Part shown: piece by piece, positions 1 to 54,638 of the stretch
Position numbering within the stretch: position 1 is the stretch's first letter
Layout: the number at the start of each line of letters is the position of its first letter
Sequence record: SRR31156797_3844
DNA: 54,638 nt
Reading direction: 5' to 3' (one strand)
Position numbers and translations under genes: made by a program
The notes under the pieces: generated by a model
Told to the model about the DNA's origin: nothing
Databases searched by the model: none
Seen by the model: the letters and a program-made list of their open reading frames with translations, nothing else

Positions 1-310
1 TATTCTGGAAGAAATTTTTGGAGAAATTGATGATGAGCATGATGTTTCTGAATTGATTGAAAAACAAATCTCAGATCATGAATTTGTTTTTTCCGGCAGA
101 TGGGAAATTGACTACATTAATGATAAGTACAATTTAAATCTTCCTCAATCAGATAATTACGAAACGCTTGCAGGATTCATTCTTCATCATAATGAATCCA
201 TCCCTAAAAATGGAGAAGAAATATCCATTGATCAATTTAAAATGCAAATACAAGTTGCATCAGATAATCGCATTGATTTAATTCATCTAACAATAGAAGG
301 AAACTCCTAA
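1..310 (+). CDS. Hemolysin-family/CNNM (CBS + CorC_HlyC) protein, 3' part only
   Basis: Frame is open from position 2: ILEEIFGEIDDEHD (end of CBS pair), then a CorC_HlyC domain (FSGRWEIDYIN...YETLAGFILH..IP). 5' end lies outside the window. Confidence 0.85.
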   Translation, partial: ILEEIFGEIDDEHDVSELIEKQISDHEFVFSGRWEIDYINDKYNLNLPQSDNYETLAGFILHHNESIPKNGEEISIDQFKMQIQVASDNRIDLIHLTIEGNS

Positions 311-492
311 TTGAAGGGGTTTTCGAAAGCATATTTTTTTGAGATTAAACGTAACTAATTTAGACACAATCCAATTGTTATGTTTTTTTTCTCAAATTCT
401 TTATTCTGTGCGCATCCCCACATCGTGTTATCCAAATTTTTGTATATTCGTAACCTGATTTTTGAAAAATTTAAAATTAACAATAAAACAGA

Positions 493-2586
493 ATGGCAAC
501 ATTAGAGAGAATTAGAAAAAAAGGTGGAATCCTTGTGGCTTTCTTCGTAGGTTTCGCCTTGCTTGCTTTTATATTAACAGATTTCTTTAGCAACAAAGGT
601 GGAGGTACTAACCCAAATGACATTGAAGTTGGTGAAGTGAATGGTACTGTTATATCATATACTGCATACCAAAACGAAATTACCCAAAGTGAAGAGTTTC
701 GCAAAATAAGTTCAAACCAAAGTAGTCTTGACGAAAACACGCAATACCAAATCAGAGAACAAGTTTGGAACCAAATGGTAATGGATGTTATCATGGGTGA
801 AAAATATGAGCAAACAGGTATTGAAGTTACTACCGACGAGGTGTTAGATATGGCTACAGGTAAAAATGTTCACCCTGGAATCCGTCAGATGTTTACGAAC
901 CCACAAACTGGTGTTTTTGACCAATCTGCTGTTCTTAACTTTTTAAGGAATCGTAAAAACGATCCAAGAGCTGAATTTTACTGGCAATTTCTGCAACGCA
1001 GCCTTGTTAATGATAAGTTAAACAGCAAGTACAACAACTTATTCCAAAAAGGTTTTTATGTAACAAAAAGTCAAGTTGAAAGTGAAGCAAATGCTAAGCT
1101 TAGAAATGTAGATTTTGACTTTGTAGCTGTAAAATACACTACTATTCCAGACAGTACTGTAGAGATTTCTAACAGCGAAATCAGTGCTTATTATAGTAAT
1201 AATAAAGAAGACTTTAAACAAGCTGCCGAAAGAACTATTCAGTATGTTTCTTACGTTGTAAATCCTTCAGAAGAAGATAAAGAATTAGCTGAGAAATGGA
1301 TTACTGAAATTAAGTCTGAATTTGCCAGCGAAAACACAAATGCAGCTCAGTTTGTAACCATGAATTCGGATATTCCTTATCAGGATAAAAACTTAAAATT
1401 AGAAGACGTACGTTTATCTTTAAAAGAGTTTGCTGAAAATGGTAAAGAAGGAGATGTTTACGGTCCTTACCTTGAAGATAACGCTTATAAGTTAAGCCGT
1501 ATTATCAGTGTTAAACAAATGCCTGATTCAGTTAAAGCTCGTCACATTTTAATTCAGGAACAAGATCCAACAAAAGGAAATGCTGTTGCTGATAGCTTAA
1601 TGGCTTTAATTAACAAAGGAGCTGACTTTGCTAAACTAGCCAGAGAAAACTCTAAAGATACAGGATCTGCTATCAACGGAGGTGATTTAAACTGGTTCAA
1701 AGAAGGAGCCATGGTTAAACCTTTTAATGATGCATGTTTCAATGAAAAAAAAGGAGATGTTATTAAAGTTGAAACTCAATTTGGAGTTCACATTATCGAA
1801 ATACAGGCTGTAGGTAAACTTGTTACTAAGTACAACATTGCAACCCTTGCTCGTGAAATCAAGTACAGTTCAAAAACTTATCAGCAGATATATTCTCAAG
1901 CCAATAAATTTGCAGCTACTAACAATACTGCAGCCAAGTTTAAAGAAGGCATCAAAACAGAGAACTTAACTCCTCGTTTTGCAACATTGAGAGCTTCTGA
2001 CAGAAATGTAAATGGTTTAGAAAGCTCAAGACGCCTTATCCAATGGGCTTTTGAAGCAGAAGTAAACGATATGTCTCCAACAATCTATGAATTTGGAAAC
2101 CAATTTGTAATTGCTGTAGTTACCGAAGCTACTGAAGAAGGATATCAGAACGTTGATTCTAAATCTGTTCAAAGCAAGATTAAAGCTATTTTAGCAAAAG
2201 ATAAAAAAGCAGAAATCATCATTAAGAAAATGAAAGAAGCTATTGCTTCAAGCCAAAGTTTATCTTCAGTTGCTCAAAAAATGGAAAGTAAAGTTCAATC
2301 TGCAACGAACATTAACTTTGCATCATTCCAGATTCCTGGAGCCGGAGCTGAGCATGCTTTAATTGCACTTGCTTCTCTAAGCGATGTAGATAAAATTTCG
2401 ATTCCTGCTAAAGGAAATAACGCAGTATATGTTGTTAAAGTTACTTCTGAAAGTGTAAACGACACACCAGATTTAGAAGGAACTGAGTCAATGCTTCTAC
2501 AAACAAACAGAAGCAAAACATATCGCTTAACACCTTCTATTAAAGAAGCTGCTGAAGTTAAAGATGAAAGATTAAAATATTTCTAG
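493..2586 (+). CDS. ppiD: PpiD/SurA-like periplasmic chaperone, parvulin-type peptidyl-prolyl isomerase
   Basis: N-terminal MATLERIR plus TM anchor, SurA_N-like region, rotamase motifs VKARHILI, FAKLARENSKD, GGDLNWF, MVKPF, ETQFGVHII; 697 aa. Confidence 0.85.
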   Translation: MATLERIRKKGGILVAFFVGFALLAFILTDFFSNKGGGTNPNDIEVGEVNGTVISYTAYQNEITQSEEFRKISSNQSSLDENTQYQIREQVWNQMVMDVIMGEKYEQTGIEVTTDEVLDMATGKNVHPGIRQMFTNPQTGVFDQSAVLNFLRNRKNDPRAEFYWQFLQRSLVNDKLNSKYNNLFQKGFYVTKSQVESEANAKLRNVDFDFVAVKYTTIPDSTVEISNSEISAYYSNNKEDFKQAAERTIQYVSYVVNPSEEDKELAEKWITEIKSEFASENTNAAQFVTMNSDIPYQDKNLKLEDVRLSLKEFAENGKEGDVYGPYLEDNAYKLSRIISVKQMPDSVKARHILIQEQDPTKGNAVADSLMALINKGADFAKLARENSKDTGSAINGGDLNWFKEGAMVKPFNDACFNEKKGDVIKVETQFGVHIIEIQAVGKLVTKYNIATLAREIKYSSKTYQQIYSQANKFAATNNTAAKFKEGIKTENLTPRFATLRASDRNVNGLESSRRLIQWAFEAEVNDMSPTIYEFGNQFVIAVVTEATEEGYQNVDSKSVQSKIKAILAKDKKAEIIIKKMKEAIASSQSLSSVAQKMESKVQSATNINFASFQIPGAGAEHALIALASLSDVDKISIPAKGNNAVYVVKVTSESVNDTPDLEGTESMLLQTNRSKTYRLTPSIKEAAEVKDERLKYF

Positions 2587-2610
2587 TAATATTTCACCTT
2601 ATACAAAAAG

Positions 2611-2645
2611 GCCTTCGAAACTTAGATTTCGAAGGCTTTTTTTTT
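2611..2645 (+). terminator. Rho-independent terminator of ppiD
   Basis: Perfect 10-bp stem GCCTTCGAAA / TTTCGAAGGC, 6-nt loop, followed by T9. Confidence 0.9.
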
Positions 2646-2924
2646 GCCTCATTAAAGACCTATATTCATTCTTCTTTCTAAAAACATACTTGTTGGTACC
2701 TCCGCCCTACAACCTGCAATAAAAATAGGCTAAATAATGACAACTAAACACAAACCTCTAAAGATTGAAATCAATCCTTTTTCACTCTAGATATAAATCA
2801 AAATCAACCATAGAATATTACACTTAGAATTAACCACCACAGCTCCCTAAAATCACAAATTTGCAATTCTAATATTGATTTAAAGACTTGCCATTCACTT
2901 ATTCAATTCTCTACATTTATAAAC

Positions 2925-2952
2925 AAAAAAAGGCAGCCAAACTGGCTGCCTT
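2925..2952 (-). terminator. Rho-independent terminator of the PPi-PEPCK gene
   Basis: Stem AAGGCAGCCA / TGGCTGCCTT preceded by an A-run (U-tract on the minus strand), 22 nt after the stop codon. Confidence 0.9.
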
Positions 2953-2974
2953 AAAATATAGTAGATTGCTATAA

Positions 2975-5900
2975 TTACTTTTTATACAAAGGATCTGCTC
3001 CAATAGTACCTGTAATATCAGAAATATAAGAATCTGACTTCACATAAGCTAATCTATCTTTTGCAATAGAAATTCTATTAGCGATGTTCATTTGCTCCAC
3101 AAGAAGTGCATTCTCTGATTGAGCTGCGAAAGTTTCTAAATCAGCTAATTGTTTTGATGTAAACTCAATTTCTTTAGCTTGTTTTAGAGCCAAACGCTCT
3201 TTATACCAATCACTCTCAATTACATATTCTCTTTCGAAGTACTTACGTAATTCTGGATCGCTGATCTCTTTTCCTTCAAACTCACCGTATGCCATAATAT
3301 GAAGAAGAATCTTCAATGGAGGAACAGCTGCTTCAACACTTCCATCTTCGAAATAGGCTAGAGCCACTTTCTTCTGAGCTTCAACGATATTATTGATACC
3401 ATCAACAAAATCTTCCATTCCTTGAAGTTCCGGCTTAAGCATTTCTTCGCTAAATACAGCTTGAGGCTCATCAAACAGACGGTTCATACATCTAAATGCA
3501 AAGTTATCTGTAATACGATATCCCAAACGACTTGCCATTACTTTTTGCCCTTCATACTCGAAATCATCTAGCTTTTCTAAACATCCGGTTTCAATTAATA
3601 ACTTAGGATCTCTATCCTCTGGTACTAAACGAGCCCAAATTTCAGGAATAAGAAGACTGATATCGTGATCAAAACGACTCTTACCTACATACCCAGCTGC
3701 AGAACTGAATCCTTGATATTCTGTTAAGATATATGACAATAAAGCATTATTCAAATCAGATGTTGGCGCTAGCATGTTAAAAGGACCTTTAGTTAAAGCA
3801 CCCTCTGAACCCGCACCTGTTGTTGATGGAGATTTACCTGTTAAACTACAGATAAAGTCCATAAATAATTCTGGTAATTCCTGATAATGAATTGGGTTGT
3901 AAACACTCAATGGTCTGATACCATTTTCTTTATCAACCGGATTATTTCTACGTCCTGGCAATACTGCATTTACAGTAGTTACTACAGGCTCATCTGTTTT
4001 AATTCTTCTTCTTAAACGAACACCTACATCAGCCAAATAACTATCTTCTGTTTCAACAGCATAGATATTTTTCTCTAAGTAACGTGGATTTTTAGTAGGT
4101 CCGTCAGCTACAATACGCGTATGCGAAGGAGTTACAAAATACCCGTCTTTTTCACTTTCAGCAACTTTTGCAATCAAGTCTTTAACTGGTTGTGTATACT
4201 TATCAAAATTAATAGCATCTTCTATTAACTCAATAGCATCTGCTTTTCGCAAAGGCTCGTAGTTTGTTAAAAATGTTCCTGGCTGAACAATATCTAACTC
4301 TGCACCAACATCATACCCTCTGATTACTGCCTCATCCGGACGTTGAAATAAGTGGCTTTCACAGTTTTTAGTAATCTTAACACTTGGGTTAGTATACTCA
4401 GGATTTAAGTGCTGAATTTTATTCGCAGGTAAAACAATAGAAGCGGTAATATCATCTTCCATTTGAATTTTATGACTAGGAACAAAGTCAGAACGTAACT
4501 TATGCACTAACCAATTACCATCCTGGCTAAATCCAATACGTACGTATGAACCAATAACCGGATTGTTTTTATACATTAAAGTTGTACCCTTACGACCATT
4601 TACAAATTCAACAGTCATATAATCTTTCCAGTTACCTGTTTCTTTATCGTTTCTGTAAAGACGTTTTACAAATAACACTAAAGTACGAATATGCTCAGGA
4701 ATATTTTTCAAAAACTCATTGTACTCATCATTATACTGCTCCGAAGGAGTTAGCAACTTAACTGCAGAACCTAAAGTACGCTTTGGACTTAAGAAACTAC
4801 GGGTATCATGTGTAGCTGCGTCAGGCTTATGGTTTTTCCAACGATTAGAGTAATCTTTATTGATAATCTCATCCGCTAATTTAAAGTCTTCCTCTAAGTT
4901 CTGAATGTTGAATGTTCCATATTTAATAGCATTCTGAAGAGACTTAGAAATTTCTGACTTACCACCACCTGACACTGTACATGGCTTGTGACAGAACATT
5001 CCTTCTGCATTAGTATGTACAATTCTCCATAGTGGCTGAGCCGGGTGCTTCACCAATTGAAACTTATCTCCAGAAGGATGAACATAAATTTTATTTGGAG
5101 ATAACTTTAACGCAAACTCACTTCCGTTGTTATCCCAGCTAACAGCTGATTTCTGAATATCGATATCCGCAGTTTCAGGGATATAAATAATATCAGTGTA
5201 TTTTTTATCGATAGCATAGCCTTCAGGCTTCACTTCTACTCTATCAGCTAAAAGAGTCATTGCCTCTTTAAAGCTATAAGCATACTCAAACTTAGAAGAG
5301 AAATCTTTTCCGAAAACATTTTCGCTCATAATTCCACGAGGGAATGCAACAGCACCACCGGCATGCTCTTCTTCTACTAATCCATAAAGGTTAGCCGAAT
5401 ATCCAATTTGAGTTTTTACTTCTTTTTTAGAATAACCGTAGTAGTTATCTGCAATAAGTGTAATAACCACACCTCTTTCATCTCTACAAGTTATTTTAAA
5501 GGCGCCTCCTTCATTGTAAAGCTCATCTTCTTTCTCCCAGCACATACCGTCTCTTTTCTGACGATCTGTAGCTTCTGAGATATGAGGAAGACCAACATCT
5601 TTTTTCTTTAAGCTTGTTAATTGTGGAGCTAAAATCACACAACCGGTATGACCTGTCCAGTGCTCAACATCAAGAGCTGCATCATTTTGAGCCAGGTTAT
5701 GATCTCCTGCATTTCCAAAAATATTTTCAACGAAATCAAGGTTACTAGCTAAACAACCAGGAGCAAAGAAACGAATCTCCATACTCTTCTCCTCAATTAC
5801 ACCATCTACTTTAGGACACACAACAGGACGCATCAATAATGACAACATCACTTTTGCCTGATCCTCCTGATTAGATGTAAAAGGTAAAGTTTTGTATTTT

Positions 5901-6457
5901 TCTGGTGGGTTTAATGCCGCATTTAGTAAATGCGCAAATGCTACCTGAGGTACTGATTTTTTATCCAATGGAATTGGTAATCCACCTTCTACAATATGGA
6001 AAGTACCTTTGGTTGTCCTTTTATCATGAACCGGGTTATTAAGAATCCCTTGCTTAACCCTGTGAGAGGTTACCAATTCATTCTTAAAGGTGTCGCCATT
6101 AGGTGGCAAACTAATTTCACGAGCCAATCCTTTTTGGTTCAGCACAAATGTGTTGTTAGGAATACGTAGTGATTTATCAATTTTTACATCTTTAAGATAA
6201 TCATCGATAAAATTTTGTATTCTCGTATCAACCGGAGAAAGGTGATCAGACAACAATCTTGATTTTTCTCTAAAACTACTGATAAGTCCTTCGGTTAAAT
6301 CAAGGAACTTTGCATTCGACAGCTTTTTTTGGGCATCCGTTTCATCCTGAAACAGAGGTTGACCAAGTGCAGCCAATTGAAGGTTGATGTACTGGATCAT
6401 ATCCTTACGATCCTTCTTGGTTGGTTTTAAGTTGAATACTTCCTCTTTCATTATCAT
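2975..6457 (-). CDS. Pyrophosphate-dependent phosphoenolpyruvate carboxykinase (PPi-PEPCK, PEP carboxytransphosphorylase)
   Basis: 1160 aa. Motifs I recognise from the PPi-PEPCK family: QGILNNP..DKRTTKG.FH, ADNYYGYSKKEVKTQI, EEEHAGGA, P-loop-like HKPCTVSGGGKSEISK, LFQRPDEA, SLTGKSPSTTGAGSEGALTKGPFN. Confidence 0.85.
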   Translation of the reverse strand: MIMKEEVFNLKPTKKDRKDMIQYINLQLAALGQPLFQDETDAQKKLSNAKFLDLTEGLISSFREKSRLLSDHLSPVDTRIQNFIDDYLKDVKIDKSLRIPNNTFVLNQKGLAREISLPPNGDTFKNELVTSHRVKQGILNNPVHDKRTTKGTFHIVEGGLPIPLDKKSVPQVAFAHLLNAALNPPEKYKTLPFTSNQEDQAKVMLSLLMRPVVCPKVDGVIEEKSMEIRFFAPGCLASNLDFVENIFGNAGDHNLAQNDAALDVEHWTGHTGCVILAPQLTSLKKKDVGLPHISEATDRQKRDGMCWEKEDELYNEGGAFKITCRDERGVVITLIADNYYGYSKKEVKTQIGYSANLYGLVEEEHAGGAVAFPRGIMSENVFGKDFSSKFEYAYSFKEAMTLLADRVEVKPEGYAIDKKYTDIIYIPETADIDIQKSAVSWDNNGSEFALKLSPNKIYVHPSGDKFQLVKHPAQPLWRIVHTNAEGMFCHKPCTVSGGGKSEISKSLQNAIKYGTFNIQNLEEDFKLADEIINKDYSNRWKNHKPDAATHDTRSFLSPKRTLGSAVKLLTPSEQYNDEYNEFLKNIPEHIRTLVLFVKRLYRNDKETGNWKDYMTVEFVNGRKGTTLMYKNNPVIGSYVRIGFSQDGNWLVHKLRSDFVPSHKIQMEDDITASIVLPANKIQHLNPEYTNPSVKITKNCESHLFQRPDEAVIRGYDVGAELDIVQPGTFLTNYEPLRKADAIELIEDAINFDKYTQPVKDLIAKVAESEKDGYFVTPSHTRIVADGPTKNPRYLEKNIYAVETEDSYLADVGVRLRRRIKTDEPVVTTVNAVLPGRRNNPVDKENGIRPLSVYNPIHYQELPELFMDFICSLTGKSPSTTGAGSEGALTKGPFNMLAPTSDLNNALLSYILTEYQGFSSAAGYVGKSRFDHDISLLIPEIWARLVPEDRDPKLLIETGCLEKLDDFEYEGQKVMASRLGYRITDNFAFRCMNRLFDEPQAVFSEEMLKPELQGMEDFVDGINNIVEAQKKVALAYFEDGSVEAAVPPLKILLHIMAYGEFEGKEISDPELRKYFEREYVIESDWYKERLALKQAKEIEFTSKQLADLETFAAQSENALLVEQMNIANRISIAKDRLAYVKSDSYISDITGTIGADPLYKK

Positions 6458-6487
6458 TTGAATTTATAAAGTCTTCTTAATCGATCA

Positions 6488-6495
6488 CAAAAATA
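6488..6495 (-). promoter_or_regulatory. Bacteroidota housekeeping -7 promoter element (TATTTTTG)
   Basis: Matches the TAnnTTTG consensus on the minus strand, about 30 nt upstream of the ATG at 6457. Confidence 0.55.
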
Positions 6496-6800
6496 ATCAA
6501 TTAAAGATATTTTTCTTCATTTAAATATAAAATAATCCTTAAGAGTTCATGTTTTGTAATTAAAAACCCCTATAAAATCTACGATTTGAAATTAAAACAG
6601 GTTTAAAAACATACTTTCTTAAAAAATGTAAAGAACTTCGTTTACAATTTGTTATTTTGATAGTATTACTATCATTTTCGACAAACCTAAGCATAAAATT
6701 GTAATAATTAAAACAATCCTCTTTTTTTTCGAAAACATAAATTTAATGCTATTTATTCAGCTAGTAAATACCTAATATTTGTGATTTCAATCTATCACAC

Positions 6801-6832
6801 AAAAAAAAAGGAACACTTAACGTATTCCTTTT
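6801..6832 (-). terminator. Probable terminator of the DUF4494 gene
   Basis: AAAAGGAA-CAC...GTA-TTCCTTTT hairpin next to an A9 run (U-tract on the minus strand). Confidence 0.65.
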
Positions 6833-6865
6833 ATTATAATTTCTTATCCTAAATAATATGGATGC

Positions 6866-7399
6866 TTATTCTAAAACGATATTATCGCCTTCTATATTGT
6901 TTTCCTTTCTTTCTGCCTCAAATTCAGCTAAAGGTTTTAAATTATCTGGGATAGGTTCATTCACCTCATCTTTAAAATAAGGAAATACGTCAGCAATATT
7001 ACTTTCAATAATAGCTGTAATATCATAATCAACCGTCATTCCACTCATTGATTCATGAATTCGCTCATAGGCTTCTTTTAAATCTGAAGCCAACACTAAC
7101 ATTTGATTAGCCACTTTCTTTTCTTTACCGGCCTCTTCATCAATAGAAACAAAAACAACTTTACATTTATACCATTTGTCACCATCATCATAAAAAAACA
7201 AATCGGTATAATTAGCTTTTTTTATAGAAGGAACAGAAAATTCTCCGGAAACATATTGCTCCATTTCTGCATGAATTCTACTTTCTGCCTCGGTATATGA
7301 AACGGCGTCAATCAGGTAAGGTAAATTCACTTTTTTTTGTTTACCTGTTTGCTCATCTATCTTCTCGTATTTTACTTTGCACTCAAACCACGTATTCAT
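6866..7399 (-). CDS. DUF4494 family protein
   Basis: WFECKVKYEK...YLIDAVSYTEAESRI...KWYKCKV.F...DE..GKEKK...LVLA pattern typical of this Bacteroidota family. Confidence 0.85.
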   Translation of the reverse strand: MNTWFECKVKYEKIDEQTGKQKKVNLPYLIDAVSYTEAESRIHAEMEQYVSGEFSVPSIKKANYTDLFFYDDGDKWYKCKVVFVSIDEEAGKEKKVANQMLVLASDLKEAYERIHESMSGMTVDYDITAIIESNIADVFPYFKDEVNEPIPDNLKPLAEFEAERKENNIEGDNIVLE

Positions 7400-7433
7400 C
7401 TTTCGTTATATTAAATTTTTCTATAAGGATGAA

Positions 7434-7441
7434 CAAAGATA
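7434..7441 (-). promoter_or_regulatory. Bacteroidota -7 promoter element (TATCTTTG)
   Basis: Exact TAnnTTTG on the minus strand, about 35 nt upstream of the ATG at 7399. Confidence 0.6.
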
Positions 7442-7654
7442 ATCAGCTAGCTTTCAAAAAAAAATGCTACTTAAATAATTATTTCAACCCCAACCTATCC
7501 TACTGTATTCATGCATATTAAACACATCCAAAACTATCATCCATCGTCCCTTTCGAATTTTTCCTTAGAAAATTCACTTTTTATATACGTGTAATAAACT
7601 ATTGAATTGTCATACCTAACGAAACCTGCTTTATAAGCAAAACAGAATACTAAG

Positions 7655-7894
7655 ATGAAGCAAGAAACAATTAGAAGAAACTTATATAAAGTTTTAAGAA
7701 AAACAGGAGTACCCAGAAATAAAATTGTTGAGGACGCGGCTTTAAAAGAGGAGTTATTGATGGACGATGTGGATTTAACTTGTTTTTTATTCTTATTGGA
7801 AACTAAATTTCAACTTGAGATTGAAAACTCTGAGTTAAAACAACTTTCATCAGTTGGTTCAACAATTGAGTACTTACAGAAACATTGCGCCTAA
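7655..7894 (+). CDS. Acyl-carrier-protein-like protein lacking the conserved Ser
   Basis: 79 aa with an ACP-like pattern DAALKEELLMDDVDL...LETKFQLEI...LSSVGSTIEYL. The canonical DSLD site reads DDVD. Confidence 0.75.
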   Translation: MKQETIRRNLYKVLRKTGVPRNKIVEDAALKEELLMDDVDLTCFLFLLETKFQLEIENSELKQLSSVGSTIEYLQKHCA

Positions 7895-7933
7895 TACATT
7901 CGATGTCAGATTACAAATAACAATTAAACCAAG

Positions 7934-9451
7934 CTAAGGCTTGGTTTTTTTAGGTTTAGGCACCACATTAATATCCACTACACTGGCTTTAAACACTTTT
8001 TCCAGATCTTCTTCAGGTTTAATAACGTTATAATTATTCCAAAAATCCGGATCGTAGTCCACTATTTCTTTTGCTAAAACGTAATTTGGTTTAAATGATT
8101 CCGAATATTTAATACGTCTTCCTGCTGCAGCCTCTGAATCCGTTATAATCATTTCTGCCGTTGCTAAGTATTCAGACTTGACTTTATTTCTTTTATCATG
8201 AATTCGAATAATTAGCTCTCCGCTAACCCGGTTCAAAATCCATTTAGTATTATATGCTCTATAATCAATATAATAGTGTGTAAATACCGGAGACGACTTC
8301 ACTTTTTTAGCCTGCTTTTGAATCAGGTATTTTTCACTTTGTCGCAAAGTTCGCTTGGTCATGCTGAATTCGGCACATATCAAGGCAAATGATTCAACAT
8401 CAAAATACAAATCTCCTTCATAATAAATATCTTCTAACTCAACCACAGGTTTAAATCCCACTTTATAAACAACCCTATCCTGAATAACTTCCTTTCCTTT
8501 ATTCATATAGAAGTAGTTTTTATCATTGGCTTCAGAAATAAAATCCAGATGCTTGGCAACATCTATTCTTGAAAACAAAACTGGTCCTCCTGCCAATCGG
8601 AGCCTTGCATAAGAAACATGGGTATCTTCAACCCGCTTTCGCCCTCTTACAAATCGAACTTTTTCATTATCAAAAGTCTTTAAATATGAACTTTTATAAA
8701 TATCTAATATGGCCTCCGAGGCTTCTATAAACTTACCGTCCTGACGAATAGTTTCCCTAAAAAATGCAGTATGTAAGGCTGATTCTACCGGATAATTCTT
8801 CTCTTTATTCTTTAAAAAATTCTTGACAATATCATCAGCAGACAGATAACGAACTTCCACCTGTTTTAATCGGACCGTTTGTGGATCAAGAGATATTTGC
8901 ACAATTGTATCTTCATCAGGAATAGTCATACTATCTGCCTTAAAACCAATAGACGAAAAGTAAATCTTTTTGCCGATGAATTTTTCAGGTATTAAAAACT
9001 CAAATTGACCTTCCATATTTGTTGTTGTCCCTATTGGTTCATCCTTTAAAGCCAAATTGACCAGAGGCAGCAGTTGATCATTTTTTGCAGAAACCACTAC
9101 TCCTGACAGTGAAATAAAATCTTTTACAAATACCTCTCTTTGATATGTTGTAATGATTATTTGCCTATCGACGGATTCAAACCCTACATGATGGTTCTTA
9201 AAGATGATGCTCAACACCTCCTCTAAACTTAGTTTATCAAAAGCGGCTACAATAGATGAATCTGAGGGAATAATAGAAGGATCGTAAGAAAAGTCTACAT
9301 TATAATTCTGATGAATTGAATCTAAGAATGCATGAATTTTAATATGTGGATATTGCACAGAAACCAATTCATCAAGTACTTCTTGCGCCCATCCCAGATG
9401 AGACACAAAGAACATTGGCCATATGCAAAAAAAGATTTTAAAAAACTTCAT
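7934..9451 (-). CDS. Secreted protein with STN-like and carboxypeptidase-regulatory-like domains
   Basis: Signal peptide; STN-like segment (FLDSIHQNYNVDFSYDPS...LEEVLSIIF); CarboxypepD_reg-like (SGVVVSAK...IGTTTNMEGQFEF...FSSIGFK); C-terminal AFFRE...YDPDFWNNYNVIKP domain. Too short for a TonB-dependent barrel. Confidence 0.7.
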   Translation of the reverse strand: MKFFKIFFCIWPMFFVSHLGWAQEVLDELVSVQYPHIKIHAFLDSIHQNYNVDFSYDPSIIPSDSSIVAAFDKLSLEEVLSIIFKNHHVGFESVDRQIIITTYQREVFVKDFISLSGVVVSAKNDQLLPLVNLALKDEPIGTTTNMEGQFEFLIPEKFIGKKIYFSSIGFKADSMTIPDEDTIVQISLDPQTVRLKQVEVRYLSADDIVKNFLKNKEKNYPVESALHTAFFRETIRQDGKFIEASEAILDIYKSSYLKTFDNEKVRFVRGRKRVEDTHVSYARLRLAGGPVLFSRIDVAKHLDFISEANDKNYFYMNKGKEVIQDRVVYKVGFKPVVELEDIYYEGDLYFDVESFALICAEFSMTKRTLRQSEKYLIQKQAKKVKSSPVFTHYYIDYRAYNTKWILNRVSGELIIRIHDKRNKVKSEYLATAEMIITDSEAAAGRRIKYSESFKPNYVLAKEIVDYDPDFWNNYNVIKPEEDLEKVFKASVVDINVVPKPKKTKP

Positions 9452-9490
9452 TCCGTTGTCAATAATTATAAATATACCAATTTATGACAA

Positions 9491-10459
9491 CTAGTTGTTC
9501 ATCGCATAAGTAAAATCGACATGATAAGTTTTATCCAGGACATCCAAAATAAAATCAATACTATGCTTATGAAATGTAGCTGTTAGTTTAGCCTCATCAA
9601 TATTAAAGGTTTCCGGATAAGATATGGAGATATGATATGCATCTTCAATTATACCTAAAGCCTTACTTAGTTCCTCATTTTTAAAAACAATTTCTTTCGT
9701 TTTCCATGCCAGGTAATTATCATTTAATACCTTCTCCTTGGCAAAAGAATGTTGAGTTAAATTAAAAATTGCTTTTTCTCCAGCTTTCACAACAAGCTTA
9801 TTATTGGCATCATTTACACTTGATATTTCCACAACACCTGAGCTTACATTAACTTCATTAAACCCTGATCCTGAAGTGGATTTTACATTAAACGAAGTTC
9901 CCAACACTTTAATTTTCATTCCATTTGTAAGAATAACAAAAGGCTTATTTTTATTTGGTGTTATATCAAAAAAAGCTTCTCCTTCTAATTTCACTTCTCT
10001 TATCTCATTCCCAAACTGACTATCATAAGCCAACCTTGCTTTATAGTTTAAATCAACAACAGAACCATCTTTTAGCTCTACTTTTTTAAGCACATCCTTA
10101 CTATCTGACTCTACTAAATACTGATCTACATTATTTATTCCTTTGGGATAAAGGAAAAACACAACTGCCAAAATAATTGCCGCTACTGCTGCTACATAAA
10201 CAGATTGCTTGATATTTAAAACTGCATATTTAGGTTTAGTCATTCTGGATTTCACCTTTCCCCAGGCTTTATCAACATCAACCGTTTCATTTACCAATGC
10301 ATGATCCACCTGCTTTAATTCATTCATTATTTTTTCCCACTCCTGTTTATTTTCCGGATACCTTAACCATTGCTCAAAGCATTCCTGCTCCTGCCTATCT
10401 GCCTCGTCGGCATATACTTTAGCAGCCAATTCCCAGTTTATGTTTTTATCTGCATTCAT
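9491..10459 (-). CDS. FecR-family anti-sigma factor
   Basis: N-terminal anti-sigma helix (FEQWL), single TM, LKDGSVVDLN, REVKLEGEAFFDI, KVLGTSFNV, AWKTKEIVF. ATG at 10459 preferred over TTG at 10468. Confidence 0.9.
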   Translation of the reverse strand: MNADKNINWELAAKVYADEADRQEQECFEQWLRYPENKQEWEKIMNELKQVDHALVNETVDVDKAWGKVKSRMTKPKYAVLNIKQSVYVAAVAAIILAVVFFLYPKGINNVDQYLVESDSKDVLKKVELKDGSVVDLNYKARLAYDSQFGNEIREVKLEGEAFFDITPNKNKPFVILTNGMKIKVLGTSFNVKSTSGSGFNEVNVSSGVVEISSVNDANNKLVVKAGEKAIFNLTQHSFAKEKVLNDNYLAWKTKEIVFKNEELSKALGIIEDAYHISISYPETFNIDEAKLTATFHKHSIDFILDVLDKTYHVDFTYAMNN

Positions 10460-10500
10460 CTTATTCAATACAATTTATAGTATTATCCTCATCATTAAAC

Positions 10501-11067
10501 TTACCAAAGCATATGATAGATTTGCTTTTTTAATTCTAACAGATGCTCTCGAAGAAATTTTAAGGCTTTTCCCATTTGCACCTCCACTGTTTTAGGAGAA
10601 ATATTCAACATTTCAGCAATTTCACGATATTTAAGACCATCCAGGCGATTTAGTTTAAAAATTTTTCTTCTTTGCTCGGGCAGAAGGTTAATAATTTTAT
10701 GAATCCGCTCCATTACTCCGGTATCTGAATAATCAACACGCACAACAAGCTCCTCCTCTCCTATAGTTTTTTGAAGAAAGCGTTCGTGCTTCACTCTCTT
10801 TAGTTCATTATGACAAGTATTTCTTACAGCAATGAACAAATAGGCTTTTAAGGAATGAATGTCATACTTACCCTTGTTTTCCCAGAGCTTAACAAACACA
10901 TTTTGCACTATACTTTCAGCCAAATCAATATCATGAACAAAAGATTTTGCAACAGTTGTTAAATACACATAATGTGTTTTAAACACTTGCTCAAAAGCTT
11001 GTTCATCTCCCTTTTTTATTCTCGAGAAAATAAATTGGTCGCTATATTCTTTGCTTGTTTGCCGCAT
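10501..11067 (-). CDS. ECF RNA polymerase sigma-70 factor (FecI-like, Bacteroidota expansion type)
   Basis: GDEQAFEQVF, AESIVQNVFVKLW, LKAYLFIAVRN, LPEQRRKIFKLNRLDGLKYREIAEMLNISPKTVEVQMGKALKFLR. Confidence 0.95.
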   Translation of the reverse strand: MRQTSKEYSDQFIFSRIKKGDEQAFEQVFKTHYVYLTTVAKSFVHDIDLAESIVQNVFVKLWENKGKYDIHSLKAYLFIAVRNTCHNELKRVKHERFLQKTIGEEELVVRVDYSDTGVMERIHKIINLLPEQRRKIFKLNRLDGLKYREIAEMLNISPKTVEVQMGKALKFLREHLLELKKQIYHMLW

Positions 11068-11091
11068 TCAATATGTCACCTTTTGTAATTA

Positions 11092-11121
11092 TAAGACAAG
11101 ATAAACCATATTTTACCCTTA
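11092..11121 (-). promoter_or_regulatory. Candidate ECF-sigma (autoregulatory) promoter TAAGGGTA-N14-TTGTCTT
   Basis: Bipartite motif about 25 nt upstream of the sigma ATG. A similar motif (TACGTGTA-N13-TTGTCAT) lies at 7586-7613 before the ACP-like gene. Confidence 0.4.
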
Positions 11122-11140
11122 TCCTAAATTACATTTTCTG

Positions 11141-12721
11141 CTACAATTTAAATGTAACAACAACGGCAGCATGATCTGAAGGAAATATCTGAGTAGTTGA
11201 ATCGATCACAGTTGCATTGATCGCTTTTAAGGTTTTACCTTTATAAAAGATGAAATCTATCCTATCCTGGTAGCCTTCTTTAAACAGTGGAGAATAGGTG
11301 TTCCCGCTATGCAATGTTTCATCCGGCCACATTTCGCGATAAGCATCAATAAAACCCTTTTGCATTACTTTTTGGGTGGCAGGAAATGGAATTTCTTTTT
11401 GATATTTATTCTGCTTATTTCTTAAGGTCCAATCAAGATGTGAGCCACTATTAAAATCTCCAGCCAAAATAACCGCATTGGTTCTCATGTCATTGTTCAG
11501 CCGATCTAACTCACTTAAAATAAAAGTAGCTTCATTTGCTCGCGTATCATTTTCAATATCTATAATTGTATCCGTGGACATCAAGTTATTCATTAACAAG
11601 CCGTTAATATTAGGTTGAAAATTTAACCAAACAGGGCAAACCAGGAGTGATGTTTCATCATTAACAAGAACCTCTACTCCGCCAGAATTCATAGGCTTAT
11701 AAATATTGTAATGTTTGCCGAGCGGAAATCGACTTATCAAACACAGGTTCTCACTTCTTCTGTATAAATAATAGTCTAATTTATCTGCAATATATTCACC
11801 AGATCCGAACTCTTCCTGTAATGCAACAATATCAACCTGATGCTTTTTTATATTATCAGCAATGATATTTAAACCCACTGTTTTTCCCATCTGTTGCCCG
11901 CCATTCCAGATATTCCAGGTCATTACTCTTATAGAATCACTTCCCTCAGGAACCGAAGCTAATCGCTCCTTTTTTATATACGAATATGCTTCTCTAAACT
12001 GAGCATCTTCTAGCTTTTTTGACCATACGCCCACCTCATCAATTAAGCCGTTAAAAGTATCTTTGGTATAATCGCGAGAAGCCGGGTCGCACCCGATGAA
12101 TAAATTATAATCAGCATCAAAACTTTGAATCCCTTCCAAACTTAAAACACCAACCTGTTTTCCGTCGAAAAAAGTACGCGCCATCTGTTCATGCTTATCC
12201 ATCAAAAAACCTAATTGATGCCATTTTCCATCATTAATCCTCTGACGCTGAGGCGTAGCTTTGTATTTTTGATAATGATAACCATCAGAAACCTCAAACT
12301 GCCAGGCTCCATCCGAAGTTGAAGATATAATCCATCCACTTTCTGCACTTGTATTCAATCCTTTATTACCGGCAATACCATATGCCTCACTATCGCCTTT
12401 GTCCATTTTTACCCAGACAATCACAGAAAAAGATTGCTGTTCCTGTGGTATAAAATTGCCTTTAGTATTCATTACAACAGGTTTCCGATGCAAGGAATGA
12501 ATACTTAGATCAAGGGCTGAATCCTGAATTCCGGCAGCATAAGACATCTTTTGATTTCCGAATACCTTAAATGACTCAATTCCATTTGAAGTATTGATGC
12601 CATTAAAACTAAAGTATATTAATGGGACAGAAGGATTTTGAGGGGCAGGCTCAAAGAACTGACATGAAGTCATTGCCAGCAAGCCAATAACCAACCAAAT
12701 ATTTTTAATAAAATGTAGCAT
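11141..12721 (-). CDS. Lipoprotein with LamG/concanavalin-like domain and endonuclease/exonuclease/phosphatase (EEP) domain
   Basis: Lipobox LLAMTSC; LamG motifs (SFSVIVWVK, DGKWHQLGF, FNGLIDEVGVWSKKL); EEP motifs RVMTWNIW, IVALQE, LAGDFNS, DRIDFIFY, PSDHAAV. ATG at 12721 preferred. Confidence 0.85.
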   Translation of the reverse strand: MLHFIKNIWLVIGLLAMTSCQFFEPAPQNPSVPLIYFSFNGINTSNGIESFKVFGNQKMSYAAGIQDSALDLSIHSLHRKPVVMNTKGNFIPQEQQSFSVIVWVKMDKGDSEAYGIAGNKGLNTSAESGWIISSTSDGAWQFEVSDGYHYQKYKATPQRQRINDGKWHQLGFLMDKHEQMARTFFDGKQVGVLSLEGIQSFDADYNLFIGCDPASRDYTKDTFNGLIDEVGVWSKKLEDAQFREAYSYIKKERLASVPEGSDSIRVMTWNIWNGGQQMGKTVGLNIIADNIKKHQVDIVALQEEFGSGEYIADKLDYYLYRRSENLCLISRFPLGKHYNIYKPMNSGGVEVLVNDETSLLVCPVWLNFQPNINGLLMNNLMSTDTIIDIENDTRANEATFILSELDRLNNDMRTNAVILAGDFNSGSHLDWTLRNKQNKYQKEIPFPATQKVMQKGFIDAYREMWPDETLHSGNTYSPLFKEGYQDRIDFIFYKGKTLKAINATVIDSTTQIFPSDHAAVVVTFKL

Positions 12722-12861
12722 CAAAGAAATAATGTGCAAGGTATTTTCGATTGTTCGAGTAAATTACAAATAAAGTTTCATAATAGAGTAACTATTTACC
12801 ATTCTTCTAATTTCTTAACATTAGATTCTTTTAATAAAAAAAACCATCTTTGGCTATCAAA

Positions 12862-14337
12862 ATGAATAGAATGCGTTGTTTTATTATCTTTTTACTCGGA
12901 GTTATTTGTCTGAAAAACTCATTTGCACAAACACCTTCTGTTGAATTGCGAGGTGCCTGGATTGCCACTGTGGCTAACATCGATTGGCCTTCATCTACTC
13001 AGCTGAAAGCTAAAATGCAGAAAAAAGAGATTATTGAAGCATTAGACTTTTACCAGGATCACAACTTTAATACGGTTTTCTTACAAGTGCGACCAAGTTC
13101 AGGCACTTTCTATCCTTCTAAATTAGAACCATGGTCGAGATACTTAACAGGTGAACAAGGAAAAAGGCCGGGCTACAATCCTTTAAAAATATGGATTAAA
13201 GAAGCGCACAAAAGAAACATAGAAATACACGCCTGGATTAACCCATACCGAATAACCAATTCTCCAACGCAACAATTACACAAAAACCATCCGGTACTAT
13301 TACATCCGGAATGGATAATTAACTATGGTGGTAAAAAATATTTTAACCCGGGAATCAAAGAATGCAAAAATCATATTATAAACATTGTACAGGAAATAGT
13401 GAGTAACTATCAGGTAGACGGCATTCATTTTGACGATTATTTTTACCCTTACCCCATTGCCGGTAAAGCTTTCCCTGACTCTGTCACTTATATGCCATCC
13501 CAAAATCAGTTTCCCGACATTGGTGACTGGAGAAGAAACAATGTTAACAAAACCATTAAAGACTTAAATCTGGCAATCAAAAAAATAAACCCAAATATTA
13601 AATTTGGCATTAGTCCTTTTGGAGTATGGCGAAATCAAAGCAGTGACGAAAGAGGCTCGTTGACAAATGCAGGAATTACAAACTATGATGATTTGTATGC
13701 GGACGTATTACTTTGGATAGAAAAGGGCTGGATTGATTATCTGACTCCGCAGCTTTACTGGAGTACAGAAAATAAAGCCGTTCCGTTTGAACATCTTACA
13801 CAATGGTGGTCGGATCAGGCATGCGAACGCTCTATTTTTATCGGGCATGCCTTGTATAAAAACAATGCCAATAAACCCGAATGGCAAGATGCTTCTCAAC
13901 TTCCTCTACAAATAGATATTGTAAGAAAAACCCCAAAGGCAAGCGGAAATGTTTTTTTTAGTCATAAGCATTTTTCTAAAAACGAACTGGGATTTACCGA
14001 TACTTTGAAAAACCATTTATATAAATACCCGGCACTTATTCCTCCAATGCCATGGATTAATAACTCTGCACCTAAAGCTCCTTATGAATTAGAAATAAAA
14101 AAAGAACAGCTTAGATGGAAACACGAGGGCTCTAAAACAGATGATATAAAATTTGCCATTTACCTGATTAAGCAGGCCGGCATTAGACAACTCATTAAAA
14201 TAACGCAAAAAAATAAAATCCCTATTCTGGATATCATAGCAAACGAAAAGGATATTTATGGTATTCAGATTACCGCGCTAAACCATACAAATAATGAAAG
14301 TATAGGATCTGAGATCATGTCACTTGTATTGAACTAG
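12862..14337 (+). CDS. Glycoside hydrolase-like family 10 (GHL10, YddW/DigH-like) protein
   Basis: ELRGAWIATVANIDWPS, FLQVRP, HAWINPYR, DGIHFDDYFYPYP, FGISPFGVW, WIDYLTPQLYW; signal peptide. Confidence 0.9.
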   Translation: MNRMRCFIIFLLGVICLKNSFAQTPSVELRGAWIATVANIDWPSSTQLKAKMQKKEIIEALDFYQDHNFNTVFLQVRPSSGTFYPSKLEPWSRYLTGEQGKRPGYNPLKIWIKEAHKRNIEIHAWINPYRITNSPTQQLHKNHPVLLHPEWIINYGGKKYFNPGIKECKNHIINIVQEIVSNYQVDGIHFDDYFYPYPIAGKAFPDSVTYMPSQNQFPDIGDWRRNNVNKTIKDLNLAIKKINPNIKFGISPFGVWRNQSSDERGSLTNAGITNYDDLYADVLLWIEKGWIDYLTPQLYWSTENKAVPFEHLTQWWSDQACERSIFIGHALYKNNANKPEWQDASQLPLQIDIVRKTPKASGNVFFSHKHFSKNELGFTDTLKNHLYKYPALIPPMPWINNSAPKAPYELEIKKEQLRWKHEGSKTDDIKFAIYLIKQAGIRQLIKITQKNKIPILDIIANEKDIYGIQITALNHTNNESIGSEIMSLVLN

Positions 14338-14379
14338 TGATTTTTAATTCTTACTTTAAACAACATAAAACACATTATC

Positions 14380-15393
14380 ATGAAAAAATTCCTAATCACC
14401 ATTCTCGCTGTTATTGTTATAGCTGTTGGAGCCTTTTGTATCTGGCTGGCCACTCTGGATGGAAGTTATGATGTAAAAAGATCAATTACCGTAAATAAAG
14501 CGAATGGAGAAGTTTTTGGACTCGTAAAGGATTTCAATCAATGGACAAGCTGGTCGCCTTGGTTATGCATGGAACCTGATGCTAAGGTGGATGTTACCGG
14601 AAATGGAGCAAGCGTTGGTGATTCTTACACCTGGGAAGGTGAATTGGTTGGTTCGGGAATTATGAAGCACGAAAATATTAGTGAAGGCAAAACCATAGAT
14701 CAAAGCATTCACTTTTTAAAACCCTACGAATCCAAATCGAACGTGTACTGGGAGTTTAATAATGTAAACGATTCAGTAACTGAAGTAACATGGGGAATGA
14801 AAGGCGAAATGCCTTTTATGATGCGCTTTATGGCCAAAATGATGGATCCAATGATTGGAATGGATTTCGAGCGTGGATTAAAAATGATTAAAGATTTAGC
14901 TGAGAAAGGTTATGTGGCATCTAAAATTGAGATTATTGGAATTGTGGACGCCCCTTCTGTTTCGTATATCGGCGAAAAAACCAACTGCACCATGGACGAA
15001 GTAGGCAATACCATGAAAGCTTCTATAACTAAGCTTACCTCCTATGCTGCCGAAAAAAGTTTAAGTTACGATAAGGTTTTCAGTATCTATCACACATTTG
15101 ATTTTGTAGAAAAAAACTGCGAGTACACCACAGCACTACCTATTGAAGACAGCCTGACTGTAGAAGCTCCTTTTTACACAGGAAAAATTCCTGTTAGCAA
15201 AGCCTTAAAAATAAAATTTACCGGTGATTACGAACATATTTCAAACGCCTGGGCTGCCGGAATGAGTTACTTACAAACGCATAAGGTGAAAGAAAATGAT
15301 AAAATTGCACCTTACGAGGTATATTTAACCAGTCCTGAATTAGAACCTGACGAAAGAAAATGGATCAGCGAAGTGTATATTCCGATTAAATAA
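14380..15393 (+). CDS. SRPBCC (polyketide cyclase-like) + GyrI-like small-molecule-binding protein
   Basis: N-terminal TM; YDVKRSITV...W..WSPW...MIGMDFERGLKMIKDLAE (SRPBCC); GDYEHISNAW...PYEVYLTSP...WISEVYIPIK (GyrI-like). Confidence 0.85.
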   Translation: MKKFLITILAVIVIAVGAFCIWLATLDGSYDVKRSITVNKANGEVFGLVKDFNQWTSWSPWLCMEPDAKVDVTGNGASVGDSYTWEGELVGSGIMKHENISEGKTIDQSIHFLKPYESKSNVYWEFNNVNDSVTEVTWGMKGEMPFMMRFMAKMMDPMIGMDFERGLKMIKDLAEKGYVASKIEIIGIVDAPSVSYIGEKTNCTMDEVGNTMKASITKLTSYAAEKSLSYDKVFSIYHTFDFVEKNCEYTTALPIEDSLTVEAPFYTGKIPVSKALKIKFTGDYEHISNAWAAGMSYLQTHKVKENDKIAPYEVYLTSPELEPDERKWISEVYIPIK

Positions 15394-15416
15394 ACGATAT
15401 CGCTTTACCGTATAAA

Positions 15417-15457
15417 AAACAAGTCGCACTAAACAAAGTGTGGCTTGTTTCGTTTTT
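15417..15457 (+). terminator. Hairpin/terminator after the SRPBCC-GyrI gene
   Basis: AAACAAGTCGCACT / AGTGTGGCTTGTTT stem with G-U pairs, followed by CGTTTTT. Confidence 0.6.
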
Positions 15458-15472
15458 AAGCAAAACATTACC

Positions 15473-16135
15473 ATGGCAAGAAAAAGAAAAGAACTATTTC
15501 CTCATCACGTTAACGGCGTTACAGAAATAACACCGGGATATTTTACCGTTTCATTCGAAAAAAAATATGATTTTATTCCGGGACAAGTAGTTGCTGTATC
15601 CTTAAACGAAAAAGATGACCCAAGACTTTACAGCGTTTGCAGTGGAAATCAGGAAAATGAAATGCGAATTTTGTTTGATGTAAAACCGGATGGGCTCCTC
15701 ACTCCTCCCCTTTCCCAAGTTAATGTCGGTGATGTATTATTGGTTTCAGAACCATTTGGAAAATTTGTGTCTTCCGGCCAAAAGGAATGGTGGATTGCCA
15801 CTGGTACAGGAATTGCCCCATTTATTTCTATGCTACAATCCAATCAGTCCAAACCAGAAAAAGTGTTGCACGGCTCCAGAACCTTAATCAATTTTTTATT
15901 TCAGGATTATTTAGCCGATACGCTTGAAGATAAATACATGCGATTTTGCACTTCAGAAAACAGCCCTGAGGTAATTGAAGGAAGATTAACCCATTGGTTA
16001 AAATCGCAAGAACAATTGCCTGCCGATGTTAAATATTATTTATGCGGTAATCCGGAAATGGTAGTAGAAGTGAGAGATATTTTACTCAACAAAGGTGTTG
16101 ACTTTGAAAGCATCATGGCCGAAATTTATTTTTAA
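15473..16135 (+). CDS. Ferredoxin-NADP reductase-like FAD/NAD(P)-binding oxidoreductase
   Basis: FIPGQ, RLYSVCS, WIATGTGIAPF, YLCGNPEMV and an aromatic C-terminus EIYF. ATG at 15473 chosen because the GTG at 15440 lies inside a hairpin. Confidence 0.85.
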   Translation: MARKRKELFPHHVNGVTEITPGYFTVSFEKKYDFIPGQVVAVSLNEKDDPRLYSVCSGNQENEMRILFDVKPDGLLTPPLSQVNVGDVLLVSEPFGKFVSSGQKEWWIATGTGIAPFISMLQSNQSKPEKVLHGSRTLINFLFQDYLADTLEDKYMRFCTSENSPEVIEGRLTHWLKSQEQLPADVKYYLCGNPEMVVEVRDILLNKGVDFESIMAEIYF

Positions 16136-16231
16136 GTCACTATCTGAAAGTTTAAATATCTAATAACATAAACGAATCATCAAGCTTTATATAGTAGAGA
16201 AATATAGAGGTGTACTAACTTTTAATTACAA

Positions 16232-16759
16232 TTAAGATTCAGTTTTGAGCTTTCTCTTAATTTTTCGTTCAAACTTACTTACCTCCATCTTTCTACCTTT
16301 ATAATTTCTAAACCTCCTAAATAAGAAAAAATCCAATTGTGAAAAACAAGTATATTGCACATAATAACCTAGTTTAACTTTGTTATAGAATACATAAGGT
16401 GATAATGATAAATTACTATCTAAGCCAAAATAATAGGTACTATTAAGCTGCAAGTCCATAAATATATTTTCAAAACCATCTTGATATATTTCATCTTTTT
16501 TATAGCGTATAGTATTTACAATGATTGTATCTCCAATATTCTTTTTAAAATTCTCCTTGACTAACAAAACCAAATTAATGGTATGATAACCGAAAGAGGA
16601 ATCATACCAAACTCTTTTTTCAATAACTTTTGCCTTTAAATAATAAGTATAATCATGCATAACCTTAAACAACGGAGGAGAAACCCTTCTTCCACTTGTT
16701 GCATTTACTTTTAAAACAATTACAAAAAACAGAAACACATATACTAGTATTTTTCTCAT
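16232..16759 (-). CDS. Hypothetical secreted protein (very AT-rich, basic)
   Basis: Signal-peptide-like MRKILVYVFLFFVIVLKVNA from the ATG at 16759; fills the gap between flanking genes; no family recognised with confidence. Confidence 0.55.
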   Translation of the reverse strand: MRKILVYVFLFFVIVLKVNATSGRRVSPPLFKVMHDYTYYLKAKVIEKRVWYDSSFGYHTINLVLLVKENFKKNIGDTIIVNTIRYKKDEIYQDGFENIFMDLQLNSTYYFGLDSNLSLSPYVFYNKVKLGYYVQYTCFSQLDFFLFRRFRNYKGRKMEVSKFERKIKRKLKTES

Positions 16760-16939
16760 CCCTTTATTTCTAATGATCACTTATTTTATATATATCCATT
16801 GTTTAAACTTAGTAATCCAAGATTAATCTATACCATAAGTATAAGGTAAAACTAATTAAATTAACCATACTCAAAAGTATAAGTCTAACATAACCCAAAA
16901 CAGCTTACCGAAAAGTAAAATAACTCATTCGTAAATTAT

Positions 16940-16947
16940 TACCTTTG
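16940..16947 (+). promoter_or_regulatory. Bacteroidota -7 promoter element (TACCTTTG) of rlmN
   Basis: Exact TAnnTTTG about 35 nt upstream of the ATG at 16983. Confidence 0.65.
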
Positions 16948-16982
16948 CCAACAAATTAAAATGTTTGCAGAAATTGTTGAAG

Positions 16983-18029
16983 ATGGATAAAGAAGCCTTA
17001 TTTGGAAAAACATTAGAGGAGTTAAAAAGCATTGTTAAGGAATTGGGTTTTCCGGCCTTCACTGCTAAGCAAATAGCAGATTGGTTATACAAAAAGAAGA
17101 TAGCCAATATTGATGATATGCTGAATATCTCAAAAAAGAACCGGGAGCTTTTAAAAAGCAAATATACGATTGGTCTTTCTGCATTTGATAATGTTCAGGA
17201 ATCAGTTGATGGTACAAAAAAGTATTTGTTCCACACCGAAAATGTAAATCAATTTATCGAATCGGCTTATATCCCTTCTGAAAACAGAAAAACACTTTGT
17301 GTCAGTTCGCAGGTAGGCTGTAAAATGGGATGCCTGTTTTGCATGACCGGCAAACAAGGTTTTCAGAAAAATCTGACTGCGGGTCAAATATTAAATCAAA
17401 TGGTTAGCATTAGCGAAAGCGATGAACTAACCAACCTGGTTTATATGGGAATGGGCGAACCTATGGACAATATTAACGAGGTATTAAAAAGCCTTGAAAT
17501 TATTACTGCAGAATGGGGTTTTGCCTGGAGTCCTCGTCGTGTTAATATATCCACCATTGGTGTTATTCCGGCTATGAGACAGTTTATTGAAGAAAGCGAA
17601 TGTCATTTAGCCATAAGTATGCACAGCCCTTATAACGATCAGCGTAAAGAACTAATGCCTATCGAAAATGTATATCCGATAGAACAGGTCATTGAAACGC
17701 TAAAGGAATATGATTTTGGTCGTCAAAGAAGAATATCCTTTGAGTACATTATGTTTGAAGGAGTAAATGATTCTATTGAACATGCTAAAGAATTAGTGCG
17801 TTTAGTTGATGGCTTAAAATCGAGGGTAAACCTGATTAAATTCCACCCAATTCCTGATACGCCCTTAAATGGATCATCTCATGAAACTATGGAAAGATTT
17901 AAGGAAGTATTGGAGAAAAAAGGCGTTATCACAACCATTCGAAAATCGCGTGGCGAAGATATTTATGCTGCGTGTGGTTTATTAAGTACAAAGAAACTTT
18001 TAAAAGAGGATACCGAAAAAGATTTTTAG
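16983..18029 (+). CDS. rlmN: 23S rRNA (adenine2503-C2)-methyltransferase RlmN (radical SAM)
   Basis: DGTKKYLF, CVSSQVGCKMGCLFCMTG, MGMGEP, VNLIKFHP, RGEDIYAACGLL. Confidence 0.97.
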   Translation: MDKEALFGKTLEELKSIVKELGFPAFTAKQIADWLYKKKIANIDDMLNISKKNRELLKSKYTIGLSAFDNVQESVDGTKKYLFHTENVNQFIESAYIPSENRKTLCVSSQVGCKMGCLFCMTGKQGFQKNLTAGQILNQMVSISESDELTNLVYMGMGEPMDNINEVLKSLEIITAEWGFAWSPRRVNISTIGVIPAMRQFIEESECHLAISMHSPYNDQRKELMPIENVYPIEQVIETLKEYDFGRQRRISFEYIMFEGVNDSIEHAKELVRLVDGLKSRVNLIKFHPIPDTPLNGSSHETMERFKEVLEKKGVITTIRKSRGEDIYAACGLLSTKKLLKEDTEKDF

Positions 18030-18095
18030 GTTTCCGTTGACATCCACACTTTTATGTGGTATATTCATATTAAGTTAATCAAACTAATTATTAAT

Positions 18096-18416
18096 ATGCT
18101 AAAATTAATTTTGTGTGGAAATGTTGGAAACGACGCCACAGTAAAGGAAACCGAAACCAACAAAGTAATTAATTTTGACGTTGCCGTTTCGAAAAATTAC
18201 AAAAATTCAAAAGGCGAAAAAGTTGAAAAAACCGAATGGGTTAGAGCCGTTATGTGGAGAGGAAAAGATGCCGACACTAAATTTGCCGATTACATTAAAA
18301 AAGGCAAAAAGGTATTAATAGAAGGAGAACCTCACAGTTCAGGCTACAAAAGTAAAAGTGGAGAAATCCAATCGACCCTTAACGTTACTGTAAAAGATCT
18401 TGAATTTTTAAATTAG
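18096..18416 (+). CDS. ssb: Single-stranded DNA-binding protein, short form without acidic C-terminal tail
   Basis: LCGNVGNDA, VINFDVAVS..YKN..GEKVEKTEW, YIKKGKKVLIEG; ends at DLEFLN; 106 aa from the ATG at 18096. Confidence 0.85.
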   Translation: MLKLILCGNVGNDATVKETETNKVINFDVAVSKNYKNSKGEKVEKTEWVRAVMWRGKDADTKFADYIKKGKKVLIEGEPHSSGYKSKSGEIQSTLNVTVKDLEFLN

Positions 18417-18434
18417 TTCTACTAAACACAAATT

Positions 18435-18462
18435 AAAACCGACATTTTCTGTCGGTTTTTTT
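18435..18462 (+). terminator. Rho-independent terminator after ssb
   Basis: Stem AAAACCGACA / TGTCGGTTTT followed by a T-run; overlaps a TATTTTTG -7 element (18462-18469) for the next gene. Confidence 0.85.
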
Positions 18463-18485
18463 ATTTTTGCTCAAAACATACACAA

Positions 18486-19310
18486 ATGACATCATCACAA
18501 ATCTCTCTTTTCAATCGTTTTTTATTTTTAGTTAGTATTTCAATACTAGCCATTGCTTGCGGCCCAACACCAGAAGAAATAGCTAAAGAAAAATTTACAA
18601 GAGCTCAGGAGCTATATCAGCAAAAGAACTTTAACGATGCAAAGGTGGTATTGGATTCTATAATTGAAGATTTTCCTAAAGAGATTGAGTTTGTAACACG
18701 AGCCGAAGACATCATACGCAAAATAAAAATTAGTGAGCAAGAAAGAAACCTGACTTTTTATGATAGTCTGCTCTTGAAGAAAGAGGAAGAGCTAAAGGTT
18801 TATATTAAAAACTTTCGGGTTAGTAATGATTATGGCGAGAAGGAGATTTTAATTCACAAACGTCAGAAACCGCAAAACTCATACAACCGCACTTATCTTC
18901 GTGCCCACCTGGATATGGAAGGTAACTTCTATATTTCCAGCAGATACTCCGGCGATCATTACATTTATCACAATCAAATAAAAGTATACAACAAAGGTCA
19001 ATCGGTAAAAAGTGAAGTCATTCCGGAAGATGGTTTTGACAACCGAAAGTTTGAAGATGGCGGTTCTTATTGGGAAGTGGTAAATTATAAAGATGGAAAA
19101 GACAACGGCATCATTGACTTTATTGCTCAAAATGTAGATAAACCTTTAAAAGTACAGTTTATTGGAAAAAAGTACCATTACATTTTGATGGAAAAATTCG
19201 ATAAGGAAGCCATTAGCGACGGGTACGAAATTTCTTTCGTTTTAAAAGACATCACCAAACTTAAAACCGAAATTAAAAACATTAAGGCTGAACTTAAAAG
19301 GTTGAAATAA
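18486..19310 (+). CDS. Hypothetical lipoprotein (TPR-like helix pair + coiled coils)
   Basis: Lipobox ILAIAC; AQELYQQKNFNDAKVVLDSIIEDFP TPR-like segment; C-terminal heptad repeats. Confidence 0.75.
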   Translation: MTSSQISLFNRFLFLVSISILAIACGPTPEEIAKEKFTRAQELYQQKNFNDAKVVLDSIIEDFPKEIEFVTRAEDIIRKIKISEQERNLTFYDSLLLKKEEELKVYIKNFRVSNDYGEKEILIHKRQKPQNSYNRTYLRAHLDMEGNFYISSRYSGDHYIYHNQIKVYNKGQSVKSEVIPEDGFDNRKFEDGGSYWEVVNYKDGKDNGIIDFIAQNVDKPLKVQFIGKKYHYILMEKFDKEAISDGYEISFVLKDITKLKTEIKNIKAELKRLK

Positions 19311-19682
19311 TCGTATTTTAAAGGCTTTTATTCAATAATACAAAACACCTTTTTTCCATGCCAAACGTGTTAAATTAAGAAGTGCTTTTTGCTTATGATA
19401 AAGACTTTTTTTTATCCTTAAACAAAGGTGCAATCAATCAATAATTTACACCCAAGTCACACTCTCTCCAACCTAACAATATACCACTATTAAAATATAG
19501 ACTATCAGGAATTTAAGCATTATAAATACCTAAAATTAACATACTTTAAACAGTTGTTTATCTACTGCAAAAAATAATTTATCAAAAGGGTATTATTTCC
19601 TCTTTTTTTTCATTGACATTGCCCTAAATTTAGTCGTTTTTAGGAGTTTATGTAATCGTGTATATACTTAAACTCCCCAGTT

Positions 19683-22600
19683 ATGAAACATAGAATTACC
19701 TTGTTAATTTGTTTATTAACAATTTTAGGAATCAACCAAACGCAAGCGGCAGATTTAGGAGGAACAATTTCTTCAAACACCACCTTAACAGTTGACAATA
19801 GCCCTTATATTATTATTAACAATGTTACCGTTAATCCGGGCATAACTCTCACCATTGAACCGGGCGTAGAAGTTCGGTTTAATTCAAATTTTTACATCCA
19901 TGTTAGAGGTACCATGAATGCCTCTGAAGTAATTTTCACTGCTAATACAGATACACCAGTTGCCGGTTTTTACCAGGGAATATACATCGGGTATCAAGGT
20001 TATGCAGAATTTGCAGATGTATCGCTGAATAACTGTACAGTTGAATATGCTCAGCAAATGTTTGTACGAAAGGGATCACTTACCTTAACAAACAACTGTA
20101 CATTACAAAACTTCTCTGGATATGGAATTGATATTTATCAAAACGGAACACTGGACATTGACAATACAAGTGTTACCAGCACAAGTTATCCTATTTATTT
20201 CAGAGATACCAACGGCGGTAATTTTACAGTTGGTGAAAATGTTTCTTTAACCGGTAATACAAATGATTTCATCTTTATCGATTTTAGAGATTTGGATGAA
20301 GTATTTAATATGCCGGATGTTGGTATTCCTTATTATTACAACTCAGAACTTCGCATTTTAGAAAGCGGTCAGTTAAATATTGAGCCCGGTGCTGTACTGG
20401 AAGGAAATACCGGAGCTTATATTGCTGTAAACGGAATTATTAAAGCAATAGGTACCGAAGCCTCGCCTGTAACCTTTACAACAAGAGTCGGGAATAATTA
20501 TTGGCTTGGAATGAATATTAATAATGCTTCCAATGATAGTGAATGTTTACTAAAAAATTGTATCCTTGAAAATGCCACTTACGATAACAGGAGCTATTCT
20601 GCTTTAGGTATATTTGATGCTTCACCTGTGATTGACAGCTGTATTTTCCGAAACAACAATTACAATGTAGAAATTCAAGGACGTAGTTTACCTTCATTTT
20701 CAAACAACTCATTTGGTGCCTCAACAAGAGAATATTCATATCCATATAATATTTCAATGGATTGGAATGCCGAACCTTCATTTAGTGGCGACACACTTCA
20801 TTTTAACAATCTTGAGGCTCGTGCCATTGGAGTTATTGGCAATACGGTAACCAGCAATAGCCACTTACGCAAATTGAACTTTGTAGGCATTGATAATATT
20901 ACCTATTTGCTTACTGCAGATGTAACCATTGATGCTGCCGGATCTCTTGATGTTGATCCTGGAATTGTAATTAAATGTAACCAGCACGATTGGGATATAT
21001 TTGCCAATGGTCCACTAACAGGTATTGGATCGGCAGAAGAACCAATTATTTTTACACATCAGGCCGATGATGCATACGGAAATCCCTTTGATACTTACAA
21101 TAACGGAAGTAGTACCATAGGGAATTCAACCTCAGGTAGAATTTTCTTAAACAGCACGGAGCTATCTACCTTAGACAATTGGATCATAAAATACGCCGGA
21201 TATAGCAATGGTTATTATGGTGTTTATGTTCGGAATAATAATATTCTTCGTAATTCCGACATCACCAATAGTTATAGAGCGGTTTATTTTGGAGAAAGTG
21301 CTCAAATAATCAACAACGATTTTGAAGATATCAACTACTATCCCGTTAGCCGTTACTTTAATGAAGGAGAACCAACCCTAATAAGTAACACCATTAACAA
21401 TGTTACTTGTAATGGTATTAATCTGGTAGGTTTTGCTACTGACACAGCAACATTAACACCTATGAATTTTGCAGGATACAGCAACGTTGCTTATGTAATC
21501 GAAAGTAATAGAACCATTCCAACCAATGCCATCGTTAATGTTGACCCCGGTACAGTTATTAAATTCCAAAGCGGAGCATATTTATACATAGATGGTGGTC
21601 TTTCTGCCAATGGAACAAGCGGCGAGAAAATCATTTTCACTTCAATACACGATGATTCTGCTGCTGGAGATACCAATATGAACGGAACAGCTTCTGCTCC
21701 ATCATCTGGTAATTGGAATGGAATAACCTTTAATGCCGGATCGCTGGATAATATAAACCAAATCACCTATGCTGATATTCGCTATTTATATTATGGTTTA
21801 AACATAAATAGTTGTACGGTTGGAATAGACAATATGCTGATGAACTTTTCTTATCGCAACGGACTACTTATTTATGGCGATGCCAATCCTACCATTAGTA
21901 ATTCTCAATTTTACAATTTAGGAGCTGATCCAATTCATATGGATATGTTTGCAAGCCCAACATTTAGCAATAATACCGTTGCCAATGTTCCCCGAATTGC
22001 AATTAGTCTTCGCGGTCAAACAGTAAGCGGAACCGTTCCTATCAGAAGCTTTGCAGGCATCGACACCATTACTTATGTATTAAATGAGCATATGACAATT
22101 AATGATCATTTGATTATTCCGGCAGGTTTAACATTTAAATCAAACGGAGATACCAGATGGTATGTGAACGGAAGACTGGATATTTTAGGAACGGCTGACA
22201 AACCAGTTGTTTTTACCAGTTATCAGGACGATGCTTATGGATATCCAAAAGATTTAGAAATGAATGGACTTGGGACACAATATAACAGAGGATCTCATAT
22301 TTATTATTATGATGGAAGTGATGATAACAGTACGATTAGCCATGCAATTTTCCGATATACTTACACCAATGCGGTTAAATGCTATAACGCTTCTCCAACA
22401 ATTGAAAATTGCTTGTTTGAGAACTTTGCCCATCAGGGAATTTATTTGAATGGCTTAAGCACTGCAACTGTTAATAACTGTACTTTCAACAATATTGCAT
22501 ACCCATTACTTACTTCGCTTACCTCCTATCCGGGTAGCCATACAGGAAATATTATTTCTGGTTCTACAGGAAGAGGAATACGAATTTTAGATGAAACACA

Positions 22601-24173
22601 AACGCAAAATGTTACAGTAAGCAAGCATGATTTTGCAGGCGTTACCAATATACCATATATTATAGGAGATTACACCATTGGAACCAGTTCTGTAGTAACC
22701 ATCAATCCAGGCGTAGTCTTTAAGTTTGTGCCTAGCGGTGCATTGCGCGTTCATAATGGTTTAATCGCTGTTGGTACCGATTCTGAAAAGATTGTCTTCA
22801 CGGCCAGTACCGATGACTTTTTCGGTGGAGATACATATAATGATGGCGATTCTAACTTACCAAGCAGAACACACTGGTATGGTATTTACTTTTATAATGA
22901 AGCCATTGATGCCAATTGCCAGATGGATTACAATGTTATAAAACATGCCTCCAGCACCTACTATAACTGGGGAGCTGTAAACTTTGATAACTCATCGCCT
23001 AATATTAGTAATTGCCTTTTCGATAACAATCATTTTGGAATGATTTCCAGAAATAATTCCAATCCAAGTATTACCAATTGTGACTTTATAAACTTTCATC
23101 CTACACAAGGATATTCAATATGGAATTCAACTCCGGAATATACCATTGATGCGCCGAACTGCTGGTGGGGAGATGCTACCGGACCATATCATGCTACCTT
23201 AAATCCGGACGGACTTGGAAAAGCTGTTACCGATGGCGTTACTTTCACTCCATGGAATACAATATTAGGTAGTCCTGTTTTCGGTGATGTTAGTTTAAAT
23301 GGAGAAATCAAGCCCTATGATGCCTCTCTTATCTTACAACACGATGTAGGCAATATCACCTTAACTACGCAACAACAAACTGTAGCCGATGTATCTGGAG
23401 ATGCAAGCATTACAGCTTATGATGCCTCTTTAGTATTACAATATAGCATTGGTTTAATTACCAACTTTAATGACATCGTTGCTCCAATGACGATACTAAA
23501 ATCAGGTAATCCTAACCTTCTGACTATTGAAGCAGAAGATATTTATCCGGAAGGAACTGTGTTCAACATTCCGATTCGCCTCAGCAGCTCTGAAAATGTA
23601 AAAGCTGTTGGTTTAAAATTAAAATGTAATCCGGCTCATTTAAAACTATTAAATGTAACATCTGATGATATTTCAACAGGTACCATGTTAGCAAGTGGTT
23701 TTAATATGGTTAACGGAAATATTAATATCTCTATGGCCTCAGCCCATAGCCTTGATTTAAATCAGTCAACCATTTTATTACAATTTGAATTGATCAATCC
23801 GGCTGTTACCTTATCTAAGATTACACTTATTCAGGTAATGGCCAACGAAACTAATGTTGAGCACTACTTTGATATCACAGTTGTTCCTCCAGTTTCCACT
23901 TTAGTTGATGAATCAGAACAAGAAGCTGTCCAAGTTTTCTTTGTTGATGGAAACATGAAGATACAGGTACCAATCGACACAAGTATTCCTGAATCCACCA
24001 TCACGGTTACCGATTTAAGTGGAAGAACATTACATCAATGGTCGAGCAGCCAATTAGATGCTGGCGAATATAGTTACGACATTCCTGGAATTACTGATGA
24101 GAATTCAGCGATACTGCTGATCACAATCAGTAATAAGGAATTTAGCATAACTAAAAAAGTATCGGCACAATAG
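19683..24173 (+). CDS. Secreted right-handed beta-helix repeat protein with dockerin, cohesin-like domain and T9SS CTD (protein A)
   Basis: Signal peptide; five G.L.A.GT...(P/K)I.FT modules; beta-helix cap NCWWGDATGP; duplicated Ca-loop dockerin GDVSLNGEIKPYDASLILQ / ADVSGDASITAYDASLVLQ (about 23280-23468); cohesin-like sandwich (about 23520-23850); CTD-like end DLSGR...TKKV. Confidence 0.85.
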   Translation: MKHRITLLICLLTILGINQTQAADLGGTISSNTTLTVDNSPYIIINNVTVNPGITLTIEPGVEVRFNSNFYIHVRGTMNASEVIFTANTDTPVAGFYQGIYIGYQGYAEFADVSLNNCTVEYAQQMFVRKGSLTLTNNCTLQNFSGYGIDIYQNGTLDIDNTSVTSTSYPIYFRDTNGGNFTVGENVSLTGNTNDFIFIDFRDLDEVFNMPDVGIPYYYNSELRILESGQLNIEPGAVLEGNTGAYIAVNGIIKAIGTEASPVTFTTRVGNNYWLGMNINNASNDSECLLKNCILENATYDNRSYSALGIFDASPVIDSCIFRNNNYNVEIQGRSLPSFSNNSFGASTREYSYPYNISMDWNAEPSFSGDTLHFNNLEARAIGVIGNTVTSNSHLRKLNFVGIDNITYLLTADVTIDAAGSLDVDPGIVIKCNQHDWDIFANGPLTGIGSAEEPIIFTHQADDAYGNPFDTYNNGSSTIGNSTSGRIFLNSTELSTLDNWIIKYAGYSNGYYGVYVRNNNILRNSDITNSYRAVYFGESAQIINNDFEDINYYPVSRYFNEGEPTLISNTINNVTCNGINLVGFATDTATLTPMNFAGYSNVAYVIESNRTIPTNAIVNVDPGTVIKFQSGAYLYIDGGLSANGTSGEKIIFTSIHDDSAAGDTNMNGTASAPSSGNWNGITFNAGSLDNINQITYADIRYLYYGLNINSCTVGIDNMLMNFSYRNGLLIYGDANPTISNSQFYNLGADPIHMDMFASPTFSNNTVANVPRIAISLRGQTVSGTVPIRSFAGIDTITYVLNEHMTINDHLIIPAGLTFKSNGDTRWYVNGRLDILGTADKPVVFTSYQDDAYGYPKDLEMNGLGTQYNRGSHIYYYDGSDDNSTISHAIFRYTYTNAVKCYNASPTIENCLFENFAHQGIYLNGLSTATVNNCTFNNIAYPLLTSLTSYPGSHTGNIISGSTGRGIRILDETQTQNVTVSKHDFAGVTNIPYIIGDYTIGTSSVVTINPGVVFKFVPSGALRVHNGLIAVGTDSEKIVFTASTDDFFGGDTYNDGDSNLPSRTHWYGIYFYNEAIDANCQMDYNVIKHASSTYYNWGAVNFDNSSPNISNCLFDNNHFGMISRNNSNPSITNCDFINFHPTQGYSIWNSTPEYTIDAPNCWWGDATGPYHATLNPDGLGKAVTDGVTFTPWNTILGSPVFGDVSLNGEIKPYDASLILQHDVGNITLTTQQQTVADVSGDASITAYDASLVLQYSIGLITNFNDIVAPMTILKSGNPNLLTIEAEDIYPEGTVFNIPIRLSSSENVKAVGLKLKCNPAHLKLLNVTSDDISTGTMLASGFNMVNGNINISMASAHSLDLNQSTILLQFELINPAVTLSKITLIQVMANETNVEHYFDITVVPPVSTLVDESEQEAVQVFFVDGNMKIQVPIDTSIPESTITVTDLSGRTLHQWSSSQLDAGEYSYDIPGITDENSAILLITISNKEFSITKKVSAQ

Positions 24174-24182
24174 TCATTAACC

Positions 24183-24207
24183 GAAGAGAGGAACTTATCC
24201 TCTCTTC
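24183..24207 (+). other. Intra-operon stem-loop without U-tract
   Basis: Perfect 10-bp stem GAAGAGAGGA / TCCTCTCTTC with a 5-nt loop in the 50-nt gap between genes A and B. Confidence 0.8.
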
Positions 24208-24223
24208 ATAAATCATTAGCACT

Positions 24224-27200
24224 ATGGATACGTTTCGCCATTATATAAAGCTGTGTATACTGAGTTTGATTTTACTATCGAGCCCAGCTATATATGCACA
24301 GACGATCGAATTTAATATACAAGGTGCCAGTATTGAAGAACAAGATACTTTTGTGGTTGCCTTGCAAACAAGTACGGATCTTGCCGGAGAAGGTGTTTAT
24401 GCCTATCGATTCCAGGTCACTTATCCAACATCTTATTATGAATTTCTAGATGTTGATTCTGTTGGAAGCATGCTCGATTCATGGGGTTTGCCTACAATCA
24501 ATTCCAGCACTCCCGGTGCTTTAAGAATGTCGGGAGCAGGAGCTAATGCTCTAGAAGGAACGGGCGATGTAATTTATTTAAAATTCAGAGCCGTTCGTTC
24601 CGGGAATAATTATATTGGATTTGATAGTAACCAATCCTATGTGAATGAAGGAGCTCCTGCTTCCTCTTTTACCAGTGGATATATTACTGCTTCTGCCATC
24701 TCTTATCCAAATATAAGTCCGGATAGTGGACAAATGTTTGTGGGAGATGCCATCACTTTATCCGCTTCTGGAGGATTGGCGCCATACACCTACAGTTCAG
24801 CCAATAATGCCGTCGCTCTTATTGAAGATGACAATATACTCAGGGCTGTTGGCCCCGGATACACCAAAGCCTATGTTACAGATGACAATGGCAATATCAA
24901 TTACACCTCTGGAAGTTTTGATGTAAGAGGTGTTCGAATGAAGATACCTAATGACGTTACCGGATGGCCAACAGAAACCATTCTTCTTCCTTTGGAAATT
25001 GAGGTGGCTTCCGGAACGCAAATCTTTTCAGGTACCATTGAAATTTCCTTTCCTTCCGGAGTTACACCTTCTGAAGATCCGGTTCAGCAAGGAGATTTTA
25101 CAACCAGCCTTGAACGTAGGGTGATTGGCAGCAGACTTCATTTGACCTTTGCTTCATCTACTCCTATTACTGGTACAGGCGTTTTAGTATATATTCCTTT
25201 TGAAGCTATTAATTCGGGGAATCACTATATCGCATTTCAAAATACCTTGTTTGATGAGACTTTACTTTCGTTTAACACTAATGACTACATCAGAATTAGT
25301 ACACTACCTGTATTAAGCATTAGTCCAACAAGTGGATCTATATCATACGGAGAAACCATCAATTTGACCGTGAGTAATGGAAATCCTCCGTATACCTATG
25401 AGGTTTCAGATACCGATGTTGCTTCTGTTGATGAAAGTGGAGTAGTTACCGGAATATCAGGCGGTACTTTTAATGTTACTGCCACAGATAACTTTGGTGC
25501 CAGCATTACCACAGGTATATTTACGGTTTATGACCACACTCTGCAAATAAATAACACTGATGGTAATCTGGATGTAGATACAAGAGTAGCCATTAGTACT
25601 TCTCAATTACCAACAGGTAGGGATATTTACAGTTTTGAAGGTAACATCACCTTTAATACAAATCAGCTTGAACTTGTTAGTATAGAACCGCTCAACTCCA
25701 GTATGATTATTGAATCAATTGTAGAAGGCGGGAATATTCAGCTAGTAGGTGCCAGCACAAATCCAATTGATTTAAATGATGTATTTTATCTCAATTTCCG
25801 AATTAAGAATACCGTTCCTGTTTTAGGCACAAGCAGTGTTAATTTTGGTAGTTTTAGTTTAAACGAAGGACAGTTATTTAGCATACTTGACAATGGTGTT
25901 ATAACACGCGTAGAACAAGATTCTTATCGACCGGTAGCTGATGCTGGGAATAACTTTTCAGCCAACGAAAACACTAATATACAACTAGATGGATCCGGCT
26001 CCTATGATTTAGATGATGATCCGATCACTTATTTATGGACTGCACCGGAAGGAATCGTTTTAGACGATGCCACACTGGTTAATCCAAGTTTTGATGCGCC
26101 GGAAGTGAATCAAAATACTATTTTAACATTTAGCTTAATCACTAACGATGGCACCAGTGATTCTGATCCTTCAATGGTTGATGTAACCGTGCTTCAGGTT
26201 AACAAAGTACCAACCGCTCATGCCGGAGAAGATGCCTCTTATCCCGAAGGCAATAGCGTAAGTTTAGATGGTTCCGCTTCAAGCGACCCTGATGATCAGG
26301 AATTAATTTTCAATTGGGAATCACTGGATGGCATTGTTCTTTTCAATACGCACAGTGAAACACCTTCCTTTATTGCACCTTCTGTTGAGGACAATACCAG
26401 CTATCGTTTTAAATTAACTGTAAACGACGGGATAGCCGATTCTGAAGCAGATACGGTGACAATAGAAATTCTTCAGGTTAACCAGATACCAGTAGCTTTT
26501 GCAGGTTCTGATCAAACTATTAACGAAGGTGATCCGGTTCAACTGGACGGTTCTTTATCGCATGATCCAGATAATGATGCAATCACGTACTTGTGGACTG
26601 CACCTCCTGAAGTTACGCTATCGTCAAATACCATTGCACAACCGGAATTCACAGCACCTTTTGTGCACTATGATTCAACATTGGTATTTAGTCTGGTAGT
26701 AAATGACGGACAAGCCAACTCTGTTGCCGATGAAGTTCATATTTATGTAAAAAACATAGATATATTAAGTACAGAAGCTAATATACTTGGTATCACTTTA
26801 GCCAATATGTCTTCTGTAGATATTGACGAAGAGCAAGCTACAGCTGTTATGCATATGCCGTATGGTTACGATGTAAGAGACTTGGCTCCGGTATTTAATT
26901 TATCAGAATGGGCTAAAATCAATCCTATCGGAGGAACACATCGTGATTTTTCTATTCCGCAAACATATGTAGTTACAGCAGAGGATATGACCACCACAAA
27001 AACATGGACTGTGAGCGTTCATATTCCTGACGTAACCTTGAGTAGAAATATTTCAGCAGGTTGGAATATGTTATCATTACCTGTTATACCGAACAACCCG
27101 GCAATTGACGAAGTAATGAGCAGCTTAAGTTTTGAAGAGCTGGATTACATTAAATCTCCGTTTGCTTCGGCTACATGGTACAGTGGTTATGGCTGGTATG

Positions 27201-28180
27201 GTGATTTAGATGAATTCCCATATTTCCTTACAACAAAACTGTATAAAAATGTAACAGGTACCTGGGAAGTTACTGGTAAAGAAATCAATCCTACTTTGGA
27301 ATCCGTTCCGATAACATGGGGTTGGAACAGTTTACCTTACTTATTAAATGCAGATGCGGATATTAACGAAGCGATTATTCCTTCATCTATTCCAAACGGT
27401 AATGTACTTATAAAAGGGGAAGCTGGTGCTTCTGTTTATTATTCAGAATCCGGATGGACTGGTGATATTACACAATTGAACCTGATGCACGGATACAAAT
27501 TAAATGTGCAAACTTCTGGTTCTATTAGATACGATGCAGATGCAGTATCAGCTGGACAAGGCATAGCAGCTTTAAAAAGCACCAAGGAAGTCAATTCGTT
27601 CTATCAACAATATAGCTATTCAGCTAATATTATTGGAGAACTGGCCGATGCAAATGGGGCAGCTATTACCCAAAAGGGAGATTGTTTGATGGCATATAAT
27701 AATGGAGTATTATGCGGTAAAGCCAATGCTGTTTATGCTGGCGGTTTAAACCGATACATCTTTGTGCTGACATATTATGGTAACCATACTGATGAAAACA
27801 TCACGTTTAGAGCTCAGCATCAAGGCAAAGAGCTGTCTCTTGATCGTGCCATTTTATTTAAAGCAGATGATGTAATTGGAGGAGCCTATCATCCTGAAAT
27901 ATTAATCGCGCCTGTTAGTACAGGATCTATTTCAGAAGAATTGGAAAACACGCTAACAATTGCTCCTAATCCGGCAGATGATGTCCTTTATATTTACAGT
28001 ACACATCCTATTAAAAACAAGGTGATATACAATGCCACAGGTTCAATTGTATTGGAAGAAGACAATAACCAAAGTGCTGCCTCAATCAATATTAGTCAGC
28101 TACCTCCGGGAATATACTTTATAGAGGTTGAAACAGAAGCACAGGTTTATCTACATAAGTTCATTAAAAGAAGTAAGTAA
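24224..28180 (+). CDS. Scaffoldin-like T9SS protein: 3 cohesin-like, 2 Big_2, 3 PKD-like and further Ig-like domains, CTD (protein B)
   Basis: Signal peptide; three cohesin-like units (for example GVYAYRFQVTYPTSYYEF...GTGDVIYLKF, IYSFEGNITFNTNQLELVSI...FYLNFRI) alternating with Big_2 (ISP...GGLAPYTYSSANNAVA); three P.A.AG.D....LDGS.S.DPD...Y.W repeats; YVVTAED domain; paired GWN motifs; CTD IAPNPA...YNATG...LPPGIYFIEV...KFIK. Confidence 0.85.
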   Translation: MDTFRHYIKLCILSLILLSSPAIYAQTIEFNIQGASIEEQDTFVVALQTSTDLAGEGVYAYRFQVTYPTSYYEFLDVDSVGSMLDSWGLPTINSSTPGALRMSGAGANALEGTGDVIYLKFRAVRSGNNYIGFDSNQSYVNEGAPASSFTSGYITASAISYPNISPDSGQMFVGDAITLSASGGLAPYTYSSANNAVALIEDDNILRAVGPGYTKAYVTDDNGNINYTSGSFDVRGVRMKIPNDVTGWPTETILLPLEIEVASGTQIFSGTIEISFPSGVTPSEDPVQQGDFTTSLERRVIGSRLHLTFASSTPITGTGVLVYIPFEAINSGNHYIAFQNTLFDETLLSFNTNDYIRISTLPVLSISPTSGSISYGETINLTVSNGNPPYTYEVSDTDVASVDESGVVTGISGGTFNVTATDNFGASITTGIFTVYDHTLQINNTDGNLDVDTRVAISTSQLPTGRDIYSFEGNITFNTNQLELVSIEPLNSSMIIESIVEGGNIQLVGASTNPIDLNDVFYLNFRIKNTVPVLGTSSVNFGSFSLNEGQLFSILDNGVITRVEQDSYRPVADAGNNFSANENTNIQLDGSGSYDLDDDPITYLWTAPEGIVLDDATLVNPSFDAPEVNQNTILTFSLITNDGTSDSDPSMVDVTVLQVNKVPTAHAGEDASYPEGNSVSLDGSASSDPDDQELIFNWESLDGIVLFNTHSETPSFIAPSVEDNTSYRFKLTVNDGIADSEADTVTIEILQVNQIPVAFAGSDQTINEGDPVQLDGSLSHDPDNDAITYLWTAPPEVTLSSNTIAQPEFTAPFVHYDSTLVFSLVVNDGQANSVADEVHIYVKNIDILSTEANILGITLANMSSVDIDEEQATAVMHMPYGYDVRDLAPVFNLSEWAKINPIGGTHRDFSIPQTYVVTAEDMTTTKTWTVSVHIPDVTLSRNISAGWNMLSLPVIPNNPAIDEVMSSLSFEELDYIKSPFASATWYSGYGWYGDLDEFPYFLTTKLYKNVTGTWEVTGKEINPTLESVPITWGWNSLPYLLNADADINEAIIPSSIPNGNVLIKGEAGASVYYSESGWTGDITQLNLMHGYKLNVQTSGSIRYDADAVSAGQGIAALKSTKEVNSFYQQYSYSANIIGELADANGAAITQKGDCLMAYNNGVLCGKANAVYAGGLNRYIFVLTYYGNHTDENITFRAQHQGKELSLDRAILFKADDVIGGAYHPEILIAPVSTGSISEELENTLTIAPNPADDVLYIYSTHPIKNKVIYNATGSIVLEEDNNQSAASINISQLPPGIYFIEVETEAQVYLHKFIKRSK

Positions 28181-31100
28181 TGAAAAATAATAACGATACA
28201 TACCAATTCAGGAATTTGAAAAAGTCTGTTTCCGGAAGGGTAATCTATAAAAAAGGGTTGCTGCTTGTTGTGAGTTTATTGATGAACTTGTATGCTTTGG
28301 CAACCATTCAACTTCCGAATATACCATCACAGGCTGAATTCAATCGACAATATGAGTTCAATGCTGAATATGCCATTCGGGTTGATCTCAGTGGATCATA
28401 CTTAGAATCCGGTGCTATTATAGCCTATGTGGGAAATCAGATCAGGGGAGCACAAACTACCTCTGAAACATTTCCTTTAACCGGAGATAAAGTCTACAAA
28501 CTACGTATTTATAGCAATAGCGCCTCGGGCGAAACTATTACCTTGAGATATTATGATATTTTCAATGACAAAATTTATGAAATCACGGAAGACATAAGTT
28601 TTGAAGCTGATGCGATACCGGATTATAGTGCACCGGAAATATTGCATGCATTCTGTCCACCTCCGGTCGTAGCCACTTTAATAAATCCGGCGAATGATGC
28701 TATTGATGTAGATACGAGAGTAAACTTCAATTGGGAAGGTTCTGCCGAGAATTCATACTATGGCTTATTATTGTGGAAGAACGGTGATTCGGAACCAGGT
28801 ACGCCATACATTTCGAACATTACCGGTACATATCGAACTGTTTACAATTTGCAAAATGCTACCGATTATCTATGGCGAATCATATCATATAATGGTTGCA
28901 ACAGCGATACCAGTAGCATCGCTAATTTTACCACCAGAGGTTTGCCGGATTTAACAGTCAGTGCTGTTTCGCCTCCGGCTACAGTTGAGTCTGCTACCTT
29001 ATTCAACATTCAGTTTACGGTTGATAATATTAATGTTGGCGCTACTGTTGAAAATAGTTGGTACGATGCTGTTTATATTTCAAGTGATGATATATATGAC
29101 AATAACGACTTGTATTTGGGTAGAGTGCGACATACCACTCAGGTTTTAGGCAACAGTAATTACATAGGTTCTATGGATGCTTTGCTTCCTGCAGAATACG
29201 ATGGTTCCTATTATATTATTGTGCGATCTGATGTGTACAACAATGTAAACGAAACCAATAACGACAACAACCTTGGTATTACTGCCGAAGCTATCACAGT
29301 GAACCGAAAAGCTTTACCAGATATTGAAGTTACTGGCATTTCTGCAACAGAGAGCCTGGTGCAACCAGGTGATAGTGTTACCATTTCCTGGACAGTTGAA
29401 AATAACACAGGCGTTGACGCTGTTGGTGGATGGACTGAAAAAGTATCATTAAATACGCTTACCGGTTTAAAAGTACAATTAAGCGGAACACCTTTATACG
29501 AAGGAAATTTAAACGCGGGTGAATCAGTTGGCAGATCTGCACGCTTTAAAATTCCTAATACCTTACCTTTTTCAGGTGATACACATCTTGAGGTTTCCTT
29601 ATTTCCTGGTAACGACCTAATAGAAGAACCAGGAGGCGAAAGCAACAATAATTTAGTTTCCACTTCAACCATAAATATCGGAAGCCAGCTTTACATCGAC
29701 ATTCCAACTAGTTCATTGGTTGAAAACTCAAGTACACAACTCAGATGTCGTGTTTCACGGAGTAGTAACCCGGCCACACCTTTAGAGGTGACTTTAAATA
29801 CTGATGTAGCCGATCAAATCAGCATACCAACCACGGTTACAATTCCTTCGAGCAGTTATTCTTCTATTTTTTATTTGTCAGTTATTGATAATGAAATTTT
29901 AGATGGATCAAGAGATGTAGGCATCACAGCAACAGCAGCTTTGCATAACGATACCACTGTAGTATTTACCGTATATGATAACGAAGTAGTTTCGTTAAGT
30001 GCTGCATTTAACGAAACAGAGGCAAACGAAGGCGATGCACTTACATTAACCATAAGTCGCAACCTGGTAACTGATCAGGAAGTAGTGGTTGATTTGTATT
30101 CAACATCTACACGCCAATGGACTTTTGATAAAAAAGCGACTATTCCTGCTAATGAACCATCCGTAGATATTACTGTAAATATTACTGATGATGATATAGC
30201 AGAATTAACTGCTCCGGTAACCATGCGCATCAGCTCACCGGGCATGAATCAAACCGAAAGCATTGTCAACATTATAGATGATGACATACCGGGTATAGAA
30301 CTGGAAATATTTACAGATACCATTTCAGAATCCGGCGGTCCTTATGCCACTTGGGGTATCCTTAGAAAAACAGATACAGAAGACAGTTATGTAAGAGTTC
30401 GTTTATCGACGAATTATAACGATGCGCTTTTCTTCCCTGCCGAAGTTACTTTGCCGGTTGGAACACCTCAAAAACAATTTAATCTGGGCGCTATTGACAA
30501 CGGATTAGTTGATGGTACCAGAGATGTAATTCTAACAGGTGCGGTTTATTTATCTTCCTGTAATTGTAATACAACAGCTGCTAATGGCGGTGTTGTTTCC
30601 GGTACTATTACGGTTTTAGATAATGATGGACCAACGCTGTCCGTAAGCTTTAATCCTTTATCATTACCTGAAGGAAAAGAAAATGCTGGTCAGGTTACTG
30701 TTGTAAGAAACACACCTACAGACAGTCCACTTACAGTTAATTTATTTCATAATGATGCCACAGAGTTAAGTCTGCCAGCCACCTTAACTATTCCTCAAGG
30801 TGAAATATCGGCCTTTGCTAATATATCTACCATTAACGACGACGAGGAAGATGGCAATCAACAAGTTACTATCCGGGCAGAAGCAGAAGGCTTTACACCG
30901 GGTGTGGGTTGGATATATGTTACAGATCAGAACAAACCGGATCTGCATCCGCTTGATTTGACGATAAGTAGTCCAACCGTGGTAACAGGTGATCAACTAG
31001 AAGTACGATGTCAGATACTGAATCAGGGACTAGCTCCTTCTCCAACAGGTTTTGAGGTGAGTGTTTTCCTTTCCAGTGATGCTCTGGTTGATGATAATGA

Positions 31101-34100
31101 TGACGAACTTGGACGATTCATGTTGGATGCCCCAATTATTCCGGGAGAATTCACTGAATTTTGGGAATTGGTAACTGTTCCTGATAAAACAGGAGATTAC
31201 AATATATTATTAAAAGTAAATCCTAATTCTGCCCATACCGAGCTTATTTATGTCAACAACACCACCACTCCGGTGGCTGTTGAATTAGTTCCCGGATATA
31301 ATGGTATGGCTACGGTTGATGAAGAACAATTCATTAAACCAAGTGAAATTACCATATACGGATCAGCTACTTCTATACATGGTGAAGCTATGCCAAATGT
31401 AGGCTTAGATGTTTATTTGATTACAAACGGCATTCGTCAGGAAATAGAAGTGACCACAGATGAATCGGGTAATTATACGACTACCTTTGAACCACTTGAA
31501 GGCAGTGCCGGACACTATATTGTTGGCGCTTGTTATCCAGATCAAAAACTGGATGAAATACAGGATGAGTTTGATATTTTAGGTATGAAACGTCTGGGTG
31601 ACCGTTGGGTTGTTTGGGATATTCTGTACAATGTGGACAATACCGGTAACATCACCCTTCAAAACTTAAGTAATGTGGATTTAACCGAGGTTAAATTCAT
31701 TACCGGAGAAGTTCCTGAGGGCTTTGAATTAGAAATTGATACAATAGATGTATTGCCTGGTGGCGGTACGGCTCAATTCTCTTATAACATCAGAGGAACC
31801 AGCCTCACCGAAAGCAACGACTATCTGCAAGTTCCTGTTCTGTTAGTATCGAACGAAGGGGTTGAACTTAGCTTTAATGTATACTATTATTGCCAGGCTC
31901 AACAAGGACATATCAAGTCGTTACCTTCAAGTATTAACACTACTATGACCAAAGGAAAATCTCGTTTATACGAGTTCAGAATCTTTAATGATGGTGCAGG
32001 TGAAACAGGTGAAGTAGCCATCGATATTCCGGATTTTGAATGGATGAGTTTATTAACTACAGACACCATTCCAACTATTCTTTCCGGAGACACCACAACA
32101 GTTACATTACAGTTATCGCCAGGCGATGATATTCCTTTGAATACGCCGATTTCAGGAAATATCGCTATTAATGTAGATAATGGAAATAACATTTTTATTC
32201 CTTATCGCATTGAGGCCGTTTCTGAAGAAACTGGAAACCTGATTGTAGATGTGATTGATGAGTATACCTATTACACCGATGAAGCACCTCACGTGGCCAA
32301 TGCTCAGGTTGTTATTCGACATCCTTTTAGCGGTGTTATTATAGCTGAAGGGTTTACCAATTCAGATGGTTTATTCACCGTTAATAATATTCCTGAAGGT
32401 ACTTACCGTATGTACATACAGGCCGATAAGCACGAAGGTTATCAGGATGTTATTTACATTGATCCGGGTAGAACCAACACCCAAAGTATATTCCTTAGTT
32501 TCCAGGCCATCACTTATACCTGGGAAGTAATTCCGACTGAGATTGAAGATGAATATCAAATAGACCTCATCATGGAATTCGAAACCAACGTACCGGTTCC
32601 AGTGGTGACTATTGAAATGCCGAAAACGATGCCTGCACTGATTGGTGATGAAACCTACACCTTCGCAATTACTCTAACAAACAAAGGGTTAATAACAGCA
32701 AATGATGTAGAACTAACTTTACCAACAGATGATGAATATGAATTTGTAAGCAATTACTCAGTTATGGATCTGTTGGCTCAACAAGCTATTCAGGTTCCTG
32801 TAATTATGCGACGCAAAGATGCACAAACGATAAAAAGTGCCAGTGCGACACAATCCTCCGAAAGTTGTTCTGATTATGTCATCACCGTATACTCATACTA
32901 TTGTGGTGATAATGGCAGATGGCAACAAGGAAGTGCCATGTTTAGCTACACCGGAAGAAGTTGTACCGGAACCGGATGGGGCGACCCATTTGGCGGCGGC
33001 GGTGGTGGAGGCTACGGCGGCGGCCCATCGCTTGGTGGCGGTGGCGGCGGTGGCCTGTCCTCATCAGGAGGTACACCTTCTATCTCATCCAATACAACCA
33101 GTTGCGACGAGTGTATTGAAGCTCTTGCTGTGAATGCCATTGGATGTGCCGGCCCTTACGGTAATGCATTTGCATGTGGATACTCATTTGGCGATGGTGT
33201 TTCTCTAAAAGATGTTGTAATGTGCGGACTTGGATTTACTCCTATTGGTTGTCCTTTGGCTATTTTGGATGCACTCATTACTTGCTATGGTTCTATCGGA
33301 GGCGGCCCTCCGGGAGGTTTTGGTGGTTTTGCAGCGCCTAACCTAAAAAGCACTCAGGCTGGAACAATTCCTCCAATAATTGATCAGGCAGCTATTGACC
33401 TGTCCTACATTCAGTTTGAAATGGATGCATTCTTCAACTATCTCGATCAGTATTTTGGAATCCTTGATTGGAAAACAAAAGAAAGCATTATCGACTTTGT
33501 AGATCAGGTTACTAATTATATTGATAATCAACAACCTATTTCTGCATCTGAAATGGAAGCCATTTTGGTTGCCATGGCAGATACCGATATTACACCGGAA
33601 GAAATAGCAGCCTTTGTTGCCCGATGGAATTCAACTGTTGAAGCCTGGAATGCCGGCATCTATTCTCCAACAGAAGAATATCCCGACATCGTGGATCAAT
33701 CGGCTTTAAATAAGAGTTACGAAGACGTACAAACAGTTATAGACTATACTGAAAGCAGAGACTTTTATGATGTAGATGAGATGTACAACACAAGCATCAC
33801 AACTATCGAGGAACAAATTGATGAAAAACGAGGTAGCGTGTGTGCTTCTGTTACTATCAAAATTTCGCAAAAATTGACTATGACTCGCGAAGCCTTTGAA
33901 GGTACATTAACCATCTTTAATGGTAACGAAACAACTCCAATGGAAGAAATCGAGCTGAATCTTGAAATCAAAGACGAAAACGGAAGATTAAGCAATGATT
34001 TGTTTGAAATTGAAACCAAAGCGCTGGATATTCTTACCGGAATAGATGGAACAGGTACTTTAGGTGCCAACCAAAAAGGTAGTGCTACAGTATTATTTAT

Positions 34101-37100
34101 ACCAGAAAAAGGTGCTGCCCCAACTGTACCGAAGAGTTATTCATTCGGAGGTAGTTTCTCTTACTTAGATCCATTTACCGGAACTACAGTAACCAAACCA
34201 TTATTCCCGGTTACGCTGGATGTACATCCTTCGCCTGATTTATTCTTGCATTACTTTATGCAACGTGATATTTTAGGTGACGATGCACTTACCGAAAATG
34301 TGGTTGAACCAATTGTTCCGGCAGAATTAGCTGTCATGATTGAAAACAACGGATATGGTCAGGCCAAAAATGTAGTCATCGAATCGACTCAGCCTGAAAT
34401 CATTGAAAATGAAAAAGGATTGGCGATTCACTTTGAGTTAATCGGTTCTAACCTTCAGGGTGAACCTACGCAACTTGGACTAATTAATATTGACTTTGGA
34501 CATATTGATCCAATGACAACCAAAATTGGACAATGGTGGTTTACTTCTGATTTATTGGGTCACTTTATCAATTACGAAGCACATGTTACCCACCTCGACA
34601 GCAGAGGTAATCCGGACTTAAGTCTGGTAAGCGGTGCCGAACTGCATGAGTTAATAAAGAGTATTCGTATTTACGGCACGCAGGACGACGGCATTAACGA
34701 CTTCCTGGTAAATGAAGTGCAGGATTCAAAAGAAACTCCTGATGCCATTTACATTTCTCAGGGTCAGGTAGTGCTGGATGTTGAACAGGCTCGTACTGCT
34801 ATTATGACCGGTTTCCCAACTACGGGAAGCACATACTTATTTGCCTCACCGGAACACATTGGATGGAATTATCTGAAGATTAATGATCCAGGACATGATA
34901 ACTTCAGTATTGAAAGTGTTACTCGTGTGAGCGATGGTCAGGAAATTCCTTTAGATAATATGTGGTTAACACACGTTACCTTACCGGATGGTAAAGAACC
35001 TGTTTACGAAGACAAATTGCACTTTGTAGATAATTTCCCATCCATGGAAACCGAAGAGTATATCATTACATGGAAAGTAAATCAGGGTGATGCACCTAAG
35101 ATTGTTTCCATAACCGGAACTCCGGATCATATGGTTACAGAACAGGTTCCTGGTGCAAGGGTTATCTTTAATAAGCCAATTGATGCCAGTACTTTCGACC
35201 ATGAAGATCTGACCTTAAGGTTACAAGGTGGAAATGATATAATGGATGCATCGGTTACGGTTACCCCTGTGGATGCCTATACTTTTGATATTGATTTAAC
35301 TTCGTTAACTACCGGAGATGGTTATTATGTATTAACCGTTCAGGCTAACGAAATCTATGATCAGTTTGGAATTAGTGGCACCGAAGGTAAGTTTGTTTCA
35401 TGGACACAATTCCTTGGTGCTCCAGCTGTTCAGTCCTTTATCGGATTACCGGAAACCTTGGCTGGTCCTCCATTCAATACACTGGAAATTGAATTCAATA
35501 TTCCGGTAGATGTAGCTACTGTTACACCGGAAAGCTTTGCGATTAGTCACTATGGTAGTCTGGTTGATGGTAATTTATCTGTAACTCATGTGAGTGGCGA
35601 TACTTTGTTCTTATTGTCCGGTTTCGCTGACTTTATGCTGTTTGATGGTGAATATACGCTTGAAATAGATTTAACCTCTATTGAAAGCAGTGAAGGAACC
35701 GCCGGATTAATTCAACAAACGGTAAGCTGGAAAGTAGATACAACAGCTCCTGAGGTGGTTGAAATAAGACCAAGTACCGACAATGGTTACGATTGGCAGC
35801 ATTATGCCGAAATGGAAGTAGAGTTTTCTGAAGGCATCACCGCCTTTACCATTGAGGAAATTGAACTTTGGTTAGATGATGTGCAACAACCATTATCGCA
35901 ACTTCATGTGGACGAACTGGATTACAACAGGTATCTGTTATCTCAATTCAGATTATTGACTTACCATGAGGGTAATTATACTTTAATTTTTCATATGGAA
36001 CAGATTAGCGATAGTGCCGGACTTACAGGAAGTGAACCTTATGAATTCACATGGACAGTAGACCGTTCCGGTGCAGCTCCGGTTGAGAACTTGAGAATAG
36101 CTCCTGACCTGGGATTCTCTGATGCCGATGGTATAACTTCAACCAAAGTATTGGATGTCATAATGGATGTTCCGGATAATGTGGACGACATTGAGATATA
36201 CCAAAACGACAATGGAACTTTAACGCAATTGGCTGTTGAAGAAGGCGTATCAACAGGTGCATTAACCATTCCGGTTGTATTACCAACAGGTGGTCATATG
36301 AAGATTGAAGCCCATAGTGTGAATGCTACCAGTGATCCGGCCATAGCCTCCATACCTGTATTTGTTGACGAGGCTCCGTTAACCGCTCAACTTAAAGGCA
36401 TTCCAACTACAACAGTTGCCAGCAATCCTTCTGCAATTGAAATTGTTTTCTCCAAAAACATTATGGAAACAACAATTGGAAGTGATATTGTCAGCTTAAC
36501 CATTGACAATGTACCTGTACCATTAAGTGGATTGGCCTTTACGCAGGTTTCTGATTCCATTTTTACCTTATCCGGTTTAGATTTATTGCCAGTGGTTACA
36601 GGTAAATATGTGATGAGCGTAAATATTTCATCCTTACATAAAAACTCCAGCGGAATTGCGGGAGTAGGCATAGTAAATGGCCAATGGTCAGTTTCTAGTG
36701 CTAACCAGGCTCCTGTTGCCAATGCTGGTGAGGATATGCTGATTTCTTCTTCAGGTACTTACAATTTGGATGCATCCGGTTCATCCGATCCTAACAACGA
36801 TGCATTAAGTTATACCTGGTATGCTCCTGAAGGATTTGTGTTAGATGATATCAATGCTGAAATGCCGGAATTTACGGTTGATGAAGCTGTGGCTGATGGT
36901 GTGTATACCTTTATTTTATCTGTAAAAGATGGAAAAACAACCAGTACCGATAAAGTGGATGTGGTAGTTTCCTTAACTACAGATATCAATAAAGTAGAAC
37001 CATCTGTTGATTTCACTTTATTCCCTAATCCTTCCAGTGGATTAATTTATATTGTGGAAGGTGATGTTCAGATTCTTAAAATTTTGATTTTTGACGCTGA

Positions 37101-37242
37101 TGGACGTGCCGTATTTAATGCACAGCCAGCAGAAGACGAAACCATAGAGTTGAATCTGCAGCATTTAGCAAGCGGTATATATCATATCATTATTGTAAGC
37201 GATGAAGATATGGTTACGAAAAAAGTAGTCATTAGTAAGTAA
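28180..37242 (+). CDS. Giant (3020 aa) T9SS-secreted multidomain protein: CARDB x3, Calx-beta-like x4, carboxypeptidase-regulatory-like, Cys/Gly-rich insert, Ig-like, PKD, CTD (protein C)
   Basis: Start overlaps the stop of gene B (TAATG); signal peptide; CARDB starts LPDLTV / LPDIEV / KPDLHP; Calx-beta-like IDNEILDG, TDDDIAE, IDNGLVDG, INDDEEDG; PKD NQAPVANAGED; CTD LFPNPSSG...FDADGR...LASGIYHI...KKVVI. Confidence 0.85.
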   Translation: MKNNNDTYQFRNLKKSVSGRVIYKKGLLLVVSLLMNLYALATIQLPNIPSQAEFNRQYEFNAEYAIRVDLSGSYLESGAIIAYVGNQIRGAQTTSETFPLTGDKVYKLRIYSNSASGETITLRYYDIFNDKIYEITEDISFEADAIPDYSAPEILHAFCPPPVVATLINPANDAIDVDTRVNFNWEGSAENSYYGLLLWKNGDSEPGTPYISNITGTYRTVYNLQNATDYLWRIISYNGCNSDTSSIANFTTRGLPDLTVSAVSPPATVESATLFNIQFTVDNINVGATVENSWYDAVYISSDDIYDNNDLYLGRVRHTTQVLGNSNYIGSMDALLPAEYDGSYYIIVRSDVYNNVNETNNDNNLGITAEAITVNRKALPDIEVTGISATESLVQPGDSVTISWTVENNTGVDAVGGWTEKVSLNTLTGLKVQLSGTPLYEGNLNAGESVGRSARFKIPNTLPFSGDTHLEVSLFPGNDLIEEPGGESNNNLVSTSTINIGSQLYIDIPTSSLVENSSTQLRCRVSRSSNPATPLEVTLNTDVADQISIPTTVTIPSSSYSSIFYLSVIDNEILDGSRDVGITATAALHNDTTVVFTVYDNEVVSLSAAFNETEANEGDALTLTISRNLVTDQEVVVDLYSTSTRQWTFDKKATIPANEPSVDITVNITDDDIAELTAPVTMRISSPGMNQTESIVNIIDDDIPGIELEIFTDTISESGGPYATWGILRKTDTEDSYVRVRLSTNYNDALFFPAEVTLPVGTPQKQFNLGAIDNGLVDGTRDVILTGAVYLSSCNCNTTAANGGVVSGTITVLDNDGPTLSVSFNPLSLPEGKENAGQVTVVRNTPTDSPLTVNLFHNDATELSLPATLTIPQGEISAFANISTINDDEEDGNQQVTIRAEAEGFTPGVGWIYVTDQNKPDLHPLDLTISSPTVVTGDQLEVRCQILNQGLAPSPTGFEVSVFLSSDALVDDNDDELGRFMLDAPIIPGEFTEFWELVTVPDKTGDYNILLKVNPNSAHTELIYVNNTTTPVAVELVPGYNGMATVDEEQFIKPSEITIYGSATSIHGEAMPNVGLDVYLITNGIRQEIEVTTDESGNYTTTFEPLEGSAGHYIVGACYPDQKLDEIQDEFDILGMKRLGDRWVVWDILYNVDNTGNITLQNLSNVDLTEVKFITGEVPEGFELEIDTIDVLPGGGTAQFSYNIRGTSLTESNDYLQVPVLLVSNEGVELSFNVYYYCQAQQGHIKSLPSSINTTMTKGKSRLYEFRIFNDGAGETGEVAIDIPDFEWMSLLTTDTIPTILSGDTTTVTLQLSPGDDIPLNTPISGNIAINVDNGNNIFIPYRIEAVSEETGNLIVDVIDEYTYYTDEAPHVANAQVVIRHPFSGVIIAEGFTNSDGLFTVNNIPEGTYRMYIQADKHEGYQDVIYIDPGRTNTQSIFLSFQAITYTWEVIPTEIEDEYQIDLIMEFETNVPVPVVTIEMPKTMPALIGDETYTFAITLTNKGLITANDVELTLPTDDEYEFVSNYSVMDLLAQQAIQVPVIMRRKDAQTIKSASATQSSESCSDYVITVYSYYCGDNGRWQQGSAMFSYTGRSCTGTGWGDPFGGGGGGGYGGGPSLGGGGGGGLSSSGGTPSISSNTTSCDECIEALAVNAIGCAGPYGNAFACGYSFGDGVSLKDVVMCGLGFTPIGCPLAILDALITCYGSIGGGPPGGFGGFAAPNLKSTQAGTIPPIIDQAAIDLSYIQFEMDAFFNYLDQYFGILDWKTKESIIDFVDQVTNYIDNQQPISASEMEAILVAMADTDITPEEIAAFVARWNSTVEAWNAGIYSPTEEYPDIVDQSALNKSYEDVQTVIDYTESRDFYDVDEMYNTSITTIEEQIDEKRGSVCASVTIKISQKLTMTREAFEGTLTIFNGNETTPMEEIELNLEIKDENGRLSNDLFEIETKALDILTGIDGTGTLGANQKGSATVLFIPEKGAAPTVPKSYSFGGSFSYLDPFTGTTVTKPLFPVTLDVHPSPDLFLHYFMQRDILGDDALTENVVEPIVPAELAVMIENNGYGQAKNVVIESTQPEIIENEKGLAIHFELIGSNLQGEPTQLGLINIDFGHIDPMTTKIGQWWFTSDLLGHFINYEAHVTHLDSRGNPDLSLVSGAELHELIKSIRIYGTQDDGINDFLVNEVQDSKETPDAIYISQGQVVLDVEQARTAIMTGFPTTGSTYLFASPEHIGWNYLKINDPGHDNFSIESVTRVSDGQEIPLDNMWLTHVTLPDGKEPVYEDKLHFVDNFPSMETEEYIITWKVNQGDAPKIVSITGTPDHMVTEQVPGARVIFNKPIDASTFDHEDLTLRLQGGNDIMDASVTVTPVDAYTFDIDLTSLTTGDGYYVLTVQANEIYDQFGISGTEGKFVSWTQFLGAPAVQSFIGLPETLAGPPFNTLEIEFNIPVDVATVTPESFAISHYGSLVDGNLSVTHVSGDTLFLLSGFADFMLFDGEYTLEIDLTSIESSEGTAGLIQQTVSWKVDTTAPEVVEIRPSTDNGYDWQHYAEMEVEFSEGITAFTIEEIELWLDDVQQPLSQLHVDELDYNRYLLSQFRLLTYHEGNYTLIFHMEQISDSAGLTGSEPYEFTWTVDRSGAAPVENLRIAPDLGFSDADGITSTKVLDVIMDVPDNVDDIEIYQNDNGTLTQLAVEEGVSTGALTIPVVLPTGGHMKIEAHSVNATSDPAIASIPVFVDEAPLTAQLKGIPTTTVASNPSAIEIVFSKNIMETTIGSDIVSLTIDNVPVPLSGLAFTQVSDSIFTLSGLDLLPVVTGKYVMSVNISSLHKNSSGIAGVGIVNGQWSVSSANQAPVANAGEDMLISSSGTYNLDASGSSDPNNDALSYTWYAPEGFVLDDINAEMPEFTVDEAVADGVYTFILSVKDGKTTSTDKVDVVVSLTTDINKVEPSVDFTLFPNPSSGLIYIVEGDVQILKILIFDADGRAVFNAQPAEDETIELNLQHLASGIYHIIIVSDEDMVTKKVVISK

Positions 37243-37261
37243 TAACACATACCGTTTAGAA

Positions 37262-37304
37262 ACAAAGAGGTTGTACTTTATGGGTGCAGCCTCTTTGTGT
37301 TTTG
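37262..37304 (+). terminator. Terminator of the A-B-C operon
   Basis: 15-bp stem ACAAAGAGGTTGTAC / GTGCAGCCTCTTTGT (two G-U pairs), 7-nt loop, then GTTTT. Confidence 0.75.
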
Positions 37305-37344
37305 TAAGGATGAAAACAGAGTGAATTTTAAGTATTGATAGGCT

Positions 37345-37648
37345 TGCACACTTGTGCATATCTAACATTTTTCTAAAATGAGCTTTGCACGTTTGTGCAT
37401 GAGGTGTTTTTCAAATTAAATGGATAATGCACAGATGTGCAAAGGTCAAAAATTTTAAAAGTTGGCTTTGCACACTTGTGCAAACGGTTCTGTTTTAAAA
37501 AGTGAGGCTTGCACATCTGTGCAATGGGCATTTTTAAAATAAAATGGGTCTTGCACACTTGTGCACGTGCAGAAAAAAATAAAAATGAGGTTCGCATGTT
37601 TGTGCAAGCCAATAATTTTAAAAAATTACTTAATTATTTATCTGTGCA
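37345..37648. repeat. Regularly interspaced palindromic array: 8 copies of TGCACAnnTGTGCA (last two degenerate) with 27-28 bp AT-rich spacers
   Basis: 14-mers start at 37345, 37386, 37428, 37469, 37510, 37552, 37593, 37635 (steps 41,42,41,41,42,41,42). Confidence 0.95.
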
Positions 37649-37799
37649 ACCATTGCTTAGCAAAATATTTAGATGTTGTTGTACAGATAAAGAATCTGTT
37701 AAATTAAATAGGTGGAACTAAACACAATTGAAGCAATTACTGAAAATAGGCATATTCGTAATTTGAAATTACTATTACCGTTTATTTGCGAATTGGAGC

Positions 37800-37838
37800 A
37801 AAAAAATAAAGCAGTAAAAAATCATCTTTTACTGCTTT
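37800..37838 (-). terminator. Terminator of the acyltransferase operon
   Basis: 12-bp stem AAAGCAGTAAAA / TTTTACTGCTTT with an A-run on its left side (U-tract on the minus strand). Confidence 0.8.
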
Positions 37839-37897
37839 TACTTTATAAGAGACTTAATCGTCTCCAATCAATATATGATTAATGTTCCAGGTCAATA

Positions 37898-38854
37898 TTA
37901 ATCATGTGGTTCATTAGGATTGTAAGTCTCCACATGTCTTTCTGTTTTCCCTTTGTATAGTCCTTCAATAGGGATAATAATTCCTGTTTCTTCTACATCT
38001 CCAAAACGGTCGTTTACAGCAGTCCCGAATGAACGCATAGAAGGAGATAAATTCATATAGGCATTAACCAAAGGAGGAATCGTTTCTCCCAACTCTCTTA
38101 CCTTTCTGTTTAATACTTTATAGTCTTCGACAAAAGAAGGACCTTTGAAAATAGAGTCAATTTTTTCAGGCGTTAAACCAATTTTTACCTTGTACTGATC
38201 CAAAGGATAAACCAAAGCATCCGGATCATTGAAGTATTTATTTATAAAGCTCAGAATTAAATCTCTGGCTTCCTGATTAAAATGTGTGTACATGGTTACT
38301 TTACCGAAAAAATACTTCATTTCCGGGTGATCCACTACCAATGAACCTAAGCCATCCCATAAATTATCCAATGCAAATAAACTTTTTGCTCCTTGCTTAC
38401 TTGATTGATATTGTGGCTGTACGAATGATCTCCCCAACTCAATAGTCTGAGGAAGATAATCATCTAAAAACTCCTTTGAGAAATGAAACAATCTTGAAGT
38501 TGCGGTAATAATTTTTCCGTCTTTGTCCTTAGGGATATCACTTCCCATAATATATCGATAGCCTCCTAAGATTTCTTTTGAATCCGGATCCCATACAATC
38601 AGTTGTCGATAAGGTGATTCTGCCAAATCGTAATCGTCAATATCCGCTTCTTTTCCTGTTCCTCCACCTGCCTGGCGAAACGACTCTTCTCTCAAGCGGC
38701 CAACTTCCTGCATTAAATTTGGTGCTTCCTCACCAATAAAGTCGTAAATCTTGTTACCGCCTTTGTTCGTATTACGAACAAACCTTTCTTTCGTCAACTC
38801 AGCTTCCAGCTTATCTTTTGCTATTGGAGCGATAATTGGTTTTATAGATTCCAT
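37898..38854 (-). CDS. glsB: GNAT-family N-acyltransferase, GlsB/OlsB-like (amino-acid lipid synthesis)
   Basis: LMQEVGRLREESFRQAGGGTGK..DID.YD, QLIVWDP...EILGGYR, IELGRSFVQPQYQ, LDNLWDGLG, YFFGKVTMY, IPPLVNAYMNLSP; paired with a PlsC-like gene. ATG at 38854 preferred. Confidence 0.75.
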   Translation of the reverse strand: MESIKPIIAPIAKDKLEAELTKERFVRNTNKGGNKIYDFIGEEAPNLMQEVGRLREESFRQAGGGTGKEADIDDYDLAESPYRQLIVWDPDSKEILGGYRYIMGSDIPKDKDGKIITATSRLFHFSKEFLDDYLPQTIELGRSFVQPQYQSSKQGAKSLFALDNLWDGLGSLVVDHPEMKYFFGKVTMYTHFNQEARDLILSFINKYFNDPDALVYPLDQYKVKIGLTPEKIDSIFKGPSFVEDYKVLNRKVRELGETIPPLVNAYMNLSPSMRSFGTAVNDRFGDVEETGIIIPIEGLYKGKTERHVETYNPNEPHD

Positions 38855-38884
38855 GAAATATCTAGATGTTTGCAAGCTGCAAAA

Positions 38885-39721
38885 TTACATTAATTTTGGT
38901 AAGCTATATACTGTTTCCTTTATTTTTTCAGCCCACGTTTTAGGCGATTCCCCATTTTTTAAATCCTGCCACGGTATTGGAGTTCCAAATCTAAGCTTAA
39001 TACTCTTCCCTTTCTGCTTATACATCTCGTCTACAAGATATAACATCTCAATATTTGCTTTGAGTCCAATCCTTTTTCTTAAGTTGGCTAAATTGTAAAA
39101 AAAGTTCGAATTTCGGCCTTCAATATGAACAGGAACGATGGTTCTTTCGTGCTTAATGGCTTTTTTAATAAAATTCGGTTTCCAGTCTAAATCTTCAATG
39201 CCTCCTTTTTGTTTTCTCGACACCAAACCGGCCGGAAAAAACAATACTTGTCCTTCGTATGCGAAAGTATCTTCAATCATTTGAGCTGCCATTCTCGATT
39301 GCCCACCATGCTTATTTATCGGAACAAAAATATCATTGAAACGTCCTATTTTCAGCAAAATATCATTAACAGGGAATCTGATTTTATCAAAAACGCTTCC
39401 CACTTCATTCATAAAAATAATACCATCTAATCCTCCAAGCGGATGATTGGCAACAAACAAATATCGGCCATCGGTTGGGATTTTATCCAATCCTATAGCT
39501 TGACTATTTACTCCGAAATGTTTTGTACAAGCCTTTCCAAATTCTACATTGTAGCTATCAGGGTTATCAACTAAAATATGATTTAACCCATCCTGATGAA
39601 TGACTCTTTTCAGATACGAAATAACAAACCCTGGAATCCATTTTAAAATAGCCGGGTTCTTTTCTTCAAAAACCTTCTCAATATCAATTCTAACAATTTC
39701 CTGATTATGTATTTCCTCCAT
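38885..39721 (-). CDS. glsA: PlsC-like O-acyltransferase, GlsA-like
   Basis: Acyltransferase motifs FVANHPLGGLDG, FFPAGLVSR, IVPVHIEGRNS.FFY; directly upstream of the glsB-like gene. Confidence 0.7.
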   Translation of the reverse strand: MEEIHNQEIVRIDIEKVFEEKNPAILKWIPGFVISYLKRVIHQDGLNHILVDNPDSYNVEFGKACTKHFGVNSQAIGLDKIPTDGRYLFVANHPLGGLDGIIFMNEVGSVFDKIRFPVNDILLKIGRFNDIFVPINKHGGQSRMAAQMIEDTFAYEGQVLFFPAGLVSRKQKGGIEDLDWKPNFIKKAIKHERTIVPVHIEGRNSNFFYNLANLRKRIGLKANIEMLYLVDEMYKQKGKSIKLRFGTPIPWQDLKNGESPKTWAEKIKETVYSLPKLM

Positions 39722-39833
39722 GCCTGGCTTTTAAATGAAGTGCCAATTTTAGAAAAAAAATGCTAAAGCACCAGATAATTACAGGCAAAAAATAACTATA
39801 AAAAGGCCGTAATAAAGAAAACTTATCAACAAA

Positions 39834-39867
39834 GTGTAATAAAGTGGTTTAAAGTGGTTGATTGTGG
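39834..39867 (+). promoter_or_regulatory. MraZ-binding direct repeats
   Basis: GTGT, GTGG, GTGG, GTGG at exact 10-bp period (aaagtgtaat aaagtggttt aaagtggttg attgtggttt) upstream of mraZ, matching the known GTGG-N6 MraZ operator layout. Confidence 0.85.
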
Positions 39868-39910
39868 TTTGAAATTTTTATACTTTTACAAAAATTAATA
39901 TCAAATCGTA

Positions 39911-40387
39911 ATGGCCACATTTATAGGCGATTTTATCTGTAAAGCCGATGCAAAAGGGCGAATCGTATTGCCTTCACACTTTAAAAAGGTGATGAGCGCA
40001 ATGGAAGAGTCGCGCTTTGTGGTCAGAAAAGATTTGTATGCAAACTGCTTATTGGTGTACCCATATCCCGATTGGGAAGTGCATGTTGAAGATGTGCGCT
40101 CCAAGGTAAATATGTTTAACCGGGACGAAAATGCGTTTTATCGCCAGTATATCCGAGCAGCTGCAGAAGTAACTTTTGATGCCAATGGAAGAATGCTGGT
40201 TCCCAAAAGGCTGATGGAGAAAATAGATTCACCCAAGGAAGTTGTAATGGTTGGCGTGGACAATAAAATTGAGATGTGGAGTAAAGTGGAATATGAAGGA
40301 AGTAGCATGAATGACGATGAGTTGGCCAATATGATGGAGAATATTTTGGGGCGCAGTGAAAGTAACCAACCAAAGGAGGATGCATAA
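39911..40387 (+). CDS. mraZ: Division/cell wall cluster transcriptional repressor MraZ
   Basis: Two SpoVT-AbrB repeats DAKGRIVLP and DANGRMLVP; VGVDNKIEMW. Confidence 0.97.
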   Translation: MATFIGDFICKADAKGRIVLPSHFKKVMSAMEESRFVVRKDLYANCLLVYPYPDWEVHVEDVRSKVNMFNRDENAFYRQYIRAAAEVTFDANGRMLVPKRLMEKIDSPKEVVMVGVDNKIEMWSKVEYEGSSMNDDELANMMENILGRSESNQPKEDA

Positions 40388-41292
40388 TGGATGAAGTTTA
40401 TCACATACCGGTTTTATTGCACGAATGCATTGATGGTCTTCAACTAAAAGAAAATGGCATTTATGTAGATGTCACTTTTGGAGGCGGTGGTCATACGCGC
40501 GAAATACTTAAGCAGCTGAAAGGTGGAAAAGTAATTGTTTTTGATCAGGATGCAGATGCTTACGAGAATCGCCCTGATGATGAACGATTGATTTTTGTGC
40601 GCCATAACTTCAGATACCTTAAGCACTTTTTAAGATACATAGGCATTGATAAAGTAGATGGAATTCTAGGTGACCTGGGTGTTTCATCTCACCACTTCGA
40701 TACACCGGAACGAGGATTTTCTTTTCGCTTTGAAGGAGCATTAGATATGCGTATGAATCAAAAATCGGATTTAACAGCAGCGCAGGTGTTAAATGAATAC
40801 GAAGAAGATGATTTGTACAGAATTTTTAAACACTATGGCGAAATAAAACATGCCGGCAAACTGGTAAAAGGAATTTTATCTCAAAGATCGGGAAAACCAT
40901 TCGAAATGATATCAGATTTACTGGAGATAGCCGAACCATGTGTACCTGCTCGTGAAAAGAACAAATTTCTGGCAAAAGTTTTTCAAGCCTTACGAATTGA
41001 AGTAAACGGTGAAATGGATGCTTTAAAAGAAATGCTGCACCAAACCAAAGACGTACTGACTGAGGGCGGTCGCTTAGTCGTTATCTCCTATCACTCACTG
41101 GAAGATCGATTAGTGAAAAACTATATGAAAACAGGAGATTGTGAAAAATCACAACCCGATCAGGATTTCTTTGGAAAAATAGATGTACCCTTTAAAGCAA
41201 TTACTCGAAAACCAATTCTTCCTACAGAGAAAGAATTGGAGGAAAATACCAGATCCAGAAGTGCCAAGTTGAGAATCTGCGAAAAGATATAG
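40387..41292 (+). CDS. rsmH: 16S rRNA m4C1402 methyltransferase RsmH
   Basis: YHIPVLL, VDVTFGGGGH, DLGVSSHHFD, RGFSFR, FQALRIEVN, ISYHSLEDR, RSRSAKLR. Confidence 0.98.
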   Translation: MDEVYHIPVLLHECIDGLQLKENGIYVDVTFGGGGHTREILKQLKGGKVIVFDQDADAYENRPDDERLIFVRHNFRYLKHFLRYIGIDKVDGILGDLGVSSHHFDTPERGFSFRFEGALDMRMNQKSDLTAAQVLNEYEEDDLYRIFKHYGEIKHAGKLVKGILSQRSGKPFEMISDLLEIAEPCVPAREKNKFLAKVFQALRIEVNGEMDALKEMLHQTKDVLTEGGRLVVISYHSLEDRLVKNYMKTGDCEKSQPDQDFFGKIDVPFKAITRKPILPTEKELEENTRSRSAKLRICEKI

Positions 41293-41294
41293 GG

Positions 41295-41672
41295 ATGGCG
41301 AAACAAAAAAAAGATAAGGAGTTTGTTGGTTCAGGAGATGAAAATGTAAAAAAAATCTCTTTAAGCGATTTCGTATCGGGTAGAATTTTAACCCGCGAAG
41401 TCGTAGTAAAGCAACTACCCTATTTTATGTTTTTAACCGTACTGGCATTCTTGTATATCGCCAATCATTTTAAAGTTGAAAAGCTGCTAAAGGAAGCTGC
41501 TTCTTTAAATAAAGACATTCAGGAGTTAAGAATTGAGGCCATCACTACCTCTTCTGACCTGATGTATTTCAGTAAACAATCAGTGATTTTAAATAAGGTT
41601 AGGGAAGCTGGAGTTGAATTACACGAACTTACCGAACCTCCAAGAAAAATAGTAGTGCATAAGCAAAAATAG
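41295..41672 (+). CDS. ftsL: FtsL-like cell division protein
   Basis: Position between rsmH and ftsI; single TM followed by a coiled coil. Confidence 0.8.
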   Translation: MAKQKKDKEFVGSGDENVKKISLSDFVSGRILTREVVVKQLPYFMFLTVLAFLYIANHFKVEKLLKEAASLNKDIQELRIEAITTSSDLMYFSKQSVILNKVREAGVELHELTEPPRKIVVHKQK

Positions 41673-41674
41673 TA

Positions 41675-43783
41675 ATGACAATAAAAAGAGACATAACGTG
41701 GAGAGTTGGCGTCATTTACCTGGCACTGGTTGTGTTGGCTGTTTTTGTGTTTGGTAAAGTAGTATACCTACAGGTCGTTGAAGGTCAAGAATGGCGGGCG
41801 ATGGAAGAAAAAATGACCTCCAAAGAAAGAGAGATCGAAGCCAACAGAGGAAATATCTTAGCTTGCGACGGAAGAAAAATTGCATGCTCCGTTCCAAGCT
41901 ACAAGCTTTATATGGATATGATGGCTCATGGCTTAACCGATGAAGTTTTTGATGCGAACATCGACAGTTTAAGCATTTGCCTTTCTACTTTTTTTAAAGA
42001 TAAATCAACAGCAGCTTATAAAAGTAGCTTGATTCAGGCACGTCAAAAGAAAAGAAGATACCATAGAATACACTGGAGACGCGTTTCATTTACTGAACTA
42101 AAGAAAATTAAAGAGTTCCCAATTTTTCGTTTAGGCAAAAATGTGGGTGGATTTATTCCGGAACAGCTGGATCAACGGAAAAAACCTTTTGGACTTTTAG
42201 CCTCTCGTACCGTAGGTAAATTATATGGTGAGAAAGAAAAAGGCGGAATGGTAGGTCTCGAACGTGCTTTTGACGACGTTTTAAAAGGTCAAAATGGTGT
42301 AAGTTCTTTCACTCGCATTTCCGGACGTTGGGTTCCGGAAGAAGTAATGCCCCCTAAAAACGGAAAGGATATACTAACCACTATCGATATTGAAATTCAG
42401 GACGTTGCAGAAAATTCTCTTCGTCAACAATTAGTAAAGCACAATGCCCATCATGGTGTGGCCATTTTAATGGAAGTTCAAACAGGAGCGATCAAAGCAA
42501 TCGTAAATCTTCATCGTAAAAGCGAAGGCAATTATATAGAAGACTATTTTAATTATGCCATTGGTGAAGCTACTGAACCTGGATCAACTTTCAAATTAGC
42601 CAGCATGATTGCTGCCCTGGAAGATGGCTTTATTAATCTGGAAGACTCCATCGACACAGGAAAAGGTGTTTGCAAATTCTACGACAGAACCATGAGAGAC
42701 AGTCACCATGGAGGATTTGGAAAGATTACCTATCGTGAGGTTTTTGAAAAATCATCAAATGTGGGAGTATCCAAGATGATTGTGGAGCACTACAAATCCG
42801 ATCCCAAAAGATTTATTGACCGATTGTATTCAATGGGCTTAAATGAAAAGTTAGGACTAGAAATAAAAGGAGAAGGGGATCCAATGATTAAATATCCGGG
42901 TTCAAGGAATTGGTGGGGAACTTCTTTACCATGGATCTCTATTGGTTATGAATCAAAACTCACTCCGCTTCAGACTTTAGCATTTTATAATGCCATAGCA
43001 AATAATGGAAAACTAATGAAGCCATATTTTGTAAGTGGCGTTTATGAGCATGGAGAAAAGATAGCATCCTACGAACCAACGGTTATCAATCCTTCTATAT
43101 GCTCTTTAGGCACCATTGAACAAGTGCACGATCTTTTGAAAGGCGTAGTAGAAAAAGGAACAGCTAAAAACCTTAGAAATAAGAACTACCAAATAGCAGG
43201 AAAAACAGGAACAGCACAAATTGCTAAAGGCAACCAAGGTTACAAAAGCGGTGGCGTTGAATACCAAGCTTCTTTTGCAGGATACTTTCCGGCAGATAGA
43301 CCAAAGTACTCTTGTATCGTTGTGGTAAATGGCCCTTCTAACAATGTGTATTATGGAAATGAAGTAGCAGGTACTGTTTTTAAAGATATAGCCGATCGGG
43401 TGTATGCATCTGGATTTGAGATGTTAGATGAGCATCCAGATCCGATTCCTACAGAAGGAATCTTACCTTATTCTAAAGGAGGCATTAAGGATGAATTACT
43501 TGCCGTGTTTGGCGAAATCAATGTCACCATTGATGGTAAAGACGTGGAATCTGACTGGATTTCAACTACTGCTCAGGAACACAAAGTTGAATTTAGCAGA
43601 AAGAGCTTTGTAAAAGGACTAGTTCCTAATGTAAAAGGAATGGGCGCCAAAGACGCAGTAAGCTTATTGGAAAATATGGGACTAAATGTCATTGTATCTG
43701 GAAGAGGACGTGTAATTGAGCAATCAGTTACGGCCGGCAGAAGAATACAGAATGGCTCCAGAATTATATTAAAGTTAGGATAG
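41675..43783 (+). CDS. ftsI: Division transpeptidase FtsI/PBP3 with C-terminal PASTA domain
   Basis: RGNI, EPGSTFK (SxxK), SSN, KTGTAQ, PASTA VPNVKGMGAKDAVSLLENMGL. Confidence 0.93.
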   Translation: MTIKRDITWRVGVIYLALVVLAVFVFGKVVYLQVVEGQEWRAMEEKMTSKEREIEANRGNILACDGRKIACSVPSYKLYMDMMAHGLTDEVFDANIDSLSICLSTFFKDKSTAAYKSSLIQARQKKRRYHRIHWRRVSFTELKKIKEFPIFRLGKNVGGFIPEQLDQRKKPFGLLASRTVGKLYGEKEKGGMVGLERAFDDVLKGQNGVSSFTRISGRWVPEEVMPPKNGKDILTTIDIEIQDVAENSLRQQLVKHNAHHGVAILMEVQTGAIKAIVNLHRKSEGNYIEDYFNYAIGEATEPGSTFKLASMIAALEDGFINLEDSIDTGKGVCKFYDRTMRDSHHGGFGKITYREVFEKSSNVGVSKMIVEHYKSDPKRFIDRLYSMGLNEKLGLEIKGEGDPMIKYPGSRNWWGTSLPWISIGYESKLTPLQTLAFYNAIANNGKLMKPYFVSGVYEHGEKIASYEPTVINPSICSLGTIEQVHDLLKGVVEKGTAKNLRNKNYQIAGKTGTAQIAKGNQGYKSGGVEYQASFAGYFPADRPKYSCIVVVNGPSNNVYYGNEVAGTVFKDIADRVYASGFEMLDEHPDPIPTEGILPYSKGGIKDELLAVFGEINVTIDGKDVESDWISTTAQEHKVEFSRKSFVKGLVPNVKGMGAKDAVSLLENMGLNVIVSGRGRVIEQSVTAGRRIQNGSRIILKLG

Positions 43784-43798
43784 ATATATAATGATTAT

Positions 43799-45256
43799 AT
43801 GGCAATTGTATCGCAAATAAAAGAATGGACTTCGGTTGAAGATTTGATTGGAAACGAGATAATTACTTTTTCTGACATCACCTTCGATTCAAGAAAAGTG
43901 AATGAAGATACCGTGTTTGTAGCCGTAAATGGAGTTCATGTAGATGGACATGCATTTATTCCACAAGCAGTAACAGCCGGCTGTCCGGTAGTCGTTTGCG
44001 AACAATTACCAAAAGAGCTGTATAAAAACACTGCATTTATCCTTGTAAAGGATTCAGCTCAAGCTTTAGGCGAAATTGCTTCGGGCTTTTACAATAATCC
44101 CTCTGAAGAATTAGAGCTGATTGGTGTAACAGGTACAAACGGGAAAACAACTATTGCAACATTGCTTTACGAGTTATTTCGAGACATGGGCTTTGAATCC
44201 GGCTTATTTAGTACTGTCGCAAATTATATTGGCGACGAGAAACTAGCCTCTACACATACAACACCAGATCCCGTTGCTTTAAATAAAATTATGCGTGAGA
44301 TGGTAGATGCCGGATGTCGTTATTGTTTTATGGAAGTAAGTTCACATGCCATTGATCAGAAGCGAATTGCCGGATTAAAATACAAAGGAGGGATTTTTAC
44401 CAACCTCACCCATGATCATCTGGATTACCATAAAACCTTTGATGCTTACCTAAAAGCTAAAAAAACATTCTTCGACGAATTAAGAAAGGATGCTTTTGCA
44501 TTGGTAAATATTGACGATAAGAATGGAATGGTGATGGTGCAAAATTGCAAAGCCAACATTAACACCTATTCAATTCGAGCTATGGCTGATTATAAAGCTA
44601 AGATCGTAGAGAGTATGTTTGAAGGAATGCAATTATTGATCAACAACAATGAGTTATGGACGCCATTTATTGGGCGCTTCAACGCACAAAACCTTCTGGC
44701 TGTATTTGGCGCCGCTATTTCATTAGGTAGAAATCAGGAAGAGGTATTACTTAGCTTAAGCCGCTTAAGTTCGGTCGATGGTCGTTTTCAAACTATTCGA
44801 TCTCAATCCGGAATTACAGCAGTTGTAGATTATGCACATACGCCAGATGCACTTAAAAATGTAATTGAAACGATTAATCAAATTCGTCAGCCAGGCCAGG
44901 AACTAATAACAGTAGTTGGAGCAGGTGGCGATCGCGATAAAACCAAAAGGCCGGAGATGGCCAAAGTGGCTATCAACGGAAGCACAAGAGTAATTCTTAC
45001 GTCAGATAATCCTCGTTCAGAAAATCCTCAAACTATCATTGATGATATGATGGAAGGCGTGGATTTTAAAAGTAGAATTAAAGTGGTGTCCATTGTTGAT
45101 CGTAAAGAAGCGATTAAAACAGCATGCATGCTATGCAAACGGGGCGACATTATTTTGGTAGCCGGAAAAGGACATGAAGACTATCAGGAAATAGCAGGTG
45201 TAAAACACCACTTTGACGATAGAGAAGTAATTAGAGAAATATTTGAAATGTTGTAA
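43799..45256 (+). CDS. murE: UDP-MurNAc-dipeptide:meso-DAP ligase MurE
   Basis: GVTGTNGKTT, HTTPD, MEVSSH, DYAHTPDAL, DNPR (DAP specificity motif), AGKGHEDYQ. Confidence 0.97.
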   Translation: MAIVSQIKEWTSVEDLIGNEIITFSDITFDSRKVNEDTVFVAVNGVHVDGHAFIPQAVTAGCPVVVCEQLPKELYKNTAFILVKDSAQALGEIASGFYNNPSEELELIGVTGTNGKTTIATLLYELFRDMGFESGLFSTVANYIGDEKLASTHTTPDPVALNKIMREMVDAGCRYCFMEVSSHAIDQKRIAGLKYKGGIFTNLTHDHLDYHKTFDAYLKAKKTFFDELRKDAFALVNIDDKNGMVMVQNCKANINTYSIRAMADYKAKIVESMFEGMQLLINNNELWTPFIGRFNAQNLLAVFGAAISLGRNQEEVLLSLSRLSSVDGRFQTIRSQSGITAVVDYAHTPDALKNVIETINQIRQPGQELITVVGAGGDRDKTKRPEMAKVAINGSTRVILTSDNPRSENPQTIIDDMMEGVDFKSRIKVVSIVDRKEAIKTACMLCKRGDIILVAGKGHEDYQEIAGVKHHFDDREVIREIFEML

Positions 45257-45304
45257 ACCCGTGCTGACAAAAGCACTGGTCAATAATAAACTAATAATAG
45301 AGAG

Positions 45305-46537
45305 ATGTTATACTATTTGTTCGAATATCTGGAGCAGTTTGATTTTCCCGGAGCGGGTGTGTTTCAGTACATTTCATTCCGATCAGGAATGGCTGTTATA
45401 TTTTCGTTGCTCATTGGCACCATCTTCGGAAAATGGGTGATCAATAAGCTTCAGAAAAAGCAAATAGGCGAAGTGGTTAGAGACCTTGATTTAGAAGGTC
45501 AATATGCAAAAAAAGGAACGCCTACTATGGGAGGATTAATTATCATTGCCTCTATCCTGATACCAACACTATTATTTAGTAAACTATCCAATGTATACAT
45601 CATATTAATGATCGTTTCTACTGTTTGGTTAGGCACCATCGGTTTCTTAGACGACTACATTAAAGTGTTCAAAAAAAACAAAGAAGGACTAGCTGGAAGG
45701 TTTAAAATTGTTGGACAAATCGGACTGGGTTTAATCGTTGGTTTAACCATGTTTTTTAGCAACGACGTGGTGGTTCGCGAAAAAGTTCCCGGAGAAACAG
45801 TGATTGTACAACTTGAAAATGGAGAGCAAGAAGAGCGTCCTGCTACCGTAGATGTAAAAAGCACAGAAACAACCATTCCATTTATGAAAAACAATCGTTT
45901 TGATTATGCGTGGTTTGTGAGTTTTCTGGGCGAAAGCGCATCAAAATGGGCTTGGGTCGTCTTTGTGTTGGCAGTAATATTTATCATCACAGCTGTTTCT
46001 AATGGAGCAAACATGACGGACGGACTAGATGGTCTCGCCACCGGAACCTCGGCTATTATTGGAACAACACTTGGTATACTGGCCTATGTATCCAGTAATA
46101 CTATGTGGGCAGATTATCTGAACATCATGTACATACCCCAATCCGAAGAGCTGGTAATTTTCATGAGCGCCTTCATTGGCTCCACTATCGGTTTCTTATG
46201 GTATAATTCATTCCCGGCTCAGGTTTTTATGGGCGACACCGGAAGCTTAACGCTAGGCGGAATCATTGCCGTTTTTGCCATCATCATAAAAACAGAATTA
46301 TTAATACCAATTCTTTGCGGAATCTTTCTGGTTGAAAATATTTCTGTAATGATTCAGGTGTCATGGTTTAAATACACAAAAAAGAAATTCGGTGAAGGTA
46401 GACGAGTTTTTAGAATGGCTCCTTTACATCATCATTATCAAAAGAAAGGATATACAGAATCAAAAATAGTAACACGCTTTTGGATTGTTGGAATTATTCT
46501 GGCAGTGCTGGCAGTGGTAACATTAAAGATACGTTAA
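45305..46537 (+). CDS. mraY: Phospho-MurNAc-pentapeptide transferase MraY
   Basis: [42 protein letters not shown]. Confidence 0.98.
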
Positions 46538-46543
46538 GTCTGA

Positions 46544-47884
46544 ATGGGAAGAAGGGTTGTCATATTAGGCGCTGGAGAGAGCGGTGTTGGAGCGGCTTTA
46601 CTGGCACAAAAACAGGGCTTTGAAGTTTTTGTGTCAGATAAGTCCGCCATTAAACCTGCTTTTAAAAAGGAATTGGATGAAAATGGCTTGGCTTACGAGG
46701 AAGAAAAACATACGCAAGAGTTAATATTCTCTGCAGATGAAGTAGTAAAAAGCCCCGGCATTCCGGACACAGTTCCAATGATTATAGAACTGAGAAAGAA
46801 AGGAATCCCGGTAATATCCGAAATTGAATTTGCTGCCAAATATACCGATGCACAATTTGTCTGCATCACCGGTAGCAACGGAAAAACAACGACCACATTA
46901 CTGACGCATCATGTTTTAACAAATGCAGGATTAAATGTGGGCTTAGCAGGAAATATAGGACAAAGCTTAGCGCGACAAGTTGCTAGCGAAGAACCAAAAG
47001 AATGGTATGTATTGGAGTTAAGTAGTTTTCAACTGGACGGCATGTATGACTTTAAAGCCGACATAGCCATTTTAATGAACATTACACCGGATCATCTGGA
47101 TCGATATGATTACAAAATGCAAAACTATATCGATTCTAAATTCAGAATATTACAAAATCAAACAGCAGAGGATTATTTCATCTACTGTGCTGATGATGAA
47201 AATATCAAACGAGAGTTGGAAAGAAGAGAGATAAAGGCTCAACAACTACCGTTTTCAAACAACAAAGAGATAAGTGAAGGAGCCTTTTATAAAGAAAAGC
47301 AAATAGTGTTTAATCTAAAAGGAGATGCTATGAGTGTATTTGTAGAGCAACTGGCTATTCAAGGACAACACAATCGTTACAACACGATGGCAGCAGGTAT
47401 TGTGGCCAACATTTTTCGAATCCGTAAACCCAAAATCAGAGAATCTCTGTTGAGCTTTAAGGGTGTGGAGCATCGCCTTGAAAAGGTTTTGAAAGTTCGT
47501 GGAATGGATTTCATTAACGACTCGAAAGCTACTAATGTTAATTCGACCTGGTATGCACTGGAAAGTATGGAAACAGATGTGATTTGGATAGCCGGAGGTA
47601 TTGACAAGGGAAACGACTATAACGAACTTAAGGAGTTGGCAAAGCAAAAAGTAAAGGCTTTAATTTGTTTAGGCGTAGATAATTCTAAACTATTAGAAAG
47701 CTTTGAAGGTGTTATCCCAACCATAGTTCAAACGAATAATATGGCCGAGGCAGTAAAATCAGCCTATTATTTAGGCGATAAAGGAGACAGCGTTTTACTT
47801 TCTCCTGCTTGTGCAAGCTTTGATTTATTTGACAACTACGAGCAACGCGGTCGTATATTTAAAGAGTGTGTACGCAATCTATAG
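46544..47884 (+). CDS. murD: UDP-MurNAc-L-Ala:D-Glu ligase MurD
   Basis: GAGESG, ITGSNGKTTT, ELSSFQL, PDHLDRY, NDSKATN, LLSPACASFD. Confidence 0.98.
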   Translation: MGRRVVILGAGESGVGAALLAQKQGFEVFVSDKSAIKPAFKKELDENGLAYEEEKHTQELIFSADEVVKSPGIPDTVPMIIELRKKGIPVISEIEFAAKYTDAQFVCITGSNGKTTTTLLTHHVLTNAGLNVGLAGNIGQSLARQVASEEPKEWYVLELSSFQLDGMYDFKADIAILMNITPDHLDRYDYKMQNYIDSKFRILQNQTAEDYFIYCADDENIKRELERREIKAQQLPFSNNKEISEGAFYKEKQIVFNLKGDAMSVFVEQLAIQGQHNRYNTMAAGIVANIFRIRKPKIRESLLSFKGVEHRLEKVLKVRGMDFINDSKATNVNSTWYALESMETDVIWIAGGIDKGNDYNELKELAKQKVKALICLGVDNSKLLESFEGVIPTIVQTNNMAEAVKSAYYLGDKGDSVLLSPACASFDLFDNYEQRGRIFKECVRNL

Positions 47885-47893
47885 ATTTATAAA

Positions 47894-49069
47894 ATGGGTA
47901 TAAAAGCGACCTTACAAAAATATTTTAAAGGCGACCCTATTTTGTGGGGAGTGATAGCGGTGTTGGCTGCTATTTCATTACTGGCCGTATATAGTTCAAC
48001 GGGATCGTTGGCATATAAATACCAGGGAGGAAATACTTATTATTATATGTTTAAGCATTTTGTATTTCTATTGGTAGGAATTGCCACTATTTGGGGCATT
48101 CATCAAATGGATTACAGAAATTTTGCCAAGTATGCAACAGTGGCATTGTGGGTTTCCATAGGCTTATTGTTTATTACATTGATTACTGGAATGAGCCTGA
48201 ATCAGGCCTCTCGTTGGTTAACGGTTCCCGGCATCGGCATTTCATTTCAGCCATCCGAATTGGCTAAGTTGGCATTGGTCATGTATATCGCCAGAACACT
48301 CGCGCGACATCAGGACGCTGACGAAGGAGCCAAAGATGCTTTTAAACCTATTATGACATATGTAGCTGTTGTTTGTGGATTAATTTTTACAGAAGATTTC
48401 TCAACGGCTTTTTTAATTGGTTTTATTTCGTTCCTTCTCATGTTTATTGGGCGTGTGCCTTTTAAATATTTATTCGGAACCGTTGCTGCAGCAGCTCTTT
48501 TTGTTGCCTTAATTTTCCTGGCATCACCTTATTTACCATTTCTTCATAGAGCAGAAACCTGGAAAGCACGTATTGAGCGTTTTATGGATGACGACAATCA
48601 GGAATCTGAAGGAAGTTATCAGTCACGCCAGGCACAAATGGCAGTGGCTACAGGTGGTATTTTAGGGAAAGGACCTGGTAATAGTAAACAAAGAAATTTC
48701 TTACCTCATCCATATAGTGACTTCATTTTTGCCATTATAGTAGAAGAATGGGGAGCTATAGGTGCCTTGTTGGTGATTATGTGCTATGTGGTTTTCTTAT
48801 TTAGAGCAGGTGTAATTGTAAGAGGAAGCATGAGGACTTTTCCTGCATTTCTGGCCATAGGTCTGGCTTATCTACTGGTATTTCAAGGCTTCTTTAATAT
48901 GGGAGTAGCAGTAGGAATATTTCCTGTAACAGGACAGCCATTGCCTTTAGTGAGCATGGGAGGTACTTCAATTATTTTTACCTGCGTAGCGATGGGAGGA
49001 ATTCTTGCTGTAAGTAGAAACAACATGGAAGAGGCGCAGAAGTTAAAAGAAGAAACAGAGTTGGTCTAG
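47894..49069 (+). CDS. ftsW: SEDS peptidoglycan polymerase FtsW
   Basis: Multi-TM; RWL, FQPSELAK, SDFIFAIIVEEWG, PVTGQPLPLVSMGGTS. Confidence 0.95.
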   Translation: MGIKATLQKYFKGDPILWGVIAVLAAISLLAVYSSTGSLAYKYQGGNTYYYMFKHFVFLLVGIATIWGIHQMDYRNFAKYATVALWVSIGLLFITLITGMSLNQASRWLTVPGIGISFQPSELAKLALVMYIARTLARHQDADEGAKDAFKPIMTYVAVVCGLIFTEDFSTAFLIGFISFLLMFIGRVPFKYLFGTVAAAALFVALIFLASPYLPFLHRAETWKARIERFMDDDNQESEGSYQSRQAQMAVATGGILGKGPGNSKQRNFLPHPYSDFIFAIIVEEWGAIGALLVIMCYVVFLFRAGVIVRGSMRTFPAFLAIGLAYLLVFQGFFNMGVAVGIFPVTGQPLPLVSMGGTSIIFTCVAMGGILAVSRNNMEEAQKLKEETELV

Positions 49070-49147
49070 AAATTATTTATAGATAAAAACAAGAAGTGAC
49101 CCATAATAACAGAGTCACTTTTAACTACAATATCAAAGTTTAATAAG

Positions 49148-50233
49148 ATGAAGGTAATAATCAGCGGCGGAGGAACAGGAGGACATATATTTCCTGCTGT
49201 ATCCATAGCAAACGCCTTAAAAGAGACCGATTCAACCATTGAGATTCTTTTTGTTGGAGCAGAGGGTAAGATGGAAATGGAAAAAGTACCTGCTGCCGGA
49301 TATGATATTGTAGGTTTACCTGTGGCAGGTTTTCAGCGCAGGTTAACGTTAAAAAACATCACCTTCTTTTTTAAGCTGGCAGCCAGCATGCTCAAAGCAA
49401 GAAAGGTTGTAAAAGATTTTAATCCCGATGTAGTTGTTGGTGTAGGAGGATATGCAAGTGGACCTGTTTTACGTGTAGCTTCTCAAAAAGAGATACCGTC
49501 TATTATTCAGGAGCAGAATTCATTTCCGGGAGTTACCAATCGTATTTTAGCTAAAAAAGTAAGTAAAATATGCGTGGCCTATCCCGAAATGGATCGATTT
49601 TTTCCCGCTTCGAAGATTGTACTTACAGGTAATCCGATAAGACAAAACTTATTGAGCAAGGTCGATCGCAAAGAAGCAGCTGCTTATTTTGGCTTGGATC
49701 CTGATAAAAAAGTAGTATTTGTTACCGGAGGAAGTCTTGGAGCCAGAACGATTAATGAGGGAATAAAAGCAGGTTATCAACAATTGATTGATCAGGGGGT
49801 GCAATTGATATGGCAAACCGGAAAATATTACTATGATCAAATCACAAAAGAAGTTCCGGAAAATGATCAAATAAAAATAATGGCTTTTGTTGATAAAATG
49901 GAAGCTGCGTTTTCTTTAGCAGATGTAGTAGTTTCAAGAGCAGGAGCATCTTCTATCTCGGAGATTGCATTATTAGGTAAAGCTACCGTATTTGTTCCTT
50001 CGCCAAATGTATCCGAAGATCATCAGACCAAAAATGCGATGGCATTGGTTAAGGAAGATGCCGCTGAGATGGTGGCAGATAAAGATGTAGCAGACCATCT
50101 TGTTTCTAAAGTTTTAGGACTAATCAGCAATGAAGAACGTCTGACATTACTTAAAAAGAATGTAGCAGGTTTTGCAAAGCCTGATGCAGCAAAACATATT
50201 GTGGAAGAACTAATGCTCTTAGTAAAAAAATAG
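49148..50233 (+). CDS. murG: Lipid II GlcNAc transferase MurG
   Basis: GGGTGGHIFPA, GGYASGP, EQN, GNPIR, GGSLGA, SRAGA, HQTKNA. Confidence 0.98.
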   Translation: MKVIISGGGTGGHIFPAVSIANALKETDSTIEILFVGAEGKMEMEKVPAAGYDIVGLPVAGFQRRLTLKNITFFFKLAASMLKARKVVKDFNPDVVVGVGGYASGPVLRVASQKEIPSIIQEQNSFPGVTNRILAKKVSKICVAYPEMDRFFPASKIVLTGNPIRQNLLSKVDRKEAAAYFGLDPDKKVVFVTGGSLGARTINEGIKAGYQQLIDQGVQLIWQTGKYYYDQITKEVPENDQIKIMAFVDKMEAAFSLADVVVSRAGASSISEIALLGKATVFVPSPNVSEDHQTKNAMALVKEDAAEMVADKDVADHLVSKVLGLISNEERLTLLKKNVAGFAKPDAAKHIVEELMLLVKK

Positions 50234-50237
50234 TTCG

Positions 50238-51611
50238 ATGGATTTTGATAAAGTAAATAGTGTATTTTTTATTGGTATCGGAGGGATTGGAATGAGTGCC
50301 CTCGCCAGGTATTTTAAAGCAAATAGCTATGCTGTAACCGGCTATGACCGTACGCCTACTTTATTAACCAGCGAACTGGAAAAAGAAGGAATAACCATTT
50401 GTTTCGAAGATAATGTTGCCTTGATTCAGGAAGAATATAAAAGTCCGGTTACTACACTTATTGTGTATACACCGGCTATTCCTGATGATCATAATCAATT
50501 AAATTATTTCAAGCAACAGGGCTTTAATATAAAAAAGCGATCACAGGTTTTAGGTTTATTGACTTGTCAGCGAAAGGGTGTTTGCGTAGCAGGAACCCAT
50601 GGAAAGACAACTATTTCCACCATGATTGCACATTTATTAAAGCAATCAAAAGTAGATTGTAGTGCTTTTCTAGGAGGTGTCTCTCAAAATTACAAAACGA
50701 ATCTTTTACTATCCGATCAATCGGATTATGTGGTATTGGAGGCTGATGAGTTTGATCGTTCATTTTTAAGGTTGTCACCATATTTAGCATTAATATCCAG
50801 TGCAGATGCAGATCACTTGGACATTTATGGAGATGACAGTTCTGTAAAAGAATCATTTCAGGAGTTTGCTGCATTGGTAAAACCAGGTGGCACTTTGTTA
50901 ACTAAAAAAGAAATTGAATTAGTATTCAATCCAAATGATAAGGTTAAACATTATCAGTATTCTTTAAACGACAATAAAGCTGATTTTTACGCAGAAAATA
51001 TACGTCTAATTAATGGAGCCTATCATTTTGATTTACAAACTCCGGAAGAAATAATTCCTGATATAGAGGTTGGCATCCCTGGATTGGTAAATGTTGAAAA
51101 TGCAGTGGGAGCATGTTCTGTCGCTTATCTTACAGGTGTAGAAGAACTGGAAATGAAAAAGGCATTACCTGAATTTAAAGGTATTCGTCGTCGATTTGAT
51201 TATCGCATCAAGACTGAAGATTTAGTCTTAATCGATGATTACGCACATCATCCAGAAGAGATTAATGCCACAGTAAAATCGGTAAGAGCACTGTATCCTG
51301 ATAAAAGGTTAACAGGCGTATTTCAGCCGCATTTATTTTCCCGAACCAACGATTTCCATCGCGAGTTTGCACAAAGTTTAAGTAAACTGGACGAACTTAT
51401 TATGCTTGACATTTATCCCGCAAGGGAAAAGCCAATGGAAGGTGTGAATTCTCAAATGATCTTAGATTTAGTTGACTTAGATGTTAAAATATTGTCAACT
51501 AAAAAAGAATTGATGGAAAATATTCAGGCATTAAAACCGGAATTATTATTGATGATGGGTGCCGGAGATATTGATAAGGAAATTGACAAAGTGGTGGAAT
51601 TTTTGGGGTAA
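50238..51611 (+). CDS. murC: UDP-MurNAc:L-Ala ligase MurC
   Basis: IGIGGIGMSALA, AGTHGKTT, EADEFDRSF, DDYAHHPEEI, FQPHLFSRT. Confidence 0.98.
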   Translation: MDFDKVNSVFFIGIGGIGMSALARYFKANSYAVTGYDRTPTLLTSELEKEGITICFEDNVALIQEEYKSPVTTLIVYTPAIPDDHNQLNYFKQQGFNIKKRSQVLGLLTCQRKGVCVAGTHGKTTISTMIAHLLKQSKVDCSAFLGGVSQNYKTNLLLSDQSDYVVLEADEFDRSFLRLSPYLALISSADADHLDIYGDDSSVKESFQEFAALVKPGGTLLTKKEIELVFNPNDKVKHYQYSLNDNKADFYAENIRLINGAYHFDLQTPEEIIPDIEVGIPGLVNVENAVGACSVAYLTGVEELEMKKALPEFKGIRRRFDYRIKTEDLVLIDDYAHHPEEINATVKSVRALYPDKRLTGVFQPHLFSRTNDFHREFAQSLSKLDELIMLDIYPAREKPMEGVNSQMILDLVDLDVKILSTKKELMENIQALKPELLLMMGAGDIDKEIDKVVEFLG

Positions 51612-51768
51612 TTTCCTAATTCTGGGCTAACAATGCCAAATTTTGGAAAAACATATAAACAAATCGTTAATAAAAAGAACTTAATTGTTTATAAGTAAGT
51701 GGATTTGAATATAGCCTTTTTTTGATTTATCGAATATATTTATGCGTAATTGAACTTAGGAGTAAAGT

Positions 51769-52500
51769 ATGGTGACGAAAGTTAAAAATATGATTTTGTG
51801 GGGCTTAGTACTAGCATACTTTCCCGTGCTATTTGCTTTTGTTTCCAATGGCAAAAGCAAGGTAGTTTGTTCCGATGTTCAGGTGGTGGTAAAAGATAGT
51901 TTAGAAACCGGATTTATCACTTCAGCACAAATGCGAAATGTGTTGTTGAAAAAATATCCTGCTATTCTAGGCAATGCGCTTCAAGAGGTAGATTGTGAAG
52001 AAATTGAGCAATTTATCAAAAAACATGAGGCCATTAAATCTTGTGAAGCCTATTATACCGTTGGCGGAAGATTGAATGTGGAGCTAGAACAAAGAAAACC
52101 TATTTGTCGCGTTTTTTCAGGTTATGATTCCTGGTATTTAGATGAGAACGGTGATGAAATGCCATTGTTTAAACAATATGCCGCACACACATTGGTTGTA
52201 AGCGGACATATGAACAAACTGGACAGTCTGAACGAAGTGATAGATTTTGTAAAGTTTATCAATGCAAATGAATTCTGGAAGGCACAGATCGAACAAGTTT
52301 ATGTAGAATCAAACGGAGAGTTTTCGTTAGCTCCCCGCGTTGGTGATCAAATTATATATTTAGGGTCGCTTGAAAATTATCCTGTTAAGATGAGAAACCT
52401 ATACGCTTTGTATAAAAATGGTTTACATCCAAGAGAATGGAATAATTACAAGGAGATCAATTTAAAGTTTGAAGGTCAGGTAATTTGTACAAAAAAATAA
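51769..52500 (+). CDS. ftsQ: Cell division protein FtsQ
   Basis: N-terminal TM, POTRA-like region, QRKPICR, INLKFEGQVICTKK; position before ftsA. Confidence 0.88.
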   Translation: MVTKVKNMILWGLVLAYFPVLFAFVSNGKSKVVCSDVQVVVKDSLETGFITSAQMRNVLLKKYPAILGNALQEVDCEEIEQFIKKHEAIKSCEAYYTVGGRLNVELEQRKPICRVFSGYDSWYLDENGDEMPLFKQYAAHTLVVSGHMNKLDSLNEVIDFVKFINANEFWKAQIEQVYVESNGEFSLAPRVGDQIIYLGSLENYPVKMRNLYALYKNGLHPREWNNYKEINLKFEGQVICTKK

Positions 52501-52553
52501 AGTAGTGTAAATCCCATTTTGGGGCTATTACATTCGGCAAAAACAATTTAAGC

Positions 52554-53897
52554 ATGAATGATACATCCAATATAATTGCTGCTATCGACATCGGTACCAC
52601 AAAAATTGTAGCTGTTGTTGGACAAAAAACAGAGGACGGGAGACTTCATATCGTTGGTATTGAAAAAGTACCATCGACAGGTGTGAAGAGAGGTGTTGTA
52701 CTAAACATTGAGGAAACAGTGAACGCTATTAAAGATGTTGTTTTTAACATCGAAAGTAAATATGGTATTCAACTGCACGATGTATATGTGGGCATTGCCG
52801 GTCAGCATATTAAAAGCTTACAAAACAGAGGTTATCGTTATATTGAAACCAATCATGAGATTACGCAATATGACGTGGATCAATTGTACAAGGATAATTT
52901 TAAAATCCCATTAGAAGCTGGTGAAAATATCTTACATGTATTTTCGCAGGATTATGTGGTGGATAACGAAAACGGGGTTAAGAATCCAATTGGTATGTCA
53001 GGCCGTCGTTTAGAAGGCAACTATCATATTGTTTTGGGGAGAATAGCCTCCGTAAATAACATTGAAAAATGTATCAACCGCGTAGGCTTAAAACTCAATC
53101 ATATGATTTTAGAGCCGATGGCTTCAGCTCGTTCAGTATTAACTGATGAAGAGAAAGAAGCCGGTGTAGTTTTAGTAGACATAGGTGGTGGTACAACTGA
53201 TGTCGCTATTTTCTATGATGGAGTTATTCAACACACAGCAGTCATTCCATTTGGAGGTAATGTGGTAACCTCTGACGTGAAAGAAGGCTGTGCAGTATTG
53301 CAAAAACAAGCTGAAGCATTAAAAACTCAGTTTGGTTCGGCTTTAGGTGATTTAGAACGTGAAGACATGGTGGTTACGATTCCAGGCATTGAAGGATGGG
53401 AACCTAAAGAGATCTCTTTTAAATCATTAGCCTACATCATTCAGGCACGTATGGAAGAAATCGTTGACTACGTGATGTATCAGATTGAATGCTCAAAGCT
53501 ATACGATAAACTAGGTGCCGGTATTGTATTAACCGGAGGAGGTTCTTTACTAAAGAATTTACCTCAATTAGTTAAATACAGAACAGGTCTTGAGGTTCGC
53601 ATTGGCACACCAAATAAATATTTGGCTCCAACAAATAACGAGGAGACTAATAAACCAATGTTCTCAACCAGTGTAGGTTTATTGCTTAGCGCGATGGACA
53701 ATCCGGTAAAGAAAATTGTAGAGCAGGAACTATTTTCCGATGAATTTGACGAAGTTGATTCTTCTCTAAAGAAAACGAGTCAACCTCGTAAAGAGAAAAA
53801 ACGTAGAGAAAAACCTGAATATACTACAGGCGACTTATTTGGTGGTATAAAAAAGACCATTGCAGGAATATTCGACGAGAAAGACGTGGAAATGTAG
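52554..53897 (+). CDS. ftsA: Cell division protein FtsA
   Basis: DIGTTKI, VDIGGGTTD, IIQARMEEI, VLTGGGSLL. Confidence 0.98.
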   Translation: MNDTSNIIAAIDIGTTKIVAVVGQKTEDGRLHIVGIEKVPSTGVKRGVVLNIEETVNAIKDVVFNIESKYGIQLHDVYVGIAGQHIKSLQNRGYRYIETNHEITQYDVDQLYKDNFKIPLEAGENILHVFSQDYVVDNENGVKNPIGMSGRRLEGNYHIVLGRIASVNNIEKCINRVGLKLNHMILEPMASARSVLTDEEKEAGVVLVDIGGGTTDVAIFYDGVIQHTAVIPFGGNVVTSDVKEGCAVLQKQAEALKTQFGSALGDLEREDMVVTIPGIEGWEPKEISFKSLAYIIQARMEEIVDYVMYQIECSKLYDKLGAGIVLTGGGSLLKNLPQLVKYRTGLEVRIGTPNKYLAPTNNEETNKPMFSTSVGLLLSAMDNPVKKIVEQELFSDEFDEVDSSLKKTSQPRKEKKRREKPEYTTGDLFGGIKKTIAGIFDEKDVEM

Positions 53898-53906
53898 TGA
53901 AGTTAA

Positions 53907-53962
53907 AAAGTTGAAAGTTGAAAGCTAAAAGTCTTATGTCCTTTATCTTTCTACTTTTGTCT
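53907..53962. repeat. Heptamer repeat hairpin between ftsA and ftsZ
   Basis: AAAGTTG AAAGTTG AAAGCTA AAAGTCT followed by complementary-type heptamers CCTTTAT CTTTCTA CTTTTGT. Confidence 0.6.
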
Positions 53963-53975
53963 AAAATTATATAAC

Positions 53976-54638
53976 ATGAGTGAGGAATTAATGAATTTTG
54001 ACATACCTCAAAACCGTAATTGTATAATCAAAGTAATTGGCGTAGGAGGCGGTGGTAGTAATGCGGTTAATCACATGTTCAATCAGGGCATTAAGGATGT
54101 TAATTTTATGGTGTGTAACACCGATGAACAAGCCTTGGCCAACAGCCCTGTGCCTATCAAAGTACAATTAGGGGAATCGCTTACTGAAGGAAGAGGAGCC
54201 GGTAATAAACCCGAAAAAGGGAAACAGGCTGCCATTGAAAACATTGGAGATATAGAAAGTGTACTTGGCGATAATACCAAAATGGTATTTATTACAGCAG
54301 GTATGGGTGGAGGAACCGGAACTGGAGCCGCTCCTATTATAGCAGAAGCTGCCCGTAAAATGGGAATTCTTACTGTTGGAATTGTCACCATTCCTTTTAA
54401 GTTTGAAGGTAAGCTTCGCATCAACCAGGCTTTAGATGGCATCTCCGAAATGGAGAAAAACGTAGACTCATTACTTGTCATTAACAATGAGAAATTACGT
54501 GAAATGTATGGTGACTTAAAGTTATCCAATGCCTTCTCCAAAGCAGATGATGTACTTTCTACCGCAGCTAAAGGAATTGCAGAAATCATTACTGTCCACG
54601 GTTATATCAATGTTGACTTTGCCGATGTGGAAACGGTA
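53976..54638 (+). CDS. ftsZ: Cell division protein FtsZ (5' part, truncated by window end)
   Basis: Missing from the ORF track; read by hand from the ATG at 53976: MSEELMNFDIPQNRNCIIKVIGVGGGGSNAVNHM...AGMGGGTGTGAAP...INVDFADVETV. Confidence 0.98.
   Translation, partial: MSEELMNFDIPQNRNCIIKVIGVGGGGSNAVNHMFNQGIKDVNFMVCNTDEQALANSPVPIKVQLGESLTEGRGAGNKPEKGKQAAIENIGDIESVLGDNTKMVFITAGMGGGTGTGAAPIIAEAARKMGILTVGIVTIPFKFEGKLRINQALDGISEMEKNVDSLLVINNEKLREMYGDLKLSNAFSKADDVLSTAAKGIAEIITVHGYINVDFADVETV

Follow-up and report, generated by a model that had tools for sequence, protein, structure and literature searches.

Cohesin and dockerin modules on three giant T9SS-linked proteins of Saccharicrinis: a probable non-cellulosomal surface system

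Introduction

The plug-and-socket modules of cellulosomes occur, in the locus described here, on three giant secreted proteins without a recognisable enzyme, which raises the question of what these modules hold together and what the assembly is for. The window, meaning the whole analysed stretch of 54,638 nucleotides (record SRR31156797_3844), comes from Saccharicrinis (Marinilabiliaceae), a diderm marine member of the Bacteroidota. An initial annotation had proposed a cellulosome-style assembly encoded by three genes, here called A, B and C. Our analysis argues instead that they probably encode a non-cellulosomal cohesin-dockerin system, an adhesive or structural surface complex. Newly reported here are the Saccharicrinis host, the adjacency of A and B across relatives, the pattern in which C is present, fused or absent, and the closed set with its single dockerin.

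Organisation of the operon

A, B and C form a tight operon on the plus strand, with open reading frames exactly where the initial annotation had put them (Table 1). The further signs of a three-gene operon were all re-found: the 50-nt gap between A and B, a TAATG in which the stop codon of B overlaps the start codon of C, and a terminator-like hairpin that begins 20 nt 3' of the C stop codon. We also agree, judging the N-termini by eye, that all three products carry a signal peptide.

Table 1. Position of the genes, domains and RNA structures of the operon in the window.
Feature	Position	Strand	Basis and details
Gene A	19683-24173	+	ORF, translation; 1496 aa
Six ~190-aa right-handed beta-helix modules, A aa 25-1165	19755-23177	+	motif period, module alignment, AF2
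Type I dockerin, A aa 1198-1262	23274-23468	+	PF00404; Ca-loop/helix repeats DVSLNGEIKPYDASLILQ and DVSGDASITAYDASLVLQ
A cohesin, A aa 1275-1400	23505-23882	+	family profile, hhalign, orthologue Pfam matches
Divergent T9SS CTD-like Ig domain, A aa 1405-1496	23895-24170	+	FlgD_ig below cut-off; orthologue ends
Stem-loop in A-B gap	24183-24207	+	RNA fold; 10-bp stem, no U tract after it
Gene B	24224-28180	+	ORF, translation, Pfam and NCBIfam; 1318 aa, scaffoldin-like
Cohesin 1, B aa 27-160	24302-24703	+	PF00963 24.1 bits (equal to cut-off)
Big_2-like spacer 1, B aa 161-236	24704-24931	+	hhalign to spacer 2, profile
Cohesin 2, B aa 237-362	24932-25309	+	profile, hhalign
Big_2 spacer 2, B aa 363-436	25310-25531	+	PF02368 34.3 bits
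Cohesin 3, B aa 437-562	25532-25909	+	PF00963 28.4 bits
Three PKD domains, B aa ~563-845	25910-26758	+	K319L-like_PKD 98.7 bits (3 stretches); PKD_4 71.9
Ig-like (DUF5018-like) domain and beta-sandwich without assigned family, B aa 846-1126	26759-27601	+	AF2, Foldseek
X domain, B aa 1127-1228	27602-27907	+	hhalign to first domain of C
T9SS type A CTD, B aa 1246-1316	27959-28171	+	TIGR04183 50.6 bits; PF18962 46.9 bits
Gene C	28180-37242	+	ORF, translation; 3020 aa, CARDB-rich giant
X domain common to B and C, C aa 55-156	28342-28647	+	hhalign; part missing from B-C fusions
T9SS type A CTD, C aa 2947-3018	37018-37233	+	PF18962 48.5 bits; TIGR04183 36.1 bits
Terminator-like hairpin closing operon	37262-37298	+	17-pair stem, 6 GC pairs, then T-rich tail

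Domain composition of the three proteins

B has the order Coh-Big_2-Coh-Big_2-Coh, followed by three PKD domains, beta-sandwiches and a T9SS type A CTD. The three Big_2-spaced cohesin-like domains described earlier are borne out by family profiles, which reach solved cohesins in each case: 1g1k_A (1.9e-5) and also 2vn5_A for cohesin 1, 2xdh_A (1.3e-8) and 6kg8_A (3.6e-6) for cohesin 2, and 5nrm_A/5nrk_A (6.4e-5) for cohesin 3. Scanning with PF00963 and PF00404, as the initial annotation had suggested, gave 39.1 bits over two stretches for PF00963 on the whole of B, with cohesin 1 at the cut-off and cohesin 3 above it, and placed the dockerin of A above its own cut-off. Cohesin 2, which as an isolated segment has no Pfam match, and the cohesin of A were recognised through profiles; cohesin 2 aligns with cohesin 1 at 99.5% (hhalign). 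Spacer 1 is weak in the window, yet it aligns with spacer 2 at 99.7% (hhalign), its profile reaches intimin Ig domains at 4e-5, and Big_2 is present in all 66 members of the B family.

All four cohesins, one in A and three in B, are mutually homologous (hhalign probability 96.9-99.5%) and, judged by their sequences, anciently diverged from one another. Those of B show no similarity to each other in BLASTP, and each is conserved position by position across species (mean pairwise identity across orthologues 0.37-0.44), which points to different roles for the three. The proposal that B binds up to three copies of A is therefore not supported as stated.

A consists of six tandem beta-helix modules, a type I dockerin, a cohesin and a divergent CTD. 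Roughly 1150 of its residues form the right-handed beta-helix, which the initial annotation had overlooked (Beta_helix PF13229, 82.2 bits; AF2 model all-beta, pLDDT 90.9, pTM 0.69). The two-Ca-loop dockerin could be confirmed: PF00404 matches A aa 1201-1254 at 25.6 bits in the whole protein and 32.0 bits in the isolated segment (cut-off 22.9), the family profile reaches the PDB dockerins 4uyp_B/4uyq_B (E 1.1e-9), 78 of 79 A orthologues match PF00404, and the 79 sequences show little or no variation in either Ca loop. The adjoining cohesin-like domain also stands. The segment in the window has no Pfam match of its own; its family profile finds the solved cohesin 2xdh_A (E 1e-5), it aligns with the B cohesins at 96.9-98.3% probability (hhalign), and PF00963 is matched in 23 of the 79 orthologues, as well as in the A' proteins of two divergent loci (L022 and L023; 45.0 and 44.2 bits).

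For C, described earlier as a CARDB/Calx-beta protein, the first half of the description held: Pfam finds CARDB (62.7 bits, three stretches) together with CarboxypepD_reg, Big_5 and PKD, whereas Calx-beta stays below threshold (18.8 bits; cut-off 27). A profile of C aa 1-1950 gave no PDB sequence match at E <= 0.05. A domain termed X occurs near the end of B and again as the first domain of C (hhalign 97.7%, E 2.1e-12, 98 columns).

Secretion by a T9SS in a diderm host is supported, as the nearest genome (G001) encodes the SprA translocon (597.6 bits) and holds 124 type A CTD matches (TIGR04183, cut-off 23 bits), those of B and C included. B and C thus have the make-up of T9SS type A cargo, namely signal peptide, passenger and CTD. 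The CTD of A, in contrast, is divergent and recognised solely through orthologues, so that the earlier assignment of a CTD to all three proteins held directly for two of them. In the window the end of A matches no CTD model, with only FlgD_ig below its cut-off (16.5-21.5 bits), and it is not among the TIGR04183 matches of the nearest genome; Por_Secre_tail matches 52 of 79 orthologous A ends.

Conservation across genomes

GTDB species genomes were searched with a profile of the A C-terminus, which confirmed 396 of 434 pattern matches, and the best 80 were taken. Among these best 80 of 396 loci, a B-like gene lies directly 3' of the A-like gene in all 77 with downstream DNA (the other three stop at a contig edge), the two being -11 to 174 nt apart. 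The layout is A-B-C in 42 of the 77, a B-C fusion in 4 and A-B without C in 17, and in 14 B is cut by the contig end; 46 loci thus have C, either as a gene of its own or as part of a fusion with B. Co-occurrence of the genes elsewhere, which the initial annotation had left to be checked, is hence established for A and B and frequent for C. Of 23 genomes of the genus, 7 have the trio and another 2 a divergent A'-B' pair.

The B-C fusions of three loci (L072, L081 and L084) join B aa ~24-372 to C aa 159/170-3020, keeping the first two B cohesins and dropping cohesin 3, the PKDs and all that follows in B. More proteins of 3230-3249 aa with Cohesin, Big_2 and CARDB occur in the protein collection. 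Its repeated occurrence among many related bacteria suggests that this gene set encodes a cell-surface assembly not described before; our literature search found no account of a fixed, conserved operon with this architecture, T9SS signals and B-C fusions.

A genome-wide search for further dockerins, also suggested at the outset, showed A to be the only full-length PF00404 match in five of the six trio genomes examined (G001, G002, G014, G018 and G019), the other matches there being half-motifs; G017 has one extra small locus with dockerin and cohesin. Two half-motifs of G001 were rejected as dockerins, one lying in the barrel of a TonB-dependent receptor and the other in a frame without another Pfam match. 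As A is the sole full dockerin protein in five of six genomes, there is nothing else to recruit: the domain census marks A, B and C as a closed set rather than an enzyme-recruiting cellulosome, and cellulosome-style recruitment is not supported as stated.

Proposed assembly and alternatives

We consider it an even call that A, B and C together make up a single self-contained complex on the cell surface of T9SS-bearing Saccharicrinis. Export would run through Sec first and then, by means of the C-terminal domains, through the T9SS, and the proteins would presumably be left on the outer surface, as other type A cargo is. A would form a long rod of six beta-helix modules ending in the genome's only dockerin, whose Ca loops would plug into at least one cohesin, most likely on the N-terminal Coh-Big_2-Coh-Big_2-Coh arm of B; the cohesin of A may also chain A molecules together. 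B would in turn connect to C, a stalk protein of 3000 aa, here probably non-covalently through the homologous X domains, and in other lineages by gene fusion. We infer the X-X link from this homology and from what the fusions lack. Pfam and NCBIfam gave no CAZyme or peptidase match, and no GH or other catalytic domain could be recognised in A, B or C, as the initial annotation had noted for GH domains. With no recognisable enzyme in the complex, its job is most likely adhesion or polymer binding, or the building of a surface fibril or matrix, and not catalysis.

Several observations sit uneasily with a single complex. Besides the X domain, the fusions lack cohesin 3 and all of B beyond it, PKDs included; 17 loci (best 80 of 396) manage without any C, and the C-terminal domain of A has no direct match to CTD models. 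In addition, each protein has its own CTD, and if all three have separate anchors, it is hard to see what cohesin-dockerin links would be needed for.

The beta-helix of A could alternatively be a lyase or hydrolase of pectate-lyase fold, tied by cohesin-dockerin links to substrate-binding B and C on the cell, which would make the locus a minimal polysaccharide-degrading machine, a one-enzyme analogue of a cellulosome. The right-handed beta-helix is indeed also a fold of polysaccharide lyases and hydrolases, and the carriers are, by their record titles, marine or sediment polysaccharide degraders. Foldseek gave the A model weak, generic beta-helix matches split between lyases and adhesins, headed by the PL6 alginate lyases 7dmk_C (3e-4) and 5gkd_A (5.3e-4) and including GH87, GH55 and tailspike depolymerases. 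The all-beta AF2 model of B aa 846-1245 (pLDDT 89.0, pTM 0.82), made of beta-sandwiches, resembles in its Ig-like domain the N-terminal domains of Bacteroides surface proteins for glycan utilisation (3hbz at 3e-8; 8a9y_G of the levan utilisome, TMt 0.76, rmsd 1.7, 84 columns), and no catalytic fold is among its matches. However, TM values for A are very low (0.11-0.15 for the PL6 lyases, 0.11-0.24 overall, ~10% identity), and the adhesin Ag43 (7koh_B, 4.7e-4, prob 0.98) scores equally. Moreover, A has no CAZy-type Pfam match, neither B nor C has a recognisable CBM, and conservation mapped across orthologues is spread over equivalent positions of all six mutually alignable modules without a single distinctive cluster. 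A shares the right-handed parallel beta-helix with both the PL6 lyases and the self-associating adhesins Ag43/TibA; it differs from the latter in lacking an autotransporter barrel and in its six repeated ~190-aa modules, and the modelled likeness to either group is one of fold only. On balance we think a degrading role unlikely.

A second doubtful reading makes the cohesin of A the true partner of the dockerin, as a clasp in cis or in head-to-tail chains in trans, with the B cohesins binding something else or acting as mere spacers. Known cohesin-dockerin systems include proteins with both modules, and the two adjoin each other in A in all of the best 80 of 396 loci; at one locus (L104) the A-cohesin model had no match, but the model of B cohesin 3 matched the same position. 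Against this, conservation among the modules is lowest in the A cohesin (pairwise identity 0.30, with 6% of columns conserved) and highest in the dockerin (mean pairwise identity 0.68, with 52% of columns conserved at 80% or more), and the strict pairing of A with B would be left without explanation. A dockerin so much more conserved than the cohesins fits a hub that must suit several partners. It is very improbable that the three are independent, co-transcribed T9SS surface proteins, each with its own secretion and anchoring domain, in which cohesins serve as beta-sandwich spacers and the dockerin as a Ca-stabilised linker, given A-B adjacency across distant lineages, recurrent B-C fusions, extremely conserved dockerin helices, and the confinement of dockerin and cohesins to one operon, with none elsewhere in the genome.

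The complex favoured here resembles the clostridial cellulosome, with scaffoldins such as CipA, in its type I dockerin with two Ca loops, in the several cohesins of one non-catalytic protein and, by analogy, in a probable place at the cell surface; the best sequence matches of its cohesins and dockerin are solved cellulosomal ones. In contrast to the clostridial system, it has one dockerin protein instead of dozens, no recognised GH, CE, PL or CBM domain, diverged cohesins instead of near-identical repeats and, in a diderm host, a T9SS CTD for export and anchoring in place of SLH or sortase anchoring. Cohesins and dockerins reportedly also occur outside cellulolytic Bacillota, in archaea and bacteria; frequent companions in these non-cellulosomal proteins are said to be beta-helix, PKD or CARDB-type modules, and some of the proteins are said to have a cohesin and a dockerin together. 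The best PDB match of both cohesin 2 and the A cohesin is 2xdh, labelled 'COHESIN', which we take to be the non-cellulosomal cohesin of Archaeoglobus fulgidus. What sets the present system apart from such proteins is that its modules follow a defined architecture in one fixed operon, which is conserved widely and comes with T9SS signals and B-C fusions. A precedent for uniting a T9SS with cohesin-dockerin modules is the cellulosome-like system that has been proposed for Ca. Stygibacter (Cloacimonadota); there, dockerins are placed on several enzymes (GH18, GH57, S8/S53 and C25 peptidases) and CBMs on the scaffoldin (PMC8542988), unlike the dockerin here on a single beta-helix protein without a recognisable enzyme.

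The A-B gap, finally, carries an RNA structure of its own, a stem-loop of -16.2 kcal/mol (z -3.85), and 38 of the 56 related loci with a gap of at least 25 nt likewise have a gap structure at z <= -2.

Organisation and distribution of the operon

The operon encodes a closed three-protein module, and this set of cohesin-dockerin genes, tied to the T9SS and devoid of recognisable enzymes, is real and conserved. Its genes A, B and C lie on the + strand exactly where the initial annotation had placed them, and the claim of a tight operon holds: 50 nt separate A from B, the TAA of B overlaps the ATG of C as TAATG, and a terminator-like hairpin follows C. A second stem-loop occupies the A-B gap and lacks a U tract. 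Structured A-B gaps (z <= -2 against mononucleotide shuffles) were found in 38 of the 56 related loci with a gap of at least 25 nt, the gap being shorter in 20 further loci, and this hairpin may be an attenuator or stabiliser, giving more A than B and C.

Coordinates of the genes, hairpins and X domains in the window
Feature	Position	Strand	Description
Gene A	19683-24173	+	ORF, 1496 aa
A-B gap stem-loop	24183-24207		10 bp, -16.2 kcal/mol, z -3.85, right after A stop
Gene B	24224-28180	+	ORF, 1318 aa
X domain of B	27602-27907	+	B aa 1127-1228, last domain before CTD
Gene C	28180-37242	+	ORF, 3020 aa
X domain of C	28342-28647	+	C aa 55-156, first domain of C
Terminator-like hairpin	37262-37298	+	17-pair stem, T-rich tail

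The neighbours in the window (GHL10, RlmN, GNAT and acyltransferases, and the MraZ/MraW dcw cluster) are housekeeping genes. Since none of nine window neighbours that we looked for beside the trio in other lineages recurred outside a single locus (L025), the operon is self-contained amid housekeeping genes. The nearest genome, which stands for that of the window, is an uncultured Saccharicrinis sp. (G001; Marinilabiliaceae, Bacteroidota) with 98% amino acid identity over the trio. Across the genus, the N-terminal part of B occurs in 9 of 23 genomes and the syntenic A-B-C trio in 7 of 23, at 52-70% identity, while two genomes hold a divergent pair, A' (~1760 aa) and B' (~660 aa), without C. GC content is 0.365-0.418 in the operon (window 20001-38000), 0.307-0.371 in the upstream flank and ~0.39 in the downstream dcw cluster; the flank GC and the patchiness within the genus are compatible with gain and loss of the trio.

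One genome per GTDB species was scanned with a profile of the A C-terminus; 396 of the 434 pattern hits could be confirmed, and we retained the 80 best. Carriers among these best 80 of 396 include Plebeiibacterium, Prolixibacteraceae, Draconibacterium, Maribellus, Sunxiuqinia, Mariniphaga, Carboxylicivirga, Paludibacter, Lentimicrobiaceae, a termite-gut Ca. Symbiothrix MAG and a Chlorobiota MAG. Window-family HMMs recognised a beta-helix-dockerin-cohesin(-CTD) protein in all of the 80 best loci, and in every one of the 77 with downstream DNA the next gene, at a distance of -11 to 174 nt, encodes Coh-Big_2-Coh-Big_2-Coh; the remaining three loci stop at a contig edge. Of these 77 loci, 42 have the layout A-B-C, 4 a B-C fusion (one cut) and 17 A-B but no C, and in 14 the contig ends within B. 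The initial annotation had asked for conservation of the trio in relatives; the adjacency of A and B is strict.

The system is found widely, though patchily: an even sample of the order yielded the A C-terminal module (E <= 1e-20) in 17 of 401 genomes and 14 of 227 genera. Among the candidates scored in a protein collection, 320 A-type and at least 1850 C-type clusters reach E <= 1e-10; they bear generic names only: 'T9SS type A sorting domain-containing', 'dockerin type I repeat-containing', 'right-handed parallel beta-helix repeat-containing', 'CARDB domain-containing' or 'hypothetical'.

The dockerin, cohesin and C-terminus of protein A

Protein A contains two duplicated Ca loops, each leading into the same YDASLxLQ helix, with D, N or S at loop positions 1, 3 and 5 and D at position 12; the loops read DVSLNGEIKPYD and DVSGDASITAYD. 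With a cut-off of 22.9 bits, Dockerin_1 (PF00404) is matched at 25.6 bits by full-length A and at 32.0 bits by the isolated segment, and 78 of 79 A orthologues match it as well. Across 79 sequences D10, S12, N14, D21 and D55 do not vary and D44 and S46 hardly do, which bears out the two-Ca-loop dockerin first noticed by inspection.

The cohesin-like domain that had been described in A is also upheld. A Pfam search with the window sequence gives no match in this region, and its assignment comes from the family: PF00963 is matched by 23 of 79 orthologous A C-terminal parts and by A' of loci L022 and L023 (45.0 and 44.2 bits), the A-cohesin family profile matches the solved cohesin 2xdh (E 1e-5), and its hhalign probability with the B cohesins is 96.9-98.3%. 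On this homology, the domain C-terminal of the dockerin is a cohesin.

All three proteins had been credited with a signal peptide and a CTD-like end. The N-termini look like Sec signal peptides, judged by eye only, and type A CTDs (TIGR04183/PF18962) are present in B (50.6 and 46.9 bits) and C (36.1 and 48.5 bits). The last 90 aa of A match FlgD_ig alone, below the cut-off, with no direct TIGR04183 or PF18962 match, and A is missing from the 124 TIGR04183 matches of G001. Por_Secre_tail (PF18962) is matched by 52 of 79 aligned orthologous A ends, so that the end of A, recognised through its orthologues, is probably a divergent CTD by homology. T9SS machinery is present in G001, where SprA_N scores 597.6 bits in a 2458-aa frame.

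Protein B is a scaffoldin-like protein

The N-terminal 540 aa of B are arranged as Coh-Big_2-Coh-Big_2-Coh, in agreement with the proposed three cohesins spaced by Big_2 domains. Searched as segments, Coh1 reaches the PF00963 cut-off exactly (24.1 bits) and Coh3 exceeds it (28.4 bits), while Coh2 alone has no Pfam match. A 66-sequence profile of B matches solved cohesins with all three domains (1g1k, 1.9e-5; 2xdh, 1.3e-8; 6kg8, 3.6e-6; 5nrm_A, 6.4e-5), the best PDB match of Coh2 being 2xdh at E 1.3e-8, and its spacers match intimin Ig domains. Cohesin is found in 65 and Big_2 in all 66 of these sequences. All four cohesins of A and B are therefore recognised by HMM or profile, with mutual hhalign values of 96.9-99.5%.

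Beyond the cohesin arm, B continues with three PKD domains, a DUF5018-like Ig domain, ~300 aa without a family and the CTD. An AF2 model of aa 846-1245 (pLDDT 89.0, pTM 0.82) is all beta, with Ig-like and beta-sandwich domains. The first Ig-like domain gives the sole specific Foldseek match within this region, to the N-terminal domains of Bacteroides surface glycan-utilisation proteins (3hbz, 3e-8; 8a9y_G, rmsd 1.7 Å over 84 columns). The Foldseek matches of aa 846-1245 include nothing catalytic, no CBM family is matched in B by Pfam, and none is among the Foldseek matches listed for that region. A protein-atlas search with aa 935-1245 returned hypothetical proteins only (best score 0.94).

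Protein C and its proposed link to protein B

Protein C contains CARDB in three stretches (62.7 bits), CarboxypepD_reg, Big_5, PKD and its CTD. Of the earlier description as a CARDB/Calx-beta protein, the CARDB part stands; Calx-beta (PF03160) reaches 18.8 bits against a cut-off of 27, with E 0.0017 on the segment aa 601-900. A stretch at aa ~1560-1740 (window 32860-33400) is Cys-rich, with eight Cys invariant in 35 sequences and poly-Gly runs between them, and is followed by ~200 acidic residues that look helix-prone by eye; neither the Cys/Gly-rich nor the acidic region matched a family. A 35-sequence profile of aa 1-1950 had no match among PDB sequences at E <= 0.05, and the best protein-atlas match of aa 1450-2500 was a 'hypothetical protein' (score 0.77).

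The last domain of B before its CTD and the first domain of C are homologous (hhalign 97.7%, E 2e-12) and belong to no Pfam family; we refer to this module as the X domain. In loci L072, L081 and L084, a single protein of 3228-3236 aa joins B aa ~24-372 (Coh1-Big_2-Coh2) to C aa 159/170-3020, and the protein collection holds more 3230-3249-aa proteins with Cohesin, Big_2 and CARDB. This Rosetta-stone fusion argues from sequence that B and C act together. The fusions lack both X domains, Coh3 and the rest of B, and the absence of the X domains is expected if these form a non-covalent joint between B and C, as we infer. An X-related stretch also occurs in an 814-aa protein (for example L043:1255-3699) whose cluster lies upstream of A in 10 loci.

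Two further proteins, P0219 and P0243 (5188 and 5155 aa), carry a C-like body (C aa ~372-2934 at 42-43% identity) behind ~2200 N-terminal residues made of another kind of right-handed beta-helix repeat. As these repeats miss the A-module HMM at E <= 0.01, the two were ruled out as A-C fusions; in some lineages, judging from such sequences, C-type stalks seem to bear covalently attached beta-helix arrays.

A single dockerin and four divergent cohesins

To our knowledge, what is understood of cohesin-dockerin pairs concerns almost exclusively their role as the cellulosome glue of Gram-positive anaerobes; non-cellulosomal cohesin and dockerin modules were reportedly described by Peer et al. in 2009. 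With three mutually divergent cohesins, B has the several cohesins of a scaffoldin, but the many dockerin-bearing carbohydrate-active enzymes of a cellulosome are not found in the trio genomes. A is the only full-length dockerin match in five of six trio genomes (G001, G002, G014, G018 and G019), which speaks against the cellulosome-style recruitment of the initial annotation. The other dockerin matches are half-motifs, and two of those in G001 were rejected as dockerins, one lying in a TonB-dependent receptor barrel and one in a frame with no other Pfam match. The strongest cohesin matches in trio genomes are those of B; G002 and G018 have one further sub-threshold match each, in another frame, and a PF00963 search of G014 gave no match at all. 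In G017, the sixth genome, a small additional locus contains dockerin repeats and a cohesin. The system is therefore closed, with one plug and four sockets.

The four cohesins are homologous by hhalign, yet share no BLASTP similarity, and each is conserved by position across the family. Unlike scaffoldin repeats, the cohesins of B are thus divergent and position-conserved, and the suggested stoichiometry of three A per B finds no support. The dockerin is the most conserved module (mean pairwise identity 0.68, with 52% of columns at least 80% conserved), ahead of the B cohesins (0.37-0.44), which suggests a hub constrained by several partners, among which the B cohesins would be likelier than that of A. 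It is accordingly unlikely that self-association of A, through the cohesin that follows its dockerin, is the main function of the dockerin, since that cohesin is the least conserved module (0.30, 6% of columns). A complex prediction of B aa 26-565 with two Ca and the A dockerin, run with alignments unused and no controls, gave ipSAE values of 0.01 and 0.00 and is evidence neither way.

The closest precedent for a combination of T9SS and cohesin-dockerin modules comes from Cloacimonadota, for which PMC8542988 describes a predicted cellulosome-like system whose cohesin scaffoldin bears a CTD and in which several enzymes carry dockerins. Dockerins in rumen Bacteroidetes are reported in PMC6487960. 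In literature on dockerin, cohesin and T9SS, also combined with the carrier taxa, we found no description of the operon.

The beta-helix of protein A

The initial annotation did not include the part of A that precedes the dockerin, which consists of six tandem modules of ~190 aa each. Beta_helix (PF13229) matches A in four stretches (82.2 bits), an AF2 model of aa 1-1192 (pLDDT 90.9, pTM 0.69) is all beta, with short strands, and a Foldseek search of the model against the PDB returned five matches at E <= 1e-3, to beta-helix proteins only. A is thus a right-handed beta-helix protein, the fold of pectate lyases, by HMM, model and fold matches alike.

This fold would suit an enzyme, either a lyase or a hydrolase, and the matches do include the PL6 alginate lyases 7dmk and 5gkd. 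However, they are split between these and the adhesin Ag43 (7koh), with TM-scores of 0.11-0.24 throughout, and Pfam gives no match in A to a catalytic or CAZy-type family. The six modules align with one another, and the residues conserved across 46 orthologues lie at equivalent module positions, so that conservation is repeated six-fold and has no single focus. We therefore regard an enzymatic A as improbable, and since no CAZy-type HMM is matched and the conservation is repeated six-fold, a structural or adhesive rod is favoured from the sequence and the model. No catalytic domain was recognised in A by Pfam or fold search, in line with the lack of a recognisable glycoside hydrolase stated at the outset for the whole assembly.

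Proposed assembly at the cell surface

We propose that A, B and C would be exported first by Sec and then by the T9SS through their CTDs. Surface retention is established for T9SS type A cargo, and by analogy all three would be retained on the surface. There, the dockerin of A would dock in a Ca-dependent manner to the cohesins of B, and possibly to that of A itself, while B would couple to C through the X domains or, in other lineages, by gene fusion. Together they would make up a large, non-enzymatic complex at the surface that serves adhesion or polymer binding, a reading whose chances we judge to be about balanced. That A, B and C form no specific assembly appears very improbable, given the strict A-B adjacency and the B-C fusions.

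A more specific version, which we put forward tentatively and consider rather doubtful, is that the trio is an undescribed T9SS-assembled surface organelle. One extremely conserved hub dockerin and four anciently diverged cohesins would place six-module A rods, single or chained via the cohesin of A, on the arm of B, which would be coupled by X domains or fusion to the 3000-aa stalk of C, yielding a fixed adhesive fibril rather than a means of enzyme recruitment.

If the parts bind as proposed, they would provide a function for 'orphan' non-cellulosomal cohesins, represent a new class of large surface structure in abundant marine and sediment Bacteroidota, and offer protein engineers a compact natural cohesin-dockerin set of one plug and four sockets of possibly different specificity. 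The question is directly testable, as cultured carriers exist, among them Saccharicrinis carchari (proteins P0006 and P0127).

Additional observations in related genomes

In G017, a genome of the genus that also carries the trio, a second, separate locus (G017:C1:1392284-1404821) combines a 354-aa frame with three dockerin matches in tandem and, nearby, a 238-aa frame with a cohesin match. Many A homologues carry the precomputed Pfam accession PF28492.1. Split reading frames occur in L092, where the A-like gene is divided into 992 + 779 aa and the B-like gene into 172 + 666 aa, and in L062, with B in 934 + 284 aa, as a result of frameshifts, errors of assembly or decay of the copies. Finally, some MAGs hold two A-B copies on separate contigs (L032/L039, L033/L045, L036/L037, L038/L057, L055/L056 and L091/L100), so that two dockerins would meet eight cohesins in such genomes, raising the question of specificity.

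Follow-up and report, generated by a model that had tools for sequence, protein, structure and literature searches.

The window analysed here, a stretch of 54,638 nucleotides (sequence record SRR31156797_3844), contains an array of short palindromes between two convergent genes. The gene on the left (28180-37242, plus strand) is an open reading frame of 3020 aa for a secreted protein with Ig-like/PKD domains, and it ends 89 bp before the array. The last 746 aa of this protein match the Pfam families Por_Secre_tail (9.6e-13), Big_5 and PKD, and carry a T9SS C-terminal sorting domain. A terminator-like hairpin of 17 pairs followed by a T-run (37262-37298, plus strand) closes the gene. The gene on the right (37898-38875, minus strand) encodes a GNAT-type N-acyltransferase that has an orthologue in 23 of 23 genomes of the genus, and it is followed by a bidirectional terminator-like hairpin (37808-37838). 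The preliminary description of this DNA had placed the array between two terminators, and both hairpins are indeed present. The five annotated neighbouring ORFs are the T9SS cargo gene, the GNAT gene, a gene for an acyltransferase, mraZ and rsmH. The last two form the start of the dcw cluster and lie 2.3 kb from the array, indicating a chromosomal context. No ParA, ParB or Rep was found among these five ORFs, and no cas genes among the annotated ORFs within ~3.7 kb.

Two further features lie between the array and the right-hand hairpin. One is a separate inverted repeat (37633-37695) with 18-nt arms (37633-37650 and 37678-37695), which are 89% complementary and 27 nt apart. The other is a stretch (37671-37772, joint 37670>37773) that is swapped for 723 nt in the sister genome G001 and in a contig of sample X2. 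The 723-nt insert encodes a TlpA/ResA-like thioredoxin-fold gene reading away from the array. The shorter form, as in the window, is also present in a contig of sample X3.

The array itself (37331-37620) consists of seven head-to-tail units of 41-42 bp. Six palindromes of the form TGCAC-N4-GTGCA have exact 5+5 arms and are located at 37345-37358, 37386-37399, 37428-37441, 37469-37482, 37510-37523 and 37552-37565. The fourth and fifth extend to perfect 7+2+7 dyads (TTGCACA ct TGTGCAA in the fourth). The seventh palindrome (37593-37606), in the terminal unit, is degenerate (CGCATGTTTGTGCA), with two arm mismatches. The start-to-start steps are 41, 42, 41, 41, 42 and 41 bp, and the 7+2+7 dyad scores of units 1-7 are 6, 5, 6, 7, 7, 6 and 4 (maximum 7). 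The phased palindromes reported earlier are therefore real and far above chance, six of them exact and one degenerate. When one mismatch is allowed, the palindrome pattern gives 12 strand-hits in the window, all within the array, whereas 0.77 are expected, and 0 of 100 shuffles reached 12 matches. An eighth unit had been proposed at 37634 (TATTTATCTGTGCA). This sequence is one arm of the separate 18-nt inverted repeat and does not belong to the part that is homologous to the sister array; therefore, the array has seven units.

The sequences between the palindromes had been described as spacers that all differ. They are not unrelated but mutually homologous, and the A-run and the (A/G)TG(A/G)G motif noted earlier are indeed shared, together with a T-run after the palindrome. 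In the aligned units the order is A-run with (A/G)TG(A/G)G, palindrome, T-run. The whole 41-42 bp is therefore one diverged repeat unit, made up of a GC-rich dyad and, half a period off, a T-run/A-run junction. Information per position is 1.6-1.8 bits in the arms and at most 1.0 bit elsewhere. In a scan of all 54.6 kb, self-similarity of at least 0.47 was found only at the place of the array, at lags of 41 and its double, 83. TRF at a score of 30 did not detect the array because its units have diverged. The units at the two extremes of the array themselves make up an imperfect 27-nt inverted repeat.

ORFs overlapping the array exist, but they cross a period that alternates between 41 and 42, which makes a repeat protein implausible and agrees with the earlier view of the array as non-coding. 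A search of Rfam gave no match at or above the gathering score; the best scores were 15-29 bits against cut-offs of 43-195, all from unrelated families. We also considered a resemblance to sigma-54/NtrC sites and dropped it, as the spacing is unfit. The array is thus a non-coding element of seven units, insulated by terminators.

Copies of the array in related genomes

The evidence from beyond the window comes from the sister genome G001, which is 97-98% identical over the flanks, and from further relatives. The syntenic array in G001 has the same number of units as that in the window, and the same array is present in Saccharicrinis sp. (L075). Contigs from four other samples cover the locus to different extents, none of them over its full length: most or part of the array is present in those of X2 (the sister form) and X4, that of X3 covers the right-hand part and the right junction, and that of X5 covers the right flank only. 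The number of units is unchanged in the window, in G001 and in these partial contigs where they cover the array. Among the other 22 species of the genus, none has a 41-43-bp array at the same locus, downstream of the GNAT orthologue. The window copy is therefore specific to the lineage of the window and G001, and it is an orphan. A tblastn search of the window and an HMM search of all its ORFs of at least 80 aa found no member of DUF6261 (PF19775), the protein family that such arrays accompany elsewhere.

A second array in G001 is 79% identical to the window array over 275 bp and colinear with it over seven units. The homology between the two is confined to the array and runs unit by unit. This second copy begins 64 bp upstream of the ATG of a gene for a 240-aa DUF6261 protein (Pfam, 4.4e-19), and its DUF6261-proximal unit is the counterpart of the degenerate palindrome 7 of the window. 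G001 additionally holds a mini-array of two units.

The pattern of two such palindromes was found in 4 of 133 genomes of the family, namely G001 and three genomes of a second genus (Carboxylicivirga, L111), and in none of 24 searched genomes from the order's other families. With a sequence model of 39 units, each carrier genome shows two or three loci and nothing else convincing. One TGCAC array of G031 is located upstream of a DUF6261 gene and another is located elsewhere. An 86%-identical orthologue of this array-linked DUF6261 gene in G075 also has a TGCAC array upstream, and G075 holds a second array elsewhere. The two clear TGCAC arrays of G081 do not adjoin DUF6261; one lies at an HTH-plus-S24-peptidase-like repressor gene and the other upstream of a peptide deformylase-like gene (def), both genes being named from sequence alone. 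No DUF6261-linked TGCAC array was found in G081, whose assembly is fragmented (740 contigs). Orphans of the matching palindrome type thus occur, one or more per genome, in all three genomes with a DUF6261-linked TGCAC array (G001, G031 and G075). A 31-bp direct repeat lies on both sides of one Carboxylicivirga copy. Because one Carboxylicivirga copy adjoins the repressor gene, we compared the palindrome with the non-canonical LexA boxes of Bacteroidetes; it does not match the two forms given in the cited part of that report, GGA-N5-TCC and CTAA-N5-TTAG (PMC8565304).

Comparison of the orphan in the window with the linked copy in G001 gives 5 mismatches at the 70 positions of the 5+5 arms, 12 at the 28 positions of the central 4 bp, and 51 at the 182 spacer positions (13 nt on either side of each dyad). 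Fisher tests of the arms against the central 4 bp and against the spacers give 9e-5 and 2e-4, respectively. Of these five departures from the consensus in the arms, just two are in the orphan copy, both in its terminal unit. These counts suggest that the arms of the orphan are still conserved, as they are nearly unchanged while the centre and the spacers have diverged. It is worth noting that the window array differs from the 97% sister array by 11 substitutions and one insertion, and that the palindromes show no depletion of substitutions in this comparison (about 3 of 11, with palindromes making up 98 of 304 bp). The constraint is therefore visible at the longer time scale only.

Arrays upstream of DUF6261 genes

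The preliminary description had suggested looking in relatives for further arrays and for genes that recur beside them, and DUF6261 was found as such a recurrent neighbour. For a test of the class, we asked at which lag the 800 bp before a DUF6261 gene resembles itself most, with an identity cut-off of 0.48. Arrays of 41-43 bp, each with its own palindrome, were found upstream of 27 of the 38 DUF6261 genes in three gene sets. Among the 20 genes of G001 and G031 that were scanned, the best lag was 41-43 bp for 15, and 14 of 20 had an identity of at least 0.48. In two distant Bacteroidota genomes these numbers were 5 of 5 and 4 of 5, and in other species of the genus they were 9 of 13 for both measures. 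The four misses in the genus set include one locus with just 391 nt of upstream sequence and one gene that carries a stop. As a control, we treated the GNAT locus of other species alike, taking 1.5 kb downstream of the orthologue; none of the 22 regions had a best lag of 41-43 bp at an identity of at least 0.5; nine of them did reach this identity, yet at lags of 21 or 33 bp. A second control, a scan of the entire window, reached such self-similarity at the window array alone.

The arrays differ in sequence from locus to locus. Their dyads include TTCCGC..GCGGAA, TTCGGCA..TGCCGAA, TTGCTTA..TAAGCAA, GATACCA..TGGTATC, TCGTCA..TGACGA and TTGCAGA..TCTGCAA, and the period of 41-43 bp is kept across these unrelated sequences. 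The spacers of arrays within the genus, with a T-run, an A-run and GTTGRC, recognisably resemble those of the window array in architecture. The orientation of the array relative to its DUF6261 gene is opposite in G001 and G031. A canonical Bacteroidetes -7 box (TAnnTTTG) was found within 700 nt upstream of 1 of 15 DUF6261 genes, and this sole box (L029) falls inside the array, 330 nt before the ATG. DUF6261 genes number 10 in G001 and 11 in G031, and in an even sample of 201 genomes from the phylum, just 3 exceed the Pfam cut-off for the family.

The window array shares with these DUF6261-type arrays the period, the 14-16-bp dyad, the AT-rich second dyad at half the period and the range of 5-11 units, and it is directly homologous to one that precedes a DUF6261 gene; it differs in having no adjoining DUF6261 gene. 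From these sequence features, we class the window array as an orphan: a paralogue of the palindrome arrays with a period of 41-43 bp that stand before DUF6261 genes in Bacteroidota. Thus, the earlier remark that the array matches no element that can be named no longer stands. The remark that it has no partner gene holds for the window, which lacks DUF6261, but not at the level of the family, where paralogous arrays precede DUF6261 genes.

A broad scan of contigs for the palindrome pattern, which is biased to this period by construction, listed matches that include other phyla. Those listed in other phyla are not beside DUF6261, according to an HMM search over all their ORFs and a Pfam search of 10 flanking ORFs at 7 loci, and may be unrelated. 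In the literature, the name DUF6261 led to Streptococcus only and to nothing on arrays, and among the matches listed for 41/42-bp palindromic tandem repeats in Bacteroides nothing was relevant.

The predicted structure of DUF6261 is confident (pLDDT 91.8) and consists of long helices only. We recognised no DNA-binding fold in this model, and it has no fold match in the PDB at E <=0.001. Similarly, there is no sequence relative in the PDB and no hit in NCBIfam, PHROGs or PADLOC, and the protein atlas gave no useful look-alike (the best named match, at 0.82, is hypothetical). The two TGCAC-linked DUF6261 proteins share just 30% identity, while closer paralogues at 37-43% have other palindromes; the palindrome type does not simply track DUF6261 phylogeny. 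A DUF6261 pseudogene in G001, with one TAA, has a decayed, TGTAC-like array upstream. The cognate DUF6261 protein is the prime but unproven candidate for a reader of the array, and the predicted model neither supports nor rules out DNA binding.

Possible function and rival explanations

We propose, with a probability of about 0.5, that the array is a row of docking sites on DNA, in phase with the helix, for a sequence-specific reader of dyad symmetry that acts in trans; the prime candidate for this reader is the cognate DUF6261 protein. The array would work as double-stranded DNA, and each 14-16-bp dyad would bind one dyad-symmetric, that is dimeric, sequence-specific protein. As the period of 41.3-41.8 bp is close to four helical turns, all dimers would face the same side of the helix. 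Midway between the dyads, the flexible T-run/A-run may allow neighbouring dimers to touch, so that a cooperative nucleoprotein filament or wrap could form. At DUF6261 genes, such a complex would control the adjoining gene, and an orphan copy would give the same reader another address. In G001 the orphan could control the TlpA-like gene, and in the window it could be a mere sink or structural site. The occurrence of linked and orphan arrays of the same dyad in three of three genomes suggests that the reader acts in trans.

The palindromes might instead act as hairpins or cruciforms, with the arms pairing in a transcript (as a structured leader, a small RNA or a sponge that takes up an RNA-binding protein) or in DNA that is single-stranded or supercoiled, and with no reader of the duplex. 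In a count of seven arm pairs in 98 units of 18 arrays, which left out chain-end units outside arrays and arrays with a dyad geometry other than 7+2+7, complementarity is seen in 84.7% of cells and, in shuffles, in 60.2%; this level of pairing is inflated by the registration of units by their best dyad. The self-complementarity shows that the dyad symmetry is kept although the arm sequence is replaced entirely from one array to the next. There are also 149 double changes against 52 in shuffles, a number that 0 of 500 shuffles reach, and slid controls give 0.05-0.18 against 0.618. This covariation, however, lies between arrays, where it is predicted by both models. Within arrays there are stepwise cases that resemble compensation (C-G, T.G and T-A in L196; G-C/A-T in L201), but covariation there is at chance overall: chance predicts 11.0 compensatory types and 531.9 paired cells, and 11 and 537 were counted. 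Folding is much stronger than in shuffled sequence on either strand (z -6.6 for both), but such scores are trivial for repeated palindromes, and the two strands do not differ. A hairpin requirement would also keep the arms conserved. However, a crude count of mismatches on the gene-sense strand is 16:16 for G.T against A.C, with no strand bias, the strict period of about four turns across unrelated sequences would have no obvious meaning for RNA, and the window copy lies between two terminators and has no match in Rfam. We therefore regard the hairpin explanation as unlikely, though worth serious attention. The related suggestion in the preliminary description, an array of repeats and spacers processed as RNA for an effector encoded elsewhere, finds no support in the homologous spacers or in the searches of the whole array against plasmids, phages and Rfam. 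A CRISPR-like array of this kind is effectively refuted, in agreement with the earlier exclusion of CRISPR. The likeness is a superficial look of repeats and spacers, whereas the core is 14-16 bp against CRISPR repeats of about 23-55 bp, and the spacers are homologous to each other, share conserved motifs and are conserved unit by unit between paralogous arrays. A comparison of spacers between strains, also proposed earlier, showed the same unit number and order in the sister genome. Searched as a whole, the array matches none of 72,556 plasmid records and none of 50,697 phage records, and viral contigs contain no array of this kind.

It is also conceivable that the array is a functionless minisatellite or a MITE-like relic, copied into the intergenic gap and now decaying, and of the same kind as the PgRS/MITE464 Repeat C and BrickBuilt elements of P. 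gingivalis. The window copy is specific to its lineage and absent from 22 of 22 other species of the genus, the array family is dispersed over two or three loci per genome in varied contexts, its spread is patchy (4 of 133 genomes of the family), and the right-hand unit is degenerate. The inverted repeat at the array ends and the direct repeat around one Carboxylicivirga copy could be seen in the same light, as could the 41-nt tandem repeats that the cited parts of two reports describe inside an IS5-related MITE of another Bacteroidota species (PMC4596501; PMC2575886). Neutral decay, however, predicts something other than arms that are kept far better than the centre and spacers at ~28% spacer divergence. 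The copy number is constant between strains and samples, there is no shared leader or tail and no IS-type terminal repeat, the homology of the paralogue stops at the array, and a carrier genome has two or three loci, whereas the P. gingivalis MITEs number 10-20. Such a relic seems to us improbable, yet it is a live rival. A sopC-like centromere, or an iteron origin, of a plasmid or integrated mobile element is very unlikely. The preliminary description had named partition- and iteron-like elements, and the architecture does come very close to sopC, with seven repeats of 41-42 bp that each hold a 16-bp (7+2+7) dyad. However, the context is chromosomal, with mraZ and rsmH nearby and the GNAT gene in 23 of 23 genomes of the genus, the annotated neighbours include no par or rep genes, the plasmid and phage records hold no match, and a chromosome has several arrays of differing specificity, one per DUF6261 gene.

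Among these explanations, action at the level of DNA rather than RNA is best supported, by the flanking terminators, the opposite orientations of arrays to their genes, the balanced mismatches and the constant period. A phased platform for a dimeric protein, one of the two possibilities of the preliminary description, is accordingly what the period of about four turns, the retained arms and the terminator insulation most favour, so far as sequence can tell. What is new here is the conserved arms of the orphan, the pairing of linked and orphan arrays, and the free orientation of the array to the gene. The array can live apart from its usual DUF6261 gene with its palindrome arms still constrained, and together these three features point to a trans-acting, sequence-specific reader. 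If DUF6261 is that reader, an unannotated family with about ten paralogues per genome in G001 and G031 gains a function.

Comparison with known systems

Helically phased palindrome arrays recur, unexplained, in the intergenic DNA of Bacteroidota, and in print they appear just as 'minisatellites' inside MITEs of P. gingivalis. The nearest printed relative of the window array, compared by description only, is the 41-nt tandem 'Repeat C' of the MITE PgRS/MITE464; BrickBuilt is a 23-nt minisatellite (PMC4596501; PMC2575886, in the parts cited here). According to the same parts, these arrays lie within elements that have IS5-type terminal inverted repeats together with Repeat A/B or a leader and tail, they occur at 10-20 per genome with variable copy number (PMC4596501; PMC2575886), and BrickBuilt often adjoins genes for T9SS cargo and once a thioredoxin gene (PMC4596501). 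The window array is of the same phylum, is likewise intergenic, and has repeats of 41-42 bp against the 41 nt of PgRS. It differs in having no terminal repeats or flanks of this type, two or three loci per genome, and a stable number of units.

The REP/BIME elements of Proteobacteria are another point of comparison. They are extragenic palindromes, often located between convergent genes past the terminators, that form regular clusters and are bound by host proteins, and in these respects they are like the window array. A genome has hundreds of REPs, which carry GTAG/CGTC tags, have alternating orientations within BIMEs and are associated with the RAYT transposase. None of these features, neither the high number nor the alternation, the tags or the RAYT link, was seen for the window array.

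The closest likeness in architecture is to sopC of plasmid F, in which, according to the cited part of the report, a 43-bp direct repeat occurs 12 times and each copy has a 16-bp inverted repeat to which SopB binds (PMC3177203); SopB is a type Ia ParB. Both sopC and the window array are non-coding head-to-tail repeats of about four turns (43 against 41-42 bp) with one 16-bp inverted repeat each, and in both the central bases of the inverted repeat are free. As described there, sopC is a multi-site platform for a dimeric binder encoded beside it. In contrast, the window array has no ParA or ParB genes, no plasmid and no partner gene of any kind beside it, DUF6261-type arrays are many per chromosome and differ in specificity, and the DUF6261 model is all-helical, with no ParB-like or HTH fold. 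A bolder reading, which we hold only tentatively and think unlikely as it stands, is that DUF6261 is a large, so far undescribed family of DNA-binding proteins that read such arrays and have a new all-helical fold; each paralogue would recognise its own 16-bp dyad every four turns and assemble a nucleoprotein filament of its own, both at its gene and at a small number of orphan addresses. If so, Bacteroidota would possess a chromosomal addressing, silencing or anchoring system that follows a logic like that of sopC/SopB and dispenses with the partition ATPase.

Two dyads per array unit

In some arrays from other species of the genus (L195 and L197), an AT-rich dyad, GTCTTTTcaAAAAGAT, is stronger than the GC-rich palindrome. 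Therefore, the array units really hold two alternating dyads, spaced ~21 bp apart.

The array locus in related genomes

In the sister genome G001 and the contig of sample X2, the array is directly followed by a 723-nt stretch that includes a TlpA/ResA-like thioredoxin-fold gene containing a CxxC motif (about 3047-3590 of L011, on the reverse strand of that stretch), which is read away from the array. At the same place, the window (37671-37772) and the contig of sample X3 have ~100 nt of unrelated sequence instead. On the other side of this segment, the window encodes a GNAT (Acetyltransf_5) protein and an Acyltransf_2 protein; next come mraZ and rsmH, with which the cell-division cluster begins (37898-41292). 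The GNAT and Acyltransf_2 genes look like a pair for amino-acid-lipid synthesis. In eight other species of the genus (L208-L210 and L214-L218), a repeat with a 33-bp period lies 250-300 bp past the GNAT gene, occupying the position of the 41-bp array of the window.

Other loci of the TGCAC family

Within G001, the Carboxylicivirga protein linked to a TGCAC array finds its best match in a DUF6261 gene interrupted by an in-frame TAA stop (G001:C1:4047466-4048161; L172/L037). Upstream of this gene is a decayed array with TGTAC/TGTTC-like dyads, and the pseudogene and its array seem to have decayed jointly. A third G001 locus of the family, with two units, is intergenic between genes on the same strand (1490-1560 of L010; G001:C1:5141458-5141555). 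In the Carboxylicivirga-type genome G075, the orphan TGCAC array, which has no DUF6261 gene beside it, is flanked on each side by one copy of a 31-bp direct repeat beginning GGCACGTATTRCAAATACGCGCCAGC (1368-1398 and 1667-1697 of L045). This repeat could be a target duplication or belong to a different repeat family. A telomere-like run of GTTTAGG/GTTTGGG heptamers is found on a Carboxylicivirga contig, upstream of an array and its DUF6261 gene (about 980-1070 of L170).

Similar arrays outside the lineage

Among the matches listed, from a search biased to this period, TGCAC-N4-GTGCA or TTGCA-N6-TGCAA dyads spaced 41-43 bp apart also occur outside the lineage (L162, L124, L131, L145, L128, L052, and others), and none of these out-of-lineage arrays has a DUF6261 neighbor. 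These arrays may be unrelated to the DUF6261-linked class. They include an array before msrA in Hymenobacter, another Bacteroidota genus, and arrays from other phyla, in Bifidobacterium, Acidobacteriota, and Pseudomonas, the last adjoining a HipA-like gene.
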